This document shows positions 1 through 64,000 of a DNA stretch of 64,000 bases, piece after piece. The notes below the pieces were generated by a model. It was not told where the DNA came from and searched no databases. It saw only the letters and a list, made by a program, of their open reading frames with translations. Made by a program: the position numbers and the translations under genes. The stretch is taken from positions 413,510-477,509 of the forward strand of contig CP060218.1 of assembly GCA_023898345.1 (NCBI GenBank), read 5' to 3'. Numbering within the stretch: the first letter of the stretch is position 1; every line of letters begins with the position of its first letter. Source of the DNA: Candidatus Woesearchaeota archaeon (GTDB lineage: Archaea > Nanobdellota > Nanobdellia > Woesearchaeales > UBA583).

Positions 1-1316
1 ATACCTATTCGTTAAAACAAGGAATAGAGGATGGGTTTCTTGCTCCGTACAAAGTCGTTAGAATTACTTTTGACAAAGATATTGAATGGCGCCCTTATGC
101 TTCACAAACAGATAAATATGGCGAGATTATTCCGGACAAGGAGTATAGTGGCAGGGATTATGATAAAGAGATTGTCCTAGAAAAGAGGACAGAACTTGTT
201 GCTAAGAAAATTAGTTCTTACCTTAAACAGACAGATAGATTTGACAAGACCATTGTTTTTTGTAATGATATTGAACATGCTCAGAGAATGACTCTTGCTT
301 TAATGAATGAAAATAGTGATTTGGTTGCTAAAAATAGAAAGTATGTTATGCAAATTACAGGAGACAATAATGAGGGAAAAAAGGAACTTGATAACTTTAT
401 TGACCCTGAAAGCTCTTATCCTGTTATTGCTACAAGCTCAAAGCTTATGACAACAGGAGTTGATGCCCAAACCTGTAAACTTATTGTGCTTGATTCAAAT
501 ATTCAATCCATGACAGAGTTTAAGCAAATTATTGGAAGGGGGACGAGAATTAATGAGGATTTTGGAAAGTATTCTTTTACGATTCTTGATTTTAGGGGCG
601 TTACTCGTTTGTTTGCAGACCCAGACTTTGACGGAGAACCTATAAAAGTATGTGAAAATAGTGAGGATTCAGCTTTTGAGAAAGTAGAAGAAATCTTGGA
701 TGTGTACGGAGAAGAAAAGAAAGAGGGAGCAGCTTTTATCAAAAGAAAAGAGAAAATGAGGAAATATTATGTTCACTCTGTCCCTGTTGAAGTTTCTTCT
801 GAAAGAGTGCAATATTTTGGGAGTGATGGAAAACTCATTACTGAAAGTTTGAGAGATTATACTAAAAAAAATATTCGAAAGGAGTACAGAGACTTAGATG
901 ATTTTTTGAAGAAATGGCAAAGCGTGAAGAAGGCTGCAATAATAAAGGAACTTGAACAACAGGGAATTTTCTTTCATGAACTTGAGCGTGAAGTGGGTAA
1001 GGAGTTGGATCCTTTTGATTTAGTTTGTCATATTGCCTACGACCAAAAAGCATTGACGCGAAAGGAAAGGGCAAGTAATGTTAAGAAAAGAAATTACTTT
1101 GGAAAATACGGGGAAAAGGCGAGAAAGGTCATTGAAGTCTTATTGGATAAATATGCTGACACGGGGATTGAAAATATTGAAAGTTTGGATATACTAAAAG
1201 TCAAACCTCTTTCAGATATTGGCTCTCCTTTGGAGATTGTTAAATTATTTGGAGGGAAAAAAGCTTACTTGCAAGTTATTAATGAACTTGAAAAACACTT
1301 GTATAGTGAGGTATGA
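1..1316 (+). CDS. hsdR: Type I restriction enzyme R subunit (HsdR), C-terminal part; the gene runs off the left edge of the window
   Basis: The open frame reads from position 3 without a stop. The upstream translation ...TYSLKQGIEDGFLAPYKVVRITFD... is the classic HsdR helicase C-terminal motif. The listed ORF 288..1316 is the in-frame continuation. Stop TGA 1314-1316 overlaps the next ATG (ATGA). Confidence 0.85.
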   Translation, partial: TYSLKQGIEDGFLAPYKVVRITFDKDIEWRPYASQTDKYGEIIPDKEYSGRDYDKEIVLEKRTELVAKKISSYLKQTDRFDKTIVFCNDIEHAQRMTLALMNENSDLVAKNRKYVMQITGDNNEGKKELDNFIDPESSYPVIATSSKLMTTGVDAQTCKLIVLDSNIQSMTEFKQIIGRGTRINEDFGKYSFTILDFRGVTRLFADPDFDGEPIKVCENSEDSAFEKVEEILDVYGEEKKEGAAFIKRKEKMRKYYVHSVPVEVSSERVQYFGSDGKLITESLRDYTKKNIRKEYRDLDDFLKKWQSVKKAAIIKELEQQGIFFHELEREVGKELDPFDLVCHIAYDQKALTRKERASNVKKRNYFGKYGEKARKVIEVLLDKYADTGIENIESLDILKVKPLSDIGSPLEIVKLFGGKKAYLQVINELEKHLYSEV

Positions 1317-2680
1317 AGAGAATGAGTCTTACACTGAATGCACTGAAAAGAATTGCCAAAATTCATGAGGGTCAAACTTTGGAGTTTAAAGAGAATCTTT
1401 CTAAAGAAATAAAAAAGGAGATTTGTGCTTTTGCAAATTCTCAAGGTGGAAAGATTTATCTGGGAATAACAGACAGTGAAGAATTAAAATCTCAGAATAT
1501 AACAAATACATACCTTTCTCAATTAGACGATTTTATTTCTCAATTAACTCCTAAATTAGACTCTATTACATACGAAATCATTGAAAACAACTTTGTCGTT
1601 GTTGACGTTCCTGAGGGTGAGCTAAGAAATAAACCGTATTCTATTGACAATAAATTTTATATTCGAAAGGGCGCAAGTTCGCAAACATTAACAAGGGAAG
1701 AAATTAAATTTTACTTTCAGGAAGGGAGGGAATTAGCTTTTGATGAAAGAGTACATCAGAAGTTTAGCTTTGAAAAGGGCTTTGACACTCATGCGTATGA
1801 ACTTTTTTGCCAAAAATCCAGAATAGATGAGAAAGAGTTTGACAAAAAACAACTTTTAGAAAATTTAAAAATAACTCGTGATGGAAGGTTTACGAATGCA
1901 GGCGTTTTGTTATTTGCAAAGAATATCACGGATTTTTTTATTGATTTTCAAATTCGATGTGCCATTTTCAAAGGAAAAACAAAAGCCAATATTATTGATA
2001 GTAAGGAATTCAATTCAAATCTTATAGAAAATATTGAAGGGACCCTTATTTTTTTCAAAAGAAACTTGCGGAATAAATTTGTTATTGAAGGTTTGCAAAG
2101 GAGGGAAGAACTTGAGATTCCTGAAGAAGTGTTGCGAGAGGCTTTGTTAAATGCTATTTGTCATAGGGATTATAATATTATAAATGCCATTCATATTTAT
2201 GTGTTTGATGACAGAATTGAGATTGTAAGTCCCGGGGGATTAGTTAAGGAACTTAGTATAGAGAATATGAGGAGCAAGAGTATTTCAAGAAATCCCTTTC
2301 TTTTTTCTTTATTGAAAAGGGCAAATTATGTTGAGAAGTATGGTTCTGGAATTAACAGAATTGAAAAGCTATTAGAGGAGAGGGGATTAGAGAAAGCATC
2401 TTACGAGAATCTTCCTTTATTTTTTACGATTAGTTTTAAGAGAGAGCCATTAAATGAGCCATTAAATGAGCCATTAAATGAGCCATTAAATGAGCGCCAT
2501 AAAAAGATTCTGCGATTTGTTGAAAGAAAACCTAATGCCAAAAGAGAGGAACTTTATGACATTTCTGGCGTGTCTTTGGCAACTTTAAAAAGAGATATTG
2601 AATTCTTGATACATAAAAATCTTATTGAGAGAAGGGGCTCAAAGAAAACGGGAGGGTATTTTGTAAAGAATGACCATTAG
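1313..2680 (+). CDS. AlbA_2/AAA_4 (Schlafen-like) N-domain plus HATPase_c_4 C-domain protein (RecG-like putative regulator) with a C-terminal winged HTH
   Basis: The N-terminus (ALKRIAKIHEGQTLEFKENLS...CAFANSQGGKIYLGI) resembles the divergent AAA_4 domain. HRDYN...IEIVSPGGL resembles HATPase_c_4. Contains an (EPLN)x4 repeat. Translationally coupled to hsdR and hsdM. Confidence 0.6.
   Translation: MKRMSLTLNALKRIAKIHEGQTLEFKENLSKEIKKEICAFANSQGGKIYLGITDSEELKSQNITNTYLSQLDDFISQLTPKLDSITYEIIENNFVVVDVPEGELRNKPYSIDNKFYIRKGASSQTLTREEIKFYFQEGRELAFDERVHQKFSFEKGFDTHAYELFCQKSRIDEKEFDKKQLLENLKITRDGRFTNAGVLLFAKNITDFFIDFQIRCAIFKGKTKANIIDSKEFNSNLIENIEGTLIFFKRNLRNKFVIEGLQRREELEIPEEVLREALLNAICHRDYNIINAIHIYVFDDRIEIVSPGGLVKELSIENMRSKSISRNPFLFSLLKRANYVEKYGSGINRIEKLLEERGLEKASYENLPLFFTISFKREPLNEPLNEPLNEPLNERHKKILRFVERKPNAKREELYDISGVSLATLKRDIEFLIHKNLIERRGSKKTGGYFVKNDH
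2444..2491 (+). repeat. Perfect 12-bp tandem repeat GAGCCATTAAAT x4 (plus one degenerate unit), in frame, encoding EPLNEPLNEPLNEPLN
   Basis: Read directly in the sequence at 2444-2491; the following unit gagcgccataaa matches 9/12. Confidence 0.9.
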
Positions 2681-4091
2681 CACTACAAATATTAAGGGTA
2701 TTCAGGACATTATGCGTAAGGATGCAGGTGTTGATGGAGATGCACAAAGAATTTCACAATTGGTGTGGATGATATTTCTCAAGGTTTTTGATGATAAGGA
2801 ACAGGAATGGGAACTTGATGACACTTATACGTCGCCAATTCCTCAGAGACTGCGCTGGCGTAGCTGGGCATCTGATAAGGAGGGAATAACTGGTGATGAG
2901 CTTTTGGATTTTATTAACAATGACTTGTTCAAGACCTTAAAAGAGTTGCCAGTTTCTCATGAAGAGAGAAAAGCTGTCTTGGTTAAGGAAGTTTTTGAGG
3001 ATGCTTATAATTATATGAAATCCGGAACTTTGTTGAGGCAAATTGTGAATGAAATTAATAAGATTGATTTTACAAGTTCTGAGGATAGACATACTTTCAA
3101 TGATATTTACGAAACTATTTTGAAAGATTTGCAAAGTGCAGGAAATGCTGGAGAGTTCTATACTCCAAGAGCTGTTACTCAATTTATTGTTGACATGGTA
3201 AATCCTCTTCTTGGTGAAAGAGTTATGGATCCTGCTTGTGGGACTGGAGGATTTTTGATTTGTGCTTTGGAGCATTTGAGAAAGCAAGAGAAGTCTGTCG
3301 AAGATAGAAAAACATGGCAAAGTTCTCTTTTAGGCATTGAAAAGAAGCAACTTCCTCACATGCTTTGTACGACAAATATGATTTTGCATGATGTGGAAAT
3401 TCCTCGTATTAGGCACGACAATTCTTTGTCAAGACCGATGAGGAGTATTGGACAGTCTGAAAGAGTCGAGGTTGTTGTTATGAATCCTCCTTTTGGTGGT
3501 GTTGAGGAAGATGGTATCTTGGCAAATTTTCCTCTGGCATTGAGAACAAAGGAGACTGCAGACTTATTTCTTGTTCTTGTCATGCAAATCTTAAAGGATA
3601 GGGGAAGATGTGGTTTAGTTTTACCTGATGGTTTCTTATTTGGCGAGGGCGTTAAGACTCGAATAAAGGAGAAATTACTCGATGAGTTTAATTTGCATAC
3701 TATCGTCAGATTGCCCAATGGAGTATTTAATCCATATACTGGAATTACTACAAACTTATTGTTTTTTGAAAAAGGGACGCCAACAAAGGAGATTTGGTAT
3801 TTTGAGCATCCTTATCCTTCTGGTGTCAAGAGCTACAATAAGACTAGACCAATTACTATCAAAGAGTTTGATTTGGAGAAGAGTTGGTGGGCTAATCGCG
3901 TTGAGAATGAACACGCTTGGAAGGTTAGCATTGATGACATTAGAGCGCGTAATTATAACTTGGACATCAAAAATCCCACGAAAGCTGTTGAGGAAGTGCA
4001 ACTCAGTTCAAAGGAGTTGCTTGAACTGCTTGACAAAAGCATTGCTAAGAGCAAAGAAACTTTGGATAAGATTAAGGTGGAGTTGATGTGA
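2670..4091 (+). CDS. hsdM: Type I R-M N6-adenine DNA methyltransferase subunit (HsdM)
   Basis: HsdM N-domain, AdoMet motif DPACGTGGFL, catalytic NPPFG, and GEFYTPR. Stop TGA 4089-4091 is immediately followed by ATG 4092. Confidence 0.9.
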   Translation: MTISTTNIKGIQDIMRKDAGVDGDAQRISQLVWMIFLKVFDDKEQEWELDDTYTSPIPQRLRWRSWASDKEGITGDELLDFINNDLFKTLKELPVSHEERKAVLVKEVFEDAYNYMKSGTLLRQIVNEINKIDFTSSEDRHTFNDIYETILKDLQSAGNAGEFYTPRAVTQFIVDMVNPLLGERVMDPACGTGGFLICALEHLRKQEKSVEDRKTWQSSLLGIEKKQLPHMLCTTNMILHDVEIPRIRHDNSLSRPMRSIGQSERVEVVVMNPPFGGVEEDGILANFPLALRTKETADLFLVLVMQILKDRGRCGLVLPDGFLFGEGVKTRIKEKLLDEFNLHTIVRLPNGVFNPYTGITTNLLFFEKGTPTKEIWYFEHPYPSGVKSYNKTRPITIKEFDLEKSWWANRVENEHAWKVSIDDIRARNYNLDIKNPTKAVEEVQLSSKELLELLDKSIAKSKETLDKIKVELM

Positions 4092-4724
4092 ATGGGGAAT
4101 TCTAGATATATGTATGTTGATGAAAGTGGAGATTTGGGCTTTGGTAAAAAGGGGAGTTCTAGATATTTTGTCATTTCTGCGTTGCTTATTGATGATTGTA
4201 AAGAACCTGAAAGATTAGTAAAAAACATGCGTAGAAATAAGTTCAAAAAGGAATTAAGAAAATCAAATGAACTTAAAGCAAATAACTCATCAGATAAACT
4301 TAGACACTATGTTTTAAGTAAAATCAATGAGTTTAAAGGAATTCAGATCTTTCATATTGTTTTAGATAAAACTGAGGTTAGAAGTCCTTACTTGAAAGAT
4401 AATAAAAATAAGCTTTACAATTTTGTTGCTGGAAAACTTGCTAAAAACATTTTAATGAAAGATGCGGATTTACTTGTCATTATAGATAAATCCAAAGGGA
4501 AAAAGATTTTAAGAATAGATTTTGATAGATATTTTAGAACTAAATTACTTGAAGGAGAAACGGCCGGAGACTGTACAATTTCTCATGGTTACTCTCACAA
4601 TTTTGCGGGGTTACAAATGGTTGACTTTCTTGCATGGTCTGTTTTTAGAAAATATGAATATAAAGATTTAGACTTTAACAAGAATATAACTGTAGAACAA
4701 GAGGTGTTTTCCGTATGGTTTTAG
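4092..4724 (+). CDS. DUF3800-like protein (N-terminal YVDESGDLG motif)
   Basis: 210 aa; the N-terminal MYVDESGDLGF...RYFVISALLI fits the DUF3800 signature from memory. Lies between hsdM and hsdS. Confidence 0.5.
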   Translation: MGNSRYMYVDESGDLGFGKKGSSRYFVISALLIDDCKEPERLVKNMRRNKFKKELRKSNELKANNSSDKLRHYVLSKINEFKGIQIFHIVLDKTEVRSPYLKDNKNKLYNFVAGKLAKNILMKDADLLVIIDKSKGKKILRIDFDRYFRTKLLEGETAGDCTISHGYSHNFAGLQMVDFLAWSVFRKYEYKDLDFNKNITVEQEVFSVWF

Positions 4725-4987
4725 AACTAGACACAGTACCATTAAGCACTGAAGCGAACACCTCAAGGTATTCTGACTTAATGGTTTTACCTGATAAGAA
4801 TGGTAGTAAAAGGTTATATAAAAACGTTTTTATTTCCTCCTTAGTGAGGTCTTGGGAGAAAATGGGCAGTAAAATCAAAATTATTGCACAGAAATTCTTA
4901 GAAGATTCAGGAAGTTCTATTAAGAAGATGTACACTACTCAAGGCAACATCAAAGAATTATTAAAGAAAGTAAAAGGTGAATTTTAA
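4715..4987 (+). CDS. Small hypothetical protein (90 aa), Lys-rich
   Basis: ORF overlaps the DUF3800 stop and the KAP start by about 10 nt each, which is operon-like coupling. No recognisable domain. Confidence 0.25.
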   Translation: MVLELDTVPLSTEANTSRYSDLMVLPDKNGSKRLYKNVFISSLVRSWEKMGSKIKIIAQKFLEDSGSSIKKMYTTQGNIKELLKKVKGEF

Positions 4988-6233
4988 AATGATAACAAAA
5001 ATTCCAAAGACAAAAGACGTGTTAGAAAATTTCACATTTGAAAAAAATGATAAATTACAGAGGGAAACAATTGCAAATAATTTCAATAGGTGTTTTGAGG
5101 GAACTGAAGGAAATTTAATTTTAGCGATTAACGGAGAGTGGGGACAAGGGAAAAGCGCATTTTTGCATATGTGGAAAAACCAGTTACGCTTTAAGGAAAA
5201 GGAAGTTATTTATCTTAATTTATGGGAAGAAGATTTTTATAAAGAACCTTTTTTATCTATTCTTAATACCTTTAGTAACAATTTTTTTGATATTAAAAAA
5301 GATTTAATAAGTATTAGTAAAAAAATACTTAAACATATCTTAGAAAAAAAAACAGGTCTTAATATAGATGAATTTTTCGACAAATCTGTTTATGATGAAA
5401 TAAATAATGATAAGATAAAATTAAAAGAGATACTTAGAAAAAAAATTGGAGAGAGAACAGATAACTTTCCACTAGTTGTTATGATTGATGAATTAGATAG
5501 ATGCAATCCGTTATATGCAATAGAATTCTTAGAGGTTATCAAACATTTTTTTGATATAGATAAAATCGTCTTTGTACTTGCATTGGATATTCAAGAATTA
5601 GAACATTCAATTAAGAAAGTGTATGGTGAGAATCTAAATACACAGAGATATCTTAGAAAAATTATTGATGTTATTTATGATTTACCAAATCCCTCTCTTG
5701 AACTTTATTTTGACCATATCTTACAAAAATATGGGGATAAATATACTGACTTGTCAGAAAATGGAAATGTTTTTCGTTGTTGTATTTTGAAAAATGCTAA
5801 AAATTTAAGAGATATAGAAAAATTTTTCATAAGATATAATTTATCGTTCAAGGAAAAAAAAAATCAAAGATTACAAAGCCTAAGTTTTAATGAAAATCAG
5901 AAGTATTTCATTAGAACTTATTTATTACTGTTAACTCAATTAAATAAGGAACTTTACTCTGAGATAAGAGAAAAATCACTTACAAAAGAGAAAATCAAGC
6001 TATTTTTTGAATTTTTGGGAATTGAAAAAAAAAATGTTCCAGGAGATTTTATTAGAGCAATTTTTGAATTACTTACTTGGGGAAAAACTCCCTCTCTTTC
6101 TAATCAGACTATAAAGGGGGAAATAGAGACATTAGGATATAATACTTCTTATATTGGTGAAACTATAGGCGGAATCTCCTATGATCCAAAAACTGATTTT
6201 TTACTAATTGATTTTTTGCAAGAAATTGACTAA
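4977..6233 (+). CDS. KAP family P-loop NTPase
   Basis: Walker A is GEWGQGKSAF (the GxWGxGKS KAP signature); Walker B is VVMIDELDRC. Contains three poly(A)9-10 tracts. Confidence 0.75.
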   Translation: MNFKMITKIPKTKDVLENFTFEKNDKLQRETIANNFNRCFEGTEGNLILAINGEWGQGKSAFLHMWKNQLRFKEKEVIYLNLWEEDFYKEPFLSILNTFSNNFFDIKKDLISISKKILKHILEKKTGLNIDEFFDKSVYDEINNDKIKLKEILRKKIGERTDNFPLVVMIDELDRCNPLYAIEFLEVIKHFFDIDKIVFVLALDIQELEHSIKKVYGENLNTQRYLRKIIDVIYDLPNPSLELYFDHILQKYGDKYTDLSENGNVFRCCILKNAKNLRDIEKFFIRYNLSFKEKKNQRLQSLSFNENQKYFIRTYLLLLTQLNKELYSEIREKSLTKEKIKLFFEFLGIEKKNVPGDFIRAIFELLTWGKTPSLSNQTIKGEIETLGYNTSYIGETIGGISYDPKTDFLLIDFLQEID

Positions 6234-6234
6234 A

Positions 6235-7572
6235 ATGGTTTGGAATAAAGTTAAAATTAGTACTTTTCTAAAGGAAAGAAATAACAGATTTAAGCCAGAG
6301 GATGCTAATAAATTAGGATTAAAAAGAATTGAAAAAATAGATTTTTCTGGAAATCTCTATATTGTTGAAAAACAAACAAATACGGGAATGATCCTAGTTA
6401 GAAGTGGGGATTTGGTGATCTCAGGGATTAATGTGGAAAAAGGAGCATTAGCAGTTTATGGTGGTCAGGAAGATGTTTTAGCAACTATACATTATTCTTC
6501 ATATGAATATGATAAAAATAAAATTGACATAGAATATCTAAAGTGGTTTCTTAAAAGTAATGTTTTTAGAAGTATTTTATTAGAAGAAGTAGGGGGAGGA
6601 ATTAAAACTGAATTAAAACCTAAAAGATTTTTATCTCTTGAAGTTTACTTGCCTGACTTACAAACTCAGATTGAAATGAGAAACAAGATACTAGCTGTAG
6701 AACAAGAAATAGGAGAACTTCAAATTCGTATAAAACAAGAAGAAGATTATCTTACTAAACTAAAAGAAGCAATTTTACAAGAAGCAGTACAAGGGAAATT
6801 AGTAGAACAAAATTCTAATGATGAACCTGCGCAGATATTACTTGAAAAAATTAGAACAGAAAAAGAACAATTAATCAAAGAAAAAAAATTTCAAAAACCT
6901 AAAGAAAAAGGAATAATCTTAGAAAATGAATTTAATCTTGAAATTCCAAAGACTTGGACTTTAGCAAAGTTAGTAGATTTATGTTTTGTCACAAAATTAG
7001 CAGGTTTTGAATATACTAAATATGTTAATTTGAAAGATGTTGGTGAAGTTCCAGTTATTAGAGCTCAAAATGTTAAAAAAAGATATATTGATAAAACTAA
7101 TTTGAAATATATTGATTTGAAAACTTCTGAATTGTTACATAGATGTGCTTTAACAAAAGAATCATTATTAGTTACTTTCATTGGAGCAGGAATTGGGGAT
7201 GTTGCTTTATTTAATGAAGATAAAAGATGGCACCTTGCTCCAAATGTTGCTAAGTTAGAACCATTCAATAATTTTGAATTAAAAATATTGCCTGACTATT
7301 TATTATATTATTTATTATCTGAAACTGGAAATAAAGAAATATTTAAATCATCAAAATCAACAGCACAGCCAAGTTTATCAATGGGTACAATTAGGAATAT
7401 TATTATTCCACTTCCGCCATTGGCAGAACAGCAGCGTATTGTCAGGAAAGTTGAGGAACTTATGGCCTATTGTGATGTACTTGAGCAAGAAATACGCAAG
7501 TCCAAACAACAAGCAGAACAATTAATGCAATCAGTGTTGAAGGAAGCATTTGAACAAAAGAAAGGGCTATAA
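6235..7572 (+). CDS. hsdS: Type I R-M specificity subunit (HsdS) with two target-recognition domains and a central coiled coil
   Basis: Has the typical HsdS architecture and the conserved C-terminal LPPLAEQQRIV...L motif. Start taken at ATG 6235, just after the KAP stop 6231-6233. The ORF track begins at 6208 in frame. Confidence 0.8.
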   Translation: MVWNKVKISTFLKERNNRFKPEDANKLGLKRIEKIDFSGNLYIVEKQTNTGMILVRSGDLVISGINVEKGALAVYGGQEDVLATIHYSSYEYDKNKIDIEYLKWFLKSNVFRSILLEEVGGGIKTELKPKRFLSLEVYLPDLQTQIEMRNKILAVEQEIGELQIRIKQEEDYLTKLKEAILQEAVQGKLVEQNSNDEPAQILLEKIRTEKEQLIKEKKFQKPKEKGIILENEFNLEIPKTWTLAKLVDLCFVTKLAGFEYTKYVNLKDVGEVPVIRAQNVKKRYIDKTNLKYIDLKTSELLHRCALTKESLLVTFIGAGIGDVALFNEDKRWHLAPNVAKLEPFNNFELKILPDYLLYYLLSETGNKEIFKSSKSTAQPSLSMGTIRNIIIPLPPLAEQQRIVRKVEELMAYCDVLEQEIRKSKQQAEQLMQSVLKEAFEQKKGL

Positions 7573-7677
7573 GTTCAAACTTAAAAAAATGAATGCTTTT
7601 CATAAGGGTGAGTGCAAATTGTCATCCTTCTTTCCGTTGAGAGAAAAGGTGAAATATTGCTAAACATGTAAAGCAAG

Positions 7678-7818
7678 AGTAAAGAAATCGCTAAAATATG
7701 CCTATCCCAATCGGAGCAGAGCTCCGGAGCATTACGGCAATTTTCAAGACGCGATTTCTAACTCCCAGCTGGGTGGTCGCAGCAGAGCTGCGGGGTATAT
7801 AATACCCAGCTAAGGAAT
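7678..7818. repeat. Copy A of a ~140-bp structured repeat. Its inverted near-identical partner is at 36411..36549.
   Basis: Reverse complement of 36411-36549 matches 7678-7818 with about 4 differences. Contains two similar hairpins, CGGAGC-AGA-GCTCCG and CGCAGC-AGA-GCTGCG, and CAGCTG/GAGCTC palindromes. Confidence 0.85.
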
Positions 7819-7944
7819 TAGAAAAGGAAACAGGATAAAAAATCGTTTCTAAAAAATAAAATAACAGTTGAGAAGAGAGAGAAAATCTGAAGTTCCAACA
7901 CACAAACAGAAACGCATTTAAAGTGTTAGCTTCAGAAAAGTTAA

Positions 7945-8607
7945 ATGGCATTAAAACAGAAAAGAACGTTGGAGTTGTTCAAACACAGGTTCGGATTTGA
8001 ATGGTTAGCCTTTTTTTTTCTTATCTTGCAGTTTTTTGTTCTTTTGGGAAACTTGCCTTCTCCAAGGTATGATGTTTTTTTCTGGTTCTGCAATCATACT
8101 CCTCTTATCTTTGCTCTTGCTTTTGCTTTTCGTAAAATTAATCTTATCAAGGGACTTATTTGTGTGGGGTTTCTTCCTCAATTTATTTGGACTCTTGACT
8201 TTCTTTTACGACTTTTTTTTGACTATAATTTTTTTAGAATAACTGCGTATGTCTTTGAAAACTCACTAGGGTATTGGGTTTTGCTTCCTATTGGCATTCA
8301 CATGTTTTCAACAAATCTTGCTCTTCTTGCAACATACAAGTTTCCGACAGAGAATAAAGTTTTGACGAAAGCTGCTTTGTACATTGCTCTTTTGTATGTA
8401 ACGACTATTATTCTTACGCTTCCTGAACGTAATGTTAATTGGCTTCAAGGGATTGGAAAAGAGGGTTTTCTCATAAGTTTTACAGGTTATCAACTTGTCT
8501 GGCCTTTCTTTGTTTTCTTTGTCCTTGTGCTTCCAACATATTTTTTTCAGAAATATTTGTATGAACATTATGAACAGAACAAGCTAAAAAAAAGAACAAA
8601 AAACTAA
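7945..8607 (+). CDS. Polytopic membrane protein, function unknown
   Basis: 220 aa with multiple hydrophobic segments. First gene inside repeat copy A. Confidence 0.5.
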   Translation: MALKQKRTLELFKHRFGFEWLAFFFLILQFFVLLGNLPSPRYDVFFWFCNHTPLIFALAFAFRKINLIKGLICVGFLPQFIWTLDFLLRLFFDYNFFRITAYVFENSLGYWVLLPIGIHMFSTNLALLATYKFPTENKVLTKAALYIALLYVTTIILTLPERNVNWLQGIGKEGFLISFTGYQLVWPFFVFFVLVLPTYFFQKYLYEHYEQNKLKKRTKN

Positions 8608-8608
8608 G

Positions 8609-8983
8609 TTGAAAATAACTAAAAAAATTATGAATTGTTTCTTTACTCCTATCGGCACGTTCTTAAACAAGTTCTTCTTTTCTATTTTCATGGAAAAGGA
8701 TTCTCTTCTTTCTACGTATTATGATTTGGAACTTGATAAACTTGTTGAAGAAGTAAATGCAAAGAATTTTTCAAAAGTCGTTCTTCAATTTCCTGATGGC
8801 TTGAAGTATTATGCAAGAGAAGTTTTAGATGTTTTGGAAGCGCGTACAAAGGCTCAGTTCTTTGTTTACTTTGGTACTTGTTTTGGCGCTTGTGATGTTC
8901 CTCTTCACCTTAAGGAACTTGATTTTGATCTTTGTGTGCAGTGGGGTCATAGTGTGTATGTGAAGACAAAGGGAATGTGGTAG
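8609..8983 (+). CDS. dph2: Diphthamide synthase Dph2, N-terminal domain fragment (domain 1). The real start is probably the internal Met near 8690.
   Basis: VVLQFPDGLKYYAREV...FGACDV...LCVQWGHSVY aligns with the archaeal Dph2 N-terminus, up to the HLGHSYM region. Confidence 0.6.
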   Translation: MKITKKIMNCFFTPIGTFLNKFFFSIFMEKDSLLSTYYDLELDKLVEEVNAKNFSKVVLQFPDGLKYYAREVLDVLEARTKAQFFVYFGTCFGACDVPLHLKELDFDLCVQWGHSVYVKTKGMW

Positions 8984-9007
8984 CTTTTTTATGTAAAAGC
9001 TTTCTCA

Positions 9008-9622
9008 TTAATTAATGCCTAATAATAGTAAATTTAATCCAAAGGTAATTATTTCGGTGATTACATTTGTAATGAATGCCCAAAGCATGACAACTCCTAT
9101 TAGTTGCCAATTTCCTGTATTGAATTCTCTTTTGAATAAATAGAGTGATGTATTGATTTCTTTAAGGCCATAATAAATCATTGGGAGGAAAAGTAGGTAT
9201 GCGAGTGATGCATAGGTTGTTGAAACGAAACTTAGTGCCATTGCTAAAAGACTAATTCCTGCATAGGCTGTCAATAATGGTAAGTATAGATAAATCAAAA
9301 CGGTATAAAATTCAGTTACGGATAGGGTGGTTTTGAAAAACAATTTTGTGAAATAATATCCTCCAAATAAGAACAGGATGCCTAGTATTATATTTGGAAT
9401 AAGGAGAATTAAAAAGGTTAGTAATATGTTTAAACTCTTTTCAGTTGGAACAAGGTTATATAAGGTTACATATGAGGAAATTGATAGAACCAAGGTTAAA
9501 AAGAGATGTAAAAAAAGCATGGGGACCCATTCAAGTTTACTTAATTTTTCTTCAAATTTAGTAACTTGTTCGTCTGTCATTTTCCATTTGTATAAAGTTA
9601 TGGAGTCGAATAAATTAACCAT
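9008..9622 (-). CDS. Membrane protein (204 aa) encoded on the opposite strand between the two dph2 pieces
   Basis: Highly hydrophobic multi-TM ORF. Confidence 0.45.
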   Translation of the reverse strand: MVNLFDSITLYKWKMTDEQVTKFEEKLSKLEWVPMLFLHLFLTLVLSISSYVTLYNLVPTEKSLNILLTFLILLIPNIILGILFLFGGYYFTKLFFKTTLSVTEFYTVLIYLYLPLLTAYAGISLLAMALSFVSTTYASLAYLLFLPMIYYGLKEINTSLYLFKREFNTGNWQLIGVVMLWAFITNVITEIITFGLNLLLLGIN

Positions 9623-9689
9623 TGTAGGGAGTTTAGCAATTTATCTTTTGAAATAAATTCTGTGCTCTTTTTGAGTAGTTAGGAAGGCA

Positions 9690-10487
9690 TTGAATAGTGG
9701 TGTGGTTTACGTGTGTGTCTCTCTTTTTATCGTACAAGTTTATAAGTTTTTTGAGCTTTCCTTTTTTATGAACTTGCGTTTTCTCAAAGCTTCTATTGAA
9801 ATTGATTTTCAAATTCCCGTCGATTTTACGGACTTACTCAAAACTACTTTTGAAAAAGGAAACACAAAAAATCTGGCTTTGTTCAGCGCTGTGCAGTTTA
9901 GGAAGCATCACGATGAAGTTTCTGGAATCTTAAAGGAACACGGTTTTACTTCGCAAACTTCACAACCTTTTCGGACAAGTATTGAGGGGCAACTTTTGGG
10001 TTGTGATTCTCATAAGGCTGCTTTGAAAATGGATTTAAGCGAGATTGATGGCTTTGTGTATATTGGTGATGGCTACTTTCATCCTCAGGCACTTCTTCTT
10101 GCTCAGGAATTCGAGGATGAGATTAAACCTGTTCTTATTCTTAATCCTGTTCAAAATATGTGTGAGATTCTCTCTCGTGAACATATTGAAAAATATCTTT
10201 CGAAAAAGAAAGCAACTTTGGCGGCTTTTCATTTAGCAGACCAGGTTGGTGTTTTTGTAACGACGAAATGGGGTCAGGAATATCTGCAATCTGCACTTAA
10301 GCTCAAAGAAATGTATCCTCAAAAGACTTTTTCTTATTTTGTTGGAGACAATTTTCTTGATGCTGAACAAGAGAACTTTCCCTTTGTCCAGTGCTGGGTC
10401 AATACTGCCTGTCCGCGAATTGGGCAAGATGATATTTTACGGCACAAAAAGCCGACGGTGAACCTACGTGATGTTTGGCTGGAGTGA
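9690..10487 (+). CDS. dph2: Dph2 C-terminal fragment (domains 2-3). The real start is probably an internal Met near 9768.
   Basis: QLLGCDSH, FVYIGDGYFHP and WVNTACPRIGQDD correspond to Dph2 domains 2 and 3 with their cluster cysteines. Confidence 0.6.
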   Translation: MNSGVVYVCVSLFIVQVYKFFELSFFMNLRFLKASIEIDFQIPVDFTDLLKTTFEKGNTKNLALFSAVQFRKHHDEVSGILKEHGFTSQTSQPFRTSIEGQLLGCDSHKAALKMDLSEIDGFVYIGDGYFHPQALLLAQEFEDEIKPVLILNPVQNMCEILSREHIEKYLSKKKATLAAFHLADQVGVFVTTKWGQEYLQSALKLKEMYPQKTFSYFVGDNFLDAEQENFPFVQCWVNTACPRIGQDDILRHKKPTVNLRDVWLE

Positions 10488-10538
10488 AGTTTTTGGAGCA
10501 TAGCTTTTTTAAAGGCATCTCTAATTGCACTCTTTGGA

Positions 10539-11957
10539 ATGGAAAGTTTTACAAAAATTGTAGCGACTTTGGGACCTGCCTGTGATACGGTAGAGGGAAT
10601 TGAAAAGCTTAGAAAGGCTGGCTTGAATGTTGCAAGGCTTAATTTTTCTCATGGGAGTCATGATTACTTTAGAAAGGTTATTGCAAATATTAGAAAAGTC
10701 GATACTAATATTGCAATTCTTCTTGACACAAAGGGTCCGGAAATTCGAACGGGGGATTATGAAAGCGGTTCTTTGACACTTGACTTACACGAAAAAATTC
10801 TTCTTTCAAATAAGCCAATGAAGGAAAAGCATATTCTTATTCAGTATCCGCATTTGCTTACGGTTAGTGAAGGGACAGAAATTCTTATTGACGACGGACT
10901 TGTTGAGGTTAGGGTTCTTAAAGTAGAGAAAGACCACCTTGTCGCACGTGTTGAAAATTCTGCAGTCCTTGGTTCGCGTAAAACTGTTACTATTCGTAAC
11001 CACCAGACAAAGATTCCTTTTTTGAGTCAGAAAGACAAGGAAGATATTGAATTTGGAATTGAGCAAAATTTAGATTTTATTGCAGCATCTTTTGTTAGGG
11101 AAGTTGAGGACCTTGAGCAGATTGAAGCGATTTTGAAAAAGCACAATTCAAGTATTAAGATTATTTCTAAGATTGAACATCCGCGTGCTATTGAAAATCT
11201 TGACAAGATTATTGAGAAGTCTTTTGGGATTATGGTTGCTCGTGGTGATTTGGGTGTTGAACTTCCTGCTGAAAAAGTTCCTGAGTACCAGAGTTATATT
11301 ATTGAGAAATGTAATTTTTTTGGTAAGCCTGTTATTGTTGCAACTCAAATGCTTGAGAGCATGAAATCTGAGCCGCGTCCGACAAGGGCAGAGGTTGCTG
11401 ATGTTGCTAATGCTGTTCGTGAAGGTGCTGATGCTGTTATGCTTAGTGGAGAGACGGCAAATGGAAAGCATCCGCACAAAGCTGTACAAACTATGAACCG
11501 TATTGCTCATGAGTACCAAGATAAAATTCGAGTTAACTTAAGGGATCTTATGGAGAAAACTGCAAAAAAAAGTGAAACGAGTTCTTTGTATATGACAAAG
11601 GCAGCGTACGAAGCAACTCTTCATCTTCCTATTAAGGCAATCTTTGCTCCGACGGAAAGTGGTTTTACAGCAAGAAATATTTCTCGTTTCAGGCCTCAGT
11701 GTCCTATTTATGCGATAACTTCTGATGAAAAGGTTCACAGACAACTTCAACTTTCTTGGGGTGTCTTTCCTCTTATGAATGATTCTAAAGCAAAAAGCCA
11801 CGATGCTTGTGTAAACAAAACTGTTAAGGCATGCTTTGAAAAGAAGGAGCTTAAGAATGACGATAGTTTGCTTGTTCTCTCTGGACACGTCTCTGGAAAG
11901 AGTGGTATGACAAACATGCTTGAGATTTACAGGACAGAAGATATTTTGAAAAGATAA
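10539..11957 (+). CDS. pyk: Pyruvate kinase
   Basis: The N-terminus TKIVATLGPACDT...NVARLNFSHGSH and the MVARGDLG motif. Confidence 0.9.
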   Translation: MESFTKIVATLGPACDTVEGIEKLRKAGLNVARLNFSHGSHDYFRKVIANIRKVDTNIAILLDTKGPEIRTGDYESGSLTLDLHEKILLSNKPMKEKHILIQYPHLLTVSEGTEILIDDGLVEVRVLKVEKDHLVARVENSAVLGSRKTVTIRNHQTKIPFLSQKDKEDIEFGIEQNLDFIAASFVREVEDLEQIEAILKKHNSSIKIISKIEHPRAIENLDKIIEKSFGIMVARGDLGVELPAEKVPEYQSYIIEKCNFFGKPVIVATQMLESMKSEPRPTRAEVADVANAVREGADAVMLSGETANGKHPHKAVQTMNRIAHEYQDKIRVNLRDLMEKTAKKSETSSLYMTKAAYEATLHLPIKAIFAPTESGFTARNISRFRPQCPIYAITSDEKVHRQLQLSWGVFPLMNDSKAKSHDACVNKTVKACFEKKELKNDDSLLVLSGHVSGKSGMTNMLEIYRTEDILKR

Positions 11958-12009
11958 CTTTACTCCTAATAAGGGAAGAAGTTAAAAAAAGAACTTCTTT
12001 CTTCTTTTC

Positions 12010-13086
12010 ATGGAATTTGAAATTACTCCCAGGACGCTTCCTTATTTCTTAGAGTTGGAGAGATTGTCTTCACTTCTGAACGATAAGCTTTTTGATGCGT
12101 ACAGGCCAGTTGCTCTTCCTAGGGAGCTTCTTTCTTTTTCCGAGCCCTTGAGGACATTTGTACAAAGAAAAAGACAAACTCTCCAAGGGCTTCTTCAGAA
12201 CTTTTCTTTAGATTTTTCTTCCTTATTGGATACTTTGTATGGAAACTTTGCTACTAACTTTAATCTTGAGCTTTTTTTTGCATCTGAAAGAAGTCTTAAG
12301 CGTTTAGGTAATCCTTATTTTAGTTCTTTATTTTCACAGTACGATCCTTTTGAACAAAGTTTGCCTCTGAGTTTTTTCTCTTCTCTGGATACTTTCCTTG
12401 CTGATTGTACGGAGTCTTTACCTTTAACTCAAACTTCTCATACTGCTCCTTTTACGCTTCCTTTTACCTGCTTCTATACTGGTGAGGATGATGGAGAAAT
12501 TTTGATTGATGGTGTAAAGTCGGGAGATCTTTTTTTGCCTTTTGAGGATCCTTTTTTTTTAGATGCAAGAACTCTTCTAGAATCTTCTGAAAATGACACT
12601 CTTTTTGCTTTGGTTAATACTTTTCATGATTGGAGAAGGGACGACTCAACCTCCACTTCTGATTTTAATCTCTATCTTCTTAGAGCTCTTTCTCTTCATT
12701 TGGATCCTACGTACCAGAAGAAAGCTCTTTTGGAAACTTATTCAGATTCAGAATTACTTGTTACCTTAAAATTTGATGGGCGTATGTTTGGAGATGCAAA
12801 GCTTGTTTTTAATTATATAGAAGATATGGTTAACGCTTCTTTGCTTAGAGCTTATTCTTCTGGAGAGGCTTATTCTGCTAAGGCTACTTCAAATCGGAGG
12901 GCAAGGGATCTCATTGATGAAACTGCAATTTCTCTTGAGGAAGAGGGCTTTTATCCCTATTTAGTTCTTGAAACTCTTTTATCTTCTTCTACAAATAGAG
13001 AGGAAACAGCACAAGCCCTTAATGGAATTTATCACACTTTGTCTTCTCTTCTTGAACTTAGTTGGAGAAAGTCTTCTCGCTATTGA
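12010..13086 (+). CDS. Hypothetical protein, Ser/Leu/Phe-rich (358 aa)
   Basis: Long uninterrupted ORF with no competing frame on either strand. Composition is atypical (K-poor) relative to its neighbours. Confidence 0.45.
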   Translation: MEFEITPRTLPYFLELERLSSLLNDKLFDAYRPVALPRELLSFSEPLRTFVQRKRQTLQGLLQNFSLDFSSLLDTLYGNFATNFNLELFFASERSLKRLGNPYFSSLFSQYDPFEQSLPLSFFSSLDTFLADCTESLPLTQTSHTAPFTLPFTCFYTGEDDGEILIDGVKSGDLFLPFEDPFFLDARTLLESSENDTLFALVNTFHDWRRDDSTSTSDFNLYLLRALSLHLDPTYQKKALLETYSDSELLVTLKFDGRMFGDAKLVFNYIEDMVNASLLRAYSSGEAYSAKATSNRRARDLIDETAISLEEEGFYPYLVLETLLSSSTNREETAQALNGIYHTLSSLLELSWRKSSRY

Positions 13087-13145
13087 AGAAAAAATATCGC
13101 ACTTGTAAAAACTTATAAAGAAAGCATAGCCCTGCTTTTTTTTAG

Positions 13146-13841
13146 ATGGCACTTTACATCATGTCCGTTGGCGGTTCCCTCATTGTTCCTGAGGAAATAG
13201 ATACTGAGTTTCTTGCTTCTTTCAAGCAGTTTATTATTAAGAGAATTGAGAAAGGAGATAGGTTTATTCTTATTGCTGGAGGGGGCAAAACCTGCAGAAA
13301 ATATCAAAAAGCAGCAGCTGAAGTTGCAGGTATAGATAATGAAGAAAAAGACTGGCTTGGTATTCATTCATCAAGGCTTAATGGGCATCTTCTTAGAACA
13401 ATTTTCAAGTTACATGCTCATCCAAAGCTTGTCACAAACTATGACCTTGACCTTAAGGAGATTGGAACTGAATTTAGGGAAAATATTCTTGTAGGGGCAG
13501 GATGGAAACCTGGCTGGTCGACGGACTATGACGCTGTTCTTATGGCAAAACAATTTGGAGCTACAACAATTATTAATCTTTCAAATATTGATTATGTTTA
13601 CACTGATGATCCTCGTGTGAATCCTGAGGCTCAAAAACTTGAAAACATTAAATGGAAGGAGTTTCAGGCGATGATTGGAAGTAAGTGGGATCCGGGGATG
13701 AATGCTCCTTTTGACCCAATTGCAAGTAAGGAAGCAGCTGCAAATAATTACACTGTTGCTATTCTTAATGGGAAAAATCTTGCAAATATCTACAATTTTA
13801 TGGAAGGAAAAAAGTTTAAGGGTACTATTATTAAAAATTAG
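13146..13841 (+). CDS. pyrH: Uridylate (UMP) kinase, archaeal type
   Basis: GGSLIVPE, IAGGGKTCRKY and GWKPGWSTDYDAV...NIDYVYTDDPRVNP match archaeal PyrH. Confidence 0.8.
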   Translation: MALYIMSVGGSLIVPEEIDTEFLASFKQFIIKRIEKGDRFILIAGGGKTCRKYQKAAAEVAGIDNEEKDWLGIHSSRLNGHLLRTIFKLHAHPKLVTNYDLDLKEIGTEFRENILVGAGWKPGWSTDYDAVLMAKQFGATTIINLSNIDYVYTDDPRVNPEAQKLENIKWKEFQAMIGSKWDPGMNAPFDPIASKEAAANNYTVAILNGKNLANIYNFMEGKKFKGTIIKN

Positions 13842-13844
13842 TTT

Positions 13845-14147
13845 TTACTCAAATCCTTTTTTACGGAAATGCTTTACAAATTCTGTATTGAGTGCGTCAA
13901 AGTTACACTGAGGATTATTTGTGATTGTTCTTAGATTGTATATGACTCGAAAATTTATGGCTGCTGGTTTTTCTTCAACGTGAAAGTCTTGTAATTCATG
14001 TTTTTTTATGAGGTGCATGACGAGATCGGCAAAATGTCTTCTTTGCTCTTCATTTTCATACTTTATAAGAAATGTGTGTGCGATTGATTTTGGTTCTGGG
14101 TCACGGATGGTTGGGTTTTTGTCGTTCTCGGGGAATTCTACACTCAT
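13845..14147 (-). CDS. Hypothetical protein (100 aa) co-transcribed downstream of srp54
   Basis: Its ATG overlaps the srp54 TGA stop (ATGA at 14144-14147). Confidence 0.45.
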   Translation of the reverse strand: MSVEFPENDKNPTIRDPEPKSIAHTFLIKYENEEQRRHFADLVMHLIKKHELQDFHVEEKPAAINFRVIYNLRTITNNPQCNFDALNTEFVKHFRKKGFE

Positions 14148-15553
14148 CGTCTTGCACCTTTCATCATTTTTTTGAGGTCTTTTTGTTTCATTCCCATTTG
14201 CTTCATCATCTTCATCATGTCTTGAGGATTCTTCATGTTCTCCATGTCCATATCTTCCATATCACTTGGATTTTTGAACATGTGCATCATTTTCTTCATT
14301 TGCTTGAATTGTTTGAGTAATTCGCGTACGTCAGAAGCATCTGTTCCTGATCCGCTGGCGATTCTTCGTGTTCTTGAAAAGTCAATTTCTTCAGGATGTT
14401 TTTTTTCATAGGCAGTCATTGAATCCATTACGTAACCCCAGACTTTTAATTTTTGTTCTTGAACGGAGAGTTGTGACTTATCTATGTTCATTCCGCCAAG
14501 TCCTGGAATCATAGAGATAAGCTTTGACATGGATCCCATTTTTTTCATTGCTTTGAGTTGTTCGTACATGTCATTCAAGTCAAATTTTCCGGACATGAAT
14601 CTTTCTTGCATGTCTTGTGCTTTGTTTTCGTCAAGGGCTAATTTTGCTTTTTCTAGAAGGGCTTCTAAATCTCCCATTCCTAAGAGCTCTGATACAAATC
14701 TTTCTGAATTAAAGCGCTCAAACTCGTCAATTTTTTCTCCAACTCCTATGAAACGTACGGGCGCCTCAACAACGGCACAGGCAGACAAAGCTCCTCCTCC
14801 TTTTCCGGTTCCGTCCATTTTTGTTATGATGACTCCGTTTATGTCAAGGCGTTCTTTGAACATTTGTGCTTGCTTTTGGGCTGTCTGTCCAACATCTGCT
14901 CCGAGAACAAGGAAAGTGTCTGTCGGCTGTGCAATTTCGTTGAGTTTTGAGATTTCTTCTACGAGTTCGTCGTTGAGGAAGTCTCTGCCGGCACTGTCGA
15001 TGATAACAAGAGAATATTTTTCTAGTTGGGCTTTGAATTTTTCATAAATAGCAACGGGATCTTTTTCTTGTGGGTCTGTGTATACATCGATTTCGGCTTG
15101 TTTTCCTAATTGTTGTAATTGCTCGCCTGCTGCTGGACGCCAGGTGTCTGTGGAAAGAAGAGCCACTTTTTGTGAACGTTTCTTGAAGTAATGTCCAAGC
15201 TTTGCCGCCGTTGTCGTCTTTCCTTGTCCGTAGAGTCCTACTAGGAGTAAGCGATTTTGTTTGTCTTCTTTTAACGTAAATTCCTCTCCTTGACCTAGAA
15301 AGGAACTCAGCTCTTCATAAATAATTGTAATTAAATGCTCTTTTTTATTCAATCCTTTTGTGTTTTCAGAAACTGCTCTGTCCCGTATTTTTTTACTTAA
15401 TTCGAGAACGAGGCGGACATTGACGTCTGAACTGAGTAGTGATTTCTGAATTTCTTTGACGACTTCTTCAACTAGTGTTCTGTCGACTGTGAGGGAGTTT
15501 TTAATTTTTGAAAGTGTGTGCTTCAAAGAATCGCCTAATTTGTCCAGAACCAT
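14144..15553 (-). CDS. srp54: Signal recognition particle protein SRP54
   Basis: NG GTPase domain (GLYGQGKTTTAAKL, DTAGR) plus a Met-rich M-domain tail. Confidence 0.9.
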   Translation of the reverse strand: MVLDKLGDSLKHTLSKIKNSLTVDRTLVEEVVKEIQKSLLSSDVNVRLVLELSKKIRDRAVSENTKGLNKKEHLITIIYEELSSFLGQGEEFTLKEDKQNRLLLVGLYGQGKTTTAAKLGHYFKKRSQKVALLSTDTWRPAAGEQLQQLGKQAEIDVYTDPQEKDPVAIYEKFKAQLEKYSLVIIDSAGRDFLNDELVEEISKLNEIAQPTDTFLVLGADVGQTAQKQAQMFKERLDINGVIITKMDGTGKGGGALSACAVVEAPVRFIGVGEKIDEFERFNSERFVSELLGMGDLEALLEKAKLALDENKAQDMQERFMSGKFDLNDMYEQLKAMKKMGSMSKLISMIPGLGGMNIDKSQLSVQEQKLKVWGYVMDSMTAYEKKHPEEIDFSRTRRIASGSGTDASDVRELLKQFKQMKKMMHMFKNPSDMEDMDMENMKNPQDMMKMMKQMGMKQKDLKKMMKGARR

Positions 15554-15603
15554 GGAAGGGTCAAAAAGAACAGATTTATAAAATTTGTTAAACTTGTGCC
15601 AAA

Positions 15604-15954
15604 ATGGCAGATGAGTACAAACAAGTCATTCTTGTTAGAAATGATTTGAAAATGTCTAAGGGAAAGACTGCGGCTCAAGTTGCACATGCTGCAGTCGAGG
15701 CTGTTCTTAGGTCCCCGAAACAGGAGCTTTTTCTTTGGCGTGAATCTGGTATGAAGAAGATTACTCTGAAAGTGTCGTCTGAAAAGGAACTTTTTATGTT
15801 CTTACAAAGAGCAAAGGACATGGGACTTACAACGGCGCTTATCACTGATGCAGGTCACACTGAACTTGAACCGAATACGAGGACTTGTTTGGCGATTGGT
15901 CCTGACAAAGAAAAATCTATTGATTCGATAACAAAAACTCTTTCACCTCTCTGA
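15604..15954 (+). CDS. pth2: Peptidyl-tRNA hydrolase, archaeal/eukaryotic type (Pth2)
   Basis: KQVILVRNDLKMSKGKTAAQVAHAAVEA...LITDAGHTE. Confidence 0.85.
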   Translation: MADEYKQVILVRNDLKMSKGKTAAQVAHAAVEAVLRSPKQELFLWRESGMKKITLKVSSEKELFMFLQRAKDMGLTTALITDAGHTELEPNTRTCLAIGPDKEKSIDSITKTLSPL

Positions 15955-15957
15955 AAA

Positions 15958-16557
15958 ATGGATTATACAACAAAAATACTCACAACGGGATTGCTTGTTC
16001 CCATACTTTCTTTTTCTGGCGGCTGTGCACAGCTGAAACTTTTGGATGCTGCTTGTAAAGAGTCTCCTTTAGTTGAAGCAATTTATGAACATACTATGCA
16101 TAATCCTGCTGCACAGTGTAGCTCTTTTGGATTTAAACAGCAGATGTGTAGGCTTACTTTTAGTTATAGTAATGATGATGGTCTTGAGGATTTGCCTTTT
16201 TCAGTACCTGAAACAAAAGGTTTTCTTATTGCTTCTAACAATGTTCTTTATGGAAGAAAATCTCTTGGGATCTTCAAACAAGATGATGCTCAAAACTCGG
16301 AGATGGGGCTTTGTCTTGTCTATAGGGTAGAAGATGGTTCTGGAAATTTTCAGACTGCTCCTGATTTTGCAGAGACGGGCACACTTGAATCTTGCCTAAA
16401 GAAGTTTCACGAAATACGTGAAAGCTCTACTTCTTCTCCACAAAGTCTTGATACAGAAAGATTTGAAAAGTGGGGAGGGGCTGATTTTGTCCTGCAGATG
16501 TTGAAAGGAATTCTTGACCCGATTCATTCATATCTTGCTGGGCTTCAAAATAAGTAA
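15958..16557 (+). CDS. Putative lipoprotein, function unknown
   Basis: Signal peptide with a lipobox-like LSFSGGC. Confidence 0.45.
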   Translation: MDYTTKILTTGLLVPILSFSGGCAQLKLLDAACKESPLVEAIYEHTMHNPAAQCSSFGFKQQMCRLTFSYSNDDGLEDLPFSVPETKGFLIASNNVLYGRKSLGIFKQDDAQNSEMGLCLVYRVEDGSGNFQTAPDFAETGTLESCLKKFHEIRESSTSSPQSLDTERFEKWGGADFVLQMLKGILDPIHSYLAGLQNK

Positions 16558-16588
16558 ATATATAAATACTCTTTCTTTGGCAAGCATA

Positions 16589-17647
16589 ATGGACATTCCT
16601 TCATTTTTAGCTACAAACTATTTTGGGAATAGTGTGCAGGGCTACATTTTGGCGCTCTTGATTACTGGAATTGCAATGGTTCTTTTTGTTCTTTTCAAGC
16701 AGATTATTATTGGGAGAATTGAGGCCTTTAGCAAAACGACAAAAACAAAGATTGATGATAGGATTGTTGAAGTTCTTAATCATATTAACTGGCCTTTTTA
16801 TGTTGTTCTTCCTGTCTATCTTGGATTTAGAACTTTAACTCTTTCTGGTCCTTTTTTAAGAATATTTGATTTGCTTCTTGCGGTAGTTATTGTGTATTAT
16901 GTCATAAAGGTCCTTGATATTATTATGAATATTGGAGCTGAAATGTACATTGTGAAGCATCAGGAAAAGGATAGGACTTTTGATAGGTCTTTTGTTGATA
17001 TTATTCGAGTTGTTGTTAGAATTCTTCTTTGGGTTATTGGTATTCTTTTTGTTCTTGATAATTTAGGTATTGAGATTACACCGCTTCTTACTGGACTTGG
17101 AATTGGTGGTATTGCTGTTGCTTTTGCGCTGCAAAGTGTTCTTGCGGACATTTTTGCTTATTTTACGATTCAATCTGATAAACCTTTCAAGATTGGAGAT
17201 TTTATTATTATTGGTACTGATATGGGAACTGTCAAGTATATTGGAATAAAATCTACTCGTATTCAAACACTCCAGGGGCAGGAACTTGTTGTTTCAAACA
17301 GGGAATTGACGGATGTTAGAATAAATAATTATAAGCGTATGAAGAAAAGAAGGATTGTTTTTTCTATTGGTGTTGTGTATGAAACTCCTACAAAGAAACT
17401 TCATAAAATTCTTGAGATTTTAAAGGATGCTTGTGCTGCTCAGGAAAAGGTAACTGTTGATAGGGTCCACTTTGCAAAATTTGGTGCTTATAGTTTGGAC
17501 TATGAAGTTGTTTATTATCTTGATTCTTCTGATTATAATGAGTATATGACTACTCAGCAAAACATAAATTTTGCAATTAGAGAAGCTTTTGAAAAAGAAA
17601 AGATTGATATGGCGTTTCCAACTCAGACTATTTATGTCAATAAGTAG
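16589..17647 (+). CDS. Mechanosensitive ion channel, MscS family
   Basis: N-terminal TM helices and the conserved MscS beta domain (IGDFIIIGTDMGTVKYIGIKSTRIQTLQGQELVVSN). Start taken at the internal Met after the upstream ORF ends. Confidence 0.75.
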   Translation: MDIPSFLATNYFGNSVQGYILALLITGIAMVLFVLFKQIIIGRIEAFSKTTKTKIDDRIVEVLNHINWPFYVVLPVYLGFRTLTLSGPFLRIFDLLLAVVIVYYVIKVLDIIMNIGAEMYIVKHQEKDRTFDRSFVDIIRVVVRILLWVIGILFVLDNLGIEITPLLTGLGIGGIAVAFALQSVLADIFAYFTIQSDKPFKIGDFIIIGTDMGTVKYIGIKSTRIQTLQGQELVVSNRELTDVRINNYKRMKKRRIVFSIGVVYETPTKKLHKILEILKDACAAQEKVTVDRVHFAKFGAYSLDYEVVYYLDSSDYNEYMTTQQNINFAIREAFEKEKIDMAFPTQTIYVNK

Positions 17648-17988
17648 TTTGTTTTGAGCGTTTTTTGTTTTCTTTTTGTCTCATCTCAACTTCCTCGTTC
17701 GCTATATGGTGTTTTTGAAGTTAAAAACTTCTGCGGAGCACTATATGCTTTTCACTAGGGGGTTTTTCTTTTCAAAATTTTTTTGGGATATTTTAAATCA
17801 TTTTTTTTAGGTTAAGAAATTATTTTAACTCATAAACTATGGATGCAGTGAAACGAAGGTGGAGGTTACGTGGTAGAAAAATTGAAGATCCTTTTCGAAA
17901 GAGTGGTATTTTGTATGCTCATATACTTTCTCACTCATCATTGAATAAAGGAACGAAAGTAATTTTGAACTAAAGCTTAGCTTGTACT

Positions 17989-19065
17989 TTAATTTCTTCC
18001 TACACAGTTTAGGTCGACAAAGGCCTGCCTTAATCTTTCTTTCATACTCTCTTCTCCTGCTCTCATAATTGCTCGTGGATCATAGTATTTTTTATTAGGT
18101 TTGTCTTTTCCTTCTGGGTTACCAATTTGTGAACGAAGGTAGGCTTTATTTTTATTCATATATTCTCGTACGCCAGAACTGTAGCCCCACTGTGCATCAG
18201 TATCAATATTAAATTTAACAACACCATAGCCGACAGCCTCACGAATTTTTTCAGCCTCAGATCCGCTTCCGCCATGAAAAACAAAGTTGACTGGTTTCTT
18301 TCCTGTTTTGAATGTCTTTTCAATATATTTCTGACAATTCTCTAGAATTTTTGGTTGAAGCTTAACATTCCCAGGTTTGTACACGCCGTGGACATTTCCA
18401 AACGTAGCCGCTACAGTAAAGCGTTTGCTAATTTTTCCTAATTCCTCAACTGTATATGCTATGTCTTCTGGTTGTGTGTACAATTTTTTGTTCTCGACTG
18501 CGGTATTGTCTACTCCGTCTTCTTCTCCTCCCGTAACGCCAACCTCAAGTTCTAGCGTTATTTTCATCTTATCAAGAACCTTGAGATATTTTTTTGAAAT
18601 CTTAATGTTTTCCTTAAGAGTTTCTTGGGAAAGGTCAATCATATGAGAAGAAAAAAGGGGTCTCTTTGTTTTTTTGAACTGTTCCTTATCTGCTTTTATC
18701 ATGCCATCAAGCCAGGGGAGCAATTTCTTTGCACAGTGGTCTGAGTGCATAATCACAGGGACACCATATATTTTTGCAAGAGAATGAACGTGCTGTGCTG
18801 CACAAACTGCTCCTAGTACGGAGGCTTCTTGTTTCGAATTGTCCAAACCTTTTCCTGCTATGAACGCAGCGCCGCCGTTTGATACCTGAATGATGATGGG
18901 AGACTTGATGTCTCTTGCAATTTCAAGAGCAGCATTTATTGTACTTGTGCTTGTCACGTTAACTGCAGGAATTGCAAACTTTTTTTCTTTAGCATGCAAA
19001 AACAACTTTGTTACATCATCTCCAAACAAAACTCCGGGTTTCACAATATCTAAAACTTTTACCAT
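17989..19065 (-). CDS. fba: Fructose-bisphosphate aldolase, class II (bacterial/fungal long type)
   Basis: VPVIMHSDHC and GNVHGVYKPGNVKL are class II FBA signatures. Confidence 0.85.
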   Translation of the reverse strand: MVKVLDIVKPGVLFGDDVTKLFLHAKEKKFAIPAVNVTSTSTINAALEIARDIKSPIIIQVSNGGAAFIAGKGLDNSKQEASVLGAVCAAQHVHSLAKIYGVPVIMHSDHCAKKLLPWLDGMIKADKEQFKKTKRPLFSSHMIDLSQETLKENIKISKKYLKVLDKMKITLELEVGVTGGEEDGVDNTAVENKKLYTQPEDIAYTVEELGKISKRFTVAATFGNVHGVYKPGNVKLQPKILENCQKYIEKTFKTGKKPVNFVFHGGSGSEAEKIREAVGYGVVKFNIDTDAQWGYSSGVREYMNKNKAYLRSQIGNPEGKDKPNKKYYDPRAIMRAGEESMKERLRQAFVDLNCVGRN

Positions 19066-19167
19066 TGTAGAATGTTTGGAGAGGTATTTTAAATAATTGT
19101 GTTATTCTTTTTCTGGAATGAATTCTTAAGAAAAGTTAAAGAAGTAGATTTTTTGAAGATAGTAATC

Positions 19168-19968
19168 TTACTTTTTTTTCTTTATAGATTTCTTTTTTTT
19201 CGAACATACGATAATAAGTTGGGGGGAAGTGAGGGAATTGGAAAAATTAAATCCGAGCTTGTATAATCCAATCATGAAGGGGTCGAAAATAAGTCTTTGT
19301 CCAAGAAAAAAAAATAGTCTGATGGTGTCAAGAATCTTATTTTTGTATGTTAATAACCCGAGATTGAGAAGACCTCCACAATAAAATAGTTCATGTGTTT
19401 TGTATTGTTTAAAATATGTTTTCAAAGAAGTTTTTTCCATAATTGTGAGGTTGTGTGAATCAATGAGTTCTTTTGACAGAAATGGTTTGTATATACTTCT
19501 TAGGTTAGGGATGGCAATAATGACATAACCGCTTTCTTTGACGAGAGCAAAATGTCTGTCGATGCATTCTTGTGGGTTGTCAAAATGTTCAATAAAACCA
19601 ATTGAATAAACAATATCATATTTATTTTTATTTTTTTTTAGAAAGGCATCATCAAAAAAATCAGCATGAAATATTTTTCCTTTTACATTATTCTTCGAAA
19701 AATTTTCTTCTATTTTCTTCATTCCTTCCTCACTATATTCAACACCGGCAACATCCAAATTAAATTGTTTGTTAAAAGCAATGAGGTAGTTGGCTGGAGC
19801 ACATCCTACTTCAAAAATTGTCTTTGCTTTTGCTTTCTTTGCGTATTTCTTAACTAAGAGGTTTAGCTCATAATTTTGAAGTCCTTGAAGTAGTGGAGAC
19901 TGAACATAGCCAAAACCTTTTTTGTGTACACTGTCCCAGTATGATTTTTTTGCAAGTTTTTTTGCCAT
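19168..19968 (-). CDS. Class I SAM-dependent methyltransferase
   Basis: IFEVGCAPANYLIAF is a glycine-rich SAM-binding motif I. Last gene of the asnB–MT–GT–MT operon. Confidence 0.6.
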   Translation of the reverse strand: MAKKLAKKSYWDSVHKKGFGYVQSPLLQGLQNYELNLLVKKYAKKAKAKTIFEVGCAPANYLIAFNKQFNLDVAGVEYSEEGMKKIEENFSKNNVKGKIFHADFFDDAFLKKNKNKYDIVYSIGFIEHFDNPQECIDRHFALVKESGYVIIAIPNLRSIYKPFLSKELIDSHNLTIMEKTSLKTYFKQYKTHELFYCGGLLNLGLLTYKNKILDTIRLFFFLGQRLIFDPFMIGLYKLGFNFSNSLTSPQLIIVCSKKKKSIKKKK

Positions 19969-19969
19969 T

Positions 19970-21115
19970 TTATTTTAGTTTTTCTCCTTTTATGAGTTTA
20001 CTCATTTTTTTTGCTTGTTTTTCAAGGGAAAATTCTTTTTTTATTCTTTTTGCTGCTTCTTTACCCATTTTTATTCTAAGTTTTTTGTCTAAGAGAATTT
20101 TTATTTTTTGGATAAGATCTGTTACTGATCCTGTTTCAAAAATGAGGCCACTTACTCCTTCTTCTACATAATCTTTTGCTCCACATGTATCTGAGATGAC
20201 ACAGGGGACTTGACATGCCATAGCTTCACTAACGCTAATTCCTATTGCTTCATTAAAACTTGGCAGAACAAAAATATCTGTTTCTCTATAATATTTTACA
20301 ATGTTTTGGTAGGGAATTTTTCCTAAGAAAAGAACTTGCTTTTTTATTCCAAGCTCTTTTGCAAGAAGCATATTTTTTGCAAGTGTTGGTCCTTCTCCAA
20401 TGAGTGTCAGTCGTACTGGAATTTTTTCTGCATGTAGGGCGGCTACTGCTCGGATTATGTCGCTGTGCTTTTTGTATGCAACAAAACGACCTACCATAAG
20501 GACTTCAAGACGGTTTGATTTGTGAGTAGAACTTTTTTCTTTTTTTGGAAAGAATATTTTTGTGTCAACTCCTGGTAGAATTGCTTCAACAATTTTTTCT
20601 TTTATTGAAGGAAAGTTTTTTTTAAAATATTCTTCACTTTCTTTTACCCAGGGGATAAGTAGATTTGTTGTTTCTATTATTTTCTCGCCCCAGGTTTTTA
20701 CAAATGCTTTGAATAAAAGTGAGTCAATGTTTGAGCTTGGCATTCTTTTCAATTCTGTTTGTAGAAAAAAAGGAATGGAGTGTTTGCGACAAAGGGAAGC
20801 TGTCTGTACTGTTGATGGAAGATAAAAAAGGTTTGTTATGACGATGTCTGGTTTCTCGCGGAGAAAAAGTTCTTCTAATTCTTTTCCATATTTGAGTAGG
20901 TAGGCATTTGGTTCTTTTTTGTAGAAATAAAGGTAGTCTGCAATGTCGCTAACAGGCAAAACTACTACTTTGTACTTGTTCTTTTCATAGAAAGGAAATT
21001 TGTTTGAAAGGACCATTATAATTTCAATGTCTTTATCAAGAGAGTTGAAAAGATTATTGTAAATTGAGTTATACCAATTACACAAATAGATTACTTTCTT
21101 TTTTTGTTTTTTCAT
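19970..21115 (-). CDS. Glycosyltransferase family 4 (GT-B fold)
   Basis: The C-terminal FVLPSFNEAIGISVSEAMACQVPCVISDTCG is the GT4 signature (EX7E-like). Confidence 0.75.
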   Translation of the reverse strand: MKKQKKKVIYLCNWYNSIYNNLFNSLDKDIEIIMVLSNKFPFYEKNKYKVVVLPVSDIADYLYFYKKEPNAYLLKYGKELEELFLREKPDIVITNLFYLPSTVQTASLCRKHSIPFFLQTELKRMPSSNIDSLLFKAFVKTWGEKIIETTNLLIPWVKESEEYFKKNFPSIKEKIVEAILPGVDTKIFFPKKEKSSTHKSNRLEVLMVGRFVAYKKHSDIIRAVAALHAEKIPVRLTLIGEGPTLAKNMLLAKELGIKKQVLFLGKIPYQNIVKYYRETDIFVLPSFNEAIGISVSEAMACQVPCVISDTCGAKDYVEEGVSGLIFETGSVTDLIQKIKILLDKKLRIKMGKEAAKRIKKEFSLEKQAKKMSKLIKGEKLK

Positions 21116-21924
21116 TTTTTTCTGGCGATAATGAGGTTGGTCATTCCTAATTTTAGAGGGTCATTTTTGTGGAAATATTTTTCGAGAAACTTTCCGCTCT
21201 TTACTGAGAGGCTTCCAAAAAAACCGGCAGAGAAGCAAAGTGCTTCTTCATCAACAATTTTAAATTTTTCTTCAAGTAATGAGTGAATGCGTTTTTTCTT
21301 GAATGGCACAAAGATATTTGCAAGAGGGGAATAGGGAAGTGCATCTTTGCGGATTTTTTTTTTAATACTATTATATAATCTTACGAAGTGTGGGGAGCTG
21401 TCTAGTAGACAAGAGGTACTAAAACGGAGGATACGAAAGACTGATTGGCTGTTTCCGTAGGTGAAAATTAGTAGGCTATCTTTTTTCATCATGGAAGCAA
21501 TTTTTTCCAATGCTCTTTTATTATCTTCTAGGTATCCAATAACTCCCATTAGAAAAATTACATCAAAGGTCTTTTTTATTTTTGCTTTGTCAATGTTGAG
21601 GACTTCAAACTGTAAATTCTTTTGTTGTTTGTATTTTTTTTTTGCATGTTGGATCATCTGTGGAGCTATGTCTGTGCCAAGACAGGTCCAATTTTCATTG
21701 TGTTTAGCAAGTTCAGAAATATTAAATCCTGCTCCACATCCAATTTCAAGAATAGTACATTTTTTATCTTTATAGTATGTTTCGATTTCTTTTTTTGTAA
21801 TTTCTAGTCTTCTTTTTCTTTCCCAAGAAATAATGTCTTTTCCTGAATCTTCTGTCCAAAATTTCACTTCTTTATTGAAGCGATTCTTTGAAACGTCATT
21901 TAAACTTTTTACTTTGCTACCCAT
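21112..21924 (-). CDS. Class I SAM-dependent methyltransferase
   Basis: ILEIGCGAGFNISEL; overlaps its neighbours in ATGA fashion. Confidence 0.65.
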   Translation of the reverse strand: MGSKVKSLNDVSKNRFNKEVKFWTEDSGKDIISWERKRRLEITKKEIETYYKDKKCTILEIGCGAGFNISELAKHNENWTCLGTDIAPQMIQHAKKKYKQQKNLQFEVLNIDKAKIKKTFDVIFLMGVIGYLEDNKRALEKIASMMKKDSLLIFTYGNSQSVFRILRFSTSCLLDSSPHFVRLYNSIKKKIRKDALPYSPLANIFVPFKKKRIHSLLEEKFKIVDEEALCFSAGFFGSLSVKSGKFLEKYFHKNDPLKLGMTNLIIARKK

Positions 21925-23816
21925 TTCTTATACCACGCATCCCAAATGTAAAGACGGATTTTATAGATATTAAAAAGTTTATTCTCTTCTTTAAGGACTT
22001 TGCCTTCATAGAACTCACTTAATTCACGGGGAAAGACATCTGCATATTTTTTGAGAATTTTTGAAAATTTGTCTGATTCTTCAAGTATCCATTTGTCAAG
22101 TGGTGGTTCAAAGCCTTGTTTTCCTCTGCTTATAATTTCTTGTGGGACTAGGTCTTTTATGATTTCTCTCATTAATGTTTTTGTTTTGTGTAGGCTTAAT
22201 CTGTACTTGTGGGGAATGGTTTGTGAGTACTCAATGAAGCGATAATCGAGAAAGGGCGATCGGAGTTCGAGCGCATGATACATGGAAACTCTGTCGGCTC
22301 TGCACAAGAAATTGTCTGCGAGTGTATTGTAAAGAAGATCGTAGAGCCGCAGGGCATCACTTAAATCTTGTTTGCTTAGTTTTAGGCATTCTTTTAATTT
22401 TTGTTCACTCCATTTTTGAAATGTTTTTGGCAAGTATTTCTCGCTTTCTAGTGCTTTTGCATGAAATTGTTCAGGTTCACAAAGAGAAAGTTTGGCGGCT
22501 TGTGTTAAGAGGTAAAAGGAGGTAAAGGAAGCGAGATTCTTTTTTGAAGGAAGTTTTATCAAAGACTTGCGTACAAAGACGGGAAGTTTTCGAAGCAAAC
22601 TTAATCTTTTTCCTGCGAGGTGTGCGTTGTAGCCTGAAAAAATTTCATCTCCTCCGTCGCCTGTTAGCAAAACAGTAACCTCTTTTTTTGCTTCTTCAGA
22701 AATTTTGTCTTGTGGAAGGGCAGAATAGTCTGCAAAGGGTTCATCAAATATTTTTACATAATGTTGATATGCTTTTTTCAGGTCATTTTGAATAAAGTAT
22801 TGGTGGTGGTGTTTTGTTTTGTACTGTTTCTTTACTAGAGAAATATAGGGGGTCTCATCATACTCTTTTTCTTTAAAACCTACGGAGTAGGTATGTACTT
22901 TTTCTTTGTTTTTGCTGTTTTCTTCTTTGAGAATGTTTTTCATACTTGCGACAACTGAGGAGGAATCGAGTCCTCCACTTAGGAAAGCTCCCACTGGTAC
23001 GTCAGAGCGGAGGCGAATTTTTGTTGCATCTTTTAGTAGTTCTTTTCCTTCTTCTATTAATTTTTTGCGATTGTATTCTGGCTCATATTTTGGGATTTGA
23101 AAATATTTTCTTTTGCTTGGTGTTTCTTTCTTTTTGAGATCAAAGATCAGATTATGTCCTGCTTCTAGTTTGTAAATAGATTCAAATATTGTTAATGGTG
23201 CTGGTATATATCCTAAGGTAAAGTAAAACTCAACTGCTTCTGGCACTATGTTGTTTTTTTGATTACTTCTAAGATGTTTGTGTTCTAGTATTCCTTTTAA
23301 TTCTGATGAAAAGATAAAGGTCTCATTTTTGTAATGGTAATAAAATGGTTTAACTCCTAAGCGGTCTCTTGAGCAGAATAGCTGTTGTTTTTTTCTGTCG
23401 TAGATGACAAAGGCCCACATTCCATTAAAGTGTTTACAACAGTCTTCTCCCCATTTGTCGTAGGCTGCCATAATAACTTCAGTGTCGCCTTGTGTTGTGA
23501 AATGATATCCTTCTTCTCCTAATTCTTTTCGTAGTTCTTGATAATTGTAAATTTCTCCGTTAAAAACGATGCAATATTTTGCTTTTTCATTGTTTTCTTT
23601 TTGGATTTTACTGTTAGAGGCGCCTTCTTCTTTTGAGTAGAACATGGGCTGGTAAGCGGCTTCTGAAAGATCGATGATTGCAAGACGCAGATGTCCAAGG
23701 CTAATATTTTCTTCACAGTGGGTTGCTCCTCCGTCGGGGCCTCTGTGAGAAATTGCTTTATTCATATTCTCAACAAGGGTTTCATTGGGAAAGGAGAATC
23801 CATTTATTCCACACAT
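21909..23816 (-). CDS. asnB: Asparagine synthase (glutamine-hydrolysing)-type amidotransferase
   Basis: N-terminal MCGI nucleophile and SGGLDSS PP-loop. Confidence 0.85.
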   Translation of the reverse strand: MCGINGFSFPNETLVENMNKAISHRGPDGGATHCEENISLGHLRLAIIDLSEAAYQPMFYSKEEGASNSKIQKENNEKAKYCIVFNGEIYNYQELRKELGEEGYHFTTQGDTEVIMAAYDKWGEDCCKHFNGMWAFVIYDRKKQQLFCSRDRLGVKPFYYHYKNETFIFSSELKGILEHKHLRSNQKNNIVPEAVEFYFTLGYIPAPLTIFESIYKLEAGHNLIFDLKKKETPSKRKYFQIPKYEPEYNRKKLIEEGKELLKDATKIRLRSDVPVGAFLSGGLDSSSVVASMKNILKEENSKNKEKVHTYSVGFKEKEYDETPYISLVKKQYKTKHHHQYFIQNDLKKAYQHYVKIFDEPFADYSALPQDKISEEAKKEVTVLLTGDGGDEIFSGYNAHLAGKRLSLLRKLPVFVRKSLIKLPSKKNLASFTSFYLLTQAAKLSLCEPEQFHAKALESEKYLPKTFQKWSEQKLKECLKLSKQDLSDALRLYDLLYNTLADNFLCRADRVSMYHALELRSPFLDYRFIEYSQTIPHKYRLSLHKTKTLMREIIKDLVPQEIISRGKQGFEPPLDKWILEESDKFSKILKKYADVFPRELSEFYEGKVLKEENKLFNIYKIRLYIWDAWYKKWVAK

Positions 23817-24222
23817 ATTTTTACTTCTCTAAAAGAGCTTTATATGTTTTTGTACGAATTTTCTTTGGAGAGGATTTTAACTTCTTTTGGCAGAGCCGTT
23901 CTGACAATGTTTCGTTCACCCTGTAAATGTTAAGAAGCGAATGTTCAAGTAATGCTGTTTTTCAAACGAATAGTTATATTAAGATTTTAACATGGGAATT
24001 TAATGAAGTTTGATTTTCCCTCGTGAAGCTAAGCGGAACAGAGCTGGAAAATCAAATTTGAATGGAGGGGCTGCAAGGATCTGGAATTGTTAAATTCCTG
24101 TTAGTTTCGTCTGACTAAAGGGAAGGCCTAAACTTTGGTGCAACGTTCCGAAGGAAAATTTTAGAGTTTTTGAATTGCAGGTCTGAAATAAATGCAACCG
24201 GAGGGAGTCTAAATAGAAAATA

Positions 24223-24615
24223 TTAATCACGTGCAGAAGGTGCATTTGTATAAATTTCAATAGTAGGATATTGATATCTTGAAATCACATCAGCCAAGGG
24301 TGTATTCGGTTCTATAAAACCATTGTATCCTGGTCTATGATAAACTCCGGGTGGTTCTTCTTGAACAATAATCCCCATGTGTTCAACCCTATCTCCACGA
24401 ATTACCAATACTGCTCCTTCTTTAGGAGTTTCTATTTTTATCATTTTCTCTAATAAATTCTCAACAATTCCATCTTCCCATCTTTTTTCACCTGAACCTA
24501 TGTAAGTGTCATAATTAGAAACTCCGAGGACATATAGTACTGTACCTATGCAATTGGTTCCACTCCTAGTAGATTCTGCAATCTTCATTCTTTTTTTTAC
24601 TCTATCAGTTAGCAC
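24223..24615 (-). CDS. Hypothetical protein (130 aa), possible Cys/His papain-like fold
   Basis: Has NCIGTV...VEHMGIIV. Flanked by unusually long non-coding regions. Confidence 0.35.
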   Translation of the reverse strand: MLTDRVKKRMKIAESTRSGTNCIGTVLYVLGVSNYDTYIGSGEKRWEDGIVENLLEKMIKIETPKEGAVLVIRGDRVEHMGIIVQEEPPGVYHRPGYNGFIEPNTPLADVISRYQYPTIEIYTNAPSARD

Positions 24616-24946
24616 AGTTATTAGAGAAAACCAATTATTTTTAAATCTATTGCGGAGTGTGTCACTGAATAGTAAGTAATACTTTCTTTGAGAAATTCAA
24701 AAATTGCAATTAACAACGGGATTTAGGGAAGTTTCGAACGTAGTGAGAAATTTGGGTAAAATTCTGCAAGAATTTTCCTCTAAATCCTTGTTATGTCTGG
24801 GTGAGCGATAGCGAAAGTCTGCAAGACGTCCCCGACTGACCAGAGGGAAGGGGAGAGTTTCTAAATCTCGTCCGAGCATAGCGAGAGTAAAATTAAGGAG
24901 GGCGTTTTTTGTTTTTGAAATAGATTGAAATATTTTAATATAATTA

Positions 24947-25849
24947 TTATGATAAAAAATAAATAAGTATAGGTATAAAAATAATTCCTATTAATATTGA
25001 ATATGAAATTATACTTGTTGCAAATTCTTTATCTAAATTTTCCATTGATGCAAATGTTAATGTATTGTAACCAATTGGAGCCGATGCACTAATTAATACA
25101 ATTATTTTATTTAATCCTTCTAAATTAAATAAATATACAAAAATAAAACCTAACAATAGTCCTACAAACATTCTAATAAAAATTGCAGAAATCAAAGGAA
25201 GTATCTTAACTATTTTTGGACTAAAATATATTCCTAAAGATAACATTATTAATGGAATTGTCATATTTCCCAAAATTTGGAAAAAACTAATTCCAATTTC
25301 ATGAATTTTTGTTTGTGTTAAATTTAATACTATTGCTAAAAATAAAGCCCAAAGTGGAGGGGAATAAATAAATTTTTTAATCATTGCTTTAGAATCTCGT
25401 TTATTATTCCCATATTTACATGCTAAATAGTATACTATTGTAAAAGCAAGTAGTCCATTTCCGAAATCAAATAATGATGCTCTAGCTAAACCCTCTTTAC
25501 CATATGCTGCGATAAAAAATGGCAAAGTGAAACCAAGGTTCATAATCATTGTTCCAACTAAAAAAACACCAAAAGATTCGTTTTTTAGATGAAATAATTT
25601 TCCGACTAAAAAAGATACTCCATATGTTAGACCAATTATTAACATAGCAATCACTGGAAAATATATCAAATTAAAAGAAAGAGTAATATTTGAAATTGAA
25701 ATTAGAATTAAAGCAGGGAGAGAAACATAAAAATTCAATTTTAATAAAAAGTCAGCATTATCTTTTTTCACTAATTTAGCCTTTTTTAATAAATAGCCTA
25801 AAACAAAAATTAAAATTATAGGAATAATCTTTATTGCTATTTCGTTCAT
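24947..25849 (-). CDS. AEC (auxin efflux carrier/malate permease-like) family transporter
   Basis: 300 aa, about 10 TM segments, family-like topology. Confidence 0.6.
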   Translation of the reverse strand: MNEIAIKIIPIILIFVLGYLLKKAKLVKKDNADFLLKLNFYVSLPALILISISNITLSFNLIYFPVIAMLIIGLTYGVSFLVGKLFHLKNESFGVFLVGTMIMNLGFTLPFFIAAYGKEGLARASLFDFGNGLLAFTIVYYLACKYGNNKRDSKAMIKKFIYSPPLWALFLAIVLNLTQTKIHEIGISFFQILGNMTIPLIMLSLGIYFSPKIVKILPLISAIFIRMFVGLLLGFIFVYLFNLEGLNKIIVLISASAPIGYNTLTFASMENLDKEFATSIISYSILIGIIFIPILIYFLS

Positions 25850-25896
25850 AAATATTACTCAGAATTAATCATTTATAAATATATTTGGTATTTTAA

Positions 25897-26882
25897 GTCA
25901 GTTGCATAAATCCTCCCTATCTGTGAGATTTTGCAACCACACAAAACACTGCACCATTCTAAACACACTTTGAAGTTCATACTTCAAAGATCTACAAGCA
26001 TCCCCAAACCTTCGTTTAAATGCACTAAAACTACGTTCTACTGCAGTTCTGAGTCCATAATCAGAAAAATATTTCCATAAGTCAAAATCAATTTGTTGCA
26101 AAGTAAATTCTCTGTATCTCAAAGGTTGAGCCAAAATTTTTGGTTTAGCATTTTTGCGAATGGGAATTACGGTTTGAATCTGATTTTTGTAACAAAAATC
26201 AAATAATTCTATTGCGTCATAGCCACCATCCCCAAATATTTTTTTTGGAAAAATGCTTATTTCCTTTAAATTCCTTAAAGCAATTTTTGCATCTCCTCCC
26301 CCTTTTTCAGTGGTGACATCAAAAAAAACAACTTCATGTCTTTCATTAATACCAAAATGAATTTTGGTAAAACTTCTCCTTGTTTTCCATTTATAGGCCA
26401 TGTATCCTGACCGTTTTACTTGGCTCATTCCCGTGCTATCAACAATCAAATACTTATATCTCTTATTTGTAAAATTGTGTTGTTTAACCTCTGCTTTTTG
26501 TACAATTCTACGCCAAAGTGTAGTATAAACAGCAACTCTGGGAAGTTTCAAATAATTGCTTAAAGCAAGAAGGAAGCCTTCTAACTCACGAAATGTGAGT
26601 TGATGAATGAATCTTAGTCTTGAACAAAATTCAATGAAATTTTCGGGATAAATTTCAGGTCTGCCTTTGCAACCTGTTTGAACAGGTTGCCATTCTTGAC
26701 TCAACCAAGAATGCAAAACTATAAATCCTTCGTGAACATATTTATTTCTGTTGTGAGCTTTCATTTAGCGATAAAGTTCTCACAACTTTAGTTCTAAAAG
26801 TTAAGATGTCACTGGGCTTCCAGTCGCAGCAACCTTAGAAATCAAGTAGAAATTTAATTTACAAATGATTTATGCAACTGAC
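25897..26882 (-). mobile_element. IS5-family-like insertion sequence (986 bp) with 16-bp perfect terminal inverted repeats and a ~12-bp flanking direct repeat
   Basis: GTCAGTTGCATAAATC at 25897-25912, and its reverse complement at 26867-26882. TTTGGTATTTTA flanks both ends (25884-25895 and 26883-26894). Confidence 0.65.
25898..26764 (-). CDS. DDE transposase, IS5-family-like
   Basis: DSTG...GDGGYDA...VERSFSAFKRRFG matches the IS5 DDE_Tnp_1 pattern (IDST / DKGYDS / VERxFxxLK). Confidence 0.7.
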   Translation of the reverse strand: MKAHNRNKYVHEGFIVLHSWLSQEWQPVQTGCKGRPEIYPENFIEFCSRLRFIHQLTFRELEGFLLALSNYLKLPRVAVYTTLWRRIVQKAEVKQHNFTNKRYKYLIVDSTGMSQVKRSGYMAYKWKTRRSFTKIHFGINERHEVVFFDVTTEKGGGDAKIALRNLKEISIFPKKIFGDGGYDAIELFDFCYKNQIQTVIPIRKNAKPKILAQPLRYREFTLQQIDFDLWKYFSDYGLRTAVERSFSAFKRRFGDACRSLKYELQSVFRMVQCFVWLQNLTDREDLCN

Positions 26883-27003
26883 TTTGGTATTTTAGAATTT
26901 ATTTAAAATTTGAGATAAACTCAAATTTAACGGGATTTTTTATTCAGTGGGACAGAGCCTTTAGCGGCGTACATTTATAAATAATTAAAACTCTTCTTTA
27001 AGC

Positions 27004-27558
27004 ATGATTTTAGATTTTGTAGACGAACCATTTAATAAAGAACAAATTTTTCAAGAGATAGTTGGTTGTTTTAATGGGTTTGAACAACTTGTTCTTTATC
27101 ACGGAACAACAAATTTATTCAAAGATCAAATTCTTTCAGAGGGTCTTAAGGCCAGATATTTAGTTTCAAATTCTGTTTATGAAGGAAAAGAAGTTAATGG
27201 AGAAAATCTTGAATCAAATCCAAATCTAGTTTATATTGGAAGTCTTTGCATGGCGAGATGGTTAGGAATTAACGCACCAAAGAAATATGGAGGGAATTTT
27301 ATTTTATTCCAACTATTGTTAGATAGAAGAGACTTACTTCCAGATGAAGATTCAAGAAAAACTGATGGGATAGAATCTCTGGTTTGGGAAGGTAGTGCGG
27401 CCATTCAATCCCATATACCTCCTGAAAGAATTATTGGGTATAGTGAGGTTATAGACTATTGTGGAACTGATAGTGAAAGGGAATTTCTACCAATTAGACC
27501 TGTTGGTGATGTTGTTAGATTCACATATGAATCACACAGAGAACTTCTTAGCCGCTAA
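27004..27558 (+). CDS. Hypothetical protein (184 aa)
   Basis: ORF only. Confidence 0.4.
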   Translation: MILDFVDEPFNKEQIFQEIVGCFNGFEQLVLYHGTTNLFKDQILSEGLKARYLVSNSVYEGKEVNGENLESNPNLVYIGSLCMARWLGINAPKKYGGNFILFQLLLDRRDLLPDEDSRKTDGIESLVWEGSAAIQSHIPPERIIGYSEVIDYCGTDSEREFLPIRPVGDVVRFTYESHRELLSR

Positions 27559-27604
27559 AAAATATTGCAATTAACGACTATTAAACGTAATAATGCTTTG
27601 TTTT

Positions 27605-27760
27605 ATGGTTGGCAAACAGATTGTTGGTGCTGAAATTAATGCATTGGTCATGCAAGAATGTAACATCAAAGGATATTCACAAAAAAAAATTAACAGCTAC
27701 TTGAACCACGTCAATGAATTCATTGCATCAAAGAAAACCTCACGAGACTACTCACTATAG
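27605..27760 (+). pseudogene. Possible remnant of a tyrosine recombinase/integrase N-terminal (SAM-like core-binding) domain
   Basis: The 51-aa ORF ...IKGYSQKKINSYLNHVNEFIAS resembles the S..T..AY..dl..F motif of the integrase N-domain. No catalytic domain follows. Lies about 360 bp upstream of tRNA-Arg. Confidence 0.25.
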
Positions 27761-28080
27761 CTCATAGAAAAAGGTAAATCTTGTGAAACAATGAGATCAG
27801 TCGCCTTTGTGGCTTGCTTCCAAAATTAAAAATCTGGAAGCTTATCTGTTAGACTGTCCGTTTACAATAAAATTCCTCTAGACGGTTGGTTAGATTGACG
27901 CTTTATGCCAAGATCGTTTTTTGACTGTTAGAATTGAAGAAAAACTCTGTTTAATCACTTGGCTCTCTCCTCCCCCAACAGTCTAATTGAACAGCTGAGA
28001 ATAAATATCTCACAATCGGGCGGTATGGTTTGACAGGAATGTTTATAAAATCATTTTGGATTTCTTATGTGTAATAGCAT

Positions 28081-28094
28081 TTGTGTAAAATAAG
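28081..28094 (+). promoter_or_regulatory. Possible archaeal TATA/BRE-like element about 30 bp upstream of tRNA-Arg
   Basis: A-rich gtgtaaaataag lies 26-39 bp upstream of the tRNA 5' end. A weak match to TTTAWATA. Confidence 0.2.
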
Positions 28095-28119
28095 TTTTTC
28101 ACTTTTGCTTTTCTTTGTT

Positions 28120-28193
28120 GGCCCTGTAGCTTAACCTGGATAGAGTAGCGGGTTTCGGCCCCGCTGGTGGGGGTTCAAATCCCTCCAGGGTCT
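28120..28193 (+). tRNA. tRNA-Arg (anticodon TCG)
   Basis: Hand-folded cloverleaf. Acceptor stem GGCCCTG/CAGGGTC; D stem GCTT/GAGT; anticodon stem GCGGG/CCCGC with loop TTTCGGC; T stem GGGGG/CCCTC with loop TTCAAAT. No encoded CCA. Confidence 0.8.
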
Positions 28194-28216
28194 TTCATTG
28201 TTCTGACTATAGACTA

Positions 28217-28756
28217 TTGTTGTCTCTTTTCATGACAACAACTTTTATAAATCCTTCTTGCTTTACTCCATCCGACATGAGTTATCAATCAAATGCTGCA
28301 GGACTACAAGGAGTATATGGTTTTCCTCTGGACATAAATCTTTTGGAAGATGAGTTAGGAGAAGTCGTAAATTTAATGAGGCATGCACAAAGTGCAATAC
28401 CTCTTGCAAATGTGCCCATTACTCAAGCAATAAAAAACAGTGCATTTGCAGGAAAAGGGGACCAAGCCCTTTTGACAATAGGGGCCACGAATTCAAGAAA
28501 AGGAGGTTCCCTTACTCTTGTGGAACTTATTGGTGCTATTTTGAGAAAGGAATATCCTGAAGAGCCGTTTTACACTGCTTTCCAAAAGGAGGGACTTCCT
28601 CAAAATCCTTGTTTAAGGCTTGCTCTTGCATCTGGATATGAACTTGGAGATCTTTCAGATATGCAACGATCATACATTAAAAATGAGTTTTCTGGAATTT
28701 TGGATGAAATGAGTGACTACAGCAAATCTGAGCAGAGAATTCTTTATTCCAATTAA
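28217..28756 (+). CDS. Hypothetical protein (179 aa)
   Basis: ORF only. Confidence 0.4.
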   Translation: MLSLFMTTTFINPSCFTPSDMSYQSNAAGLQGVYGFPLDINLLEDELGEVVNLMRHAQSAIPLANVPITQAIKNSAFAGKGDQALLTIGATNSRKGGSLTLVELIGAILRKEYPEEPFYTAFQKEGLPQNPCLRLALASGYELGDLSDMQRSYIKNEFSGILDEMSDYSKSEQRILYSN

Positions 28757-28935
28757 AAATTTCAAATTTTCCAAAACCAATACCTCTAAATTTACCAAAC
28801 ATTTTATAAATTATTTTTGATTCACTTTTGTACTGAAGAAAGAGATGAGAAGCGGCTTATCGAGCAAAGGTCGTGGAGTGATGCTCTTGGCTCACAAAAT
28901 ATTGTATCCCTTTCTTTCTTCTTTCACATAAAAAA

Positions 28936-29313
28936 ATGGAAGACCCAGCAGAAATGTATGTTGAGGAAGTAACTCCTGCAAATGAACTAAAAGGTTTCAC
29001 AAAATCCTTCGTAAAGCGTACAAAGGATAAGCGAGAAGAGCATAAAGAAATCAAAGCAATTCTCACAGCGCTTAAAGAGAACCGACTTGTTTTAGGAACA
29101 AAAGTTACAGAAAAAATGCTAAAATCAGGCAAGACAAAGCACGTGTACATATCGTCTACTTGCGACAATCTTGTTCTGCGAAAACTCCAGCACTACTGCG
29201 CACTTGCAGAAGCTGAACTAAGCGTTCTTCATTTGAACAGTAATGAACTTGCACAAAAACTTGCAAAACCCTTTAATATCACAGTAGCATGTGAAAAGGA
29301 GGCTAAAAAATGA
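28936..29313 (+). CDS. rpl30e: Ribosomal protein L30e (L7Ae/L30e family)
   Basis: [28 protein letters not shown]...[16 protein letters not shown]. Sits in the archaeal L30e–S12–S7 gene order. Confidence 0.75.
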
Positions 29314-29732
29314 GCAGAAAAACAAATGGTCTATTCGCAGCAAAGAAGATGCTTATCAAAAGAGCGTTATTCAAGAAAAGAAGAGTGAATCCTCTTGAGA
29401 AGGCAAAGTACGATCCGCTTGAGAATGCAAACCAAGCAAAAGGAATTGTCTTGAACAAAACAGAAAGAGAAGCTAAACAGCCAAACTCTGCTTTGCGTAA
29501 GTGTGTTACAGTCCAGCTTTCTAAGAACGGAAAGTCTATTGTTGCGTTCCTTCCTGGAAATAATGCTTCAAAGTTCGTGAACGAGCACGACGAAGTAATG
29601 GTTGAAGGTATTGGTGGAATTAAAGGAAAATCCAAGGGTGATATTCCGGGAGTGAGATGGAAGGTTATCCAAGTAAATGGTCAGTCGCTCAACGCGCTTA
29701 TCAGAGGAAAACTTGAGAGGGCAAGAAAGTAA
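29310..29732 (+). CDS. rps12: Ribosomal protein uS12 (archaeal/eukaryotic S23 type)
   Basis: [20 protein letters not shown]...VEGIGG. Confidence 0.9.
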
Positions 29733-29733
29733 A

Positions 29734-30339
29734 ATGGTTCAAACTGAAATTAAACTGTACAACAAGTGGACTTTCAATGACGTTGCCGTGACAGACCTTG
29801 GTTTGCAAAACTACATCAACTTGCGACCTATTATTGTCCCAAGAACAAACGGATATTATCACAATACAGCCTTTTACAAAACGAAAATAAATATTGTAGA
29901 AAGGCTCATGAACCGTTTGCAAGTCACAGGACACAAAGGAAGGAAACATTACATTAGTTCGGGACATAATACAGGGAAAGCAAAAAAAATTTCATCTCTT
30001 ATGAAGGAAGTCTTTGAAGAGTTGGAAAAGAAAACAAAGGAAAACCCTATTCAGGTGTTAGTAACTGCGATAGAACATGCAGCACCACGTGAAGAAGTCA
30101 TTACTATTGAGCGTTCAGGAGCAAGGTATGCACAGGCAGTCGACATGTCTCCTCAGAGAAGAGTTGACTTAGTTTTGCGCTATCTTTCACAGGGGGCATC
30201 TCACAAAGCTTTCAATTCTGCAACGTCACTCAAAGAGACATTAGCGGCAGAAATCCTTGACTGTTATCACAGAGGGGACAAAAGTACAGCAATGTCCAAA
30301 AAGAACGAAATTGAGAAGATGGCAGCAGCTGCCAAATAA
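29734..30339 (+). CDS. rps7: Ribosomal protein uS7 (S5e type)
   Basis: Start taken at the ATG immediately after the S12 stop. VLVTAIEHAAPREEV...AQAVDMSPQRRVDL. Confidence 0.9.
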   Translation: MVQTEIKLYNKWTFNDVAVTDLGLQNYINLRPIIVPRTNGYYHNTAFYKTKINIVERLMNRLQVTGHKGRKHYISSGHNTGKAKKISSLMKEVFEELEKKTKENPIQVLVTAIEHAAPREEVITIERSGARYAQAVDMSPQRRVDLVLRYLSQGASHKAFNSATSLKETLAAEILDCYHRGDKSTAMSKKNEIEKMAAAAK

Positions 30340-30353
30340 AGCTAAAACATAAA

Positions 30354-30989
30354 ATGGTCTCAGACGAAAGAATCAAAACTGGAACAACGACTTTAGGAAT
30401 GCTCTTCAAAGGAGGAGTTCTTCTTGCAGCGGACAGGCGAGTAACGTCATATAAGATTGTGAGTGATAAATTCACAAAAATTTTTGATTTATCTCCAAAT
30501 GCTGTTGCAACAGTCTCAGGCGGAGCTGCTGATGCTCAACTTTTCATGAGGATTATTCAAGGAGAATTGAAACTCATCTCTCTCAAAAACGAGCGAGAAG
30601 CAAAAGTGAAGGAAGCAGCAATGATCCTTAATTCCATGCAGTACAGAGGAATTCGTTCAATGGGAAGTATTGTCGGTCTTATTATAGGGGGTTACGACAA
30701 AGGTGAAGGAGCAAGTCTCTACGATCTCTCTCCTGACGGTACCATCAGTTTAAGTGATGGATTTTTGACGACAGGTTCGGGAAGTATTTATGTTCAAGGA
30801 TTGCTTGATGATTGCTACAAGCCAGATTTAAGTGAAAAAGAAGCACTAGATCTTGCGGAGAGGGCATTCAAAGTAGCATTCAAGAATGATAATGCAAGTG
30901 GAGGCGGCTTTATTGCCAAAGTTGTTACAAAAGATGGGATCAAAGAAGCTGAGCGAAAAATTATCAAAGCAGATTTGGTGAAAGAGTAA
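30354..30989 (+). CDS. psmB: Proteasome beta subunit with propeptide
   Basis: Propeptide followed by the TTTLGM Thr1 active site, with conserved GSG and K33-like residues. Confidence 0.9.
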   Translation: MVSDERIKTGTTTLGMLFKGGVLLAADRRVTSYKIVSDKFTKIFDLSPNAVATVSGGAADAQLFMRIIQGELKLISLKNEREAKVKEAAMILNSMQYRGIRSMGSIVGLIIGGYDKGEGASLYDLSPDGTISLSDGFLTTGSGSIYVQGLLDDCYKPDLSEKEALDLAERAFKVAFKNDNASGGGFIAKVVTKDGIKEAERKIIKADLVKE

Positions 30990-30990
30990 A

Positions 30991-31284
30991 ATGGAAATTA
31001 TTAATGACAAAGTAAATACATTGCTTGGAAGGCGCGAACTTACTGTAAGGGTTGAGAGTACTGGACCCACTCTTACTCGTGGCGCTATAAAAGAACAACT
31101 TGTAAAGAAGTTGGATGAAGAAGCAGCAAGCATTTTTGTGAAAAAGATTAATACAAATTATCGTTCGCAAGATGTTCTTGTTGAAGCTTATGTATATGAG
31201 AGTGAGGAAGCACTCAAAAAGAGTTTTCCTGCTCATCTGCAAAAAAGAAATGAAAGCAAAAAAGCTGCTGGTGGGGAAGAATAA
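30991..31284 (+). CDS. rps24e: Ribosomal protein S24e
   Basis: NTLLGRRELTVRVESTGPTLTRGAIKEQL... Confidence 0.8.
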   Translation: MEIINDKVNTLLGRRELTVRVESTGPTLTRGAIKEQLVKKLDEEAASIFVKKINTNYRSQDVLVEAYVYESEEALKKSFPAHLQKRNESKKAAGGEE

Positions 31285-31286
31285 AA

Positions 31287-31457
31287 ATGTCGCGCTACAA
31301 ACATGTTAGTAAGAAAAAGAGAATTGTAAAGGCAGCACGACAAACTTCTTGGGCTCCTTACTTTGCTATCTTCAAAAAATTTGGAGTTGGAAAAAGAATT
31401 CATCCTTCAGTTATGTCTAAAAAGAGAAGCTGGAGAAGAGACAGACTTAAAATCTAA
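31287..31457 (+). CDS. rpl39e: Ribosomal protein L39e (56 aa). Not in the ORF track because it is shorter than 60 aa.
   Basis: MSRYKHVSKKKRIVKAARQTSWAPYFAIFKKFGVGKRIHPSVMSKKRSWRRDRLKI fits the L39e pattern K..KK.R.aKa.kqN...P.Wv..KT......P..R.WRR..LKv. Confidence 0.6.
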   Translation: MSRYKHVSKKKRIVKAARQTSWAPYFAIFKKFGVGKRIHPSVMSKKRSWRRDRLKI

Positions 31458-31461
31458 AGTC

Positions 31462-32022
31462 TTACTTCTTTTTAGAAAAATAGTTTTTTGCGTACTTCTT
31501 ACCGAAAGCTCTTGAAGAGAGTGAGATGGAGATTTCTGGAAATGAGAGTAATACCCACTCTACATATGTGTTGCAATTTGGGCCGGGTACAAAGTGATAC
31601 TTTTCTTTGAAAGGGTAATCTTTCAAACTTTTTTCTAAGAACTCGCCTATGTCGTGAGCTAGGGATGTTTCGTTTCCTGAACAGAACCACACGAGGGTCG
31701 AGTCAAAGGATGCTGAAGAATAGCCTTTTTTCAGTCCTTGATTTGCTTTCCAGAAAAAATCTTTGTATAGGTGGTCTGCTGAAATTCCTCTTTTCAATCC
31801 TTTTTTGTGCCAGATTTCGTAGCGATGAGTTCCTTCTGGGGAGACTGCAACAAACCAATGGTGCAGTGCAAAGGATAGGGGAAAGGTTATTGGAGAGGAA
31901 TAAAGGTATATTGCATATTTTTCATCTTTTGTTGTCATTTTTTCACTTGCAGTGCGATAACACGAGCTGCTCAAATTCTTTGTAGGCTTTGTCAAGGGAA
32001 TCATTAATAATTTTGTGGTCAA
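31462..32022 (-). CDS. PPPDE/DeSI-like putative peptidase
   Basis: HHWFVAVSPEGTHRYEIWH ... GPNCNTYVEW gives the His then NCN Cys arrangement of the PPPDE fold (from memory). Confidence 0.4.
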   Translation of the reverse strand: MTTKLLMIPLTKPTKNLSSSCYRTASEKMTTKDEKYAIYLYSSPITFPLSFALHHWFVAVSPEGTHRYEIWHKKGLKRGISADHLYKDFFWKANQGLKKGYSSASFDSTLVWFCSGNETSLAHDIGEFLEKSLKDYPFKEKYHFVPGPNCNTYVEWVLLSFPEISISLSSRAFGKKYAKNYFSKKK

Positions 32023-32527
32023 ACTTATTAGCGTATTCTAATTCTTTTCTTGCGGTTTCAAGGCGTGTCTGGATTTCTTTTTCGTCTCCGGTCCCGCGCT
32101 TTGTAAGGCGTTCTTGAAGAACTTCAAATGATGGTGGTGCAATGAAGATTGTCGTTAGTAGTTCTGAGGGGAATATTTCTTGAAGGGCAAGAGCTCCTTG
32201 GACATCTATATCTTTCATTACAAAAAATCCTTGGGTAAGTTGTTTCAAAAGAGCTTCTTTGAGGATTCCGTAATATTTGTCGTGCACCTTTGCCCATTCT
32301 AATACTTTTTTTTTTTCAATTGCTTCTTCGAATTCTTCTTTGCTGAGAAACTGATAATGTTTTCCGTCAATTTCTCCTTCTCTCATTGGTCTTGAGGTTG
32401 CTGAGAGGGGAAAGACAAAATGGGTGTAGTTCTTGAAAAATTCTTCTTGGAGGGTATTTTTTCCAACACCACTTGGTCCAATAATAACGAAGAAATGTCC
32501 CTTTATCTGGGAATGCTGTATATCCAT
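31943..32527 (-). CDS. gmk: Guanylate kinase
   Basis: GPSGVGKNTL P-loop and SATSRPMREGE. Confidence 0.85.
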   Translation of the reverse strand: MDIQHSQIKGHFFVIIGPSGVGKNTLQEEFFKNYTHFVFPLSATSRPMREGEIDGKHYQFLSKEEFEEAIEKKKVLEWAKVHDKYYGILKEALLKQLTQGFFVMKDIDVQGALALQEIFPSELLTTIFIAPPSFEVLQERLTKRGTGDEKEIQTRLETARKELEYANKFDHKIINDSLDKAYKEFEQLVLSHCK

Positions 32528-32564
32528 AGGAAAGGGAAGAGCAAGAACTTAAAAAGCTATTCTT

Positions 32565-33422
32565 TTAGCTTACTGAGCCCCAACCTGTGTCGACAACTTC
32601 TGTTTCTGTTTCTTTTGTCGGGTCGATAACTAATAATGTATTTTCTAAAAGTTGGCGTGGTTTGACACTTTGTGGGTCTGAGCGTTGAAATGTATAATTT
32701 CCTCCTGTTTGCATTGTGTAATAGTCGACAGAATAGCTAAGGCTAACTTGTAAGTTTACTGAGCGCATTGTTTTACTGAAATCTTTAAGTTTGAAGAGAT
32801 CACTGTCGTGTTCGACTACTATTTTTAATTTTTCTCCTGGTGTTGTGAATTTCTTACTTAGTTCTTTACTTGCAATAATTTCATTCTCATTTGTTATGAT
32901 GTATAGGCCTTCTATTGTTAGGTCTTTTATTTTCCGTGTGTCTGTGCTTTGTATTTTGTTTAATTCTACTTCAACTTCAAACTCATGTTCTCCTATGATA
33001 AAAGGGCTATTATATGTTACTTGTGCGCTTAGGGTATAGTCATTTCCATTGCTAAATGAAAGGAGTTTTGTTTTCTTGTCAACTGCATCTGTTACTTTAG
33101 TTTGGCAAGTATTGTCTTTCGTACAGTAGTATTCTAAATATTCTCCTTTGTTGCCACTACAACCGCCTTCGCTACGTGGCAGGTTAATGTCTACATCTTT
33201 TGGACAGTTGCAAGCATTCTCTGCAGACTCTGCAACTCCATTTCCACATTTGTTTTTTGGAATTGATTTTCCTTCACAGTTTCCAGTTTCTGGGTTGTAT
33301 GTATAGATTTCATACACGCCGTCACCATATGTACTGCAGTCTGGAGGGTTAGAAGAACAGGATGTTAGGGCTAGAAGAGAAAAAAGGAGAAGCAAGGAAA
33401 GAAGGTAAGTACTTTTTTTCAT
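32565..33422 (-). CDS. Cys-rich secreted lipoprotein, function unknown
   Basis: Signal peptide plus LALTSCSS lipobox; many paired Cys. Confidence 0.45.
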   Translation of the reverse strand: MKKSTYLLSLLLLFSLLALTSCSSNPPDCSTYGDGVYEIYTYNPETGNCEGKSIPKNKCGNGVAESAENACNCPKDVDINLPRSEGGCSGNKGEYLEYYCTKDNTCQTKVTDAVDKKTKLLSFSNGNDYTLSAQVTYNSPFIIGEHEFEVEVELNKIQSTDTRKIKDLTIEGLYIITNENEIIASKELSKKFTTPGEKLKIVVEHDSDLFKLKDFSKTMRSVNLQVSLSYSVDYYTMQTGGNYTFQRSDPQSVKPRQLLENTLLVIDPTKETETEVVDTGWGSVS

Positions 33423-33444
33423 TTTATTTAAAGGAGATTTTTAT

Positions 33445-34008
33445 TTATTCTATGCTAATTGCTATTTGTTCTGTTTTCTTCAATTCTGTTCCAGGTGGGC
33501 TAAATGTTAGGGAAAGGAAAAGCTCGTCTCCTGTTGTGCAAGTTCCGGAATCTGCTAGAATTGCTAATGTCATTGTTTGTGTATCTTTTGGATTGATGTC
33601 AAATCCTTGACCTTTTACTTGTAGCTGGCAACTCTGTGGGGAGTTAATAATTTGGCTTTGCATGGTGATAACTCCTGTAGGTAAAGCTCCTTCAAAACTT
33701 GGGATATTCAAAACACTTGTTCCTAGGTTTTGTACTTTTACAAAAAGGTATGAAGGTTTTGTTCCTGGTTTTACTTCTAGTGCGTCAGGGCCAGCAGCAA
33801 AATAGCCAGCTTCATTTTCAACTTGTTGTTTAATTCTTAACTGCGCATCGTTAAGTTGATCTTCAAATTGGTCTGAACTCTTATTAATGAGGCTTGTAAC
33901 GAAGGCAATAATGAGGCCCATGACGATAAGTCCAATAATAAGCATAATAATGAGGTTTAAACTCATCTCTATTGCTCCTTTTTTATTCTGTTGCATGGTT
34001 TTCATCAA
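33445..34008 (-). CDS. Type IV pilin/archaellin-like protein with a class III signal peptide
   Basis: The N-terminus MMKTMQQNKKGA|IEMSLNLIIMLIIGLIVMGLII is a basic stretch followed by a hydrophobic helix, typical of prepilin-peptidase substrates. Confidence 0.5.
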   Translation of the reverse strand: MMKTMQQNKKGAIEMSLNLIIMLIIGLIVMGLIIAFVTSLINKSSDQFEDQLNDAQLRIKQQVENEAGYFAAGPDALEVKPGTKPSYLFVKVQNLGTSVLNIPSFEGALPTGVITMQSQIINSPQSCQLQVKGQGFDINPKDTQTMTLAILADSGTCTTGDELFLSLTFSPPGTELKKTEQIAISIE

Positions 34009-34087
34009 GTATAAGTCTTTATATTAATTTTTTATTACTGGGGAGGGTCTGAGTTTTTTCTTCGTAAAAAATTTAAACTAGGCTTTA

Positions 34088-35257
34088 ATGTTCTTTCCCA
34101 TGACAGAAGGAAAAGTGACTCCCTGGGATGTCAGTGGTACTATTGATTATAATAAGTTAATTCGTGAATTTGGTGTTGAATATATTTCAGCAGAACAAAA
34201 ACAATATTTGCTAGAACTTGCAAAGGCTAAGGGTTTGCAAGAACATATTTTTTTGAGACGAGGCCTTTTTTTTGCACAAATGGATTTGTCAGAAGTTATT
34301 AGTGCTCACAAAGCAGGACAAAGTATCTTTTTGTACACGGGACGTGCGCCAGGCGGAAGCATGCATCTTGGGCATCTTATTCCTTTTCTTTTCACGAAAT
34401 TTTTGCAAGATCTTTTTGATTGCAATTTGTATATTCAGTTTCCCGATGATGAAAAGTTTCTCTTCAAGAAAGACTTAACACAAAGTAAAGTTGATGACAT
34501 GTGTCAGAGTGATCTTTTAGATGTTGCTTCTTTTGGATTCAATATTGAAAAAACTTTTATTTTCAGAAACTCGGAATTTATTGCTCATATGTATCCGCTT
34601 GTTCTTGAAGTTTCAAAGCGTCTTACGTTTTCTCAGGCAAGAAATACTTTTGGCTTTACAAATGATTCAAATGTTGGGATGATTCATTATCCTGCTCTTC
34701 AGATAACGCCTACTTTTTTTGAGAGGGGGTTTTGTCTTATTCCTTGTGGTATTGATCAGAATCCTTATTTCCTTTTACAAAGAGACTTTGCTGTAAAAAT
34801 GGGTTTTCACAAAAATGCAACAATCCTTAACAAGTTTTTGCCCTCTCTTACTGGTCCCGCTGGAAAAATGTCGGCTTCAGATCCGTCCAAGGCTTTGCTT
34901 TTGTCTGACGATGCTGCTACTATAAAAAAGAAAATAAACAAGTATGCTTACTCTGGCGGTCGTGAAACTCTTGAGGAGCATAGAAAATTTGGGGGAAATA
35001 CGGAAATTGATGTTTCTTTTCAATGGTTGTATTATTTATTCGAGGAAGATGATATGGTAATAGAACAGATTAAAAAAAATTATGAGTCTGGAAGTATGCT
35101 CTCTGGTGAAATGAAGGCTCTTTTTATTGATAAGGTAAATGCATTTTTCTCGGACTTTCAGGCAAGGCGTGTCCAGTGCAGGGAAACAAACTTACTGAGA
35201 ACATATATGTACGAAGGGACTTTGGCAAAGGCTATGTGGGAGAGAACTGGGCACTAA
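34088..35257 (+). CDS. trpS: Tryptophanyl-tRNA synthetase, archaeal/eukaryotic type
   Basis: GRAPGGSMHLGHLIPFLFTKFLQD (the HIGH motif) and KMSASDPS (the KMSKS motif). Close to eukaryotic TrpRS. Confidence 0.85.
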   Translation: MFFPMTEGKVTPWDVSGTIDYNKLIREFGVEYISAEQKQYLLELAKAKGLQEHIFLRRGLFFAQMDLSEVISAHKAGQSIFLYTGRAPGGSMHLGHLIPFLFTKFLQDLFDCNLYIQFPDDEKFLFKKDLTQSKVDDMCQSDLLDVASFGFNIEKTFIFRNSEFIAHMYPLVLEVSKRLTFSQARNTFGFTNDSNVGMIHYPALQITPTFFERGFCLIPCGIDQNPYFLLQRDFAVKMGFHKNATILNKFLPSLTGPAGKMSASDPSKALLLSDDAATIKKKINKYAYSGGRETLEEHRKFGGNTEIDVSFQWLYYLFEEDDMVIEQIKKNYESGSMLSGEMKALFIDKVNAFFSDFQARRVQCRETNLLRTYMYEGTLAKAMWERTGH

Positions 35258-35307
35258 GGATGGATTACCAAACACTACATGTTAACTCTGTTGGCAAAAA
35301 AGACTCT

Positions 35308-36321
35308 ATGAAAAAAATTCTTCTTGTAACGGATGCCTGGTATCCACAGATAAATGGTGTTGTGAGGGTCTTTGAAAAGATAATGGGGGAACTTGAAAAG
35401 AAAGGCTACACATTTATTATTATTAGTCCAAGTCTTTTCAAAACTGTTCCACTTCCTACATACAAGGAGATAAGAATCTCTCTTTTTCCGAAAAAGAAAA
35501 TAAAAGAAATTCTCGAAAAAGAAAAACCTGATTTTATTCACATTGCGACAGAGGGGTCTCTTGGAATTGCGACAAGAAATCTTTGTAAAAAAAGGGGACT
35601 TCCTTTCACTACTTCGTATCATACTAGATTCACCGATTATGTGCATCTTAGGTTAAACATGATTTCTCCAAATACGGTGTACAAATATTTGGGTTGGTTT
35701 CACAACGCAGCGCAACACACCATGGTAAATACAAAATCAATGGAAGACGAGCTCAGGCAGTACAAGATTACAAAACTTGTTCAATGGCCTCTTGGTGTTG
35801 ATACGGGTCTTTTCATAAAGAATGAAAAAGCAAAGAAACTCAAAAATCTCAAAAAACCTATTTTTACTTATCTTGGAAGACTTGCTATTGAGAAAAATGT
35901 TGAAGACTTTCTAAGACTCGAGCTTCCAGGAAGCAAACTTATTATTGGCGATGGTCCTGACAAAAAAAAACTGGAAGAAAAATACAAGAAAAATACTTTC
36001 TTTGTTGGATATAAGCAGGGTCAAGATATTGTAGACTTACTTTCTCTTTCTGATGTTTTTGTCTTCCCTTCAATAACTGAAACATTCGGGCTTGTCATTG
36101 TTGAAGCACTTGCATGCTCTGTGCCTGTCGCTGCCTATGATGTCCAAGGTCCAAAGGACATTATCACAAATGGATTTGATGGTTTTATAGGTCCAGATCT
36201 AGGGAAAAATGCTCTTAATTGTCTTGAAATAAAAAAAACTCATTGTAGAGAAACTGCATTAAAATACTCGTGGGAAAACTCTGCGGAGTGTTTTCTTCGC
36301 AACTTGGTGCCTATAAAGTAA
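35308..36321 (+). CDS. Glycosyltransferase family 4
   Basis: MKKILLVTDAWYPQINGV...FPSITETFGLVIVEALACSVPV. The ORF track starts at 35176 and overlaps trpS; start taken at the internal Met. Confidence 0.7.
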   Translation: MKKILLVTDAWYPQINGVVRVFEKIMGELEKKGYTFIIISPSLFKTVPLPTYKEIRISLFPKKKIKEILEKEKPDFIHIATEGSLGIATRNLCKKRGLPFTTSYHTRFTDYVHLRLNMISPNTVYKYLGWFHNAAQHTMVNTKSMEDELRQYKITKLVQWPLGVDTGLFIKNEKAKKLKNLKKPIFTYLGRLAIEKNVEDFLRLELPGSKLIIGDGPDKKKLEEKYKKNTFFVGYKQGQDIVDLLSLSDVFVFPSITETFGLVIVEALACSVPVAAYDVQGPKDIITNGFDGFIGPDLGKNALNCLEIKKTHCRETALKYSWENSAECFLRNLVPIK

Positions 36322-36410
36322 CTCTTTGCTTTGAGGTAAGTTCAATGTTCTTTTTGTTTTCTTGTTTTATGGGGTCTCTGGTGTTTGTATTGGGCATCCA
36401 TTTTTCAGTG

Positions 36411-36549
36411 ATTCCTTAGCTGGGTATTATACCCCGCAGCTCTGCTGCGACCACTCAGCTGGGAGTTAGAAATCGCGTCTTGAAAATTGCCGTAATGCCC
36501 CGGAGCTCTGCTCCGATTGGGATAGGCACATTTTAGCGATTTCTTTACT
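36411..36549. repeat. Copy B of the ~140-bp structured repeat, inverted relative to copy A at 7678..7818
   Basis: The reverse complement is about 97% identical to copy A. Confidence 0.85.
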
Positions 36550-36606
36550 TCTTTACTTATCCAATCTTAAAGAAATGTTTATTAACTGGGGTGAGAAATA
36601 ATTTTT

Positions 36607-37329
36607 ATGTCTGCTCCTTTTCTCCGACATAGTCTTTTTGGTGGGTTTGTTTTTCTTAGCTCTTGTTTTTCAGTCTCTGCGGCAAGGTCTGAACAAACCT
36701 TTTATGATTCTCCTTCTTATCTGCCTTATTGTATAATTATTGATAAAGCAGATAGGGAGTTATATTTTTTTGAATGTGATGGTATGGAACATTTGCAAAA
36801 CCTTATTTATAAGAGCCCTATTGTCATTGGTGGAAGAAATAAAGATTATCGTACGGGTAAAAAAAGAAACTTTGAAACACCTGTAGGTAACTTTCAAATT
36901 CAAGCCTATGTTAAAGATGCTAAATGGTTTCCACCTAAATGGGCAAAAGAACATAGGGTAAATGAACGAGGAGAAATTATTGGGGTTGGTGGTGTTTTTG
37001 GTCCTATGTGGATGCCTTTGACTTCTTACGGGACTCCTCTTGATCCTTCTTTTTCTTTTAATCCTGAGGGGTATGGTGGGCTTGCACTTCATGGGACTCG
37101 GGATCAGAGACAGTTTTTGAAGAGGTTCTCGCGTCAGTCTCATGGTTGTATTAGACTTCCTGATGGGGCTCTTTCATTTCTTGAATCTTTTTTTAAAAAA
37201 TATCTTGTTTTATCATCTCCCGAACAGATTCCAAAAGGTGAGAAAGTAGTTTTTTCAAGGGGCGCAATACCTGTTTCTATTAGACATTCTTTTTCTTTGG
37301 AGAGGGTTTTGTCTTCAGCAACCCCATGA
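36607..37329 (+). CDS. L,D-transpeptidase (YkuD) domain protein with signal peptide
   Basis: HGT...SHGCIRLP catalytic motif. Confidence 0.65.
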   Translation: MSAPFLRHSLFGGFVFLSSCFSVSAARSEQTFYDSPSYLPYCIIIDKADRELYFFECDGMEHLQNLIYKSPIVIGGRNKDYRTGKKRNFETPVGNFQIQAYVKDAKWFPPKWAKEHRVNERGEIIGVGGVFGPMWMPLTSYGTPLDPSFSFNPEGYGGLALHGTRDQRQFLKRFSRQSHGCIRLPDGALSFLESFFKKYLVLSSPEQIPKGEKVVFSRGAIPVSIRHSFSLERVLSSATP

Positions 37330-40300
37330 GGCTGGGGCTTGTGTGCTAAGGAATGCTCCTGTGAGTGTATTAATGTACCAGTCTTTGCATTCTTCTGTTC
37401 TCTCTCTTCTTGAATCATAGCTTGGTGAGAATTCTCTTGCATCACATTTTCCACTTTCGAGTAGGGCTCCTTGTTTGCAGTATCCTTGGCTTTTGTATAG
37501 GGTATTTGGTTCGGAGTTTCCTTTTCCACTTTCTCCTTTCTGCCAAATAATTGTGTCATCTTCTTTTTCTCCTGTGTACCAACTTTCATCACAAAGTATG
37601 AAGACTGAGTCCCAAGTTTGCTCGTCATTATCGGGAGGAATTTGGTATAGTGGGTTGCTTTCGTCGGGGAGAACGGTCACTCCTGCTTTAGGAATTAGAT
37701 TTTGAGAGTCTAGGCTTCCGGTATTTGCTTTGACAAGTCCTGCTGAATACACGGTCCCGTCTGCGAAGCGTACGTACATACTGCCGTCGGGTGTTCCTTT
37801 TTCTGAAATATAACAAAATTCACAGGTTGATGCTACTTTTTCTACTCCTATGTTGAGGTTTTTATTTATGCTAATGAGGTTGTTATTGAAAAGCATGCTT
37901 TCAATGTGCTTTGTTCTTTGTGTTACGACTGAACTACTGAGGGCTGCTGTATGGATGTCGCCTTGGGGGTATTTTCCGTTACATGTGGATTGGATGCGAA
38001 CTTTGTAAAGGGTGTTTGTACTTGGGTCTTGTGCAAAAATGTTTGTTTTGCTTGGATCAATATTTTCAATTTCGGGATCAAAGATTGCTTCGACTCCGCT
38101 TTCTCGACAAAGGTAGAGTTCTGTGTCAAGTACTGTGTCTGAAGAACTTGCAAGATTTGTTTGAGGATAGAAAAAATTTTGTGGGGGATTTTCTTGAGGA
38201 TTGGTGATTGTCTCTTCTATTTCTTCCATATTACAACAGGAGAGTTTTCCTCCGTAGAGTTCAATTTTCTCTTGTTCTTCTACATTGTTTGCATTGAGTG
38301 GTTGTGGGCCTAGGCATGCAGCGGGGTAAATTGTAACTTCGTAGGGATCAGTTAAGGGGGTGCCTGTTTGTGTGTTGGAAATGCTTACGGTAAATCTTAA
38401 TGGACTGACTAAGTCTAGTGAAGAGGGAATTTCATTTTCTCCGATTCTTCCTGTTTCAGGGTCAAAACTTACTTCTTGGGTGATGCCAAGTCCTAGGTCC
38501 GTCATAAGGGCTTCGTACGTAAATTGTACATTCTCGGCATCGTAGAGGCAACTTGTATCTAGATAAAGTTCAAAAGGGTCTGGAATTTCTTCTGGGGAAT
38601 AGGATTTTGAACTGTCTAGTCCGAGGGTATAACCAAAAACTTCTTCTTTGTCTGTTCCTTCTCTAGAAAAAAGGGTATTTTTCAAGTCTGAACTAATTGG
38701 GAAGGGAGTAATTTTATTTTCATTTGAGTTGATGAAATTGAAACAGTTAATGGCTTCTTGATTTCCTGAATTATCTGCAAGTCCTGCTACAAAGATGAAT
38801 GTCATTCTTCTGAATGTCTCTGTGTCGGAGACTGTCACTTCAAAGCTAAATCTTCTTTCTTCGTATGCAACAAATGTCATTTGTCCATCTTCTGTCAGTG
38901 AGAAATAAGCATCTGGTCCGTCGTAGTGTTGAGCTACAAAAAATACTTTGTCCCATCTGTCGAGAAATTGTGCTTCTTTTGTTACTGCTTTGAGATCGAG
39001 AGTAAGGGTTTGCTCTTCACATCCTTCTTCTCTTTCTTTGCAAACCGGATTTACAAATACAATACTGTTTTCTCCTGTTCTGAATGCTTGTGGTATGAGG
39101 TCTGCATCTATGTATGGAGCATAATTTTCGTATGCAAAATTGAAGACGTAAGGATTTCCTAATATTTTTGATTTGGAGTCTATGAGGGAGTAAACATAAA
39201 GCTTGTAGTCCTCATCGTCAACAAGACGAAGCATTGATATTGAAAGGCCTGTGTCACTTTGTTTGCGAAAATATTCATTTTTTTCAGCAATAACTTTGCT
39301 TAAGTTTCTTGGGTCTGAGTAATCAATTGGTTTATTTTCTTCATACTTGTATGAGAGCATCTCTGAGGCTAATTCTAGAAGTTTTTCGAAGCGAATGTTT
39401 GCGGTTTGTCTTGAGCTGTAATACGCTCTTTTTGTATCATTTGTATTGAAGCTTGCTGGAAAAAGGAGGCGGGCTGTTACTGATTCGTCGTCGAAATCTA
39501 ATTCTACGAACAGGGATGTGTTGAGATTAATTGCAAAAATTTCTCTGTTTAGTATTTCTGTCCTAATGTCAGAAAAAATTCCACTCTCATTTTTTATTTC
39601 GGCAATTATTTTTCCTTGTTCGTCAAGTTTAAAATCTTCATATGTTCCTGTGTAGCTTTTATCATTAATTGTAAACTGGACTAGGTCTCCTTTTTCTCCT
39701 AAAAGGTCTTTGACAAGCAGAGTTTGTGTGTCTGGGATGTCAAAAATTTCTCCGGAAAATTGGTCAAAATCAACTTCAAATCCTTCGTTTTCAAAACTCT
39801 TAACTTTGAGGCAGCGTTTGAATTCTTCGACGACAAATTGTTCCATTTCCTCTTTTATTGAATAGTTATAGATTGGTGGCCACTGTTTGTCAATAAGTGG
39901 GGCGTATACTTCTTTGTTTGACATAAGTAAGGTTCTAGAGAGAAGATTATTTTTGTTGAGCTGCATATTGGTGAGAAGGGTTTCTGAGTAGGCATTGTTT
40001 GGCAGGTGGCCCGGTACATATTTTTCGCTTCTGTTGTAGATGAATCCTCCTCTCATTCCTGCAATAAGGAGGGCTCGTTTTAGTTGGAGATCTAGGCATG
40101 AATCAATGCTGCTTTTTAGTGGGGTTAGTTGTTCATTTCCTTTGTCTATGATTGTATCTAAGGTTTGCTCACGTTCTTGTTTTTCTTCGTCGCTACTCAG
40201 AAAAAAAAGGAAAATGAGAAGAACTATTATACACAGTGCTATGATGATGAAGATGGTGATTTGTGCCTTGCGTTGTGTTGAAATTTCTTGTTTCATAGGG

Positions 40301-40383
40301 AGAGTTTTATTTTTTGGAATTTTTTTTTGAGCTTTGCTTTTTCTTAAGTGCAGGATAAACAAGTAAGAGGAGGAGAAAGACAA
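37315..40383 (-). CDS. Giant secreted/surface protein (1022 aa) with an N-terminal TM anchor
   Basis: Long ORF with an N-terminal hydrophobic segment. No recognisable catalytic motifs. Confidence 0.5.
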   Translation of the reverse strand: MSFSSSYLFILHLRKSKAQKKIPKNKTLPMKQEISTQRKAQITIFIIIALCIIVLLIFLFFLSSDEEKQEREQTLDTIIDKGNEQLTPLKSSIDSCLDLQLKRALLIAGMRGGFIYNRSEKYVPGHLPNNAYSETLLTNMQLNKNNLLSRTLLMSNKEVYAPLIDKQWPPIYNYSIKEEMEQFVVEEFKRCLKVKSFENEGFEVDFDQFSGEIFDIPDTQTLLVKDLLGEKGDLVQFTINDKSYTGTYEDFKLDEQGKIIAEIKNESGIFSDIRTEILNREIFAINLNTSLFVELDFDDESVTARLLFPASFNTNDTKRAYYSSRQTANIRFEKLLELASEMLSYKYEENKPIDYSDPRNLSKVIAEKNEYFRKQSDTGLSISMLRLVDDEDYKLYVYSLIDSKSKILGNPYVFNFAYENYAPYIDADLIPQAFRTGENSIVFVNPVCKEREEGCEEQTLTLDLKAVTKEAQFLDRWDKVFFVAQHYDGPDAYFSLTEDGQMTFVAYEERRFSFEVTVSDTETFRRMTFIFVAGLADNSGNQEAINCFNFINSNENKITPFPISSDLKNTLFSREGTDKEEVFGYTLGLDSSKSYSPEEIPDPFELYLDTSCLYDAENVQFTYEALMTDLGLGITQEVSFDPETGRIGENEIPSSLDLVSPLRFTVSISNTQTGTPLTDPYEVTIYPAACLGPQPLNANNVEEQEKIELYGGKLSCCNMEEIEETITNPQENPPQNFFYPQTNLASSSDTVLDTELYLCRESGVEAIFDPEIENIDPSKTNIFAQDPSTNTLYKVRIQSTCNGKYPQGDIHTAALSSSVVTQRTKHIESMLFNNNLISINKNLNIGVEKVASTCEFCYISEKGTPDGSMYVRFADGTVYSAGLVKANTGSLDSQNLIPKAGVTVLPDESNPLYQIPPDNDEQTWDSVFILCDESWYTGEKEDDTIIWQKGESGKGNSEPNTLYKSQGYCKQGALLESGKCDAREFSPSYDSRRERTEECKDWYINTLTGAFLSTQAPASWGC

Positions 40384-41101
40384 TGAAGATGACGAGGACT
40401 ATTTGAATGAAACTAAAGAGGGGAGTTTTTGTGAATTCAAGGGTAAAGTCTTTTTTATCTTCGAGTGTTGTTTCTTTATTGATAGTATAATTAAATTGGG
40501 TTGGTGTTTCTTCAACGGTCCAAGCAATTAATGGGTCAGAATCTAAAATTTCGTAAGGTAACTCGCTTTGAATTAATAGGTCTTTGTTTTCTTCGGTTAG
40601 GCTTTCAATAACTGATTTTGGGATATATTGACTTATTTGAACATTTTCTCCTGTGTCTGGGAGTGAAATGGTAATGGTTGTGCTGTTTTCTTTGTCTGTA
40701 AATGAAAAGGAAGCATTTGCAGAAGTTTCACTTTTTAGTTCTGTGTGGAAGAGCTGGTAGAGTTGTTCGCCGTTTTCATTTTCAATTTTTGCGACAAAGG
40801 TGTACTGTCCGTCTCCGAGTTTTGGTATTTCACAACTTGTTTTTAGGTATTGGGTTGAACTAAAGTTGAGAGGGACTTCACATTTGCGGACTTGTAGTTG
40901 GCCGTTGTGGTAGAAGCTCATTGTAAAGGTGTTTTGTTCTTGCATTATTTCTGTTTTTTCTATGCCAAAGGAAATGAGGTAACTTAATTTTGAGTCATCT
41001 GCATCAAAGGAGAGAATACTTAGTGGAGTTGCAAGTATGTTAGTGAGGGAGAACATAACAAAAAGGCAGATAGAGATGAGAGGTGTAATTCTTACTTTCA
41101 T
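40307..41101 (-). CDS. Secreted protein with signal peptide and a C-terminal TM anchor plus basic tail
   Basis: The listed ORF start at 41158 lies inside the IS end. The native start is probably MKVRITPL at 41101. The C-terminus is ...VLVIFIVFLLLLLVYPALKKKQSSKKNSKK. Confidence 0.4.
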   Translation of the reverse strand: MKVRITPLISICLFVMFSLTNILATPLSILSFDADDSKLSYLISFGIEKTEIMQEQNTFTMSFYHNGQLQVRKCEVPLNFSSTQYLKTSCEIPKLGDGQYTFVAKIENENGEQLYQLFHTELKSETSANASFSFTDKENSTTITISLPDTGENVQISQYIPKSVIESLTEENKDLLIQSELPYEILDSDPLIAWTVEETPTQFNYTINKETTLEDKKDFTLEFTKTPLFSFIQIVLVIFIVFLLLLLVYPALKKKQSSKKNSKK

Positions 41102-41145
41102 ATGTTTTTCTTCGACAAGGAATTTATAAAGTTTTGTTGGAATTG

Positions 41146-42213
41146 GGCTCTGTCCCATTGAGCATCATTTTCAAATAATTAAAAATCAAAACTTAATTTT
41201 TGAATAAATTAATTGATTTTCCCCTGAAAATTAAGTAGTTTTGGTTAAGGAACATACAATATTTGAAGAATAAAAATTGCATAGCAATATTTTTCTTCAT
41301 ATTATAAATAACAATTTTAAAAGCAACTTCTCTTTTTTTTGTCATGTGATTTTTCGAGACAATTTTAGTTAAAATTGTCCTTTTTAATGCAGAAAATACC
41401 CCTTCCACATTATTTCTTAATGGGTATAAGTCTTGATATTCATTAAATGTTTGTTGAAATTGTTTGCGCACAATATTATTGTGCAAACATTTTTCTCCTT
41501 TATTTACTGGAGGAACAATAAGTATATTGTTCAGTTCTTTCATTTTAGAAAAAAGATAGAAATAATAATATCCTTTATCTCCAATGAGAGTAATATTTTT
41601 CAATTTGAGTCTATTAAACAGGCGTTTTGCCTGTTTTTTGTCATTATATTGTTTCATCGTAAAAGTAAAATCAAAAATTTTCTTTTTACCTTGTAAATCA
41701 CAAATTACATCTAATTTATGATAGGGAGATTTTGGATTTAGACCAAATTCCTGCAATCTTTTTTGATAATATGACGACTTAAATGTTGAACTAATGCCAG
41801 TTCCATCTATCCCGAGAATCTCAGGAGATTCAGTTTTTATTGTTATTTCAAGAATTTGTTTGATAAACGTCAAACTAAATTCTTTTATCCAACGATTTAA
41901 TGAGGATTTATTTATTTTATACTTCAAATATAGCCGTCTTGGCCAGATAGTTTCGTTATTAAAATAACTACAAAACTCTCGAAGTGAGAGTTTTGACTTA
42001 AAATATAAAATCACACAACTCAGTTTTTGATTTTGTGTAAATTGTTTATTTCCTGTCTTATTTGCATATTTAGGTAGATCTAAACTTAAGATTATGTCAT
42101 TTAATTCATCTTTAAATTCTCGAGATTTTTTAGGAACAATCTCATGAAGAACTAATTGCCTTTCCATATTATATAAAATTAAAAAATGTCTTTATTAAAC
42201 TTGGGACAGAGCC
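41146..42213 (-). mobile_element. IS5-family-like insertion sequence (1068 bp) with 12-bp terminal inverted repeats and a 9-bp target-site duplication
   Basis: GGCTCTGTCCCA at 41146-41157, and TGGGACAGAGCC at 42202-42213. TTGGAATTG flanks both ends (41137-41145 and 42214-42222). Confidence 0.75.
41193..42167 (-). CDS. DDE transposase, IS5-family-like; distant homologue of the 25898..26764 transposase
   Basis: GIDGTG...IGDKGYY...VEGVFSALKRTIL. Confidence 0.75.
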   Translation of the reverse strand: MERQLVLHEIVPKKSREFKDELNDIILSLDLPKYANKTGNKQFTQNQKLSCVILYFKSKLSLREFCSYFNNETIWPRRLYLKYKINKSSLNRWIKEFSLTFIKQILEITIKTESPEILGIDGTGISSTFKSSYYQKRLQEFGLNPKSPYHKLDVICDLQGKKKIFDFTFTMKQYNDKKQAKRLFNRLKLKNITLIGDKGYYYFYLFSKMKELNNILIVPPVNKGEKCLHNNIVRKQFQQTFNEYQDLYPLRNNVEGVFSALKRTILTKIVSKNHMTKKREVAFKIVIYNMKKNIAMQFLFFKYCMFLNQNYLIFRGKSINLFKN

Positions 42214-42303
42214 TTGGAATTGAAGTTATTTTCCTTATGACTACTTTCTTTGTTTTATCGTGAGTTAATGGAAAAATTAAAGTAGTTCTAGTCTTAAACT
42301 TTT

Positions 42304-42585
42304 TTAGGGCTGTGCTGCTACTTTTTTGGTGCTGCAGGTGTTTATTGTTTCTTTATATTGGAGTGCTCCAGTTTTGGCTTCATATGTAAAGATGTAGGTA
42401 GTGCAGGGATCTTTTCCCGTTAGAGTGACTTTTGTCATTTCTCCGAGGGAAAGAAAGTAACTTTTATTATTTGGAATTGTCGGGGGAAGAAAGATGGCGT
42501 TTTGTCTGTCGTAGTATGTCGTTACTCCTGTTGCTAAAAGACTCCCGAAACAGAATGACCACAAAATTATTTCAAGTTTACTCAT
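42304..42585 (-). CDS. Small secreted hypothetical protein
   Basis: N-terminal hydrophobic segment only. Confidence 0.3.
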   Translation of the reverse strand: MSKLEIILWSFCFGSLLATGVTTYYDRQNAIFLPPTIPNNKSYFLSLGEMTKVTLTGKDPCTTYIFTYEAKTGALQYKETINTCSTKKVAAQP

Positions 42586-42631
42586 TGAAGAAGGTGTTCT
42601 TTCTTTCTTTTTATATTCTTCCTTCTTGTCT

Positions 42632-44776
42632 TTATTGAATTTTTAGGAGTTCTTCTTTGTTTAGGAGGCCTTGCTGTGAACCTCTGTGTTGGATGAGCTG
42701 AGCACTGTGGAGGGATGCAAAATGAAGGGAGAGGTTAATTCCGAAGCCGTGTGCATAGAAGTAGAAGAATGTTGCTGTAAAACAGTCGCCGGCTCCTGTT
42801 GTGTCGATAACTTCTTTTACTTTCTTTGCTGGACAATAATATTCTTTTTCTTTGTCGTAGGCGTAGGATCCTCTACTTCCATCTGTAATAACAACAATTT
42901 GTGGTCCCATAGCACAGATTGTTTTGAGGCAGTCTGTTATTTTCTGTTTTTTTGAAAGGAGTTTTGCTTCTTCAAAATTGAGAATGAGGATGTTTGTCAA
43001 TGCTATGAGTTCTTTTAATTTTTTTTCTCCTTTTACTAGTCCAGCACTTGGATTGTAGCAAAGAAGGGTCTTTCTTTTGTTTTTGCTTAATTCTTTTGCT
43101 AGTCTGAGCTGAGTTTTGAAACTTTCTCCACCTAGGGAAGAAAAATAGTAATATTTTGCAATGCTGTCGCTTTCTCTAAAGTCTGTCCATTTGAGTTGGC
43201 TGTTTTGTCCGCGATGTGTAAAAATAATGCGATCTTTGTCGAGTGTGTCTATGACGATTGACTTTGCTGCACTTTCGGAACTAAAAATTGAGGGGATTAC
43301 TTCAACATTATTTTCTTTTAGATTTTTTATGGTGGGGTCTTTTGTTTCTTGGGCTAGTTTTCCCAAATATGCGACTTTTTTTGCTCCTAATTTTTTGAGG
43401 GCAATACTAACGTTTACTCCTCCTCCGCCAATACTTTTTTCAAAATCTTTTTCGATTTTTACTTTCTCTCCTAATTGAATTTGGCTATAATATTTGTCGA
43501 GGCCGAGTGTTGTGTCCAGAACGTTTGAGCCGAGGCAGAGGAATTCGGGGTAGTCGCAGTTAAAAGTATCATAACTTTTTTCTAATGCTTTGAGTCCGAC
43601 TAAGTCTTGCTCGGTTAGAAAATGAAAAAGGGATGCTCCTCCTGCACTGACGAAATTTATTGAACTTTTTTCTTTTTCTGAAAATTTTTGTAGTGCTGTT
43701 AAAGTATGACCTCCTACTAGGATTGTAAATGCTTTTGTTGTACAAAGGGCTTTGAGCAAGATTTGTGTTCCACTTTGACTTAGCGGATTTTCTATTTCTC
43801 CTGACGGGCCGTGCATGAAAACTGCTTCTCCTTTTAGGATTATGTCTCTGAAAATATGGGCACTTTTTATTCCGAGGTCAAAGTGTTCTGCTTCCATGAC
43901 TCTTGTTTTTTCCTCTGAGAGTTTTTCAAGGGGGATGTCTAGTCTTGTTTTTTTATTAATAAGTCCTATGTCGATAGGGAGGCTTATTTGTGTTTTGTAC
44001 GTTTGCAGTATTTTGTGAAGGGTTCTTCTTTTGTTTGCGAATTCAGGCCTTGACAAAAGGGAGTCGAGTTTTCCAAAGCGATATCCTTGTGTGTATAGTG
44101 CAAAATATCCTATGACTCCGGTGAGGGCGATGTGCTCAGTAAGTTTTTTTTCTAGTATTTCTTGGACAAAAGAAACTGTTTCTTCGATTTTGTCTCCTCC
44201 TAAAACCATTATTCGAGGTTTTTTTGTGTGGAGAAGCTTGTGAAGATTGGTAACTTCATTTTCCATTACTCTTCCTGCAAGAAGGGGGATGTTTTTTATT
44301 TCCGTGATGCTGCTATTACTAAGGTGGGCTAGTGAAAAGGCATCGAGGATGTAGTAGTCAAAGTGTTTTTCTAAATCAAAGAACAGATTTTCTTTTTTTG
44401 GGGGGTGTTCTTCATGTGGACAGAATCGCAAATTTTCAAGGAGGAGAATTTCTCCTTCTTTAAGTTCTTTTATTGCTTTGAACACTTTTTGTGATGTAAG
44501 TTCTGGGATGAATTTTATGTTCTTTTTGAGTTCTTTTTCCAACATGGGGATGTGATCTTTAAGACTTTGGAAATCTTTGTTCTGGCTGCGTCCTTGATGT
44601 GAGAGGAGAACTTGCTTTGCTCCTAGTGCACTTAATTCTTCTACTGTTTTCAGATGTGCTGCAATTCTCTCGTTCATTACTGGTTTGTAATCAACTATTG
44701 CTGCACTAAAATCGACGCGCACTCCCAGAGTTTTTCCTTTGAGCGAAAAATTGTCTATACTGAAAAAGTCATACAT
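42632..44776 (-). CDS. pgk: Fusion protein: phosphoglycerate kinase (N-terminal ~405 aa) fused in frame to a PfkB/ribokinase-family carbohydrate kinase (C-terminal ~300 aa)
   Basis: PGK: KGKTLGVRVDFSA, VLLSHQGR, GGASLFHFL. PfkB: GGGGVNVSIALKKLG and DTTGAGDCFTATFFY. A single 714-aa frame. Confidence 0.8.
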   Translation of the reverse strand: MYDFFSIDNFSLKGKTLGVRVDFSAAIVDYKPVMNERIAAHLKTVEELSALGAKQVLLSHQGRSQNKDFQSLKDHIPMLEKELKKNIKFIPELTSQKVFKAIKELKEGEILLLENLRFCPHEEHPPKKENLFFDLEKHFDYYILDAFSLAHLSNSSITEIKNIPLLAGRVMENEVTNLHKLLHTKKPRIMVLGGDKIEETVSFVQEILEKKLTEHIALTGVIGYFALYTQGYRFGKLDSLLSRPEFANKRRTLHKILQTYKTQISLPIDIGLINKKTRLDIPLEKLSEEKTRVMEAEHFDLGIKSAHIFRDIILKGEAVFMHGPSGEIENPLSQSGTQILLKALCTTKAFTILVGGHTLTALQKFSEKEKSSINFVSAGGASLFHFLTEQDLVGLKALEKSYDTFNCDYPEFLCLGSNVLDTTLGLDKYYSQIQLGEKVKIEKDFEKSIGGGGVNVSIALKKLGAKKVAYLGKLAQETKDPTIKNLKENNVEVIPSIFSSESAAKSIVIDTLDKDRIIFTHRGQNSQLKWTDFRESDSIAKYYYFSSLGGESFKTQLRLAKELSKNKRKTLLCYNPSAGLVKGEKKLKELIALTNILILNFEEAKLLSKKQKITDCLKTICAMGPQIVVITDGSRGSYAYDKEKEYYCPAKKVKEVIDTTGAGDCFTATFFYFYAHGFGINLSLHFASLHSAQLIQHRGSQQGLLNKEELLKIQ

Positions 44777-44851
44777 AGTTTTAGTGCAATGTGAGGAGTA
44801 TTAAAGGACTTGTAATTTCTCTTTAATGATGACTTTGAAAGAATTGAAGTT

Positions 44852-47065
44852 CTACTTTTCGTATGTGAATTTGGGTTCTTTTGCTTTACTTAATTCTTCG
44901 AGGTTTCCAAGCTTGTTTGAAACCGCTTCTAAGGAGCTGTAACTTGATGGGAGACCTGTATTGACAAAGTAGAATGTTATGTGGTTATTGTTGACAACAT
45001 CTTTGAGACTTACTTCAAAAGATTGCAGTTCTATTCCTCCTCTGAGCCAGGATTCTATTGTTGTCGAAGGAATGGTCTGGCAGTCTGCATCGACAAAAAG
45101 TGAGGCTAGGCCGCTTACTCCTGGGCAAATTTCTTCTGCTGGGATTGTTATATTTTTGTTGTCTATAAGAAAGCCTTTAATGGAATAGTTTCCTGGAAGG
45201 AGTGCTATGGAAAGATTTTTTTGGGTCTCTTTTGTAAATTCTAGGACTCTTGTATTTTCTTCGTCAACTTTATCTTCAACAATCAAAAATGCCTTATCTG
45301 TATCTCGAAGTGAGCTTCCTACTCCATTTTTTGTTTCTTCTGGTTCAAGTAATTTAAATGAGACTGAGAAATTTTTTTCTGATGGCATGTAGGCTTGTCC
45401 TAAGTTTATTTCTTTGTCGAGTGTTGGGTTAAGATTTTCAAAAACGAGTTTTCTGTGTCCATATTTGTAAATTTCAAGTGTCCCTGGGTCGCAATTTATG
45501 GGGAGCCTAAATTCAAGATAACTTAGATTTTCTGCTGTTTTGTTTCCGTTCTTTTTTGTTGTTCCTACAAAGCAAGAGGAAATTCCGGAACAGGAAAAGG
45601 AGATTATTGCATCTTCGACACCTTCTTCTGCTTTGTTAAAGGCTCTTTTTTCTGGGTCTATATAACGCTCGCCAAAGAGAACTGGGTCGGAGATGTTGAT
45701 GCGAACGGGCGCTGAGATGAAATGAAGTGGGTCGCAAAGCAGTGTCGTGTCAACATTTGCTTCATACTCTTCATCTAGTGTTATGTCGTAGTTGTCTTTT
45801 AGTGCTGCATTATGGTCGATATTCAATTCTAAAGGTAGGCGGAAAACAAAGTCATCGTTTGTTTCTTTGCTGTTTTTTATTTCAAAAATAACTGGCGTTG
45901 TAATTTCGTACACTGCATTGTATTCTGTAAAGAATATGGGTATGAGGTTGAGAAATGCTTCGGGGTGTGGCATGAGAATAATATCTCCGAGACTTGGTGC
46001 TAGTGAAAAGAACATGGGGTAAAAAATTTCGTAACTTCCTTTTACTGTATAGTCTTCAAATTTTTGGAATATTTTTTTATCATCTGTTTTTGTTATACTT
46101 GTATTGCTGAGATAATCTTTTGTATAGAGATTTGTGAGACTGCTTGCAAATGGACTATCTTCTAGGCCTTCTGGAACTTTTCTTACTTTGTAGTCTGTAT
46201 TAAGAAATTGGATGAGTCCTATGTTGGCATTGAAAATTTGTTTTACGAGTTCTTCTACTTTTGGAACAGACCATGGTTTGAAATCGTAACCTAGTTCAAA
46301 TTGGTAAAATGGCGGGAGAAGGTCTCTTGAATCGCTGTCTTGGTAGGCGTAGAGAAATTGTACGAAGCGTGTTTCGACAAAGGAGCTAGAGTTTTCTGCA
46401 AGGGTTATGTCGCGTGCAAGGTAGTAAGGAATTTTTAATTTGTTGTCGACAACTGAGTCAAATGAAGAAACACTTTCTTGGGTTTGTGTGTTCTTTACAT
46501 TAATTTCAATAGGTAAGGAAAGCTCGGTGAGGATATTGTCGCCTTCAAATTCTACGTTAACGTCGATTTCTTTTGGTTCATAGCGAATATTATATTCATT
46601 ATCAAAAATGTTAAAGCCTTTGAGGCATTCTTTTTCTAGTGTTGCATCTACATATTGTTTTACTTGTGAACGCAGGGAATACTTGCTATTACTGTCATAC
46701 TCGGGGATGTTGAGGTAGAAGATTTCCTCCGAGTCGTCGTAGTAGTGCCAGTATGGAAGTTCGATTCCTCCGAGATCTTCGTACCCTTCTGCTCTTTGAA
46801 TTAAATATTTTATATCATCTCTTTTTGTAAATAGCATGTCTGGGTGGTAGAGCCATCCTGCGTGAAGCCCGATTTCTTTTATTGCTTGTGTTGTTTGTGT
46901 TTCTAGGCAGTCTTCAACAAAGGTTCTTACTTTGACGGCTGGCCTTTCGTCGTCGAAGAAAAAGAAACTATCAGAAAAGGAAAAATAGAGGATGGCCAGA
47001 AGAACGAGAATTGTGGCAATAAGAACAAAGATTCCTATTTGACTTTTCCTTACTTGTTTGTTCAT
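44852..47065 (-). CDS. Large secreted protein (737 aa) with an N-terminal TM anchor
   Basis: ORF plus N-terminal hydrophobic segment. Confidence 0.5.
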   Translation of the reverse strand: MNKQVRKSQIGIFVLIATILVLLAILYFSFSDSFFFFDDERPAVKVRTFVEDCLETQTTQAIKEIGLHAGWLYHPDMLFTKRDDIKYLIQRAEGYEDLGGIELPYWHYYDDSEEIFYLNIPEYDSNSKYSLRSQVKQYVDATLEKECLKGFNIFDNEYNIRYEPKEIDVNVEFEGDNILTELSLPIEINVKNTQTQESVSSFDSVVDNKLKIPYYLARDITLAENSSSFVETRFVQFLYAYQDSDSRDLLPPFYQFELGYDFKPWSVPKVEELVKQIFNANIGLIQFLNTDYKVRKVPEGLEDSPFASSLTNLYTKDYLSNTSITKTDDKKIFQKFEDYTVKGSYEIFYPMFFSLAPSLGDIILMPHPEAFLNLIPIFFTEYNAVYEITTPVIFEIKNSKETNDDFVFRLPLELNIDHNAALKDNYDITLDEEYEANVDTTLLCDPLHFISAPVRINISDPVLFGERYIDPEKRAFNKAEEGVEDAIISFSCSGISSCFVGTTKKNGNKTAENLSYLEFRLPINCDPGTLEIYKYGHRKLVFENLNPTLDKEINLGQAYMPSEKNFSVSFKLLEPEETKNGVGSSLRDTDKAFLIVEDKVDEENTRVLEFTKETQKNLSIALLPGNYSIKGFLIDNKNITIPAEEICPGVSGLASLFVDADCQTIPSTTIESWLRGGIELQSFEVSLKDVVNNNHITFYFVNTGLPSSYSSLEAVSNKLGNLEELSKAKEPKFTYEK

Positions 47066-47225
47066 AGATGTATGATCTTAAGTCTAGTCTATTATAAAAT
47101 TTTGTTTGCACCTCTCAAGTAAACATAGTCGGGTCTAGTGTTGAGGGATTGTTGTTGGAGAATTGTGATTGATGTTTTAAGGTTCTTTCCGAAATTTTTA
47201 TAAGGGTTTTTGCCTGTGTCTTTGT

Positions 47226-47750
47226 ATGGCTTTGAAAGAAGAAACCATTACAAAATTAGTGAGAAAGATTTTGCAAGTTCCTTTAAAGAAGGATTTTGAA
47301 AAAAAATTGCCTTTCGAAAAACTAAAGAGTTTTATACTTCTTTGTGGCGTTTCTGAGTCTGATTCTCCTTCTTTTCTAGGGTATTTTCGGGCTCGTCAAG
47401 ATTTTGAAGGTGAGAGACGAAAAGAGGCTCCAAAATATAAAGATTTTTTTCAGCCTTTTCTTTCTTGTCGCTTTGTGTTGTACTGTGATGCAAGGTATGA
47501 GGATTGTACTGAGGAAAAAGAGTTTTTGGTTTATGGTCTTCCTGAATTATATGACTTTAAGATTTTGAATGAGTGTATTTTATCTTCTGATTTATCTTCT
47601 GATTTGAAAAAGAGAGTTTCTCTTCTGGACATTAGAACTTTAAATGGGGATGTGAAGAATGTGTGTTCTGCCTTGCCAAAGCTTGTTCCTTTGTATGGCT
47701 CTGAGAACGGCAAGCAAGTGATTGTTGCTTATCTTCGATGCAGGGAGTAA
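47226..47750 (+). CDS. Hypothetical protein (174 aa)
   Basis: ORF only. Confidence 0.4.
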   Translation: MALKEETITKLVRKILQVPLKKDFEKKLPFEKLKSFILLCGVSESDSPSFLGYFRARQDFEGERRKEAPKYKDFFQPFLSCRFVLYCDARYEDCTEEKEFLVYGLPELYDFKILNECILSSDLSSDLKKRVSLLDIRTLNGDVKNVCSALPKLVPLYGSENGKQVIVAYLRCRE

Positions 47751-47919
47751 TTCTTATTTGCTTTGTCCTAGGTGCAAATCGTAGAGTTCTTTGAAAATCT
47801 GCATGCTAGTTTTTTTCTCTTCTTTTTTTAAAACTTCTGACGACAAAGCATTTAAAGCTTGTTTTCTTCTTTTCCTTTTAGGTGCTTTTTTGTTCTTGGC
47901 ATCATAGTCTTATCGAAAA

Positions 47920-49506
47920 ATGGCAAATCATAACAAACGAAGGCTTGTTTCTTTGGCGCTGCTTGTGGCAGTTTTTTTGATGCTCTTTAGTTTAGGGGCT
48001 TGTTCTTTGACTCAAAAGGATGTTTCACAGAATCTTTCTCAAGATGATCAAGTGGATGGTAATACTTCAGGAGTTGAGACTAATGAAACTTCTTTGACTG
48101 ATTCAAAGGTGAATTCTTCTTCAGTTAATGAAACTGTTGATGCTTCTTTTACTCCTCATGTGTATGTCAATGAAAATTACTATAAGGAAACAGTTATACA
48201 AACGGGAATTGATAGTGCTCGTTCTGTTGCTGTTCTTGATGGAAAAATTTTGATTTTGGGCAAGGACCTTGATGATGAGTCAAAATGGAAGTTGTATCAT
48301 TTCAAGGGAGCTTGGAGAGATTTTGAAGATTATTATACGGGAAGTGCTGAAGCTAATTTTCAGAAAACTTTCTCTTCTAAGGGGTATTTATCTTTAACGG
48401 TTATTCGTGGGGAATTGTACTTTTTGACGGGAGATGGTGTCTATATAGATGAGGATGGAGAGTTTGTTCTTTTATTTTCTAATGGGGATTATGATAGAAA
48501 AGAGGGAGAGAATATTATTGATTATGCTATAGATAGTAAGGGCAATTATTTTATTGAAACAAATTGGAAAATTCTTAGATTTGATGGAGAAAGTGTTGAG
48601 ATAGTCTATGAGAGTTCTGTTGAGTTAAAGGGATTGGCAATTGATAGGGGAGATATTATTGCCTTTGGAACTTCAGATAAAGAAATTTATGCTTTGGATG
48701 ATGGAGGTGAGGGGGATCCTCGCTTACTAGTTGGTCTAAAGGATGAATTTGCTGGTGAGTACAATGAAACGAATCCTTTTTCTTATGTTGTTAGTGATGT
48801 ATCAGAATTGCGTTTTGATACTCGGGACAATTTATATTTTAAGGGAAAATCTGAGGTATATAGGCTTGATGCTGATACTGGACTTTTGCAATGGGTTCCT
48901 TTGACGACAAAGTATGGGGATTTTGGTTCAGATCCTCGTTTTTTCTATGCTCTTGTCACTCCTTCGCAGCTTGTTATGGTGATGAAAGATAGTAAGGTTC
49001 TTTCTACTTTGACGGTGGATCCTTTGGCGGCTCCTTATGTTGTTGCTAAATCTGAGGCTAATAAAAAGGTTGATTTGAAGATTGGGGGTGTTGCTGTTTA
49101 TTCTGAGGCTGGAACCTTGTTTGATGAGGAAAGTTCTGGAAAGGCTTTGGTTGAAAAGAAAGATCATACTATTTTGACAAGTCAGCAATTTTATCTTGTT
49201 CCTACTATTGAAAATGCTGGTTCTTCTGTACTTGTCGCTGACTCTTTGAAAATCGGGATGTATTCTGGTGATAGGAGTGGTCTTTTGGAGGTGCGTTATT
49301 GTCGGCCTTTTAGGATTGTTCTTGAACCTGGACAGACCTTAGTTTGTGATTATCGTCTTGAAGGAGGAAGGGGACTTGTGAATCCAGGAGAGTTTTCCTA
49401 TTCTGTTAAAGTTGATCATGAGGATTCTAAGAGTAATGGCAATATTAAGGAAACAAACGAGAAGAACAACTTTGCAGATGTGAAATTGAAGGTTGTATCT
49501 CCTTAA
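47920..49506 (+). CDS. Secreted lipoprotein with a C-terminal CARDB-like domain
   Basis: Lipobox LGACS. The C-terminus ...ETNEKNNFADVKL resembles the CARDB E.NE.NN ending. Confidence 0.5.
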   Translation: MANHNKRRLVSLALLVAVFLMLFSLGACSLTQKDVSQNLSQDDQVDGNTSGVETNETSLTDSKVNSSSVNETVDASFTPHVYVNENYYKETVIQTGIDSARSVAVLDGKILILGKDLDDESKWKLYHFKGAWRDFEDYYTGSAEANFQKTFSSKGYLSLTVIRGELYFLTGDGVYIDEDGEFVLLFSNGDYDRKEGENIIDYAIDSKGNYFIETNWKILRFDGESVEIVYESSVELKGLAIDRGDIIAFGTSDKEIYALDDGGEGDPRLLVGLKDEFAGEYNETNPFSYVVSDVSELRFDTRDNLYFKGKSEVYRLDADTGLLQWVPLTTKYGDFGSDPRFFYALVTPSQLVMVMKDSKVLSTLTVDPLAAPYVVAKSEANKKVDLKIGGVAVYSEAGTLFDEESSGKALVEKKDHTILTSQQFYLVPTIENAGSSVLVADSLKIGMYSGDRSGLLEVRYCRPFRIVLEPGQTLVCDYRLEGGRGLVNPGEFSYSVKVDHEDSKSNGNIKETNEKNNFADVKLKVVSP

Positions 49507-49563
49507 TTTTTCCCTGTGAAGAGTAACAAATCTTTAAAACTTGTTTTTTTGCTTTTTTTTGTA

Positions 49564-52500
49564 ATGACATTCATTAAGAGGATGAAACTCGAAGGCTTCA
49601 AGTCTTTTGCAAATCCGACTACTATTTCTTTTGAACAGGGTTTTAATACAATTGTCGGTGCCAATGGTTCGGGAAAGTCGAATGTGTTTGACGCTCTGTG
49701 CTTTGTTCTTGGTCGTATGAGTTCGAAGGGGCTTCGTGCTGAAAAGCTGGGAAACCTTGTTTTTAATGGTGGAAAAAATCTTAAGCCTGCTCGTGCTGCG
49801 GAGGTTAGTATTTTTCTTTCTAATGAACAAAGAGAGCTTCTGGATAGTGAGTTGGATGAGATTAAGATTTCTCGTGTTGTCAAAAAGGATGGTTCGTCGA
49901 CGTACTTGCTCAATAATGTGAAGGTGACGAGAACGGAGATTGTGGAAATTTTGAGGCGTGCGTACATTGACCCGGATGGGTACAATATTATTTTGCAAGG
50001 GGATATTATGCGTATTGTTAATATGAGTCCTTTGGAGAGAAGGGAGCTTATCGAGGAGATTTCTAATGTTTCGGGTTACGAAGAAAAGAGAGAAAAGGCA
50101 ATGAAGAAGCTGGGGCAAATTGAACTGGATTTGAAGAATGCAGATCTTCTCATGGAGGAAAAGTCAAAGTATCTTAAGGAATTAAAGTCTGAAAAGGAAC
50201 AGGCAGAGAAATTTCATTCTGTGAAGGAGGATCTTCGTTTTAACAATTTGCTTTTGATAAAGGCAAAGATTGTCCGTAACGCTCAGCTGAAGGCAAAAAA
50301 GGAGGAGGAACATAAAGAGCTTGAGGAGGTTCTTTCAAAGCATAAGGTCAAACTTGATGATATTAGTACGAAGCAAAAAGAAATTGATGAGCAGATTACA
50401 GAAATTGAGAAGGAAATCGAGGTGAAATCTCACAAGGATTTTATTGCAGTTACAAATACCATTACGAGTCTTGAGGGTGAAGTCAAGCTTTTGAGTGAAA
50501 AAAAGGCAGAGTACACAAAGCAGAAAGAGGAAGTTTTGGTGAAGGAACGAGAGTTGAAGGAATCTTTGAAGAAGGGAAAGGAGGAATTGTCTGTTCTGGA
50601 AAAGGAGATTACGGAGCTTTCGGGGAAAAAGTCTCTTGCTCAAAAGGAATTGGAAGGGTTTGAAAAAGATTTGGCGGAACTGAAAAAGGGGGTTGGTTCT
50701 GGCGGTTTTGAGGAAATTGAGGAATTAGAAGTTCAAATTGATGAATTGATGAAGCAAAAACACGACAAAGTTTTGCTCCGTCAGGACAATGCTGTTCATG
50801 TGGAAAAGCTCAATGCCAAACTTGAACATCTTCAGGATGAGCAAAAAAAGATTGACGATTTAATTAAGGAAAATAGTGGACAGGCAAAGGAGCTTGATTC
50901 GTACAGAAAGGAACTTAAGGATTTGATTGTAAAAACGTCTTCTCTTGCAAGTAAACACAGCGAGCACAGTGCGCGTTACGGGAAACTGAATAGGGAAATG
51001 GAAGAGCTTTCTGAGCAGTGCAACAAGCTAAGAATGAAGGCTGAAACAAGCAGAGATTTGATGGCGACAAACAGAGCTGTTGATGCTATTCTCAAATGCA
51101 AGGCGCAGGACAAAGCAATTCATGGTAGTGTTTCGGAGCTGGCTTCTGTTCCGGAGAAGTATTCTTTGGCGCTTGAGGCAGTTGCTGGAAAAAACACCTT
51201 TAACATTGTTGTTGATTCAGATTCGACGGCTGTGAAATATATTAATTATTTGAGAGACAATAAAATTGGGAGTGTTACTTTTCTTCCTTTGAATAAGGTT
51301 ACTACAAAGTTTAAGCTTGAGGACAGTGTTCTTCGTAAAAAGGGAGTTGTTGATTATGCTCTTAATTTGGTGAAGTTTGATCCTGAATATCAAAATATTT
51401 TTCATCTTGTTTTTCAGGATACTCTTGTTATTGAAAGGATTGAAGATGCAAAGTTCATTGGAATCGGCGATTACAAAATGGTAACTTTGATGGGCGATCT
51501 TGTTGCTAAGTCTGGTGCTATGAGTGGTGGTTTTAAGTCGCGTTCAAAGGGAATTGGCGCATTTAAGGACGACAAGACGAGTGAACAGTTGTCTGCAATG
51601 GAGGCAAAACTTTCTTCTTTGCACTCTTCAGTTGATCATATTCGAGGTGAGCGTGATGATTGTGAGCGACAATTGTACGACGCGCGTGTACGAAAGATGG
51701 AGGTGGAAGCGGAGATTGCTAAGATTGAGAAGGTCTTGAGTGTTGGCGGGAGCGATCCTCAGCGCATTGCTTCGGAGATGGAAGCTTTACTTGGCGACAA
51801 AACGGTTATTGATTCTTCTCTTCAAAAAATTTCTCGAGAAATTAGTGGACTTGATGAGGCACTTGCTGACTTGCAGAAGAAAAAGCAACTGTTGCGAAAT
51901 GAGTCTTCTGAACGAGGGACGGTTATGGCTGACATTGCTTCTTTTGAAGAGAAAAGAGATGCTGCACGTAACAAGCTTATTGAACTGAGTTCTTTTTTGG
52001 AAACTTCTTCTATTAAGATGAATAGTGTTCTTCTTCCGGAGTTGAAAAATATTGAAAAAATCATTAAGGATGGAGAACTTTCTCAGAAGCAACTTTCTGA
52101 ATTGATTGCGCAGACGAGCGACAAACTAAAGCAGCTTTCTTCTGAACTTGGCGAACACAGAGCAAGGGAAAAGGAATTGTCAAAGGGCTACCAAGAATTT
52201 ATTTCTCGTCGTGATGGTCTTCGTGAACAGAAGAAAGAGTTTGAGGAAAAGTATGCAAGAGAATTTGAGAAGTTTGATAAGGTTAAGGAAAAGGCAAGTG
52301 GTTTGCGTTATGCAATTGAAGAGTATGGGACGCTTCAGCAGAGTTTGAATGAGGAGCTGGAGATTGTGTATGAGGATTTGCGTGTTGAACTTATGGAAGG
52401 TGGCGAGGGAGAACAGGATGAAAAAGTTGTTGAAGAATTAATTGATAGGGTTGACGAGAAGCTTAGTTCTGGCGCTGTTGATGTGAAGGAGTTGCAAAAT

Positions 52501-53178
52501 AAGGTTAATACTTTGAAGAGCAAACTCAATAGCTTTGGTTCTATTAACATGAAGGCTGTTCAGATTTATGACAAACTGAATGAGGAATTTACGGCACTTC
52601 TTGACAAAAGACAGACTTTGAATGTTGAGCGTGATGACATTTTGCAGTTTATTGCTGAGATTGATGAGAAGAAGAAGGAGAAATTCTTGCAGACTTTTGC
52701 AAGTTTGAAGGAGCATTTTATTAGAATTTTCTCTTTACTTTCTTCAAAGGGTGAAGCTGAACTTGACATTGAGAATGAAAAGGACCTGTTTAACTCTGGC
52801 GTGGATATTCGTGTGAGGCTGAGTAAGAATAATTATCTTGATATTAAGTCTTTGAGTGGTGGTGAGAAAACGATTACTGCTATTGCTTTTATTTTTGCGG
52901 TTCAAGAATTTAATCCTGCGAGTTTTTACATTTTTGATGAGGTTGATGCTGCTCTTGATATTATGAATTGTGAAAAGCTTGGCCAATTGGTTCTTGAAAA
53001 TTCTTCAAAGGCACAGTACATTGTTGTAAGTCATAGTGAGCACTTTGTCCAGAATGCTCAAACTATCTTTGGCGTGACGATGGACAAGAACAAGGTCTCT
53101 GGCGTCGTCAGTCTGGATTTGAGTGAGACGGCTAAGTATGTCGATGCTGGTGGCGCTGAGCCTGAGGCTGGTGAGTGA
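49564..53178 (+). CDS. smc: Chromosome segregation protein SMC
   Basis: N-terminal MTFIKRMKLEGFKSF...GANGSGKSN Walker A, long coiled coils, a hinge, and a C-terminal LSGGEK signature with DE Walker B. Confidence 0.9.
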   Translation: MTFIKRMKLEGFKSFANPTTISFEQGFNTIVGANGSGKSNVFDALCFVLGRMSSKGLRAEKLGNLVFNGGKNLKPARAAEVSIFLSNEQRELLDSELDEIKISRVVKKDGSSTYLLNNVKVTRTEIVEILRRAYIDPDGYNIILQGDIMRIVNMSPLERRELIEEISNVSGYEEKREKAMKKLGQIELDLKNADLLMEEKSKYLKELKSEKEQAEKFHSVKEDLRFNNLLLIKAKIVRNAQLKAKKEEEHKELEEVLSKHKVKLDDISTKQKEIDEQITEIEKEIEVKSHKDFIAVTNTITSLEGEVKLLSEKKAEYTKQKEEVLVKERELKESLKKGKEELSVLEKEITELSGKKSLAQKELEGFEKDLAELKKGVGSGGFEEIEELEVQIDELMKQKHDKVLLRQDNAVHVEKLNAKLEHLQDEQKKIDDLIKENSGQAKELDSYRKELKDLIVKTSSLASKHSEHSARYGKLNREMEELSEQCNKLRMKAETSRDLMATNRAVDAILKCKAQDKAIHGSVSELASVPEKYSLALEAVAGKNTFNIVVDSDSTAVKYINYLRDNKIGSVTFLPLNKVTTKFKLEDSVLRKKGVVDYALNLVKFDPEYQNIFHLVFQDTLVIERIEDAKFIGIGDYKMVTLMGDLVAKSGAMSGGFKSRSKGIGAFKDDKTSEQLSAMEAKLSSLHSSVDHIRGERDDCERQLYDARVRKMEVEAEIAKIEKVLSVGGSDPQRIASEMEALLGDKTVIDSSLQKISREISGLDEALADLQKKKQLLRNESSERGTVMADIASFEEKRDAARNKLIELSSFLETSSIKMNSVLLPELKNIEKIIKDGELSQKQLSELIAQTSDKLKQLSSELGEHRAREKELSKGYQEFISRRDGLREQKKEFEEKYAREFEKFDKVKEKASGLRYAIEEYGTLQQSLNEELEIVYEDLRVELMEGGEGEQDEKVVEELIDRVDEKLSSGAVDVKELQNKVNTLKSKLNSFGSINMKAVQIYDKLNEEFTALLDKRQTLNVERDDILQFIAEIDEKKKEKFLQTFASLKEHFIRIFSLLSSKGEAELDIENEKDLFNSGVDIRVRLSKNNYLDIKSLSGGEKTITAIAFIFAVQEFNPASFYIFDEVDAALDIMNCEKLGQLVLENSSKAQYIVVSHSEHFVQNAQTIFGVTMDKNKVSGVVSLDLSETAKYVDAGGAEPEAGE

Positions 53179-53415
53179 TGTTAAGGGAGTGTAGTTTTAG
53201 GTGTATTTTGCAGGAAGTGGCACTGGGGAAGTTTCCGGAAGAAGGTCTATGAGCTTTTCTTTAACTCTTTGGTGTAGTGTTTTTTTCTTTTGATTTGGTG
53301 GGTCTATGTCGGCTCTGGAGATGTAGTTTCCCACAAAGTAACTTGTTGCCCCACTTCCTGTAATTATTATCTCGGGACACATCTTATTTTTATACTTCTT
53401 TTTTTTGTTTCAACT

Positions 53416-53652
53416 ATGAATGTTCACAAATATTGGTTTAAGCCAAAGCGTTACGGGTACGGAGCTACTCCCTCTAGTTGGGAGGGATGGGTAGTTGTTT
53501 TGCTTTTTATCTTTCTTCTCATAGCTATTTCTTTGTTTGTTGGTCCTGAGAAAATCTGGTTTTATGTTTTCCTTCTTCTTTTTACTCCTCTTCTTGTGTA
53601 TATTTCCCAGGTAAAAACTGATGGGGACTGGCGTTGGCGTTGGGGTAAGTAG
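53416..53652 (+). CDS. Small membrane protein (about 78 aa)
   Basis: Two hydrophobic helices. Start taken at the internal Met of ORF 53290..53652. Confidence 0.3.
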   Translation: MNVHKYWFKPKRYGYGATPSSWEGWVVVLLFIFLLIAISLFVGPEKIWFYVFLLLFTPLLVYISQVKTDGDWRWRWGK

Positions 53653-53654
53653 TT

Positions 53655-54500
53655 TTAGTCGAGCATTCCGCAGGCTGCTTTTATGTCTGTGCCTCGATTT
53701 TGGCGTATGAAGCATTTGTATCCTGCTTTTCGTAGTTTTTCTTTGAAATATTCACATCTTTCTTGATTTGATGCTTTGTATGTTTTGTTGTTTAGTTTGA
53801 GTTCTCCATTTAAGGGAATAAGATTTATGTTTGTCATGGGGCTAAGATTGAGCGCAAGAAGTTCTTTGAGGTCTTCTTCTGTGTCATTGAAATCTTCTAT
53901 CATGATGTATTCTATCATTATTTTTTCTTTTCTGTCTTTGTTGTAAGTATTGCAGAGTTCAATGAGCTCTTCGATTTTTGTGTTTTTTTGGCTTTGGATG
54001 AGGGTGTCGCGCTTTCTTTGTATGGCGCTGTGCAGGGAAAGAGCTAGTTTGACTTTTGGTTTTTGTTCTATGAATTGTTTGAACTGTGGCATGGGTGCAA
54101 TGGTTGAAAGGGTTATTTTCTTGTAAGGGTAGGAGTATGTTTTGTGAATGTGTTCAATTGCTTTTTCGACTTGTTCTTTATTGAGGAGGGGTTCGCCCAT
54201 CCCCATAAAAACGAGTGCGGTCAGGTATGTCTGTGCTTGCTTTGTTCTGTCGGCTTCTTTGTTTTGAACTTCTTCTAATGCTTTTTCAAATTGTTCGAGA
54301 ATATCTTTTTCTGTGAGGTTTTGTTTGAAACCTTGTTTTCCTGTGAGGCAGAATGTACAGGCGATGGGACAGCCGACTTGCGAGGAAATGCACAGTGTTG
54401 TCTTTTTGTTTTTTTGGGGGATGAGTACGGCATGATGTCCTTTGTCGAAGTGGAGCTTTGTCGTGCTGTCTTGTGAAACTTCCTTTTTTATGAGAGACAT
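53655..54500 (-). CDS. Radical SAM enzyme, RlmN/Cfr-like RNA methyltransferase family (short form)
   Basis: LCISSQVGCPIACTFCLTG (CxxxCxxC), MGMGEPL, and the C-terminal AACGML. Confidence 0.65.
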   Translation of the reverse strand: MSLIKKEVSQDSTTKLHFDKGHHAVLIPQKNKKTTLCISSQVGCPIACTFCLTGKQGFKQNLTEKDILEQFEKALEEVQNKEADRTKQAQTYLTALVFMGMGEPLLNKEQVEKAIEHIHKTYSYPYKKITLSTIAPMPQFKQFIEQKPKVKLALSLHSAIQRKRDTLIQSQKNTKIEELIELCNTYNKDRKEKIMIEYIMIEDFNDTEEDLKELLALNLSPMTNINLIPLNGELKLNNKTYKASNQERCEYFKEKLRKAGYKCFIRQNRGTDIKAACGMLD

Positions 54501-54576
54501 TTTTGTGTTTTCTTTTTCTTTACTCTTTGTTGGGGGCAGGCTAAGCTTTTAAAGAAATTGTTTTTTACTCCCATTT

Positions 54577-55116
54577 ATGAAAATTCGTATTCTTATGATT
54601 CTTGCAAAGGAGGGATATCGTGATGAGGAGTATGAAGTTCCTAAAGGAGTTTTTGAATCTGAGGGCTTTGAGGTTGTTACCGCAAGTACAGAATTAGGGG
54701 AAGCAAAAGGAAAGCTTGGTGGCTTTGCTCATGTTGATGTTTGTGTGTATGATGTTCAAGCAAAGGATTTTGATGCTGTTGTTTTTGTTGGTGGTCCGGG
54801 TGCTCCTTCGTACTGGCATGATCTGCGTGTTGAAAAGCTTTTGCAGGATTTCTCTGAACTGAAAAAAGTTGTTGCTGCGATTTGTATTGCACCTACTATT
54901 TTGGCGTATGCGGGTCTTCTTGAGGGAAAGAGGGCAACTGTGTTTAATGAAGATCAGGATCATGTTGGAGAGAATATTTTGAGGGAGAAGGGAGCTTTGT
55001 ACACGCGTGCTGACGTCATAGTTGATGGGAACTTTGTTACAGCGTGTGGTCCGAAACCTGCTGAGGAGTTTGCTTTGGCTGTCGTTGGCGTTTTTCATGA
55101 AAGTGATGATTCTTAG
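54577..55116 (+). CDS. DJ-1/PfpI family protein
   Basis: The family fold with the AICIAP nucleophile-elbow region. Confidence 0.7.
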   Translation: MKIRILMILAKEGYRDEEYEVPKGVFESEGFEVVTASTELGEAKGKLGGFAHVDVCVYDVQAKDFDAVVFVGGPGAPSYWHDLRVEKLLQDFSELKKVVAAICIAPTILAYAGLLEGKRATVFNEDQDHVGENILREKGALYTRADVIVDGNFVTACGPKPAEEFALAVVGVFHESDDS

Positions 55117-55300
55117 GTTTTTCTTTTGGTGAAGAAAGGTTTTAGGCGCAGATGTACCTGATTGAGGTTACTTTTTACCTTTAAATAGGAAATTCATTTT
55201 TCTGGCTAATCTTTAAAAAGGGTTTTGAGGCGCACTTTCTACAGAGTACAAATATGAAGAGTTTTTGTACATTTGTTTGTAAGAACGTATTGATTTAGGT

Positions 55301-57673
55301 GTGGTTTGTATGCAAAAAAATATGACAATTATGAGAGGTGTTTTAGCTTTTTTTTTGATGATTCCTTTTTTTCTTTCAGGAAGTTATGCTGTTGAAACGT
55401 ATGATAGTATTTTTGGAAACAAGGTTTTTTTTGTTCTTGGGGCAGAAGAATCAGAAAAAAGCTTGCCTTATGTGTACGATATGTCTTCTTCTGCTCATCA
55501 TGGTTATGTTCTTGGGCCAGTTAAAGTTGATGGTGAAGATTTAGTTTTTAGTTCTTCAGATTCTCGGTTAATTGTTGATCATGATTCTGATTTTGACTAT
55601 TGGAAGGGAAATACGTTTACTCTTTTTTTTGATGTTATGCTTTATAATTTGTCAAAGGATAGTCTTCTTCTTTCTAAATGGAGAAATTATGGTTTTAAGA
55701 TTGTCTATTTGAAGAATGGGCATGTCTATGTTATTGTTAAAGATAGTAATGATGATAAAGAAAAATGGTATGATACTGGGATTCTTTTTAAGAAAAGTCA
55801 TTATACATATAATGTTGCCTTTACGTTTGACAGGACTCTTAAAGAGCTAACTTCTTATTCTGAAGGAAAAAAGGTTAGTAGTGTAGATCTTGCTTCTTCT
55901 CTTGATGCTGCAATTACTCCTGATGCTCCTTTAGTTGTTTCAAGTTCTGATAGACCTTTTTATGGAGAAATTTCTAGAATTATTTGGAAGGATAAGCGTT
56001 TGTCTCCTTCTGAGTATTATATTATGTTTTCAAAAGATATTTCTTCTTATGCAAGTTTGGTTTCTTCAGAAAATCATTTCACAAAAAATTTACCTCAAAT
56101 AGCTGTTCCTTCTGAACCTGTAGTTTCAGTGGTTGTGCCTTCAGTTGTTCTTAATGAAACGAGTACTGAAAATGTGACTCCTTCAGTTCCTTCGTCTTCT
56201 TTATGGTCAGATAATTTGAAGATACTTGAAATTCCTGCAGGTTCTGTCAATGGAATTAGGGATGCTTTGAAGCTGGATTGTGATAGTGGTTGTCGTCTTG
56301 TTCTTGGCGAAGGTGTTTATGAAACTGGTGGCATTGAATTTTTAAATCTTGAAAGTGTTGTTATTGAGGGTCAAGGAAAGGGAAAAACTATTTTTAGAAA
56401 TGCAGGGTATTCAAATACTGAGGCTATGCTTTCTTTTGTGAATTCAAACAATATTCTTCTTAAAGATTTCACAGTTGATTTGAATAATTTTTCGGGAATG
56501 AACGGAATTTTATTTCATGAAACTACGGGCCAAACATTAGAAAATGTTGAGGTTATTAATGCGAAGGAGGAAGCAATTCTGAGCACGGTGTGTGAGGTCT
56601 GTGAGGAGACCAAAACTGGTCCTCGTGTGTCTGTGGGAATTAGTGATGAGTTATCTTCTCTTTTGAACACGAATCTTAAACGGATTGATGTTCCTCGTCG
56701 TAGTGTTGATATGCTTCGTCAGGCTATTGATGCTTGTCCTGAAACTGGGTGCCATATTGTACTTGGTGAGGGTGTTTATGAAACTGGTGGTATTGATATT
56801 GAAAATAAGGAGAATTTAGTTTTGGAGGGGCAGGGTTCTTCTAAAACAATTTTGAGAAATAGTGGATATGCTAATACAGAAGCGATGGTGAGAGTTCTTG
56901 ATTCAAAAAATATTACTCTTCGCAATTTTGGGATTGATGGTGGAAGTATTGCTGGTTTGCATGGTGTTCTTTTGCGAGGAACTAGGGATAGTACTGTTGA
57001 AAATTTGATTGTACGCAATGTAGGTGGAAGTGGGATTAAGACAAATGGTGTTTGCTCTTTTTGTGAACATGAAAATGTCAATAATCTTATTCGGAATAAT
57101 TATGTTGATGGTTGGGCTTACAATGGAATTGATTTATACTTTGCTCGTTCAAATGTTGTTCGCGGAAACGAGGTTACAAATGGTGTTTATGTTGGTATTA
57201 TTTCGTATACAGAGGGTAAGGGAAATGTTATAGAGGATAATTTTGTTCATGATCTCTCTCAAGATGGTATTCAGATTCGAGGTAGGGAGGAAGAATGGCA
57301 GACGTATGCCGATGCAAATGTAGTTCGTTTTAATAGGGTTGAAAATGTTAGTCTTGGTGAAGGTACGGCTTCTGGTATTCTTATTAATGTTAATACAAAG
57401 AACACTGTGGTTGCTTCAAATTTTGTAAGTGGTACGGAGGGTAATTGTATTAAATTTAGTGAACAGAGTTTGAAAAATCTTTTAGATTCAAATTATGTGG
57501 ATTACTGTGGTGTTGATGGTATTTCTACTAGTGGTTCAGCTTCTTCTGGGGTTGCTAAGAATAATATTATTGGTTTTCATCTCTGGGAGTTTGGGGATCC
57601 TTTTTCAACTCAGTCGGCAACGTGGACGTATATTGGGAACTATTATAAGGGGACTTTGGTGTATGAGGGTTAA
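55301..57673 (+). CDS. Secreted right-handed beta-helix (pectin-lyase-fold) repeat protein with an internal ~156-aa tandem duplication
   Basis: Signal peptide; NxVxxN-type beta-helix rungs; duplicated module ...C..GC.(L/I)VLGEGVYETGGI.... Confidence 0.55.
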   Translation: MVCMQKNMTIMRGVLAFFLMIPFFLSGSYAVETYDSIFGNKVFFVLGAEESEKSLPYVYDMSSSAHHGYVLGPVKVDGEDLVFSSSDSRLIVDHDSDFDYWKGNTFTLFFDVMLYNLSKDSLLLSKWRNYGFKIVYLKNGHVYVIVKDSNDDKEKWYDTGILFKKSHYTYNVAFTFDRTLKELTSYSEGKKVSSVDLASSLDAAITPDAPLVVSSSDRPFYGEISRIIWKDKRLSPSEYYIMFSKDISSYASLVSSENHFTKNLPQIAVPSEPVVSVVVPSVVLNETSTENVTPSVPSSSLWSDNLKILEIPAGSVNGIRDALKLDCDSGCRLVLGEGVYETGGIEFLNLESVVIEGQGKGKTIFRNAGYSNTEAMLSFVNSNNILLKDFTVDLNNFSGMNGILFHETTGQTLENVEVINAKEEAILSTVCEVCEETKTGPRVSVGISDELSSLLNTNLKRIDVPRRSVDMLRQAIDACPETGCHIVLGEGVYETGGIDIENKENLVLEGQGSSKTILRNSGYANTEAMVRVLDSKNITLRNFGIDGGSIAGLHGVLLRGTRDSTVENLIVRNVGGSGIKTNGVCSFCEHENVNNLIRNNYVDGWAYNGIDLYFARSNVVRGNEVTNGVYVGIISYTEGKGNVIEDNFVHDLSQDGIQIRGREEEWQTYADANVVRFNRVENVSLGEGTASGILINVNTKNTVVASNFVSGTEGNCIKFSEQSLKNLLDSNYVDYCGVDGISTSGSASSGVAKNNIIGFHLWEFGDPFSTQSATWTYIGNYYKGTLVYEG

Positions 57674-58536
57674 AAATTTCCTTTTGATTTTTTTTTCTTG
57701 TTGAGGAATTGTACTGTGCTTTCGTACGCTTGCTGTGCATCTTTTGCAAATTCTATACATTGAAATTCTTTTTTACTAATGAGGCCCATTTCAATTAGTC
57801 TTTTGAAGTTGACTGTTTGTGTCCAGTGTTCTTCGTCGTAGAGGATGACTTTGATGTGGCGTTCTAATTTTCTTGTTTGTATGAGTGTGAGCACGCCAAA
57901 GAGTTCGTCGAAGGTTCCAAAACCACCTGGAAAAAAAATGAGGACTCTTGCGTATTCTAAAAGCCAGTATTTTCTCATGAAGAAATAATGGAATTCAAAA
58001 CTGTGTTCGTGCAAAACGTAGGGGTTGACTTCTTGTTCATGTGGGAGGGAAATATTGAGGCCTATGCTCTTAATTCCTCCTAATTTTGTTCCTTTACTTG
58101 CGGCTTCCATGATTCCTGGTCCTCCACCTGTCACTATTGTTGTGTCCTTGTTTTCTTTGCTGTCGAGGAGATACTTAGCAAGTTTTTTCGAGAGGTCCAC
58201 TGCTTGTGTGTAGTACTTTGAACTTTGGTTATTTTTTGGTGGGATTCTTGCCGAGCCGTAGAAAATAATGGAATGCTTTATTCCGAGTTCTGCAAATTTT
58301 TCGTGAGGTCCTATGTACTCTGCTATGAGTCGTAGTGGTCGTGCGCTTTCTGATTGCATAAAGTCTTTTTGTAGGTAAATGAGTGGGCTTTCTTTTTTTT
58401 TCATCTTGGAACTTTTGCTGTCTTTCCTTTTATTTAGGTTTGTTACTACTTTTTTTTCTTTCTTTTTTTCTCTGTGACTTTTCAATGACAGCAAAATATT
58501 ATTGAAGCTTTTGGGAACTCTTCTTTTATGATTCAA
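57670..58536 (-). CDS. LOG family (TIGR00730) Rossmann-fold nucleotide-binding protein. The N-terminus is probably shorter than the listed ORF.
   Basis: TGGGPGIMEAASKG and PGGFGTFDELFGVLTLIQT. Confidence 0.7.
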   Translation of the reverse strand: MNHKRRVPKSFNNILLSLKSHREKKKEKKVVTNLNKRKDSKSSKMKKKESPLIYLQKDFMQSESARPLRLIAEYIGPHEKFAELGIKHSIIFYGSARIPPKNNQSSKYYTQAVDLSKKLAKYLLDSKENKDTTIVTGGGPGIMEAASKGTKLGGIKSIGLNISLPHEQEVNPYVLHEHSFEFHYFFMRKYWLLEYARVLIFFPGGFGTFDELFGVLTLIQTRKLERHIKVILYDEEHWTQTVNFKRLIEMGLISKKEFQCIEFAKDAQQAYESTVQFLNKKKKSKGNF

Positions 58537-59151
58537 GATTTTATCAATTCTCTAATGAGTATTTCTTTTCACGAGTATCTTGTGACTGTTAAACCCCTTG
58601 CTTTTTTTGTTGCTGGCATGGTTGTGTATTCTATTTTTATTTTCAAATTTTATCGTTTTCTTGGAAGAAGGGATATTATTCGTCTGGGGTTACAAGGTAA
58701 GGCTGCTTCGTACTCGCACAGTGTTATTCAAAATTTTTTCAAGGTTATTTTTTACATTTTAGAGTACATGATTGTTTTGCCTGTTGTTATTTTTTTTTGG
58801 TTTGTTGTTTTGGCAACTCTTTTAACTTTTCTTTCAAAAAATCAATCGTTTGATACTATTTTATTAGTGGCTATTTCTGTCGTTGGGGCTGTTAGGGTTA
58901 CTTCTTACTATAATGAGGATTTATCTAAAGATCTTGCAAAAATGCTTCCTTTTGCTTTGCTTGGTGTTTTTATCGTCGATATTTCTTATTTTGACTTATC
59001 TTCGTCATTTCTTTTTGTTGGGCAGGCTCTTGAACAGGTAAGTACTTTAGTTTATTTTTTGGGTTTTATAGTTGTTCTCGAAATGACTTTGAGGCTTTTG
59101 CGTTTGCTTCTTTTTCCGTTTGCAAAGGATTCTGACGAGGATGAGAATTGA
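58528..59151 (+). CDS. Membrane protein, function unknown
   Basis: Multiple hydrophobic segments. Confidence 0.4.
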   Translation: MIQDFINSLMSISFHEYLVTVKPLAFFVAGMVVYSIFIFKFYRFLGRRDIIRLGLQGKAASYSHSVIQNFFKVIFYILEYMIVLPVVIFFWFVVLATLLTFLSKNQSFDTILLVAISVVGAVRVTSYYNEDLSKDLAKMLPFALLGVFIVDISYFDLSSSFLFVGQALEQVSTLVYFLGFIVVLEMTLRLLRLLLFPFAKDSDEDEN

Positions 59152-59152
59152 A

Positions 59153-59926
59153 ATGAAAAAACATAAAATTTTACTTTATAATGTTGAGTATTGTGAGGGG
59201 ATGAAGGGACGTTTTCTTGAGTATTTGAAATTTTGGCGAACTTTTCATGCGCCCGCAGAAATAACTTCTTCTTTGGTTAATATGATTAAATCGTTTTCGC
59301 CTGAGGTTTTGGGTCTTATTGAGGTCGATTCGGGATCTGTTCGTTCTGGTGGCCAGAGTATTTGTCGTCGGCTTTCTCGTGAGCTTGGTATGAAAGGTTA
59401 TTTTGAACATGTTAAGTATGGGGAGCGTTCTTGGAAAAAGCTTTTACATTATGTTCCTATTTTGAATAAGCAATCTAATGCGTTACTTGCTCTTCATCCT
59501 TTTGAAGAAACGAAAGTTGAGTTTGTCCGTTGTGGTGTGAAGCAAGCTGTTTTGTGCGCTAAGGTCAGGTTAGGGGGGAGAGATGTTCTTTTTTATTTGG
59601 TTCATCTTTCTTTGAGTGCTGCTGCTAGAAAAAAACAGTTACTTGATCTTGCTCATATTATTGAATTTGGGAGGGGAAATTATCCTGTGGTTTTGATGGG
59701 CGACTTTAATACTTTTGGTGGCGCTGATGAATTAGATATTTTTTTGAAAATAACGGGTCTTGATCTTTTTTCTCGTTTTCCTACTCAACCTGCTTTTAGA
59801 CCGACTCGTCAATTAGATTATATTTTAACTTCTCGGGATATTGAAATTTTAGAATATGCTTCTTTACCTGTCCAGTATTCTGACCATCTGCCTGTGATGA
59901 TGGAGTTTGTGTTTCGGGATTCATAA
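59153..59926 (+). CDS. Endonuclease/exonuclease/phosphatase (EEP) family protein
   Basis: VVLMGDFNTF...QYSDHLPV. Start taken at the ATG right after the upstream stop. Confidence 0.65.
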   Translation: MKKHKILLYNVEYCEGMKGRFLEYLKFWRTFHAPAEITSSLVNMIKSFSPEVLGLIEVDSGSVRSGGQSICRRLSRELGMKGYFEHVKYGERSWKKLLHYVPILNKQSNALLALHPFEETKVEFVRCGVKQAVLCAKVRLGGRDVLFYLVHLSLSAAARKKQLLDLAHIIEFGRGNYPVVLMGDFNTFGGADELDIFLKITGLDLFSRFPTQPAFRPTRQLDYILTSRDIEILEYASLPVQYSDHLPVMMEFVFRDS

Positions 59927-59929
59927 AAA

Positions 59930-60571
59930 ATGGTAAAAACAATTATTTTTGACTTTGATGGAACACTTGCAGATTCTTTTCCTCTTGTTCTAAAGGTGCA
60001 GCAAAAAGTTGCAAGGAAATTTGGGTATAAGGTGATTTTTTATGATCTGGGGTTAAGGGAAAAAAGATTTGTCGACATTTTGAAAGAAGAAGGTGAATTA
60101 CGCTCAAATCTTAGTCTTCTTAGATTTCTTAGTCGTTTTCAGCGAGCGTTCGATGAAGTAGTGGAGGAAATAAGATTGTTTTCTGGTTTTCAAGAACTTT
60201 TACATGAACTAAATGTTGTTAGGGGGTTTGAACTTGGGCTTTTATCTACAAATATTTCTCATCATAGTCTTGAGCATATTGAACATGTTCTTGCAAGGGA
60301 AAATGTTTTACAGTACTTTTCTTTTTTACGTCATGCTAGTGTTTTTGTTGGAAAAAAATATGCTTTGAGAGGAATTCTTAAGGAACGGAATCTTAGTCCC
60401 AAGGATGTTCTTTATGTTGGAGATGAGGTAGATGATTTTTTTTCTTGTAGGAGGGTAGGAATTTCTTTTGTCGGAGTTGGGTGGGGTGTTCATAGTAAGG
60501 CTTTTCTGGAGCGTAGTGGTGTTAAGAAAGTTATTTTAAAACGGGAAGATCTTCTTAAGATTTTGAAGTAG
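59930..60571 (+). CDS. HAD-superfamily hydrolase
   Basis: IIFDFDGTLADS motif I and the GDEVDD motif. Confidence 0.75.
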   Translation: MVKTIIFDFDGTLADSFPLVLKVQQKVARKFGYKVIFYDLGLREKRFVDILKEEGELRSNLSLLRFLSRFQRAFDEVVEEIRLFSGFQELLHELNVVRGFELGLLSTNISHHSLEHIEHVLARENVLQYFSFLRHASVFVGKKYALRGILKERNLSPKDVLYVGDEVDDFFSCRRVGISFVGVGWGVHSKAFLERSGVKKVILKREDLLKILK

Positions 60572-60647
60572 TTTTTTTAAGATGTTCAATTATTAACTAA
60601 TAATCTGTCTTCTATCTGATTTTTGTTTTTTAGAATAACACAAAGAT

Positions 60648-60779
60648 GAAGGTCACCAGAGATTTCCCGTTGGATAACAGTAATGACTCGGCTAGCTAGG
60701 CTTAACTTCTGTGTTCGAGATGGGAACAGGTGTAACCCGTAGTTATATGAACCTTCTATCTTAGTTAACGCTGACCGGT
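60648..60779 (-). rRNA. 5S ribosomal RNA; ends approximate (about 110-130 nt)
   Basis: The minus strand reads ...GUUCCCAUCUCGAACACAGAAGUUAAGCCUAGCUAGCC..., matching the universal 5S loop C/helix III consensus CCCAUCCCGAACxxGAAGUUAAGC. Terminal helix candidates are GAAGGU/ACCUUC or GGUCAGCG/UGGUGACC. Confidence 0.7.
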
Positions 60780-60822
60780 TTATAAAACTTTTGGTAGTCT
60801 GTCCGGCTGAGAGGTATTTCAA

Positions 60823-61260
60823 CTAAGGAATTAATCTTTTTATTATTTCTTCAAGTCTTGGGGGTAGGAGTGCAAATTCCTCGGTCTCATCGATTCTCAT
60901 AATAATTCCTTTTCCTTCTTCTTCTATTCCCTTTAAAGTACGTGGAACTGCTATTGAGTAACTTGCTTTTCCTTGTCTTGGAAGTATGAGGCCAGAATCT
61001 GCTACGACATATTTTTTGCCGCCAACGATTCTTGCTCCTATGTACACGCAGGCATGATCGAAAGGAGAGTTTCCTCTTCCTTCTTTGTCGTTGTAGCAGG
61101 AGATTTGTACGATGTTTTGTTTTCCTTTTGATGGTTTTCCGGGAGTAAGATTGAAGAGGAGTTCGTTTAATTGTTGGTATAAGTCAGGCAAATTTATTAT
61201 CTCGTGCTCTGTTTCTTGTCTCTCGTATTCGAATGCTAAATTTTCAGGTGCTTTGTACAT
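60823..61260 (-). CDS. Hypothetical protein (145 aa)
   Basis: ORF only. Confidence 0.4.
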   Translation of the reverse strand: MYKAPENLAFEYERQETEHEIINLPDLYQQLNELLFNLTPGKPSKGKQNIVQISCYNDKEGRGNSPFDHACVYIGARIVGGKKYVVADSGLILPRQGKASYSIAVPRTLKGIEEEGKGIIMRIDETEEFALLPPRLEEIIKRLIP

Positions 61261-61543
61261 TTTTCTTGTTTCTTTATTTTGGTGATTTTGATGTTTCAGA
61301 AAAAATGGTTTCTGCTATATCTTCTTTAAGGAGAAAGGGCCAGAGCTTTGTTCGCTAGTGGCTAAGAAGTTTTTCAGACCTCAACACTGGTGAACTCACA
61401 AAGGCAATTATGAGAAGAAAAAGAAAAAAAAGAATCTGAAGAAGAACCATTGTGTACAGTTCCAACTTTGTTCTTCCACATTCATGCTTTGTACTGTTTG
61501 TGTGTCGTTTATAAAAATATGTTTGAGTTTTTTGGAGAACTTT

Positions 61544-61948
61544 TTATGAAAGGTATGCTCTCATCTCTTTTCTGAAGTTTTCGGGAAGTAGGACATATCT
61601 TGTGTTTTTGAGAATTCTTGTTTGTGTTCCTTTTTCCAAACTTGTGCGTGTGAGTTGGTATGGTAATATTGTTTGTCTGTTCTTTTGCTGGTGAAGGAGC
61701 AACCCTAAGTCTGAGATGATGAGGTTTTTGTCTGGAAAGTTGGTTGCGCCAAAGTGGACTAGAATTAAAGGAGGGAAATTAAAGTTCTGGAGGAGGATGC
61801 AAGCTAAATCTTGTTTGTCACCTGTATTTTGGAGTTCTTTATAATGAAACTGTGGAAGAGTTGAGATGGTATTATACCATTTCTCAATTAGCTCGGCAGG
61901 GGGGTTTATATTTCTTCCTTGAAGAGGATTTTCAATTTCTTTGTACAT
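61544..61948 (-). CDS. Hypothetical protein; possibly the 3' part of a frameshifted gene
   Basis: Adjacent, on the same strand, to the ORF that ends at 61960. The frames overlap by 11 nt. Confidence 0.35.
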   Translation of the reverse strand: MYKEIENPLQGRNINPPAELIEKWYNTISTLPQFHYKELQNTGDKQDLACILLQNFNFPPLILVHFGATNFPDKNLIISDLGLLLHQQKNRQTILPYQLTRTSLEKGTQTRILKNTRYVLLPENFRKEMRAYLS

Positions 61949-61959
61949 GTTTTGTGTTC

Positions 61960-62430
61960 TTATTGGAATGTATTCAGGGGTGGGAATACTTGGTTCTTTT
62001 CTAAGTACAATATTCCTAAATTCTCTCCTGTATGTTGGTTAAAATATGCAATTTCTCTTTCTCCGCTATTGTCTTTTGGGTTGTATATTAGTTTGAGGAC
62101 ACTATCGTCTTCATCTACTTTATTAGCTATTCTTGAAACCTGATTTTTTTCAAAAGAAAGAGGGAGGTAAGTCCTAGCTAATTCTTTAATTCTTGGTACT
62201 TCTTCTTCAGCATTAACTAATTCAAGTTCTAAGCCACCTAGATAGCTTTTTTTTTCTCCATCTTGATTTTGATTGTAAAAATTTTTCAATACTTTTTGGT
62301 CCATGTATGTTCCCATCCTTAAACTCTCTGATATGAGGTTTGCAAGAACCTGTTCGTAGTAAGGAATAATTGGTTTAGGATTTGCCTCTCTTTCTTTTCT
62401 TGCTCTTATTGCTTCTATGTCATATGTCAT
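61960..62430 (-). CDS. Hypothetical protein; start taken at internal Met 62430
   Basis: The listed ORF 61960..62544 overlaps the flippase gene. An internal MTYDIEAI start is more plausible. Confidence 0.35.
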   Translation of the reverse strand: MTYDIEAIRARKEREANPKPIIPYYEQVLANLISESLRMGTYMDQKVLKNFYNQNQDGEKKSYLGGLELELVNAEEEVPRIKELARTYLPLSFEKNQVSRIANKVDEDDSVLKLIYNPKDNSGEREIAYFNQHTGENLGILYLEKNQVFPPLNTFQ

Positions 62431-62458
62431 GTTTCGAGTGTGGGTAACAGAAATGTAA

Positions 62459-63745
62459 TTAAAAAGTTTTCTTTGCTTTTTTCTCTTTCTTTTCTTCTTT
62501 GTCTTCTTTGAGTTTGTAGTAGTAAATGCCGACAAACAAAGCATCGGAAATGATTTTTACACTCAAGGTTGCAAAAATAATGCCTATGTAACCGAACTGC
62601 CAAACGAGGAGTGGCCCTATAATACAGTTTACGAGCCCAAAAATCCAGAGAAATTCCATGTTTAGTTTGGCGTGTCCTGTTGCTATGCTAAATCCTGTTG
62701 CTGCGACGGTTGCGAGTGCTTGTGAGACGAGGATTGGCAAAAGAAGATTCATGGAAAGAAGTACTTCTGGCGTGTTGTACTGGGTGAGGAAGTGTTTGAG
62801 CAAGGGGGGGAAGAAGAGGAAGACAAAGAGAACGAAGAAGGTGCCGCCAGCAAAGCAAAGGAGCATGTAGCGTTTGTACATGGCAAGAACTTCTTGCTTT
62901 TTTCCTTTGGCGTACAAACGGGTGACTTTTGGGGCAAGAACTTGGGCGAGTACGGTGAATGCGACAATGAGCAAGGTAACTATTTTATTCACCAGTTCGT
63001 AGTATCCTGCTTCTACAACGAGATTGAACCAACTTAGTACAAGAAGATTAACTCGTGTGAAAAGAAAATATCCAAGGGATGAGAGTCCAACAATGAGTGA
63101 GTAGGAGAGAACTTTTTTCATGAGGGGGATGTCTACTTTGGCGACGAATCCTTTGTGCAAGAAAAACAAACTTAGGGCTAGGAGGAAATAGAGGAGATTT
63201 TGTGCTTGTATTGCGCCTGCAAGTCCAAAGTACTTTACTAGGAAATACACGGCAATGAGGGAGACAAGTCCGACACAGACAAAGACCATACTGAGAATTT
63301 TGAATTTTCCTAGTCCGCGAAAGACTCCGTCGTACAAAAATGAGAGGGGTGCAAAGAGGAGAAAGGGCAAGAACATGAGAATATACTTGTATTTGTCACC
63401 AAAGAAAAAGGAACCGAAGATAACTAAGACAAGTGTTATTGCTATGAAAATGAAAAGAATGAGAAGTGCTGAGGTGAAAAGAATGGCGTTAATTTTTTTC
63501 TTTTTTTCGGCGTGTTCTGCGACAAATTTTGAGACTGCTGTTGAAAGACCAAAATCGATGAAAACGAGGAAGAGGAACATGTACGCGACGATGATGTTGT
63601 AGAGTCCAAATTCCTCTGGTGTGAGAAAGGCAGCGGACAAAAAGAAAATGAGAAAGGAAATTCCTTGTTTTCCAAAGACTTGCAGCGCTCGCCAGAAGAC
63701 GTGTTCAATGATTTCTTTTTCTTGTGAGATAAATTTTTTTATCAT
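62459..63745 (-). CDS. Polysaccharide/oligosaccharide flippase (Wzx-like, MOP superfamily)
   Basis: 428 aa, about 12 TM segments, with the N-terminus typical of flippases. Confidence 0.7.
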   Translation of the reverse strand: MIKKFISQEKEIIEHVFWRALQVFGKQGISFLIFFLSAAFLTPEEFGLYNIIVAYMFLFLVFIDFGLSTAVSKFVAEHAEKKKKINAILFTSALLILFIFIAITLVLVIFGSFFFGDKYKYILMFLPFLLFAPLSFLYDGVFRGLGKFKILSMVFVCVGLVSLIAVYFLVKYFGLAGAIQAQNLLYFLLALSLFFLHKGFVAKVDIPLMKKVLSYSLIVGLSSLGYFLFTRVNLLVLSWFNLVVEAGYYELVNKIVTLLIVAFTVLAQVLAPKVTRLYAKGKKQEVLAMYKRYMLLCFAGGTFFVLFVFLFFPPLLKHFLTQYNTPEVLLSMNLLLPILVSQALATVAATGFSIATGHAKLNMEFLWIFGLVNCIIGPLLVWQFGYIGIIFATLSVKIISDALFVGIYYYKLKEDKEEKKEKKAKKTF

Positions 63746-64000
63746 TCTAACAGTTCAGCATAGTACTTTTTGTACAGCTCCACATTTTTTTCTGAGAAGT
63801 TTTCTCTATAATACTTTCTCTCGTATTTACTTAGTTCGTCTAAGATCTCTGGTTTTTTGAGGATTTTTTTTACCCAGTGAATTTGCTCTTTTTTCTCGTC
63901 TGCACACATTACCTTTGTTTTGTCGATGTTTGTGTAATTGCGAAGTCCCATTTCGTGTGTCATGACGGGGATTCCGTAAGCGTAACTGTCGGCTGTTTTT
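63742..64000 (-). CDS. C-terminal part of a glycosyltransferase-like protein; the gene runs off the right edge of the window
   Basis: The frame stays open upstream of Met 63963 to the window edge (...ADSYAYGIPVMTHEM...), which resembles a GT4 C-terminal motif. Confidence 0.4.
   Translation of the reverse strand, partial: KTADSYAYGIPVMTHEMGLRNYTNIDKTKVMCADEKKEQIHWVKKILKKPEILDELSKYERKYYRENFSEKNVELYKKYYAELLE

What the first reader, a model, noticed from the sequence alone, without database searches (positions are those of the whole stretch)
1..7572. Type I R-M operon with three foreign genes between hsdR, hsdM and hsdS: a candidate R-M-coupled defence module
Seen in sequence: seven same-strand ORFs are packed with overlapping or abutting start/stop codons (ATGA at 1313-1316, TGA-ATG at 4089-4094, overlaps at 4715-4724 and 4977-4987, stop-ATG at 6231-6237). 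They are therefore almost certainly one transcript. The order is hsdR, then AAA_4/HATPase_c_4 protein, hsdM, DUF3800-like protein, a small ORF, KAP P-loop NTPase, and hsdS. Established knowledge: Type I hsd loci are known landing pads for abortive-infection genes, such as the PrrC and RloC anticodon nucleases, whose activity is gated by the R-M complex. KAP NTPases are enriched in defence islands. Inference: the DUF3800-like plus KAP NTPase pair sits between M and S and would be stoichiometrically co-expressed with the methylase. It could be a new R-M-gated second-line (abortive infection or NTPase-effector) system. The AAA_4/HATPase_c_4 protein may be its sensor or regulator.
Basis: partly seen in the sequence, partly recalled or inferred. 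Interest (0 to 1): 0.75.

Follow-up and report, generated by a model that had tools for sequence, protein, structure and literature searches.

The report
Restriction operon with independent inserts, hidden RNA
An archaeal type I restriction-modification operon carries three unrelated inserted modules rather than one new paired system, and the "small ORF" is really an unannotated antisense small-RNA gene that almost always accompanies the DUF3800 nuclease gene.

Summary
The gene layout is real. hsdR (type IB, EcoAI family), a Schlafen/AlbA_2-HATPase_c_4-HTH protein, hsdM, DUF3800, a KAP NTPase and hsdS all lie on one strand, and every Pfam assignment is confirmed.

The proposed DUF3800-KAP system is not supported:
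- KAP was a neighbour in 0 of 80 DUF3800 loci.
- DUF3800 was a neighbour in 0 of 81 KAP loci.
- Each family sits directly next to type I R-M genes on its own, in about 10-16% of loci.

The 90-aa "small ORF" is an artefact. It overlies a 68-nt structured RNA gene on the opposite strand (4731-4798), which has its own archaeal TATA box. This RNA follows the DUF3800 stop codon in 78 of 80 loci. The fold is 94.8% paired, and 14 of 22 pairs show compensatory changes. No Rfam family matches it, but it shares its core layout with DUF3800-X.

DUF3800 models as an RNase HII-like nuclease. The KAP protein belongs to PADLOC candidate family PDC-S20 and resembles RADAR RdrA. It has no recognisable effector domain and repeatedly sits immediately upstream of hsdS.

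Verdict: a mosaic of independent embedded modules, which is a known phenomenon. The RNA is a new variant of the DUF3800-associated RNAs.

The parts
1..1316 (+). C-terminal 437 codons of hsdR, a type IB (EcoAI-family) restriction subunit. The window start cuts it; it is 777 aa in the related contig L001.
   Evidence: NCBIfam NF046051 scores 600 bits against a cut-off of 550. Pfam finds EcoEI_R_C and Helicase_C. PADLOC finds REase_I at 2.9e-178. The full gene appears in L001.
1313..2680 (+). Insert 1: a SLFN_AlbA_2 + HATPase_c_4 + winged-HTH protein of 455 aa (452 aa from the second ATG). It carries a 4x PLNE linker repeat.
   Evidence: Pfam gives 70.3, 78.3 and 21 bits. Homologues occur mostly outside R-M loci. 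The same gene lies directly upstream of hsdM in L089.
2670..4091 (+). hsdM, the type I N6-adenine methyltransferase.
   Evidence: Pfam N6_Mtase scores 247 bits, plus HsdM_N. PADLOC MTase_I scores 2.1e-215.
4092..4724 (+). Insert 2a: a DUF3800 protein of 210 aa, an RNase HII-like nuclease with D10, E11, D132 and Q175xxD178 intact.
4731..4798 (-). Insert 2b: a 68-nt structured small-RNA gene, convergent with DUF3800. Its three-stem fold is P1, a GUAAAA loop, P2, then a P3 hairpin with a UUGA loop.
   Evidence: Covariance model R1 scores 73 bits (E 3e-17) and this is the only hit in the 64-kb window. The same element occurs in 78/80 DUF3800 loci, always on the minus strand just after the stop codon. 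The fold is 94.8% paired, 14/22 pairs show double changes, and 0/500 shuffles reach the observed score. There are 143 G.U cells against 12 A.C cells, which assigns the strand. The MFE z-score is -2.85 on the minus strand and -1.57 on the plus strand.
4814..4836 (-). Predicted archaeal promoter of the RNA gene: TATA box TTTTTATATAA (4814-4824) preceded by an A-rich BRE-like stretch (4825-4836).
   Evidence: The position-specific conservation of an A-run followed by TTTAWAWA, 19-35 nt upstream of the RNA, holds across 72 loci. A T-rich run follows the RNA 3' end. Promoter function is inferred, not measured.
4715..4987 (+). It is most likely not a gene: it is an open frame lying over the antisense RNA gene, that gene's promoter and the spacer before KAP.
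   Evidence: It has no family hits. A search of 1.84e9 representative proteins finds only translations of the RNA-gene part. The nucleotide element is conserved in L008 and L017, where no such ORF exists. The frame is absent from the closest KAP locus, L087.
4989..6233 (+). Insert 3: a soluble KAP-family P-loop NTPase of 414 aa (418 aa from the GTG at 4977), belonging to PADLOC candidate family PDC-S20.
6235..7572 (+). hsdS, the type I specificity subunit (445 aa, two target-recognition domains).
   Evidence: Pfam Methylase_S scores 75.8 bits. PADLOC Specificity_I scores 8.7e-69. NCBIfam PRK09737 covers residues 35-440.

Best explanation
The locus is an intact type IB (EcoAI-family) hsdR-hsdM-hsdS operon in a Candidatus Woesearchaeota (DPANN archaeon) genome. 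It lies between the RNA-polymerase genes and housekeeping genes (diphthamide synthase and pyruvate kinase in the related contig). It has collected three separate accessory modules that move independently of each other.

(1) Between R and M lies an AlbA_2/Schlafen-HATPase_c_4-wHTH protein. This is a widespread stand-alone gene.

(2) After hsdM lies a two-part module. It consists of a DUF3800 RNase HII-like nuclease and a dedicated, convergently transcribed 68-nt structured RNA with its own TATA promoter. Because the RNA's own fold is under selection, shown by covariation in all three stems, I infer that it acts as a folded RNA bound by or acting on the nuclease, as a regulator, inhibitor or cofactor. 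I do not think it acts only as an antisense transcript.

(3) Immediately upstream of hsdS lies a soluble KAP ATPase of the PDC-S20 candidate family. It is RdrA/Cdc6/BrxC-like and has no recognisable effector domain.

Shown here: gene identities, folds, the RNA structure, and the independence of the modules.

Inferred: the modules are second-line defence or addiction cargo that profits from co-expression and co-transfer with R-M ('guilt by embedding'). They are not parts of one machine.
For: Identities. Organism and flanks.

Independence of the modules:
- KAP is absent from 80 DUF3800 loci, which share no recurrent protein neighbour. The largest neighbour cluster, 9 loci, is an N6 methyltransferase.
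- DUF3800 is absent from 81 KAP loci.
- Related hsd operons carry different cargo in the M-S gap: L017 has DUF3800+RNA, L087 and L093 have KAP, and L068 has none.
- G+C differs gene by gene: hsdM 0.383, DUF3800 0.297, KAP 0.260.

Enrichment next to R-M genes: adjacent in 8/80 and 13/81 loci, within three genes in 16/80 and 17/81.

The RNA:
- Nucleotide conservation across loci.
- Covariation.
- Model hits, including 13 loci that were not in the seed alignment.
- Strand assignment.
- Promoter and terminator profile.
- A second, diverged DUF3800 gene in L021 carries Rfam DUF3800-X in the same place and orientation.

Folds.

Literature:
- RNAs associated with DUF3800, function unknown: PMC5737381.
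- DUF3800 as an RNase H fold in retron type VII and in CRISPR V-A2 and VI-F loci: PMC7736814, PMC10910872, PMC12669027.
- Embedded genes are frequent in type I R-M systems: bioRxiv 10.1101/2024.01.29.577857, PMC11411939.
Against: - The tight overlaps and abutting junctions would also fit a co-adapted unit.
- KAP lies immediately upstream of hsdS, with a gap of 1 nt or less or an overlap, in five loci of 33-56% identity: the window, L087, L093, L112 and L089. That hints at more than co-location.
- No expression, activity or phage data exist for any of the inserts.
- My neighbour surveys use crude ORF calls. The iterated HsdR profile may also catch other helicases.
- Nearly all surveyed sequences are metagenome-assembled.
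- The RNA's role is pure inference.
Confidence: 0.68

Rival explanations
1. DUF3800 and the KAP NTPase, with the AlbA_2/HATPase_c_4 protein as sensor, form one new abortive-infection system whose activity is gated by the type I R-M complex, as in PrrC/EcoprrI.
For: The genes share a strand and have abutting junctions. Each family is enriched next to type I R-M genes. KAP matches a defence candidate family.
Against: DUF3800 and KAP were never neighbours in 80 + 81 loci. Related operons carry one without the other. Four of four further AlbA_2 homologue contexts lack R-M genes. A convergent RNA gene with its own promoter separates DUF3800 from KAP. No HEPN or anticodon-nuclease domain is present.
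Confidence: 0.04
2. The KAP ATPase alone is a functional accessory of the type I R-M enzyme. It would be an effector-less RdrA/BrxC-like ATPase that works through HsdS/M/R, for example by sensing anti-restriction or modulating the complex. On this view it is not autonomous cargo.
For: KAP lies immediately upstream of hsdS, overlapping or 1 nt apart, in the window, L087, L093, L112 and L089 despite 33-56% identity. An R-M subunit is adjacent in 13/81 loci, always in tight same-strand arrays. No effector domain is present, and the C-terminus is all-helical. Structural neighbours include BREX BrxC, which works with a methyltransferase. KAP and hsdS share low G+C.
Against: About 80% of homologues have no R-M gene within three genes. 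PADLOC lists the family as a single-gene candidate (PDC-S). KAP's position within R-M operons varies: before S, after S, or after R.
Confidence: 0.2
3. The DUF3800 + RNA module is not a defence or addiction module. It would instead be a selfish mobile cassette or an RNA-processing function, and its presence in the hsd operon would be incidental.
For: Genomic contexts are extremely variable, with no conserved protein partner and many housekeeping neighbours. The protein is 45-67% identical across distant archaeal phyla, which suggests horizontal spread. A truncated copy that still carries its RNA occurs in L022. Weinberg et al. could propose no function (PMC5737381).
Against: R-M, toxin-antitoxin and Abi genes are over-represented among neighbours. 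DUF3800 domains are recruited to retrons and CRISPR-Cas loci (PMC7736814, PMC10910872, PMC12669027). No transposase or integrase is consistently adjacent; integrases appear in 2 of 145 upstream neighbours. I did not search for terminal repeats.
Confidence: 0.2
4. The 90-aa ORF (4715-4987) is a genuine small protein, possibly a regulator.
For: The frame is open, its start and stop overlap the neighbouring genes, and a public gene caller called it in L001-L006. The L007 counterpart (149 aa) has a C-terminal wHTH.
Against: Only residues 1-51 find any match among 1.84e9 proteins, and that part is the reverse complement of the RNA gene and its promoter. The wHTH of L007 has no counterpart in the window ORF. 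The element is conserved at nucleotide level where the frame is closed, in L008 and L017.
Confidence: 0.05

Closest known systems
DUF3800-associated RNA motifs (DUF3800-I to -XI, Weinberg et al. 2017, PMC5737381), especially Rfam RF02984 DUF3800-X
   Same: It is a conserved structured RNA physically tied to a DUF3800 gene. In L021, DUF3800-X sits at the stop codon of a DUF3800 gene on the opposite strand, exactly as here. The core layout is also shared: P1, then GUAAnn, then a P2 that starts with CC, then AGU before the 3' strand of P2, which ends in GG, then the return strand of P1.
   Different: No Rfam model, DUF3800-X included, matches this element at E<=10 in the window or E<=1 in 13 loci. 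The apical part differs: here it is a 7-bp hairpin, GUGUACC-UUGA-GGUGCAC. This class goes with a distinct, mostly archaeal DUF3800 subfamily. I could not check the published motifs that are absent from Rfam.
PADLOC candidate system PDC-S20 (single-gene KAP NTPase); related defence KAP-like ATPases QatA and PifA
   Same: There is a strong profile match to PDC-S20 (228 bits, E 5e-68) and weaker matches to QatA and PifA. The neighbours are typical of defence islands: R-M, GmrSD and AAA_15.
   Different: PDC-S20 is only a computational candidate. The QatA equivalog score is far below its cut-off (60 against 600), and no QatBCD genes are present.
RdrA of the RADAR defence system (PDB 8fnt, 8fnu)
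   Different: The window protein is half the size (414 aa against about 790). No RdrB adenosine deaminase gene is adjacent. No sequence-level match to any PDB chain was found.
PrrC/EcoprrI and RloC (anticodon nucleases embedded in type I R-M); TgvAB in Vibrio cholerae T1RM (PMC11411939); 'guilt by embedding' (Payne et al. 2024, bioRxiv 10.1101/2024.01.29.577857)
   Same: Foreign genes lie inside a type I hsd operon on the same strand. Each inserted family recurs in this position in other genomes.
   Different: No HEPN/anticodon-nuclease or GmrSD domains are present. Embedding is facultative, with 10-16% of loci adjacent to R-M genes, whereas PrrC is almost exclusively embedded. Gating by R-M is untested.
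Retron type VII (RT plus DUF3800) and TPR-DUF3800 accessories of Cas12a2/Cas12a3 and type VI-F CRISPR loci (PMC7736814, PMC10910872, PMC12669027)
   Same: The nuclease domain is the same RNase H2-like fold with an N-terminal DE motif, and it is paired with a dedicated non-coding RNA locus.
   Different: No reverse transcriptase, Cas gene or CRISPR array lies next to the gene. This subfamily keeps the QxxD motif that the retron-associated proteins lack (PMC7736814).
Type III toxin-antitoxin systems (ToxIN-like), given as the working analogy for an RNA-controlled nuclease
   Same: A nuclease gene is tightly linked to a small structured RNA with its own expression signals. It is mobile, patchy in distribution and found in defence contexts.
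   Different: The RNA is single-copy, not a tandem array. It is convergent and downstream, not upstream on the same strand. The nuclease fold is RNase H-like.

Membership tests
Type I restriction-modification system (type IB, EcoAI family) | Separate HsdR (helicase-nuclease), HsdM (N6-adenine methyltransferase) and HsdS (two-TRD specificity) genes in one locus | tested here: met
   NF046051 scores 600 bits against a cut-off of 550 on the partial HsdR. N6_Mtase + HsdM_N and Methylase_S are found. The full 777-aa HsdR is present in L001.
Type I restriction-modification system (type IB, EcoAI family) | Restriction and methylation activity at a bipartite target | not testable with these tools
   This needs methylome data or enzyme assays.
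DUF3800 (PF12686) | Profile match above the gathering score, with an N-terminal DE motif and a C-terminal QxxD motif | tested here: met
   The score is 72.6 bits against 21. D10, E11, D132, Q175 and D178 are invariant in 27 homologues.
DUF3800 (PF12686) | RNase H (type 2)-like fold | tested here: met
DUF3800-associated RNA motifs (Weinberg 2017) | A conserved, covarying RNA structure consistently adjacent to DUF3800 genes | tested here: met
   It occurs in 78/80 loci. The fold is 94.8% paired, 14/22 pairs have double changes, and 0/500 shuffles reach the score.
DUF3800-associated RNA motifs (Weinberg 2017) | Match to one of the described motif models (Rfam covariance models, e.g. RF02969, RF02968, RF02984) | tested here: not met
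   No DUF3800 family hit appears at E<=10 in window 4000-5100, nor for this element in 13 loci. Published motifs that are not in Rfam could not be checked.
KAP family P-loop NTPase (PF07693) | Profile match above the gathering score with intact Walker A and Walker B motifs | tested here: met
   The score is 108 bits against 20. GxGK and DELDRC are invariant in 34 homologues.
KAP family P-loop NTPase (PF07693) | Transmembrane helices inserted in the NTPase domain (from my own knowledge, typical of many KAP members and not universal) | tested here: not met
   The highest 19-residue Kyte-Doolittle mean is 1.42, and the insert is highly charged.
PADLOC PDC-S20 candidate defence system | Match to the PDC-S20 profiles | tested here: met
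   PDLC04959 scores 5.3e-68 (228.6 bits) over profile positions 14-373 of 464. The three other PDC-S20 models also match.
PADLOC PDC-S20 candidate defence system | Protection against viruses | not testable with these tools
   No paper in the library mentions PDC-S20.
PrrC/RloC-type R-M-gated abortive infection | ABC-type ATPase fused to a HEPN anticodon-nuclease domain | tested here: not met
   No such domains occur in any of the inserted proteins.
PrrC/RloC-type R-M-gated abortive infection | Near-exclusive embedding in type I R-M operons | tested here: not met
   An R-M gene is adjacent in 8/80 DUF3800 loci and 13/81 KAP loci.
RADAR (RdrA/RdrB) | RdrA ATPase encoded next to an RdrB adenosine deaminase | tested here: not met
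   The similarity is in fold only. The neighbours are the DUF3800/RNA module and hsdS.
Retron type VII | A reverse transcriptase gene and msr/msd RNA adjacent to or fused with DUF3800 | tested here: not met
   No RT domain occurs in window 1-7572. None appears in the top-25 family lists of the 281 neighbours scanned.
Type III toxin-antitoxin | A tandem array of antitoxin RNA repeats upstream of the toxin on the same strand | tested here: not met
   A single RNA copy lies downstream on the opposite strand.

The most novel reading that the evidence does not exclude
DUF3800 and its convergent small RNA form a self-contained two-component ribonucleoprotein system that is widespread in archaea. In it, an RNase HII-like nuclease is held in check, targeted or activated by its cognate folded RNA, acting as an RNA-controlled toxin or anti-viral effector. 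Type I R-M operons would be one of its preferred homes. In parallel, the effector-less KAP ATPase placed just before hsdS would be a true accessory of the type I enzyme, analogous to BrxC in BREX.
Probability: 0.25. Interest if true: 0.75.

Novelty: new variant of a known kind. Interest (0 to 1): 0.45.

Why it matters
The function of DUF3800 proteins and their many unrelated-looking partner RNAs has been an open puzzle since 2017. The same nuclease domain has since turned up in retrons and in Cas12a2/a3 and type VI-F CRISPR loci.

This archaeal class offers an unusually clean system for experiments:
- The protein is a 210-aa RNase HII-like enzyme with an intact active site.
- The RNA is 68 nt with a well-supported fold and a known strand.
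- The RNA has a predicted TATA promoter and an oligo-U terminator.
- Gene and RNA co-occur almost without exception (78/80 loci).

The result also corrects public annotation, where the RNA gene is called as a 90-aa hypothetical protein. It further shows that tight gene packing inside an R-M operon is not evidence of a single system.

The recurrent KAP-hsdS junction is a concrete, testable lead on whether some embedded ATPases work through the R-M enzyme.

Tried and rejected
- **DUF3800-KAP as a conserved pair:** rejected. Neither was a neighbour of the other in the two surveys.
- **AlbA_2/HATPase_c_4 protein as an R-M-specific regulator:** rejected as a general rule. Four further homologue contexts lack R-M genes. 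L089 does repeat the gene-hsdM junction.
- **The RNA on the plus strand (a 3'-UTR element of DUF3800):** rejected. Of 65 sequences, 60 have a U.G pair in P3 that would be A.C on the plus strand. Overall there are 143 G.U cells against 12 A.C cells. The BRE-TATA order and the T-run also fit the minus strand.
- **The RNA as a known Rfam family:** no hit.
- **tRNA fragment or attachment site:** ARAGORN and Rfam find only tRNA-Arg at 28120.
- **A viral origin for this DUF3800 subfamily:** only four distant relatives (22-27% identity) in 2.9 million viral contigs.
- **A sequence relative of the KAP protein with a solved structure:** none found.
- **Literature on PDC-S20:** none found.
- **Makarova et al. 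2011, defence islands:** I tried PMC3194920 from memory, but no paper is held under that id.
- **Supplement of Weinberg 2017, which lists the taxa of each motif:** not held.
- **Bacterial promoter/terminator scanner:** not used, because the organism is an archaeon.

Full report
**Observation.** An 11-nt overlap at 2670-2680 was not listed. Every domain assignment holds against Pfam's curated cut-offs:
- EcoEI_R_C plus Helicase_C for the truncated first ORF.
- SLFN_AlbA_2 + HATPase_c_4 + HTH for 1313-2680.
- N6_Mtase + HsdM_N for 2670-4091.
- DUF3800 (72.6 bits against 21) for 4092-4724.
- KAP_NTPase (108 bits against 20) for 4977/4989-6233.
- Methylase_S for 6235-7572.

NCBIfam places the R subunit in the EcoAI (type IB) family, at 600 bits against a cut-off of 550. 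The 90-aa ORF at 4715-4987 has no hit in Pfam, NCBIfam or PADLOC.

**Source and setting.** The DUF3800 protein is identical to one from a Candidatus Woesearchaeota archaeon. The same operon occurs on contig DAVJ01000070 and on five metagenome contigs. There hsdR is a full 777 aa. The operon lies directly after the RNA-polymerase subunit genes and before diphthamide synthase and pyruvate kinase. It is therefore an insertion among core genes.

**The 'small ORF' is an RNA gene on the other strand.** I aligned the DNA after the DUF3800 stop codon from the window and three homologous loci. About 65 nt are conserved at nucleotide level even though the proteins are only 52-67% identical, and in two of those loci no ORF covers the stretch. 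Across 80 loci taken from species-representative genomes, the element is present almost everywhere.

- **Strand.** The central hairpin has a C.A mismatch on the + strand. On the minus strand it is a perfect 7-bp stem with a U.G wobble.
- **Covariation.** On a 66-sequence minus-strand alignment, a three-stem structure is 94.8% paired. Fourteen of 22 pairs show compensatory double changes (241 cells). None of 500 column shuffles reaches the observed covariation score. Sliding the 3' partners drops pairing to 26-54%. RNAalifold independently recovers the three stems. There are 143 G.U cells against 12 A.C cells, which assigns the strand.
- **Model search.** A covariance model built from the alignment finds exactly one hit in the 64-kb window, at 4731-4798 on the minus strand (73 bits, E 3e-17). 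In 956 kb of related loci it finds 79 hits in 78 of 80 loci. All lie on the minus strand just beyond the DUF3800 stop. Thirteen of those loci were not in the seed alignment.
- **An extra copy.** The one additional hit, in L022, sits next to a truncated DUF3800 remnant.
- **Expression signals.** A T-rich run follows the 3' end. These are the expected archaeal promoter and terminator signals; this reading is inference from established promoter architecture. In the window the TATA box is TTTTTATATAA at 4814-4824.
- **Single-sequence folding.** The window copy folds at -18.3 kcal/mol (z -2.85) on the minus strand, against -13.0 (z -1.57) on the plus strand.
- **The ORF itself.** A search of the 90-aa ORF against 1.84 billion representative proteins returns four hits. 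The two real ones cover only residues 1-37 and 6-51, which is the translated RNA gene and promoter.

I conclude that the fifth 'gene' is an annotation artefact. The operon is interrupted by a convergent small-RNA gene.

**Relation to known RNAs.** Weinberg et al. (PMC5737381) described eleven structurally unrelated RNA motifs next to DUF3800 genes and could offer no hypothesis for their function. No Rfam 15 family matches the present element, either at E<=10 in the window or at E<=1 in 13 loci. In L021, however, a second and more divergent DUF3800 gene carries Rfam DUF3800-X (58.8 bits) at its stop codon on the opposite strand. Comparing the consensus sequences shows a shared core. It runs P1, GUAAnn, CC opening P2, then AGU before the 3' strand of P2, which ends in GG, then the return strand of P1. 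The apical parts differ. I therefore treat this RNA as a new variant within the DUF3800-associated RNAs. One caveat applies: I could not inspect the published motifs that are absent from Rfam.

**Is there a DUF3800-KAP system? No.**
- *DUF3800 loci.* In 80 loci, nearly all archaeal (DPANN lineages, Methanosarcinales, Thermoplasmata, Methanobacteriota), no KAP gene was found. Clustering of 404 neighbours gives one recurrent family, an N6 methyltransferase, in 9 loci. Pfam scans of 281 neighbours show a scatter of R-M, toxin-antitoxin, Abi and housekeeping genes.
- *KAP loci.* In 81 loci from metagenomes, the commonest immediate neighbours are Methylase_S (7), HsdR domains (5), N6_Mtase (4), GmrSD_N (3) and AAA_15 (3). 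DUF3800 does not appear among them.
- *R-M proximity.* With iterated profiles, type I R-M-like genes are adjacent in 8/80 DUF3800 loci and 13/81 KAP loci. They lie within three genes in 16/80 and 17/81. That is far above what three hsd genes per genome would give by chance. The HsdR profile may be somewhat permissive.
- *Related operons.* Related hsd operons show modular cargo. L017 has M-x-x-DUF3800+RNA-S, L087 and L093 have M-KAP-S, and L068 has R-M-S with DUF3800 outside.
- *Composition.* G+C differs gene by gene: hsdM 0.383, DUF3800 0.297, KAP 0.260, hsdS 0.288.
- *The AlbA_2 protein.* The AlbA_2/HATPase_c_4 protein has hundreds of homologues at 35-53% identity. Four further contexts contain no R-M genes. 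L089 repeats the junction between this gene and hsdM.

**Folds.**

**How it most likely works.**
- *Shown:* an intact type IB R-M operon, three inserts of independent distribution, and DUF3800's near-obligate linkage to a folded antisense-encoded RNA.
- *Inferred:* each insert is cargo of the defence-island kind. Such cargo gains from being carried and expressed with R-M, the 'guilt by embedding' pattern. Payne et al. report that type I R-M systems frequently contain embedded genes (bioRxiv 10.1101/2024.01.29.577857), and TgvAB is an experimental example (PMC11411939).
- *The DUF3800 module:* selection on the RNA's own fold argues for a protein-RNA partnership, with the RNA acting as regulator, inhibitor or cofactor of the nuclease. 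The convergent arrangement also permits antisense pairing with a read-through mRNA, but I rank that second.
- *KAP:* the repeated placement immediately upstream of hsdS in five loci of 33-56% identity, together with the lack of an effector, keeps open a real functional tie to the R-M enzyme. I give that 0.2.

**Verdict.** The locus is a mosaic of known or candidate module types inside an R-M operon, which is a documented phenomenon. The unexpected element is the unannotated small-RNA gene. It extends the DUF3800-RNA puzzle to a large archaeal class, with a defined strand, a well-supported fold and predicted promoter and terminator signals.

**Limits.**
- There are no expression or functional data.
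- Most loci are metagenome-assembled.
- Neighbour surveys rest on simple ORF calling.
- The number of loci is modest.

Noticed in passing
window 2447-2494: The AlbA_2/HATPase_c_4 protein carries a perfect 4x PLNE tandem repeat (residues 379-394) between the HATPase_c_4 domain and the C-terminal HTH. It is probably a flexible linker.
   Followed up: no
L021 628-2708: One Woesearchaeota contig carries two divergent DUF3800 genes between an hsdM fragment and hsdS. Each has its own class of convergent RNA at its stop codon: the new class at 1258-1326, and Rfam DUF3800-X at 2638-2708. This suggests that RNA class tracks protein subfamily.
   Followed up: partly
L073 8612-8718, L076 8607-8709, L079 6243-6345, L068 ~8604-8757, L039 1278-1381: Some copies of the RNA carry an extra insertion of about 35-55 nt between P3 and the 3' strand of P2. 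It looks like an additional hairpin. These copies score low with the model, or are missed altogether in the case of L039.
   Followed up: no
L022 5916-6097: A second copy of the RNA (77 bits) lies next to a remnant of only the last ~35 codons of a DUF3800 gene. This suggests decay of a duplicated module with the RNA retained.
   Followed up: partly
L089 2706-15370: A bacterial or archaeal metagenome contig has a type I R-M locus with ten inserted genes. KAP overlaps the start of hsdS, and an AlbA_2/HATPase_c_4/HTH gene overlaps the start of hsdM. These are the same two junctions as in the window, but the gene order is R...KAP-S...AlbA_2-M.
   Followed up: partly
window 4092-7572: G+C drops from 0.35-0.38 in hsdR and hsdM to 0.26-0.30 across DUF3800, KAP and hsdS, against a window mean of 0.36. 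The 68-nt RNA stands out at 0.40.
   Followed up: partly
L001 14400-15735 (downstream of the operon; corresponds to window ~8600-10500): In the related contig the diphthamide synthase gene is called as two separate ORFs (117 and 239 aa) about 260 nt apart. The spacing downstream of hsdS also differs between that contig and the window by about 139 nt.
   Followed up: no
window 28120-28193 and 60645-60758: tRNA-Arg(TCG) on the + strand and a 5S rRNA gene on the - strand are the only Rfam gathering-level hits in the 64-kb window.
   Followed up: no

Follow-up and report, generated by a model that had tools for sequence, protein, structure and literature searches.

The two near-identical repeats that face each other across a 28.6-kb block of core genes in a Woesearchaeota genome are very probably independent insertions of a 136–138-nt non-autonomous element of the IS200/IS605 family, a palindrome-associated transposable element (PATE), and their inverted arrangement simply reflects that one insertion lies on each strand. 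PATEs form an established class of elements (PMC10055086; PMC3119063). In the following, the window denotes the whole 64-kb stretch of DNA that was analysed, and the repeats are referred to as copy A and copy B (Table 1).

Table 1. Positions of the two element copies and of their predicted functional parts in the window; exact cleavage positions are uncertain by 1–2 nt.
Feature	Position	Strand	Basis
Copy A, probable ORF-less IS200/IS605-type element (PATE), 138 nt	7679–7816	− (active, top strand)	presence/absence against read set L015
Target / left cleavage site C_L of A, TAAT (top strand)	7817–7820	−	kept in the empty site
Left-end hairpin IP_L of A; on the + strand, core CGCAGC-AGA-GCTGCG at 7778–7792 and GGG at 7793–7795	7778–7799	−	core shared with the left end of the IS that carries tnpA (L087–L090)
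Guide G_L of A, 4 nt (TATA, + strand); along the top strand it precedes the hairpin foot on the 5′ side	7796–7799	−	
Right-end hairpin IP_R of A; on the + strand, CCC-AAT at 7706–7711, core CGGAGC-AGA-GCTCCG at 7712–7726 and GGA at 7727–7729	7706–7735	−	sequence comparison across copies and subfamilies
Guide G_R of A, GTAATG (top strand)	7730–7735	−	
Right cleavage site C_R of A, TTTAC (top strand), final element bases	7679–7683	−	IS608 rule
Copy B, same element, 136 nt	36413–36548	+ (top strand)	alignments to A and C
Target / C_L of B, TGAT	36409–36412	+	alignment
Left hairpin core of B, CGCAGCTCTGCTGCG (+ strand)	36435–36449	+	
Right hairpin core of B, CGGAGCTCTGCTCCG (+ strand), foot CCC/GGG intact	36501–36515	+	
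Right cleavage site C_R of B, TTTAC	36544–36548	+	alignment

Alignment of positions 7678–7818 (plus strand) with the reverse complement of 36411–36549 confirmed the near-identical inverted pair reported by the first-pass annotation. The copies are 97% identical over about 139 bp. Substitutions distinguish them at three positions (7698, 7728 and 7772), and a single TA indel of 2 bp lies within 7796–7801; the positions given by the annotation are 1–2 nt off. The spacer, given there as 28,593 bp, measures 28,592 bp, and the trailing AAT counted as the last 2–3 bases of the repeat is a similar target sequence located outside the element. A search of the window for inverted repeats returned arms of 122 nt at 98% identity, up to the indel. 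Since the runner-up comprises only 36 nt at 75% identity, the match between A and B is not due to chance. As annotated, both copies are intergenic and situated upstream of plus-strand ORFs (7945 and 36607), the second of which is a YkuD-domain gene starting 58 nt downstream of the C_R of copy B. The core genes said to lie between the copies are likewise present, with SRP54, pyruvate kinase, PTH2, L7Ae, S12, S7, S24e, proteasome beta and TrpRS among them. The judgement that this block is not cargo is upheld. No left-end/right-end pair on one strand brackets the 28.6 kb between A and B, and TnpA therefore cannot mobilise it.

Each copy contains two similar subterminal hairpins of the form CCC-CGSAGC-TCT-GCTSCG-ATT-GGG. 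Two direct copies of CGSAGC-TCT-GCTSCG are found inside the element, which represent subterminal imperfect palindromes on the same strand. The top strand of copy A, corresponding to the minus strand of the window, reads TCCTTAGCTGGG...GCGATTTCTTTAC, and its C_L is positioned directly 5′ of the left end, outside the element. The element begins with GTAAAG... and finishes with ...TAAGGA, and these termini show no inverted repetition. Folding of the top strand as DNA yielded z-scores of −5.4 for copy A and −4.9 for copy B. In the subfamily found in the window, the left hairpin lacks the ATT-GGG foot typical of most relatives and displays ACCACC instead, and the right hairpin is enclosed in an extra long stem, so that C_R lies 27 nt from the hairpin foot, as opposed to 10 nt in elements of the IS608/ISDra2 type. 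At 7728, copy A furthermore has a C-to-T substitution on the top strand that is private to it and weakens the foot of its right hairpin. No protein-coding gene is present in the element; the sole overlap of copy A is with a spurious 86-aa ORF (7691–7951, minus strand).

The boundaries of both copies were derived from a conspecific read set (L015), in which site A is precisely empty. Exactly 138 bp are missing, the flanks are 100% identical, and the junction leaves a 2-nt ambiguity (GA/TC), indicating exact insertion or excision without duplication. This comparison also bears on the idea that the copies represent a classical MITE originating from a DDE transposon of the window (IS4/IS5-like, PF01609). 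DDE_Tnp_1 genes are indeed present there, at about 26.0–26.8 kb and 41.2–42.2 kb. However, terminal inverted repeats are missing from the element, a target-site duplication is absent when filled and empty site are compared, and the repeat search of the 64-kb window detected no similarity of the element to any other sequence, which leaves a DDE origin with next to no probability.

A third copy, C, is located in the same contig about 333 kb away, adjoining cobW/zigA. Two copies of a dispersed structured repeat had been among the options raised at first pass; together with the exclusion of cargo this is the part of that interpretation which stands, whereas the probable nature of each copy as a small mobile element in its own right had been missed. 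Short-read contigs break within the element, and a search of genome contigs with a 22-mer gave a single match, to a contig of 701 bp (L018). No matches were obtained in viral contigs (two scans) or plasmids (two BLAST searches).

Beyond the source genome, the twin-hairpin pattern was found at 59 metagenome loci, with fewer than one expected according to our own estimate; because the pattern fixes the hairpin core, conservation of the core among these loci is partly built in. About 50 of the 59 are elements of roughly 110–170 nt, and both long stems stay paired between subfamilies despite wholly different sequences. All-against-all clustering of the ORFs around the 59 loci revealed no consistently linked protein, and the connection to a transposase was made by a regular expression for the Y1 motif, followed by Pfam. 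In Ca. Methanoperedens (L087–L090), tnpA (Y1_Tnp, PF01797) lies between hairpins identical in core and oriented as predicted, the coding strand reading TTTAT/CTTCATTACTATA/CCCCGCAGCTCTGCTGCGGTTGGG to the left of the gene and GTCATG/CCCCGCAGCTCTGCTGCGATTGGG...TTTGAC/ to its right. At a second locus (L062), a Y1_Tnp gene (E = 3.8e-26) precedes a junction at which a right end directly abuts a left end, and these hairpins recur there, again in the predicted orientation. The ends of the element in the window thus match those of autonomous elements encoding a Y1 (HUH) transposase. Both the Ca. Methanoperedens IS (P0125) and the intron-split tnpA unit of L062 share the 15-nt hairpin core and the CCC foot identically at both ends, as well as the guide/cleavage logic (..ATG/CCCC ... 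..AC/) and a TTNAT-type target. In contrast to the element of the window, they encode a Y1 transposase of 150 aa, their linkers and outer stems are unrelated, and they reside in another host lineage. Altogether, the predicted TnpA-binding hairpin is common to elements of DPANN, of archaea resembling Methanoperedens, and of contigs from the human gut that carry two-component genes of bacterial type.

Dependence on a protein of the HUH Y1 type is also a property of REP/BIME repeats, which are serviced by a domesticated RAYT (TnpA-REP) and, like the copies studied here, are intergenic multi-copy hairpin repeats recognised as single-stranded DNA. REPs also bear a resemblance to the subterminal hairpins of IS200/IS605 (PMC3333891). 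If the copies were such repeats, they would not be transposon derivatives. However, a REP consists of one palindrome, is frequently paired with another in inverted orientation, and shows no differentiation into a left and a right transposon end, whereas the element of the window displays distinct ends with asymmetric guide and cleavage geometry, its two hairpins are direct, it matches both ends of a tnpA-carrying IS, and it is present or absent as a whole unit. Moreover, a REP head of the GTAG type was not seen on informal reading. Assignment to the REPs is therefore highly improbable.

Additional support for a transposon derivative is provided by the sequences around the predicted cleavage sites. 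The left end is preceded by TAAT in copy A and by TGAT in copies B and C, a conserved target read from three sites in the source genome, and by TTNAT in other subfamilies. According to the rule established for IS608, cleavage sites are recognised by pairing with guides located 5′ of the hairpin foot (PMC3201880). In the window element, C_R (CTTTAC) and G_R (GTAATG) are position-wise complementary at 5/6 positions (TTAC against AATG). Across the family, a terminal TG in G_R is accompanied by a terminal AC in C_R in 5 lineages, and a terminal TA by a terminal AT in at least 7; this covariation of the last base has 0 exceptions in at least 12 lineages, and family 1, whose members are otherwise near-identical, includes both states. 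As judged from these sequences, the cleavage sites appear to pair with guides 5′ of the hairpin feet as in IS608. Viewed as a whole, the family neatly confirms, by comparison, the recognition rule of IS608 and is not new biology. A T nearly always follows C_R, although a model of the IS608 type makes no such demand.

Comparison with well-characterized members of the family places the element close to IS608 of Helicobacter pylori and ISDra2 of Deinococcus radiodurans. All of them have subterminal imperfect hairpins on one strand at both ends, no inverted repeats, no target duplication, precise resealing of the donor, insertion 3′ of a 4–5-nt sequence (TTNAT or TRAT here) and cleavage sites complementary to 4-nt guides 5′ of the hairpin feet. 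The insertion sites are TTAC for IS608 and TTGAT for ISDra2. With respect to geometry, the left cleavage site is situated outside the element, 13–21 nt 5′ of the left hairpin, and the right one is formed by the last element bases, 3′ of the right hairpin, as in IS608 (PMC3201880). Unlike IS608 and ISDra2, the element carries neither tnpA nor tnpB, its two ends being fused into 136–138 nt, and its left foot is atypical. In this respect it resembles the PATEs of Haloquadratum walsbyi and Geobacillus stearothermophilus, which are ORF-less multi-copy derivatives of the IS200/IS605 type that retain structured ends only and are presumed to be mobilised in trans. It differs from these by its sequence subgroup, defined by the hairpin motif given above, and by its DPANN (Woesearchaeota) host, and no tnpB or omega-RNA partner was identified for it.

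By analogy with IS608 and ISDra2, a Y1 HUH transposase (TnpA) supplied in trans would bind both hairpins on the single-stranded top strand and would recognise the cleavage sites (TRAT in the target at the left end and the terminal TTTAC on the right) via pairing with the guides 5′ of the hairpin feet. The top strand would then be excised as a single-stranded circle, leaving an exactly resealed donor, and the circle could be inserted 3′ of another TTNAT-like site. A lagging-strand orientation bias has been reported for both IS608 and ISDra2. Copies A and B have opposite orientations within a single replichore-like region whose GC skew is uniform, so that such a bias is not visible here, with two copies only. 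Besides this, points against assignment to the PATEs include the mutation in the right foot of copy A, the atypical left foot, the T after C_R, the uncertainty of 1–2 nt in the cleavage positions and the lack of tnpA and tnpB in the roughly 87 kb of genome covered.

An RNA function had also been suggested at first pass, in which case the copies would be paralogous genes for a small structured RNA (an sRNA or an omega-RNA-like guide scaffold). The GC content of about 50% in a genome of 35% GC is in line with this, as are a strong RNA fold on both strands (z = −3.8 and −4.4), the covariation of the stems across subfamilies and the report that PATEs often encode omega-RNAs (PMC10055086), so that the element may be transcribed. 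However, when the window, the element itself and 20 related loci were searched against Rfam, the element had no match at the gathering score, and permissive thresholds (E up to 10) returned chance-level hits only; matches elsewhere were limited to tRNA, 5S and a group II intron. Similarly, no tRNA was found in the element by ARAGORN. Conservation is highest in exactly those hairpins that form the ends of IS elements carrying tnpA, strains differ by the precise presence or absence of the element, A and B are not oriented alike with respect to the gene downstream of each, and no tnpB is seen nearby. It is thus very unlikely that an RNA is the functional entity.

More specific RNA classes were rejected separately. 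Informal inspection by eye revealed neither an ACA box nor G.A pairs at the bulge, as would be expected for H/ACA and K-turn RNAs, respectively. The bridge RNA of IS110 is a two-stem-loop RNA encoded beside a DEDD recombinase gene, with variable loop guides complementary to target and donor. Here the internal loops are the most conserved part across subfamilies with different ends and hence not programmable, and there is no adjacent recombinase gene.

The opposite orientation and high identity of A and B could further point to a dedicated recombination switch, or to the scar of an inversion, flipping the 28.6-kb core-gene block. A B/C hybrid junction found in two other assemblies is consistent with recombination between copies. 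However, contigs spanning site A (L011, L014 and L015) or site B (L001 and L002) retain the parental flanks or, for B, show the junction with the third copy, and no contig links the hsdS side with the glycosyltransferase side. GC skew remains positive throughout 7.8–36.4 kb without a change of sign across the block, no recombinase gene is adjacent to the copies, and single occurrences of the same element are seen at another place in this genome and in numerous other organisms. An invertible segment, one of the options raised by the first-pass annotation, is accordingly scarcely credible. With independent PATE insertions as the preferred explanation, the B/C junction tentatively suggests that the copies, which are about 97–99% identical, can as a by-product serve as substrates for homologous recombination; it is consistent with an inversion of about 333 kb in other strains or else with an assembly chimera. 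The reciprocal junction of this putative B × C inversion was not recovered via the glycosyltransferase and TrpRS genes; in GCA_020430405.1 the contig ends inside the glycosyltransferase gene.

A conspicuous repeat is thereby explained without a new RNA or a genome switch, a PATE being well-understood selfish DNA. For annotation, the element is of value since it breaks short-read assemblies of this Woesearchaeota lineage, marks a strain-level insertion polymorphism and may mediate a large inversion. Gene tables and regular-expression scans covering about 87 kb of the 839-kb contig of the source genome revealed neither tnpA nor tnpB, and among the best 120 TnpA homologues none lies on a contig of that genome's size. 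There is a small chance that this genome has no tnpA of its own, that the element is mobilised or was acquired across the boundary between DPANN and host, and that its copies drive large inversion polymorphisms, such as that of about 333 kb between B and C, in a symbiont whose genome is reduced. The nearest tnpA-bearing carriers of the identical hairpin that were found belong to Ca. Methanoperedens.

Alignment and an inverted-repeat search of the window agree that the pair of near-identical inverted repeats described in the first-pass annotation is real: positions 7678–7818, read on the plus strand, match the reverse complement of 36411–36549. The locations given there were right; individual coordinates were off by 1–2 nt, and the spacer measures 28,592 bp. 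The arms extend over 122 nt at 98% identity as far as a 2-bp indel, and the runner-up inverted repeat in the whole window does not exceed 36 nt at 75%. Copies A and B differ by substitutions at 7698 (A/G), 7728 (A/G) and 7772 (G/A) and by a TA indel inside 7796–7801. The element has a GC content of about 50%, versus about 35% for the window, and the window contains exactly four instances of a 16-nt palindromic motif, CGSAGCAGAGCTSCGG, compared with 0.13 expected, two of them in each copy. The explanation of this repeat is ordinary: A and B belong to a set of at least three copies of one palindrome-associated transposable element (PATE). ORF-less IS200/IS605 derivatives of this kind are an established class (PMC10055086; PMC3119063), and a further example is of modest interest.

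The decisive result for mobility is an empty site. In contig L015 (SRR12358676) exactly 138 bp are missing at site A, and both flanks match the window at 100% identity. Across the junction the sequence is GTAAAGCAA-(GA)-ATTAGAA. Since exactly 138 bp are lacking and only the GA dinucleotide is ambiguous, a target-site duplication is absent. The termini, GTAAAG and CTAAGGA, bear no inverted repeat relation to each other. Logan short-read contigs of the same organism (L004–L010, L013 and L016) terminate within the element and scaffold L002 carries NN there, as is typical of a multi-copy repeat.

Positions of the element copies and of neighbouring genes in the window
Feature	Position	Strand	Remarks
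Copy A element	7679–7816	−	boundaries from L015 empty site
Copy B element	36413–36548	+	boundaries from same analysis
Defence island	~1–7572		L011 1039–9628; type I R-M hsdR, unknown 452-aa protein, hsdM, DUF3800 protein, 90-aa ORF, KAP-family NTPase, hsdS
Diphthamide synthase (PF01866), first piece	8609–8983	+	
Membrane-protein ORF, ~200 aa	9008–9622	−	
Diphthamide synthase, second piece	9690–10487	+	
YkuD (L,D-transpeptidase, PF03734) domain protein	36607–37329	+	in DPANN archaeon
DDE_Tnp_1 (IS4/IS5-like, PF01609) transposase gene	~25.9–26.8 kb	−	
DDE_Tnp_1 transposase gene	41193–42167	−	

The IS608 transposase, TnpA, binds to imperfect palindromes in subterminal positions of the top strand. 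Cleavage on the left is at the target TTAC, which is outside the element and 19 nt away from the left hairpin on its 5' side; the right-hand site is internal and located 3' of the right hairpin (PMC3201880). Recognition of both sites is through base pairing to 4-nt guides that lie 5' of the hairpin feet, and the donor is resealed on excision with no gain or loss (PMC3201880). The top strand of the window element runs, at the left, T(A/G)AT (flank), TCCTTAGCTGGGTAT(TA)TATA and CCC-CGCAGC-TCT-GCTGCG-ACC, and, at the right, GTAATG followed by C(C/T)C-CGGAGC-TCT-GCTCCG-ATT-GGG-ATAGGCA(T/C)ATTTTAGCGATTTCTTTAC, where it ends, with cleavage positions accurate to ±1–2 nt. The left flank is TAAT at copy A, TGAT at copies B and C, and TTNAT in other subfamilies. 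Folded as DNA, the exact top strands give z = −5.4 and −4.9. This subfamily has an atypical left hairpin foot, and a private change weakens the right hairpin foot of copy A.

Covariation links the element's final base to the base adjoining the right hairpin foot. ATG before CCC accompanies a terminal AC in the window element, family 1a, L056/L057/L077, L062 and the Methanoperedens IS, and ATA before CCC accompanies a terminal AT in family 1b, L048, two gut subfamilies, the L049 and L027 groups and the M. barkeri IS. Zero exceptions occur among the lineages compared, and the near-identical family 1 holds both states. The predicted right cleavage site of the window element (CTTTAC) is complementary to its guide (GTAATG), position by position, at 5/6. 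For IS608, the corresponding pair is TTAC/AAAG. The published account gives the sequences TTAC and AAAG without the pairing register (PMC3201880).

A 22-mer scan of genome contigs returned a single small contig, L018, and two scans of viral contigs gave zero matches. When metagenomes were scanned for the two hairpins 35–65 nt apart, 59 loci were found, against fewer than one expected by our own estimate. Four resemble chance matches or tandem arrays, L062 consists of a right end abutting a left end next to a tnpA gene, and the remainder are elements of roughly 110–170 nt. Multiple copies with unrelated flanks also exist within several subfamilies. Close kin of the window element (L035, L049, L056, L057 and L077) adjoin archaeal genes, e.g. 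TFB and aIF5B, and another subfamily resides on human-gut contigs with bacterial-type two-component genes; among ORFs around the loci, no protein is a consistent neighbour. Pairing of the outer stems is preserved between subfamilies despite wholly different sequences, both in module 1 (GAAATCGC/GCGATTTC, AAAAATCCC/GGGGATTTTT, CAAAAACCCAA/TTGGGTTTTTG) and in module 2 (CCAGCTGGGT/ACCCAGCT, CAGAAATGGG/CCCATTTCT, GTTCGTTCTG/CAGAACGAAC). The small hairpin and a few neighbouring bases are constant, for the hairpin core partly by construction since the search pattern set it, with the adjacent CCC, ATT-GGG and ATG/ATA left free.

Some elements are found as tandem or closely spaced pairs: in L035 (3200–3400) the end of one abuts the start of the next, and L023 (1865–2973) carries two complete elements, oriented alike and separated by about 1 kb. 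In L021 (2040–2260) the motif TGATTAAGATGCAA is repeated in both flanks of a family-1 element and may represent solo left-end remnants or preferred target sequences. The hairpin core CGCAGCAGAGCTGCG is present three times in L045 (40–140) in a tandem array of 36-nt period (GGTCATTATTGTACCAGAGGGTCGCAGCAGAGCTGC), where the palindrome is employed differently.

A Y1-motif regular expression applied to all retrieved DNA singled out L062, whose ORF matches Pfam Y1_Tnp (E = 3.8e-26). On the coding strand 3' of the gene, ATCATG is followed by CCCCGCAGCTCTGCTGCGATTGGG and TGTGCCGTCGCAACGTTTGAC, and this right end is directly joined to TTTATCGTTATA and again CCCCGCAGCTCTGCTGCGATTGGG, a right-end/left-end junction within a 1365-bp tandem or circular permutation. 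Among the homologues of this TnpA are proteins annotated as IS200/IS605 family transposase in Ca. Methanoperedens and Methanosarcina barkeri. The Methanoperedens gene (P0125) has, in four independent contigs and on its coding strand, TTTAT, CTTCATTACTATA and CCCCGCAGCTCTGCTGCGGTTGGG upstream and GTCATG and CCCCGCAGCTCTGCTGCGATTGGGTGTGCCGTCCAACGTTTGAC downstream. The hairpin here is that of the window element; its orientation agrees with the prior prediction from flank conservation, and the active strand is the reverse complement of copy A's plus-strand reading. Gene tables and regex scans of the ~87 kb of source genome read contained no tnpA or tnpB. The L062 tnpA (JGI24131J36419_10027994, 1–1831) is broken after codon ~21 (YHMVFCI/KYRKK) by an ORF-less group II intron of ~753 nt with its 5' start, GTGCGAC, at 745; Rfam matches are Intron_gpII at 56–132 and 1421–1497 and D1D4-7 at 782–892.

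A known structured RNA had been considered for the repeat. Rfam detected only tRNA-Arg and 5S rRNA over the window; with the limit relaxed to E = 10 it still gave no meaningful match to the element, and ARAGORN found no tRNA in it. As RNA the element folds strongly on both strands (z = −3.8 and −4.4) into a pair of long stem-loops with one small-hairpin copy inside each.

The further proposal that A and B act as a switch inverting the 28.6-kb segment was not borne out: the contigs examined contain no A × B inversion junctions, and the sign of the GC skew is unchanged across the block. A and B lie on opposite strands. Because no left-end/right-end pair brackets the block on one strand, TnpA cannot move it, and inversion is possible through homologous recombination only. 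Copy C, about 333 kb away, is located upstream of cobW/zigA at ~485.7 kb on JACJVU010000001.1 (GCA_020637525.1, 839 kb), the contig to which exact protein matches assign the window, and is inverted relative to B. Two other assemblies, GCA_020430405.1 (L003/L079) and the 701-bp L018, show the arrangement YkuD–element–cobW, in which the left-end side of the element is C-like and the right-end side B-like. This hybrid is the exact product expected of B × C recombination inverting ~333 kb; an assembly chimera formed by joining short reads across the repeat would be indistinguishable from it, and the reciprocal junction was searched for and not recovered. Four Logan contigs (L080–L083, position 1) share a start located 50 nt upstream of cobW, which is outside copy C and ~130 nt past it.

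The closest named homologues of cobW/zigA beside copy C are bacterial (Margulisbacteria, Leptospiraceae), and there are hints that these genes and the YkuD gene were horizontally acquired. The two DDE_Tnp_1 genes are unrelated to the repeat. The defence island directly upstream of copy A has a low GC content (0.26–0.31 at 4–7 kb). The diphthamide-synthase gene is apparently divided into two ORFs with an oppositely oriented ORF between them; its first piece is 97 or 117 aa long, as gene calls vary by strain.

What the first reader, a model, noticed from the sequence alone, without database searches (positions are those of the whole stretch)
8609..10487. Diphthamide synthase dph2 split into two ORFs with an opposite-strand membrane-protein gene inserted at the domain 1/2 boundary
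ORF 8609-8983 matches Dph2 domain 1 up to the conserved GHS(V/Y) motif. ORF 9690-10487 matches domains 2 and 3 (LGCDSH, IGDGYFHP, TACPRIGQDD). Only a few residues are missing at the junction. A 204-aa membrane-protein gene on the other strand (9008-9622) lies between them. The three cluster-binding cysteines are distributed across the two pieces. Either this is a functional split gene assembling in trans, as split genes in Nanoarchaeota-like archaea do, or dph2 was recently disrupted. The latter would imply EF-2 lacks diphthamide.
Basis: partly seen in the sequence, partly recalled or inferred. Interest (0 to 1): 0.55.

Follow-up and report, generated by a model that had tools for sequence, protein, structure and literature searches.

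The report
Lineage-wide split diphthamide synthase gene
The diphthamide synthase gene dph2 really is in two pieces here, but this is an old, conserved and already published feature of Woesearchaeota-type DPANN archaea, not a recent gene breakage; only the small membrane-protein gene between the pieces is recent and variable.

Summary
A 97-aa N piece (ATG 8690-8983) and a 239-aa C piece (ATG 9768-10487) together make a complete Dph2. Nothing is missing at the junction, and the three cluster cysteines are spread over both pieces. A 190/204-aa gene for a protein with five predicted membrane helices lies between them on the opposite strand.

The "recent disruption" reading is refuted. All 84 related Woese-/Pace-/Nanoarchaeota loci carry a stand-alone C piece and none is fused. 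Of these, 59 have a separate about 90-aa N gene just upstream, cut at the same position. Database searches return more than 100 clusters of each stand-alone piece. The catalytic residues are invariant.

In most relatives the halves abut or overlap. In 15 of these 59 loci, as in this window, unrelated genes sit between them. Here the inserted gene is a near-orphan, and it is mostly deleted in a sister strain that is 96-98% identical.

Split Dph1/2 in DPANN archaea was reported by Narrowe et al. 2018, reviewed by Dombrowski et al. 2019, and listed for the nanoarchaeote Nst1 by Podar et al. 2013.

Verdict: an ordinary member of a known split-gene family. The small additions are the exact conserved break point and the repeated use of the gap as a site where genes are inserted. 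Assembly of the two pieces in trans is inferred, not demonstrated.

The parts
8690..8983 (+). dph2-N. It encodes a 97-aa stand-alone N-terminal piece of diphthamide synthase Dph2, covering most of domain 1. It carries the invariant cluster cysteine C68 in GACD and ends ...WGHSVYVKTKGMW*. The mechanical ORF starts at TTG 8609, but the likely real start is ATG 8690.
   Evidence: Family matches are. There are 106 homologue clusters, all 69-117 aa and nearly all 92-117 aa. NCBI calls a 97-aa gene. Q33, D36, G37, G66, C68, D69, P71, G86 and H87 are invariant in 36 paired sequences.
9008..9622 (-). Intervening opposite-strand gene. It encodes 204 aa from ATG 9622, or 190 aa from ATG 9580 as NCBI calls it. 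The protein has five predicted transmembrane segments, matches no known family and is a near-orphan.
   Evidence: The ORF is. It has no Pfam or NCBIfam hit. Only 3 homologue clusters exist among 5.8 billion proteins, and the two non-identical ones are not next to dph2 in the sequence held. The gene is largely deleted in sister strain L085.
9768..10487 (+). dph2-C. It encodes a 239-aa stand-alone C-terminal piece of Dph2: the strand 'LRFLKA', a linker helix, then domains 2 and 3. It carries the invariant cluster cysteines C79 (LGCD) and C215 (TACPRI). The mechanical ORF starts at TTG 9690, but the likely real start is ATG 9768.
   Evidence: Family and structure matches are. At least 100 full-length homologue clusters at 39-69% identity are 220-272 aa long, mostly 235-250 aa. 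NCBI calls a 239-aa gene. Invariant residues are listed.
9739..9745 (+). Candidate archaeal TATA box (TTTATAA) centred about 26 nt upstream of ATG 9768. It would give dph2-C its own, probably leaderless, transcript. This is inferred from the sequence only.
   Evidence: Read directly. The stretch 9638-9767 is retained (3 mismatches) in the strain that lacks the membrane gene.
9125..9136 (.). First copy of a 12-nt direct repeat, TTCTCTTTTGAA. Its partner is at 9641-9652 (TTATCTTTTGAA). Together they flank the 516 nt that are absent from sister strain L085, so they are the likely deletion end-points.
   Evidence: The repeat is family D4.
9641..9652 (.). Second copy of the 12-nt direct repeat that flanks the strain-specific deletion.

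Best explanation
This is the normal two-gene form of archaeal diphthamide synthase (Dph2, 2-(3-amino-3-carboxypropyl)histidine synthase) found in Woesearchaeota, Pacearchaeota and other GTDB Nanoarchaeota.

Origin (shown by comparison). One ancient fission cut the gene in the loop after the GH(S/N) motif. It left an N gene of about 90-97 aa that ends in a conserved Trp, and a C gene of about 240 aa that begins M-x-(L/V)-x-F-(L/I). In the ancestral and commonest layout the two genes abut or overlap by a few bases. Later, different lineages acquired unrelated genes in the gap or separated the halves altogether. In this genome the gap holds a recently acquired, strain-variable, opposite-strand gene for a membrane protein that has no evident link to Dph2.

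Mechanism (inferred, not shown). The two polypeptides associate non-covalently. The N-terminal strand of the C piece probably completes the beta-sheet of domain 1. One [4Fe-4S] cluster is then held by Cys68 of the N piece and by Cys79 and Cys215 of the C piece. A dimer of such N-C pairs would replace the usual Dph2 homodimer. This complex would cleave SAM and transfer the 3-amino-3-carboxypropyl group to the target histidine of EF-2. Because the intervening gene is on the other strand, dph2-C must be transcribed from its own promoter, for which a TATA-like box lies at 9739-9745.
For: - Both pieces are Dph2 and complement each other exactly. The concatenate aligns in one stretch to full-length Dph2 representatives of 300-345 aa.
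- None of 84 related loci has a fused gene. In 59 of them a separate N ORF lies upstream on the same strand and ends at the same place.
- Counting this window as well (60 loci), the halves lie -23 to +14 nt apart in 38, 37-127 nt apart in 6, and 277-1806 nt apart in 16.
- The inserted genes belong to at least five unrelated families.
- Stand-alone N proteins form 106 clusters, nearly all 92-117 aa. Stand-alone C proteins form more than 100 clusters, mostly 235-250 aa.
- All three cluster cysteines and the GDGxFHP, KxGQ and NTACPR motifs are invariant across 36 paired sequences at 36-67% identity.
- The least saturated gene pairs give dN/dS of about 0.04-0.2.
- The AF2 model of the concatenate has pLDDT 82, and every significant PDB match (ranks 1-15, E<=1e-15) is an archaeal Dph2.
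- Strain polymorphism of the insert is shown. The insert is a near-orphan.
- Published reports of the split: PMC6143161, PMC6349945 and PMC3655853.
Against: - No protein-level evidence exists that the two pieces are made or that they associate.
- The AF2 model does not place the N piece reliably. It had no alignment depth there, TM-score is only about 0.56 to solved Dph2, and pLDDT is 40-79 in the N part. The strand-complementation interface is therefore inferred from alignment only.
- EF-2, dph5 and dph6 are not in this window. Pathway completeness and the target histidine in this genome could not be checked.
- Synonymous sites are saturated in most comparisons, so dN/dS is weak evidence.
- In 26 loci no N piece was found within the held flanks. 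I could not show that it lies elsewhere in those genomes rather than being lost.
Confidence: 0.85

Rival explanations
1. Recent pseudogenisation. On this view dph2 was broken in this genome, for example by insertion of the membrane-protein gene, the fragments are decaying, and EF-2 lacks diphthamide.
For: A foreign opposite-strand gene lies exactly between the pieces. Loss of diphthamide synthesis is known in other archaea (PMC6143161). dph5, dph6 and EF-2 are not visible in the window.
Against: The same break point occurs in every one of 59 related loci down to 35% identity, and most of those have no gene in between. Both pieces keep all catalytic residues. Both pieces are unchanged at the protein level in a sister strain in which the inserted gene is largely deleted, and dph2 is still split there.
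Confidence: 0.02
2. A single polypeptide is restored after transcription or translation. The routes would be programmed frameshifting or readthrough at the overlapping stop/start, or trans-splicing of RNA or protein.
For: In 13 loci the N stop and the C start overlap by 1-23 nt, for example ...A TGG TAG / ATG GTA. That layout could in principle allow a frameshift product.
Against: In 16 of 60 loci, including this window, 277-1806 nt with other genes separate the halves. In this window and in L059 the intervening gene is on the opposite strand. In 26 further loci the N piece is not within the flanks at all, and in Nst1 the halves are unlinked (PMC3655853). There are no intein motifs and the pieces have no extra length. 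No Rfam RNA element reaches its family threshold in the region.
Confidence: 0.03
3. The intervening membrane protein is a functional partner of split Dph2, for example a tether or an assembly or regulatory factor. On this view the N-insert-C layout is selected rather than accidental.
For: Small multi-helix membrane proteins also sit between the halves in L001 and L002. There they are on the same strand and overlap their neighbours, as in an operon. Gap insertions recur in 16 of 60 loci.
Against: The window's protein has no detectable similarity to those of L001 and L002. Inserted genes in other loci are unrelated soluble proteins, some phosphatase-like. The window's gene has only three homologue clusters, and the two non-identical homologues are not beside dph2 in the sequence held. 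It is dispensable in a 96-98% identical strain. Most relatives have no insert.
Confidence: 0.05

Closest known systems
Split Dph1/2 of DPANN archaea (Narrowe et al. 2018, Genome Biol Evol, PMC6143161; reviewed by Dombrowski et al. 2019, PMC6349945)
   Same: It is the same protein, the same N-terminal-part and C-terminal-part two-gene organisation, and the same lineages: Woese-, Pace-, Parv- and Altiarchaeota are named. The authors concatenated the two products for phylogeny, as was done here.
   Different: In the passages I read, those papers report the split without describing the exact break point, the conserved terminal Trp and overlapping stop/start, the variety of genes inserted between the halves, or polymorphism between strains.
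Split DPH2 of the nanoarchaeote Nst1 (genes Nst 222 and 440; Podar et al. 2013, PMC3655853, Table 1), and the Nanoarchaeum equitans class of split protein genes
   Same: An essential information-processing enzyme is encoded as two separate ORFs in a genome-reduced DPANN archaeon and is presumed to assemble in trans.
   Different: In Nst1 the halves are unlinked, whereas here they remain 784 nt apart. I did not compare the Nst1 break point with this one.
Single-chain archaeal Dph2 homodimer (P. horikoshii 3LZD; Ca. Methanoperedens 6BXM; M. smithii 6Q2D, solved with EF-2)
   Same: The sequence is colinear over the whole length (E 6e-32 to 6bxm_A). It has three cysteines from three regions and a SAM-dependent [4Fe-4S] enzyme fold.
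   Different: Those enzymes are one chain of about 330 aa. Here the chain is interrupted between the residues that align to about positions 90 and 91 of Ca. Methanoperedens Dph2, so the cluster ligands come from two polypeptides.
Eukaryotic Dph1-Dph2 heterodimer
   Same: The enzyme is built from two different gene products of the same family.
   Different: Eukaryotic Dph1 and Dph2 are full-length paralogues that arose by duplication. They are not complementary fragments of one chain.

Membership tests
Dph2 / 2-(3-amino-3-carboxypropyl)histidine synthase (PF01866, TIGR00322, arCOG04112) | Sequence match to the family profile above the curated threshold | tested here: met
   Against PF01866 the N piece scores 43.6 bits and the C piece 111.5 bits (cut-off 33.2). 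Against TIGR00322 they score 75.6 and 108.6 bits (cut-off 35). Each piece alone falls below the full-length equivalog cut-off of TIGR03682 (202.8 bits), as expected for fragments.
Dph2 / 2-(3-amino-3-carboxypropyl)histidine synthase (PF01866, TIGR00322, arCOG04112) | Three conserved cysteines from three different regions that bind one [4Fe-4S] cluster (Cys59, Cys163 and Cys287 in P. horikoshii; numbering recalled from memory) | tested here: met
   C68 (N piece) and C79 and C215 (C piece; C176 and C312 in the concatenate) are invariant in 36 paired sequences. They align to the cysteines in the CFGACD, LGC and TACPR motifs of the solved Dph2 sequences. Cluster binding itself was not tested.
Dph2 / 2-(3-amino-3-carboxypropyl)histidine synthase (PF01866, TIGR00322, arCOG04112) | Complete three-domain fold | tested here: inconclusive
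   Full colinear sequence coverage of 6bxm_A residues 4-304. For the AF2 model of the concatenate, every significant Foldseek match is Dph2 over about 330 columns. However, TM-score is only 0.52-0.58 and the N part has low confidence, so the relative placement of domain 1 is not established.
Dph2 / 2-(3-amino-3-carboxypropyl)histidine synthase (PF01866, TIGR00322, arCOG04112) | Catalytic activity on the target histidine of EF-2, with dph5 and dph6 present for the later steps | not testable with these tools
   EF-2, dph5 and dph6 are not encoded in the 64-kb window, and the rest of the genome could not be fetched. The literature reports Dph5 in Woesearchaeota (PMC6143161).
Split Dph1/2 of DPANN archaea (Narrowe et al. 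2018) | Two separate genes encode the N-terminal and C-terminal parts, in a DPANN genome | tested here: met
   There are separate ORFs with their own stop and start. The source genome is Candidatus Woesearchaeota, GCA_020637525.1. All 80 related genome loci come from Woese-, Pace- or Nanoarchaeota MAGs; some are mislabelled in their record titles.
Split Dph1/2 of DPANN archaea (Narrowe et al. 2018) | The split is shared by relatives, that is, inherited rather than private to this genome | tested here: met
   No fused gene in 84 loci. The break position is identical in 59 loci.
Split Dph1/2 of DPANN archaea (Narrowe et al. 2018) | The two products assemble into an active enzyme | not testable with these tools
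   As far as I could find, this is untested anywhere. It is inferred from conservation only.

The most novel reading that the evidence does not exclude
The gap between dph2-N and dph2-C may be a lineage-wide hotspot where new genes, often small membrane proteins, are repeatedly captured and lost. If so, having two separately transcribed halves would let these archaea regulate diphthamide synthase assembly, and so EF-2 modification, independently of transcription of either half. The split would then be functional rather than a neutral by-product of genome reduction.
Probability: 0.1. Interest if true: 0.45.

Novelty: already known. Interest (0 to 1): 0.2.

Why it matters
It matters mainly for annotation and genome-quality work. 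Dph2 is used as a single-copy marker, and a split gene can be scored as fragmented, duplicated or a pseudogene; Narrowe et al. already warned about this.

The clade-wide identical break point makes a clean natural example of a radical-SAM-type Fe-S enzyme whose cluster ligands sit on two polypeptides. That could interest enzymologists who study Dph2 assembly.

It does not imply loss of diphthamide, and it opens no long-standing question.

Tried and rejected
- A mixed alignment of the concatenate with separate N and C homologues was misaligned by MAFFT, which placed the first 93-114 residues of the C homologues (mostly 104-113) on the N-part columns. I discarded it.
- The single-sequence AF2 model was useless (pLDDT 39).
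- The model built with C-only depth is good for the C part but not for the N-C interface. I therefore make no claim from it about strand complementation.
- dN/dS across loci is mostly saturated, with pS of 0.5-0.6. The window versus the sister strain is uninformative: 2 synonymous and 0 other changes in N, and zero changes across 9750-11250.
- One literature search for the P. horikoshii Dph2 domain boundaries returned nothing relevant.
- Rfam and the promoter/terminator scans of the region gave nothing significant. The promoter scan uses a bacterial consensus and is not appropriate for an archaeon.
- I tested whether the window's membrane protein is an inverted copy of the membrane proteins between the halves in L001 and L002. 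There is no similarity.
- The contexts of the two distant homologues of the membrane protein show no dph2 neighbour in the sequence held.
Full report
**1. The observation**

The three ORFs exist as described.
- ORF 8609-8983 (+) matches the start of the Dph2 family: PF01866 positions 1-61 of 302 (E 3e-11) and TIGR00322 positions 1-84 of 320 (E 4e-21).
- ORF 9690-10487 (+) matches the rest: PF01866 positions 70-284 (E 7e-32) and TIGR00322 positions 96-315.
- ORF 9008-9622 (-) encodes a hydrophobic protein with five predicted transmembrane segments and no Pfam or NCBIfam match.

The mechanical ORFs start at upstream TTG codons. The lengths of homologues and the NCBI gene calls for the same sequence indicate that the real starts are ATG 8690 (97 aa, MEKDSLLSTYYDLEL...) and ATG 9768 (239 aa, MNLRFLKAS...).

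**2. Nothing is missing at the junction**

The concatenated 97+239 aa sequence aligns in one colinear stretch to solved Dph2 chains:
- query 7-329 to 6bxm_A 4-304, E 6e-32;
- query 9-330 to 6q2d_A 5-310;
- query 12-333 to 3lzc_A 40-344.

Around the junction, "GHSvyvktkgmw|MNLRFLKASIEID" pairs with "GHAg----mgeyENVVFIEARSNID". An alignment with 13 full-length Dph2 representatives gives the same picture.

The break therefore falls in the loop after the GH(S/A/N) motif. The next beta-strand (LRFLKA here, VVFIEA in Ca. Methanoperedens) belongs to the C piece. By alignment that strand and a following helix precede the first strand of domain 2 (NLALFSAVQ). "A few residues missing" is wrong: there are about four extra residues.

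The cluster cysteines are C68 in the N piece (GACD) and C79 (LGCD) and C215 (TACPRI) in the C piece, so they are indeed divided between the two products.

**3. It is not an artefact**

The 100%-identical N piece occurs on 15 contigs.
- Three independent Logan assemblies (SRR14234113, SRR17907852, SRR26387399) reproduce the N - opposite-strand gene - C arrangement at 99.8-100% identity over 3-5 kb.
- So does GCA_020637525.1 (JACJVU010000001.1, Candidatus Woesearchaeota), which is probably the source of the window.

**4. The split is ancient and conserved**

- A search with the C piece returned 197 proteins. The listed full-length ones, at 39-69% identity, are 220-272 aa and mostly 235-250 aa.
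- A search with the N piece returned 106 proteins, nearly all 92-117 aa.
- A scan of one genome per GTDB species gave 590 relatives. The best 80 loci all come from Woese-, Pace- or Nanoarchaeota MAGs; a few carry mislabelled "Methanosarcinales" TPA titles.

With four loci from contig look-ups, this makes 84 related loci.
- None has a fused gene.
- In 59 a separate N ORF lies upstream on the same strand.
- In the other 25 no N piece was found even with a profile HMM. About eleven of these have a full 10 kb on both sides, so there the halves are unlinked, as in Nst1, or the N piece has been lost.

The break point is the same everywhere. N pieces end ...(W/F)GH(S/N)x(F/Y)xKxxxW*, where the final Trp is at least 90% conserved. 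C pieces start M-x-(L/V/I)-x-F-(L/I)-x-A.

Counting the window (60 loci), the distance from the N stop to the C start is:

| Distance | Loci |
|---|---|
| -23 to +14 nt (13 of these overlap) | 38 |
| 37-127 nt | 6 |
| 277-1806 nt | 16 |

Across 36 paired sequences at 36-67% identity these residues are invariant: Q33, D36, G37, G66, C68, D69, P71, G86, H87, M98 (the C-piece start), Q172, L174, G175, C176, G197, G199, F201, H202, P203, G258, K264, G266, Q267, F288, W307, N309, C312, P313, R314 and N329.

An exhaustive search of 1.84 billion representatives found 1464 family members. The top 150 are bimodal: about 70 are C-only proteins (200-279 aa, matching query positions from 98-190 to about 333) and 71 are full-length (300-379 aa, matching query about 10-332 in one stretch at 27-35% identity).

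dN/dS is mostly unusable because synonymous sites are saturated. The least saturated pairs give 0.04-0.2.

**5. The intervening gene is a late, variable passenger**

Where the gap is occupied, the inserted genes differ:
- a conserved membrane protein in L001 and L002 (48% identical to each other; no similarity to the window's protein);
- a family of about 240 aa in L019, L046, L060 and L066;
- proteins resembling low-molecular-weight phosphatases in L026 and L044;
- a family beginning "MGLVDKLTELD" in L040, L049 and L052;
- an opposite-strand 321-aa ORF in L059.

The window's protein has only three homologue clusters among 5.8 billion proteins. One is its own sequence, annotated as hypothetical, 190 aa. 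The other two are 48-49% identical and are not beside dph2 in the sequence held.

A sister strain (GCA_002505525.1 and SRR1171179; 96-98.5% identical in the flanks) has dph2-N and dph2-C only 262 nt apart. Its spacer keeps a remnant, about 70% identical, of the 3' end of the membrane gene. It lacks 516 nt that in the window are bounded by a 12-nt direct repeat at 9125-9136 and 9641-9652. The gene is therefore dispensable and turns over at strain level, while dph2 stays split and unchanged at the protein level.

Synteny with SRP54 downstream is shared with L001 and L002.

**6. How it most likely works**

Shown: two intact, conserved genes that jointly encode every part of Dph2, and an opposite-strand gene that rules out a simple N-to-C operon here.

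Inferred:
- dph2-C has its own promoter. A TTTATAA box at 9739-9745 is centred 26 nt before ATG 9768. It lies within the 130 nt that are retained (3 mismatches) in the deletion strain.
- A weaker CTTAAA box at 8662-8667 precedes ATG 8690.
- The products associate non-covalently, share one [4Fe-4S] cluster across the interface, dimerise like single-chain Dph2, and carry out the SAM-dependent ACP transfer to EF-2.

The AF2 model of the concatenate has pLDDT 82: above 90 for most of the C part and 40-79 for the N part, which had no alignment depth. All 15 of its significant PDB matches (E<=1e-15) are archaeal Dph2, but TM-score is only about 0.56. It therefore cannot be used to describe the N-C interface.

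**7. Comparison with what is known**

The phenomenon is already published.
- Narrowe et al. [quoted passage not shown] They also warn against using it as a completeness marker.
- Dombrowski et al. 2019 (PMC6349945) list Parv-, Pace-, Woese- and Altiarchaeota.
- Podar et al. 2013 (PMC3655853, Table 1) list split DPH2 in the nanoarchaeote Nst1.

The window is a member of that class. What this analysis adds is modest: the exact, clade-wide break point with a conserved terminal Trp and frequent stop/start overlap; the repeated occupation of the gap by unrelated genes; and presence/absence polymorphism of the insert between near-identical strains.

**8. What could not be tested**

EF-2, dph5 and dph6 are not in the window. 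All ORFs of 150 aa or more that were scanned against Pfam lack them. The ribosomal S7 gene at 29677-30339 is followed by a proteasome subunit, not EF-2.

**9. Verdict**

- Observation: confirmed.
- "Functional split gene": supported by strong comparative evidence, though trans-assembly is still inferred.
- "Recent disruption" and "EF-2 lacks diphthamide": not supported.
- Novelty: already known.
- Interest: low.

Noticed in passing
window 7679-7807 (+) and about 36412-36550 (-): Two copies, about 97% identical, of a relatively GC-rich element of about 130 nt. It folds into two strong hairpins (z = -4.3 and -4.6). It is absent from the first site in sister strain L085, so it was recently inserted or lost. 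No Rfam family matches at threshold. It looks like a MITE or a small structured RNA.
   Followed up: partly
window 42632-44776 (-): A single 714-aa ORF fuses phosphoglycerate kinase (PF00162, residues 7-388) to a PfkB-family sugar kinase (PF00294, residues 433-703). This is an unusual fusion of glycolytic enzymes.
   Followed up: no
window 288-7572 (+): Type I restriction-modification genes (EcoEI R C-terminal domain, HsdM, HsdS) are interleaved with a Schlafen/AlbA_2-HATPase protein, a DUF3800 protein and a KAP-family NTPase. The stretch looks like a defence island immediately upstream of the dph2 locus.
   Followed up: no
window 9750-11250 versus L085: There are zero nucleotide differences between the two strains across dph2-C and most of the pyruvate kinase gene. 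From 11500 onward divergence rises to about 5-10%. This mosaic suggests recent recombination between strains.
   Followed up: partly
window 25898-26764 (-) and 41193-42167 (-): Two DDE-family transposase genes (PF01609), indicating active mobile elements in this small genome.
   Followed up: no
window 44852-47065 (-), 37315-40383 (-), 47920-49506 (+): Large ORFs of 737, 1022 and 528 aa with no Pfam match at all.
   Followed up: no
window 36607-37329 (+): A YkuD-type L,D-transpeptidase domain protein (PF03734) in an archaeon. This is a family associated with bacterial peptidoglycan, so it may have been acquired horizontally.
   Followed up: no
L001 4001-5004; L002 4435-5004: In two relatives, conserved small multi-helix membrane proteins (48% identical to each other) lie between dph2-N and dph2-C. 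They are on the same strand and their stop and start codons overlap those of their neighbours, as in a tight operon. They are unrelated to the window's insert.
   Followed up: partly
window 7945-8607 (+): A 220-aa protein with five predicted membrane helices and no family match lies directly upstream of dph2-N (1-nt gap to the mechanical ORF). This neighbour is conserved in all near-identical strains.
   Followed up: no
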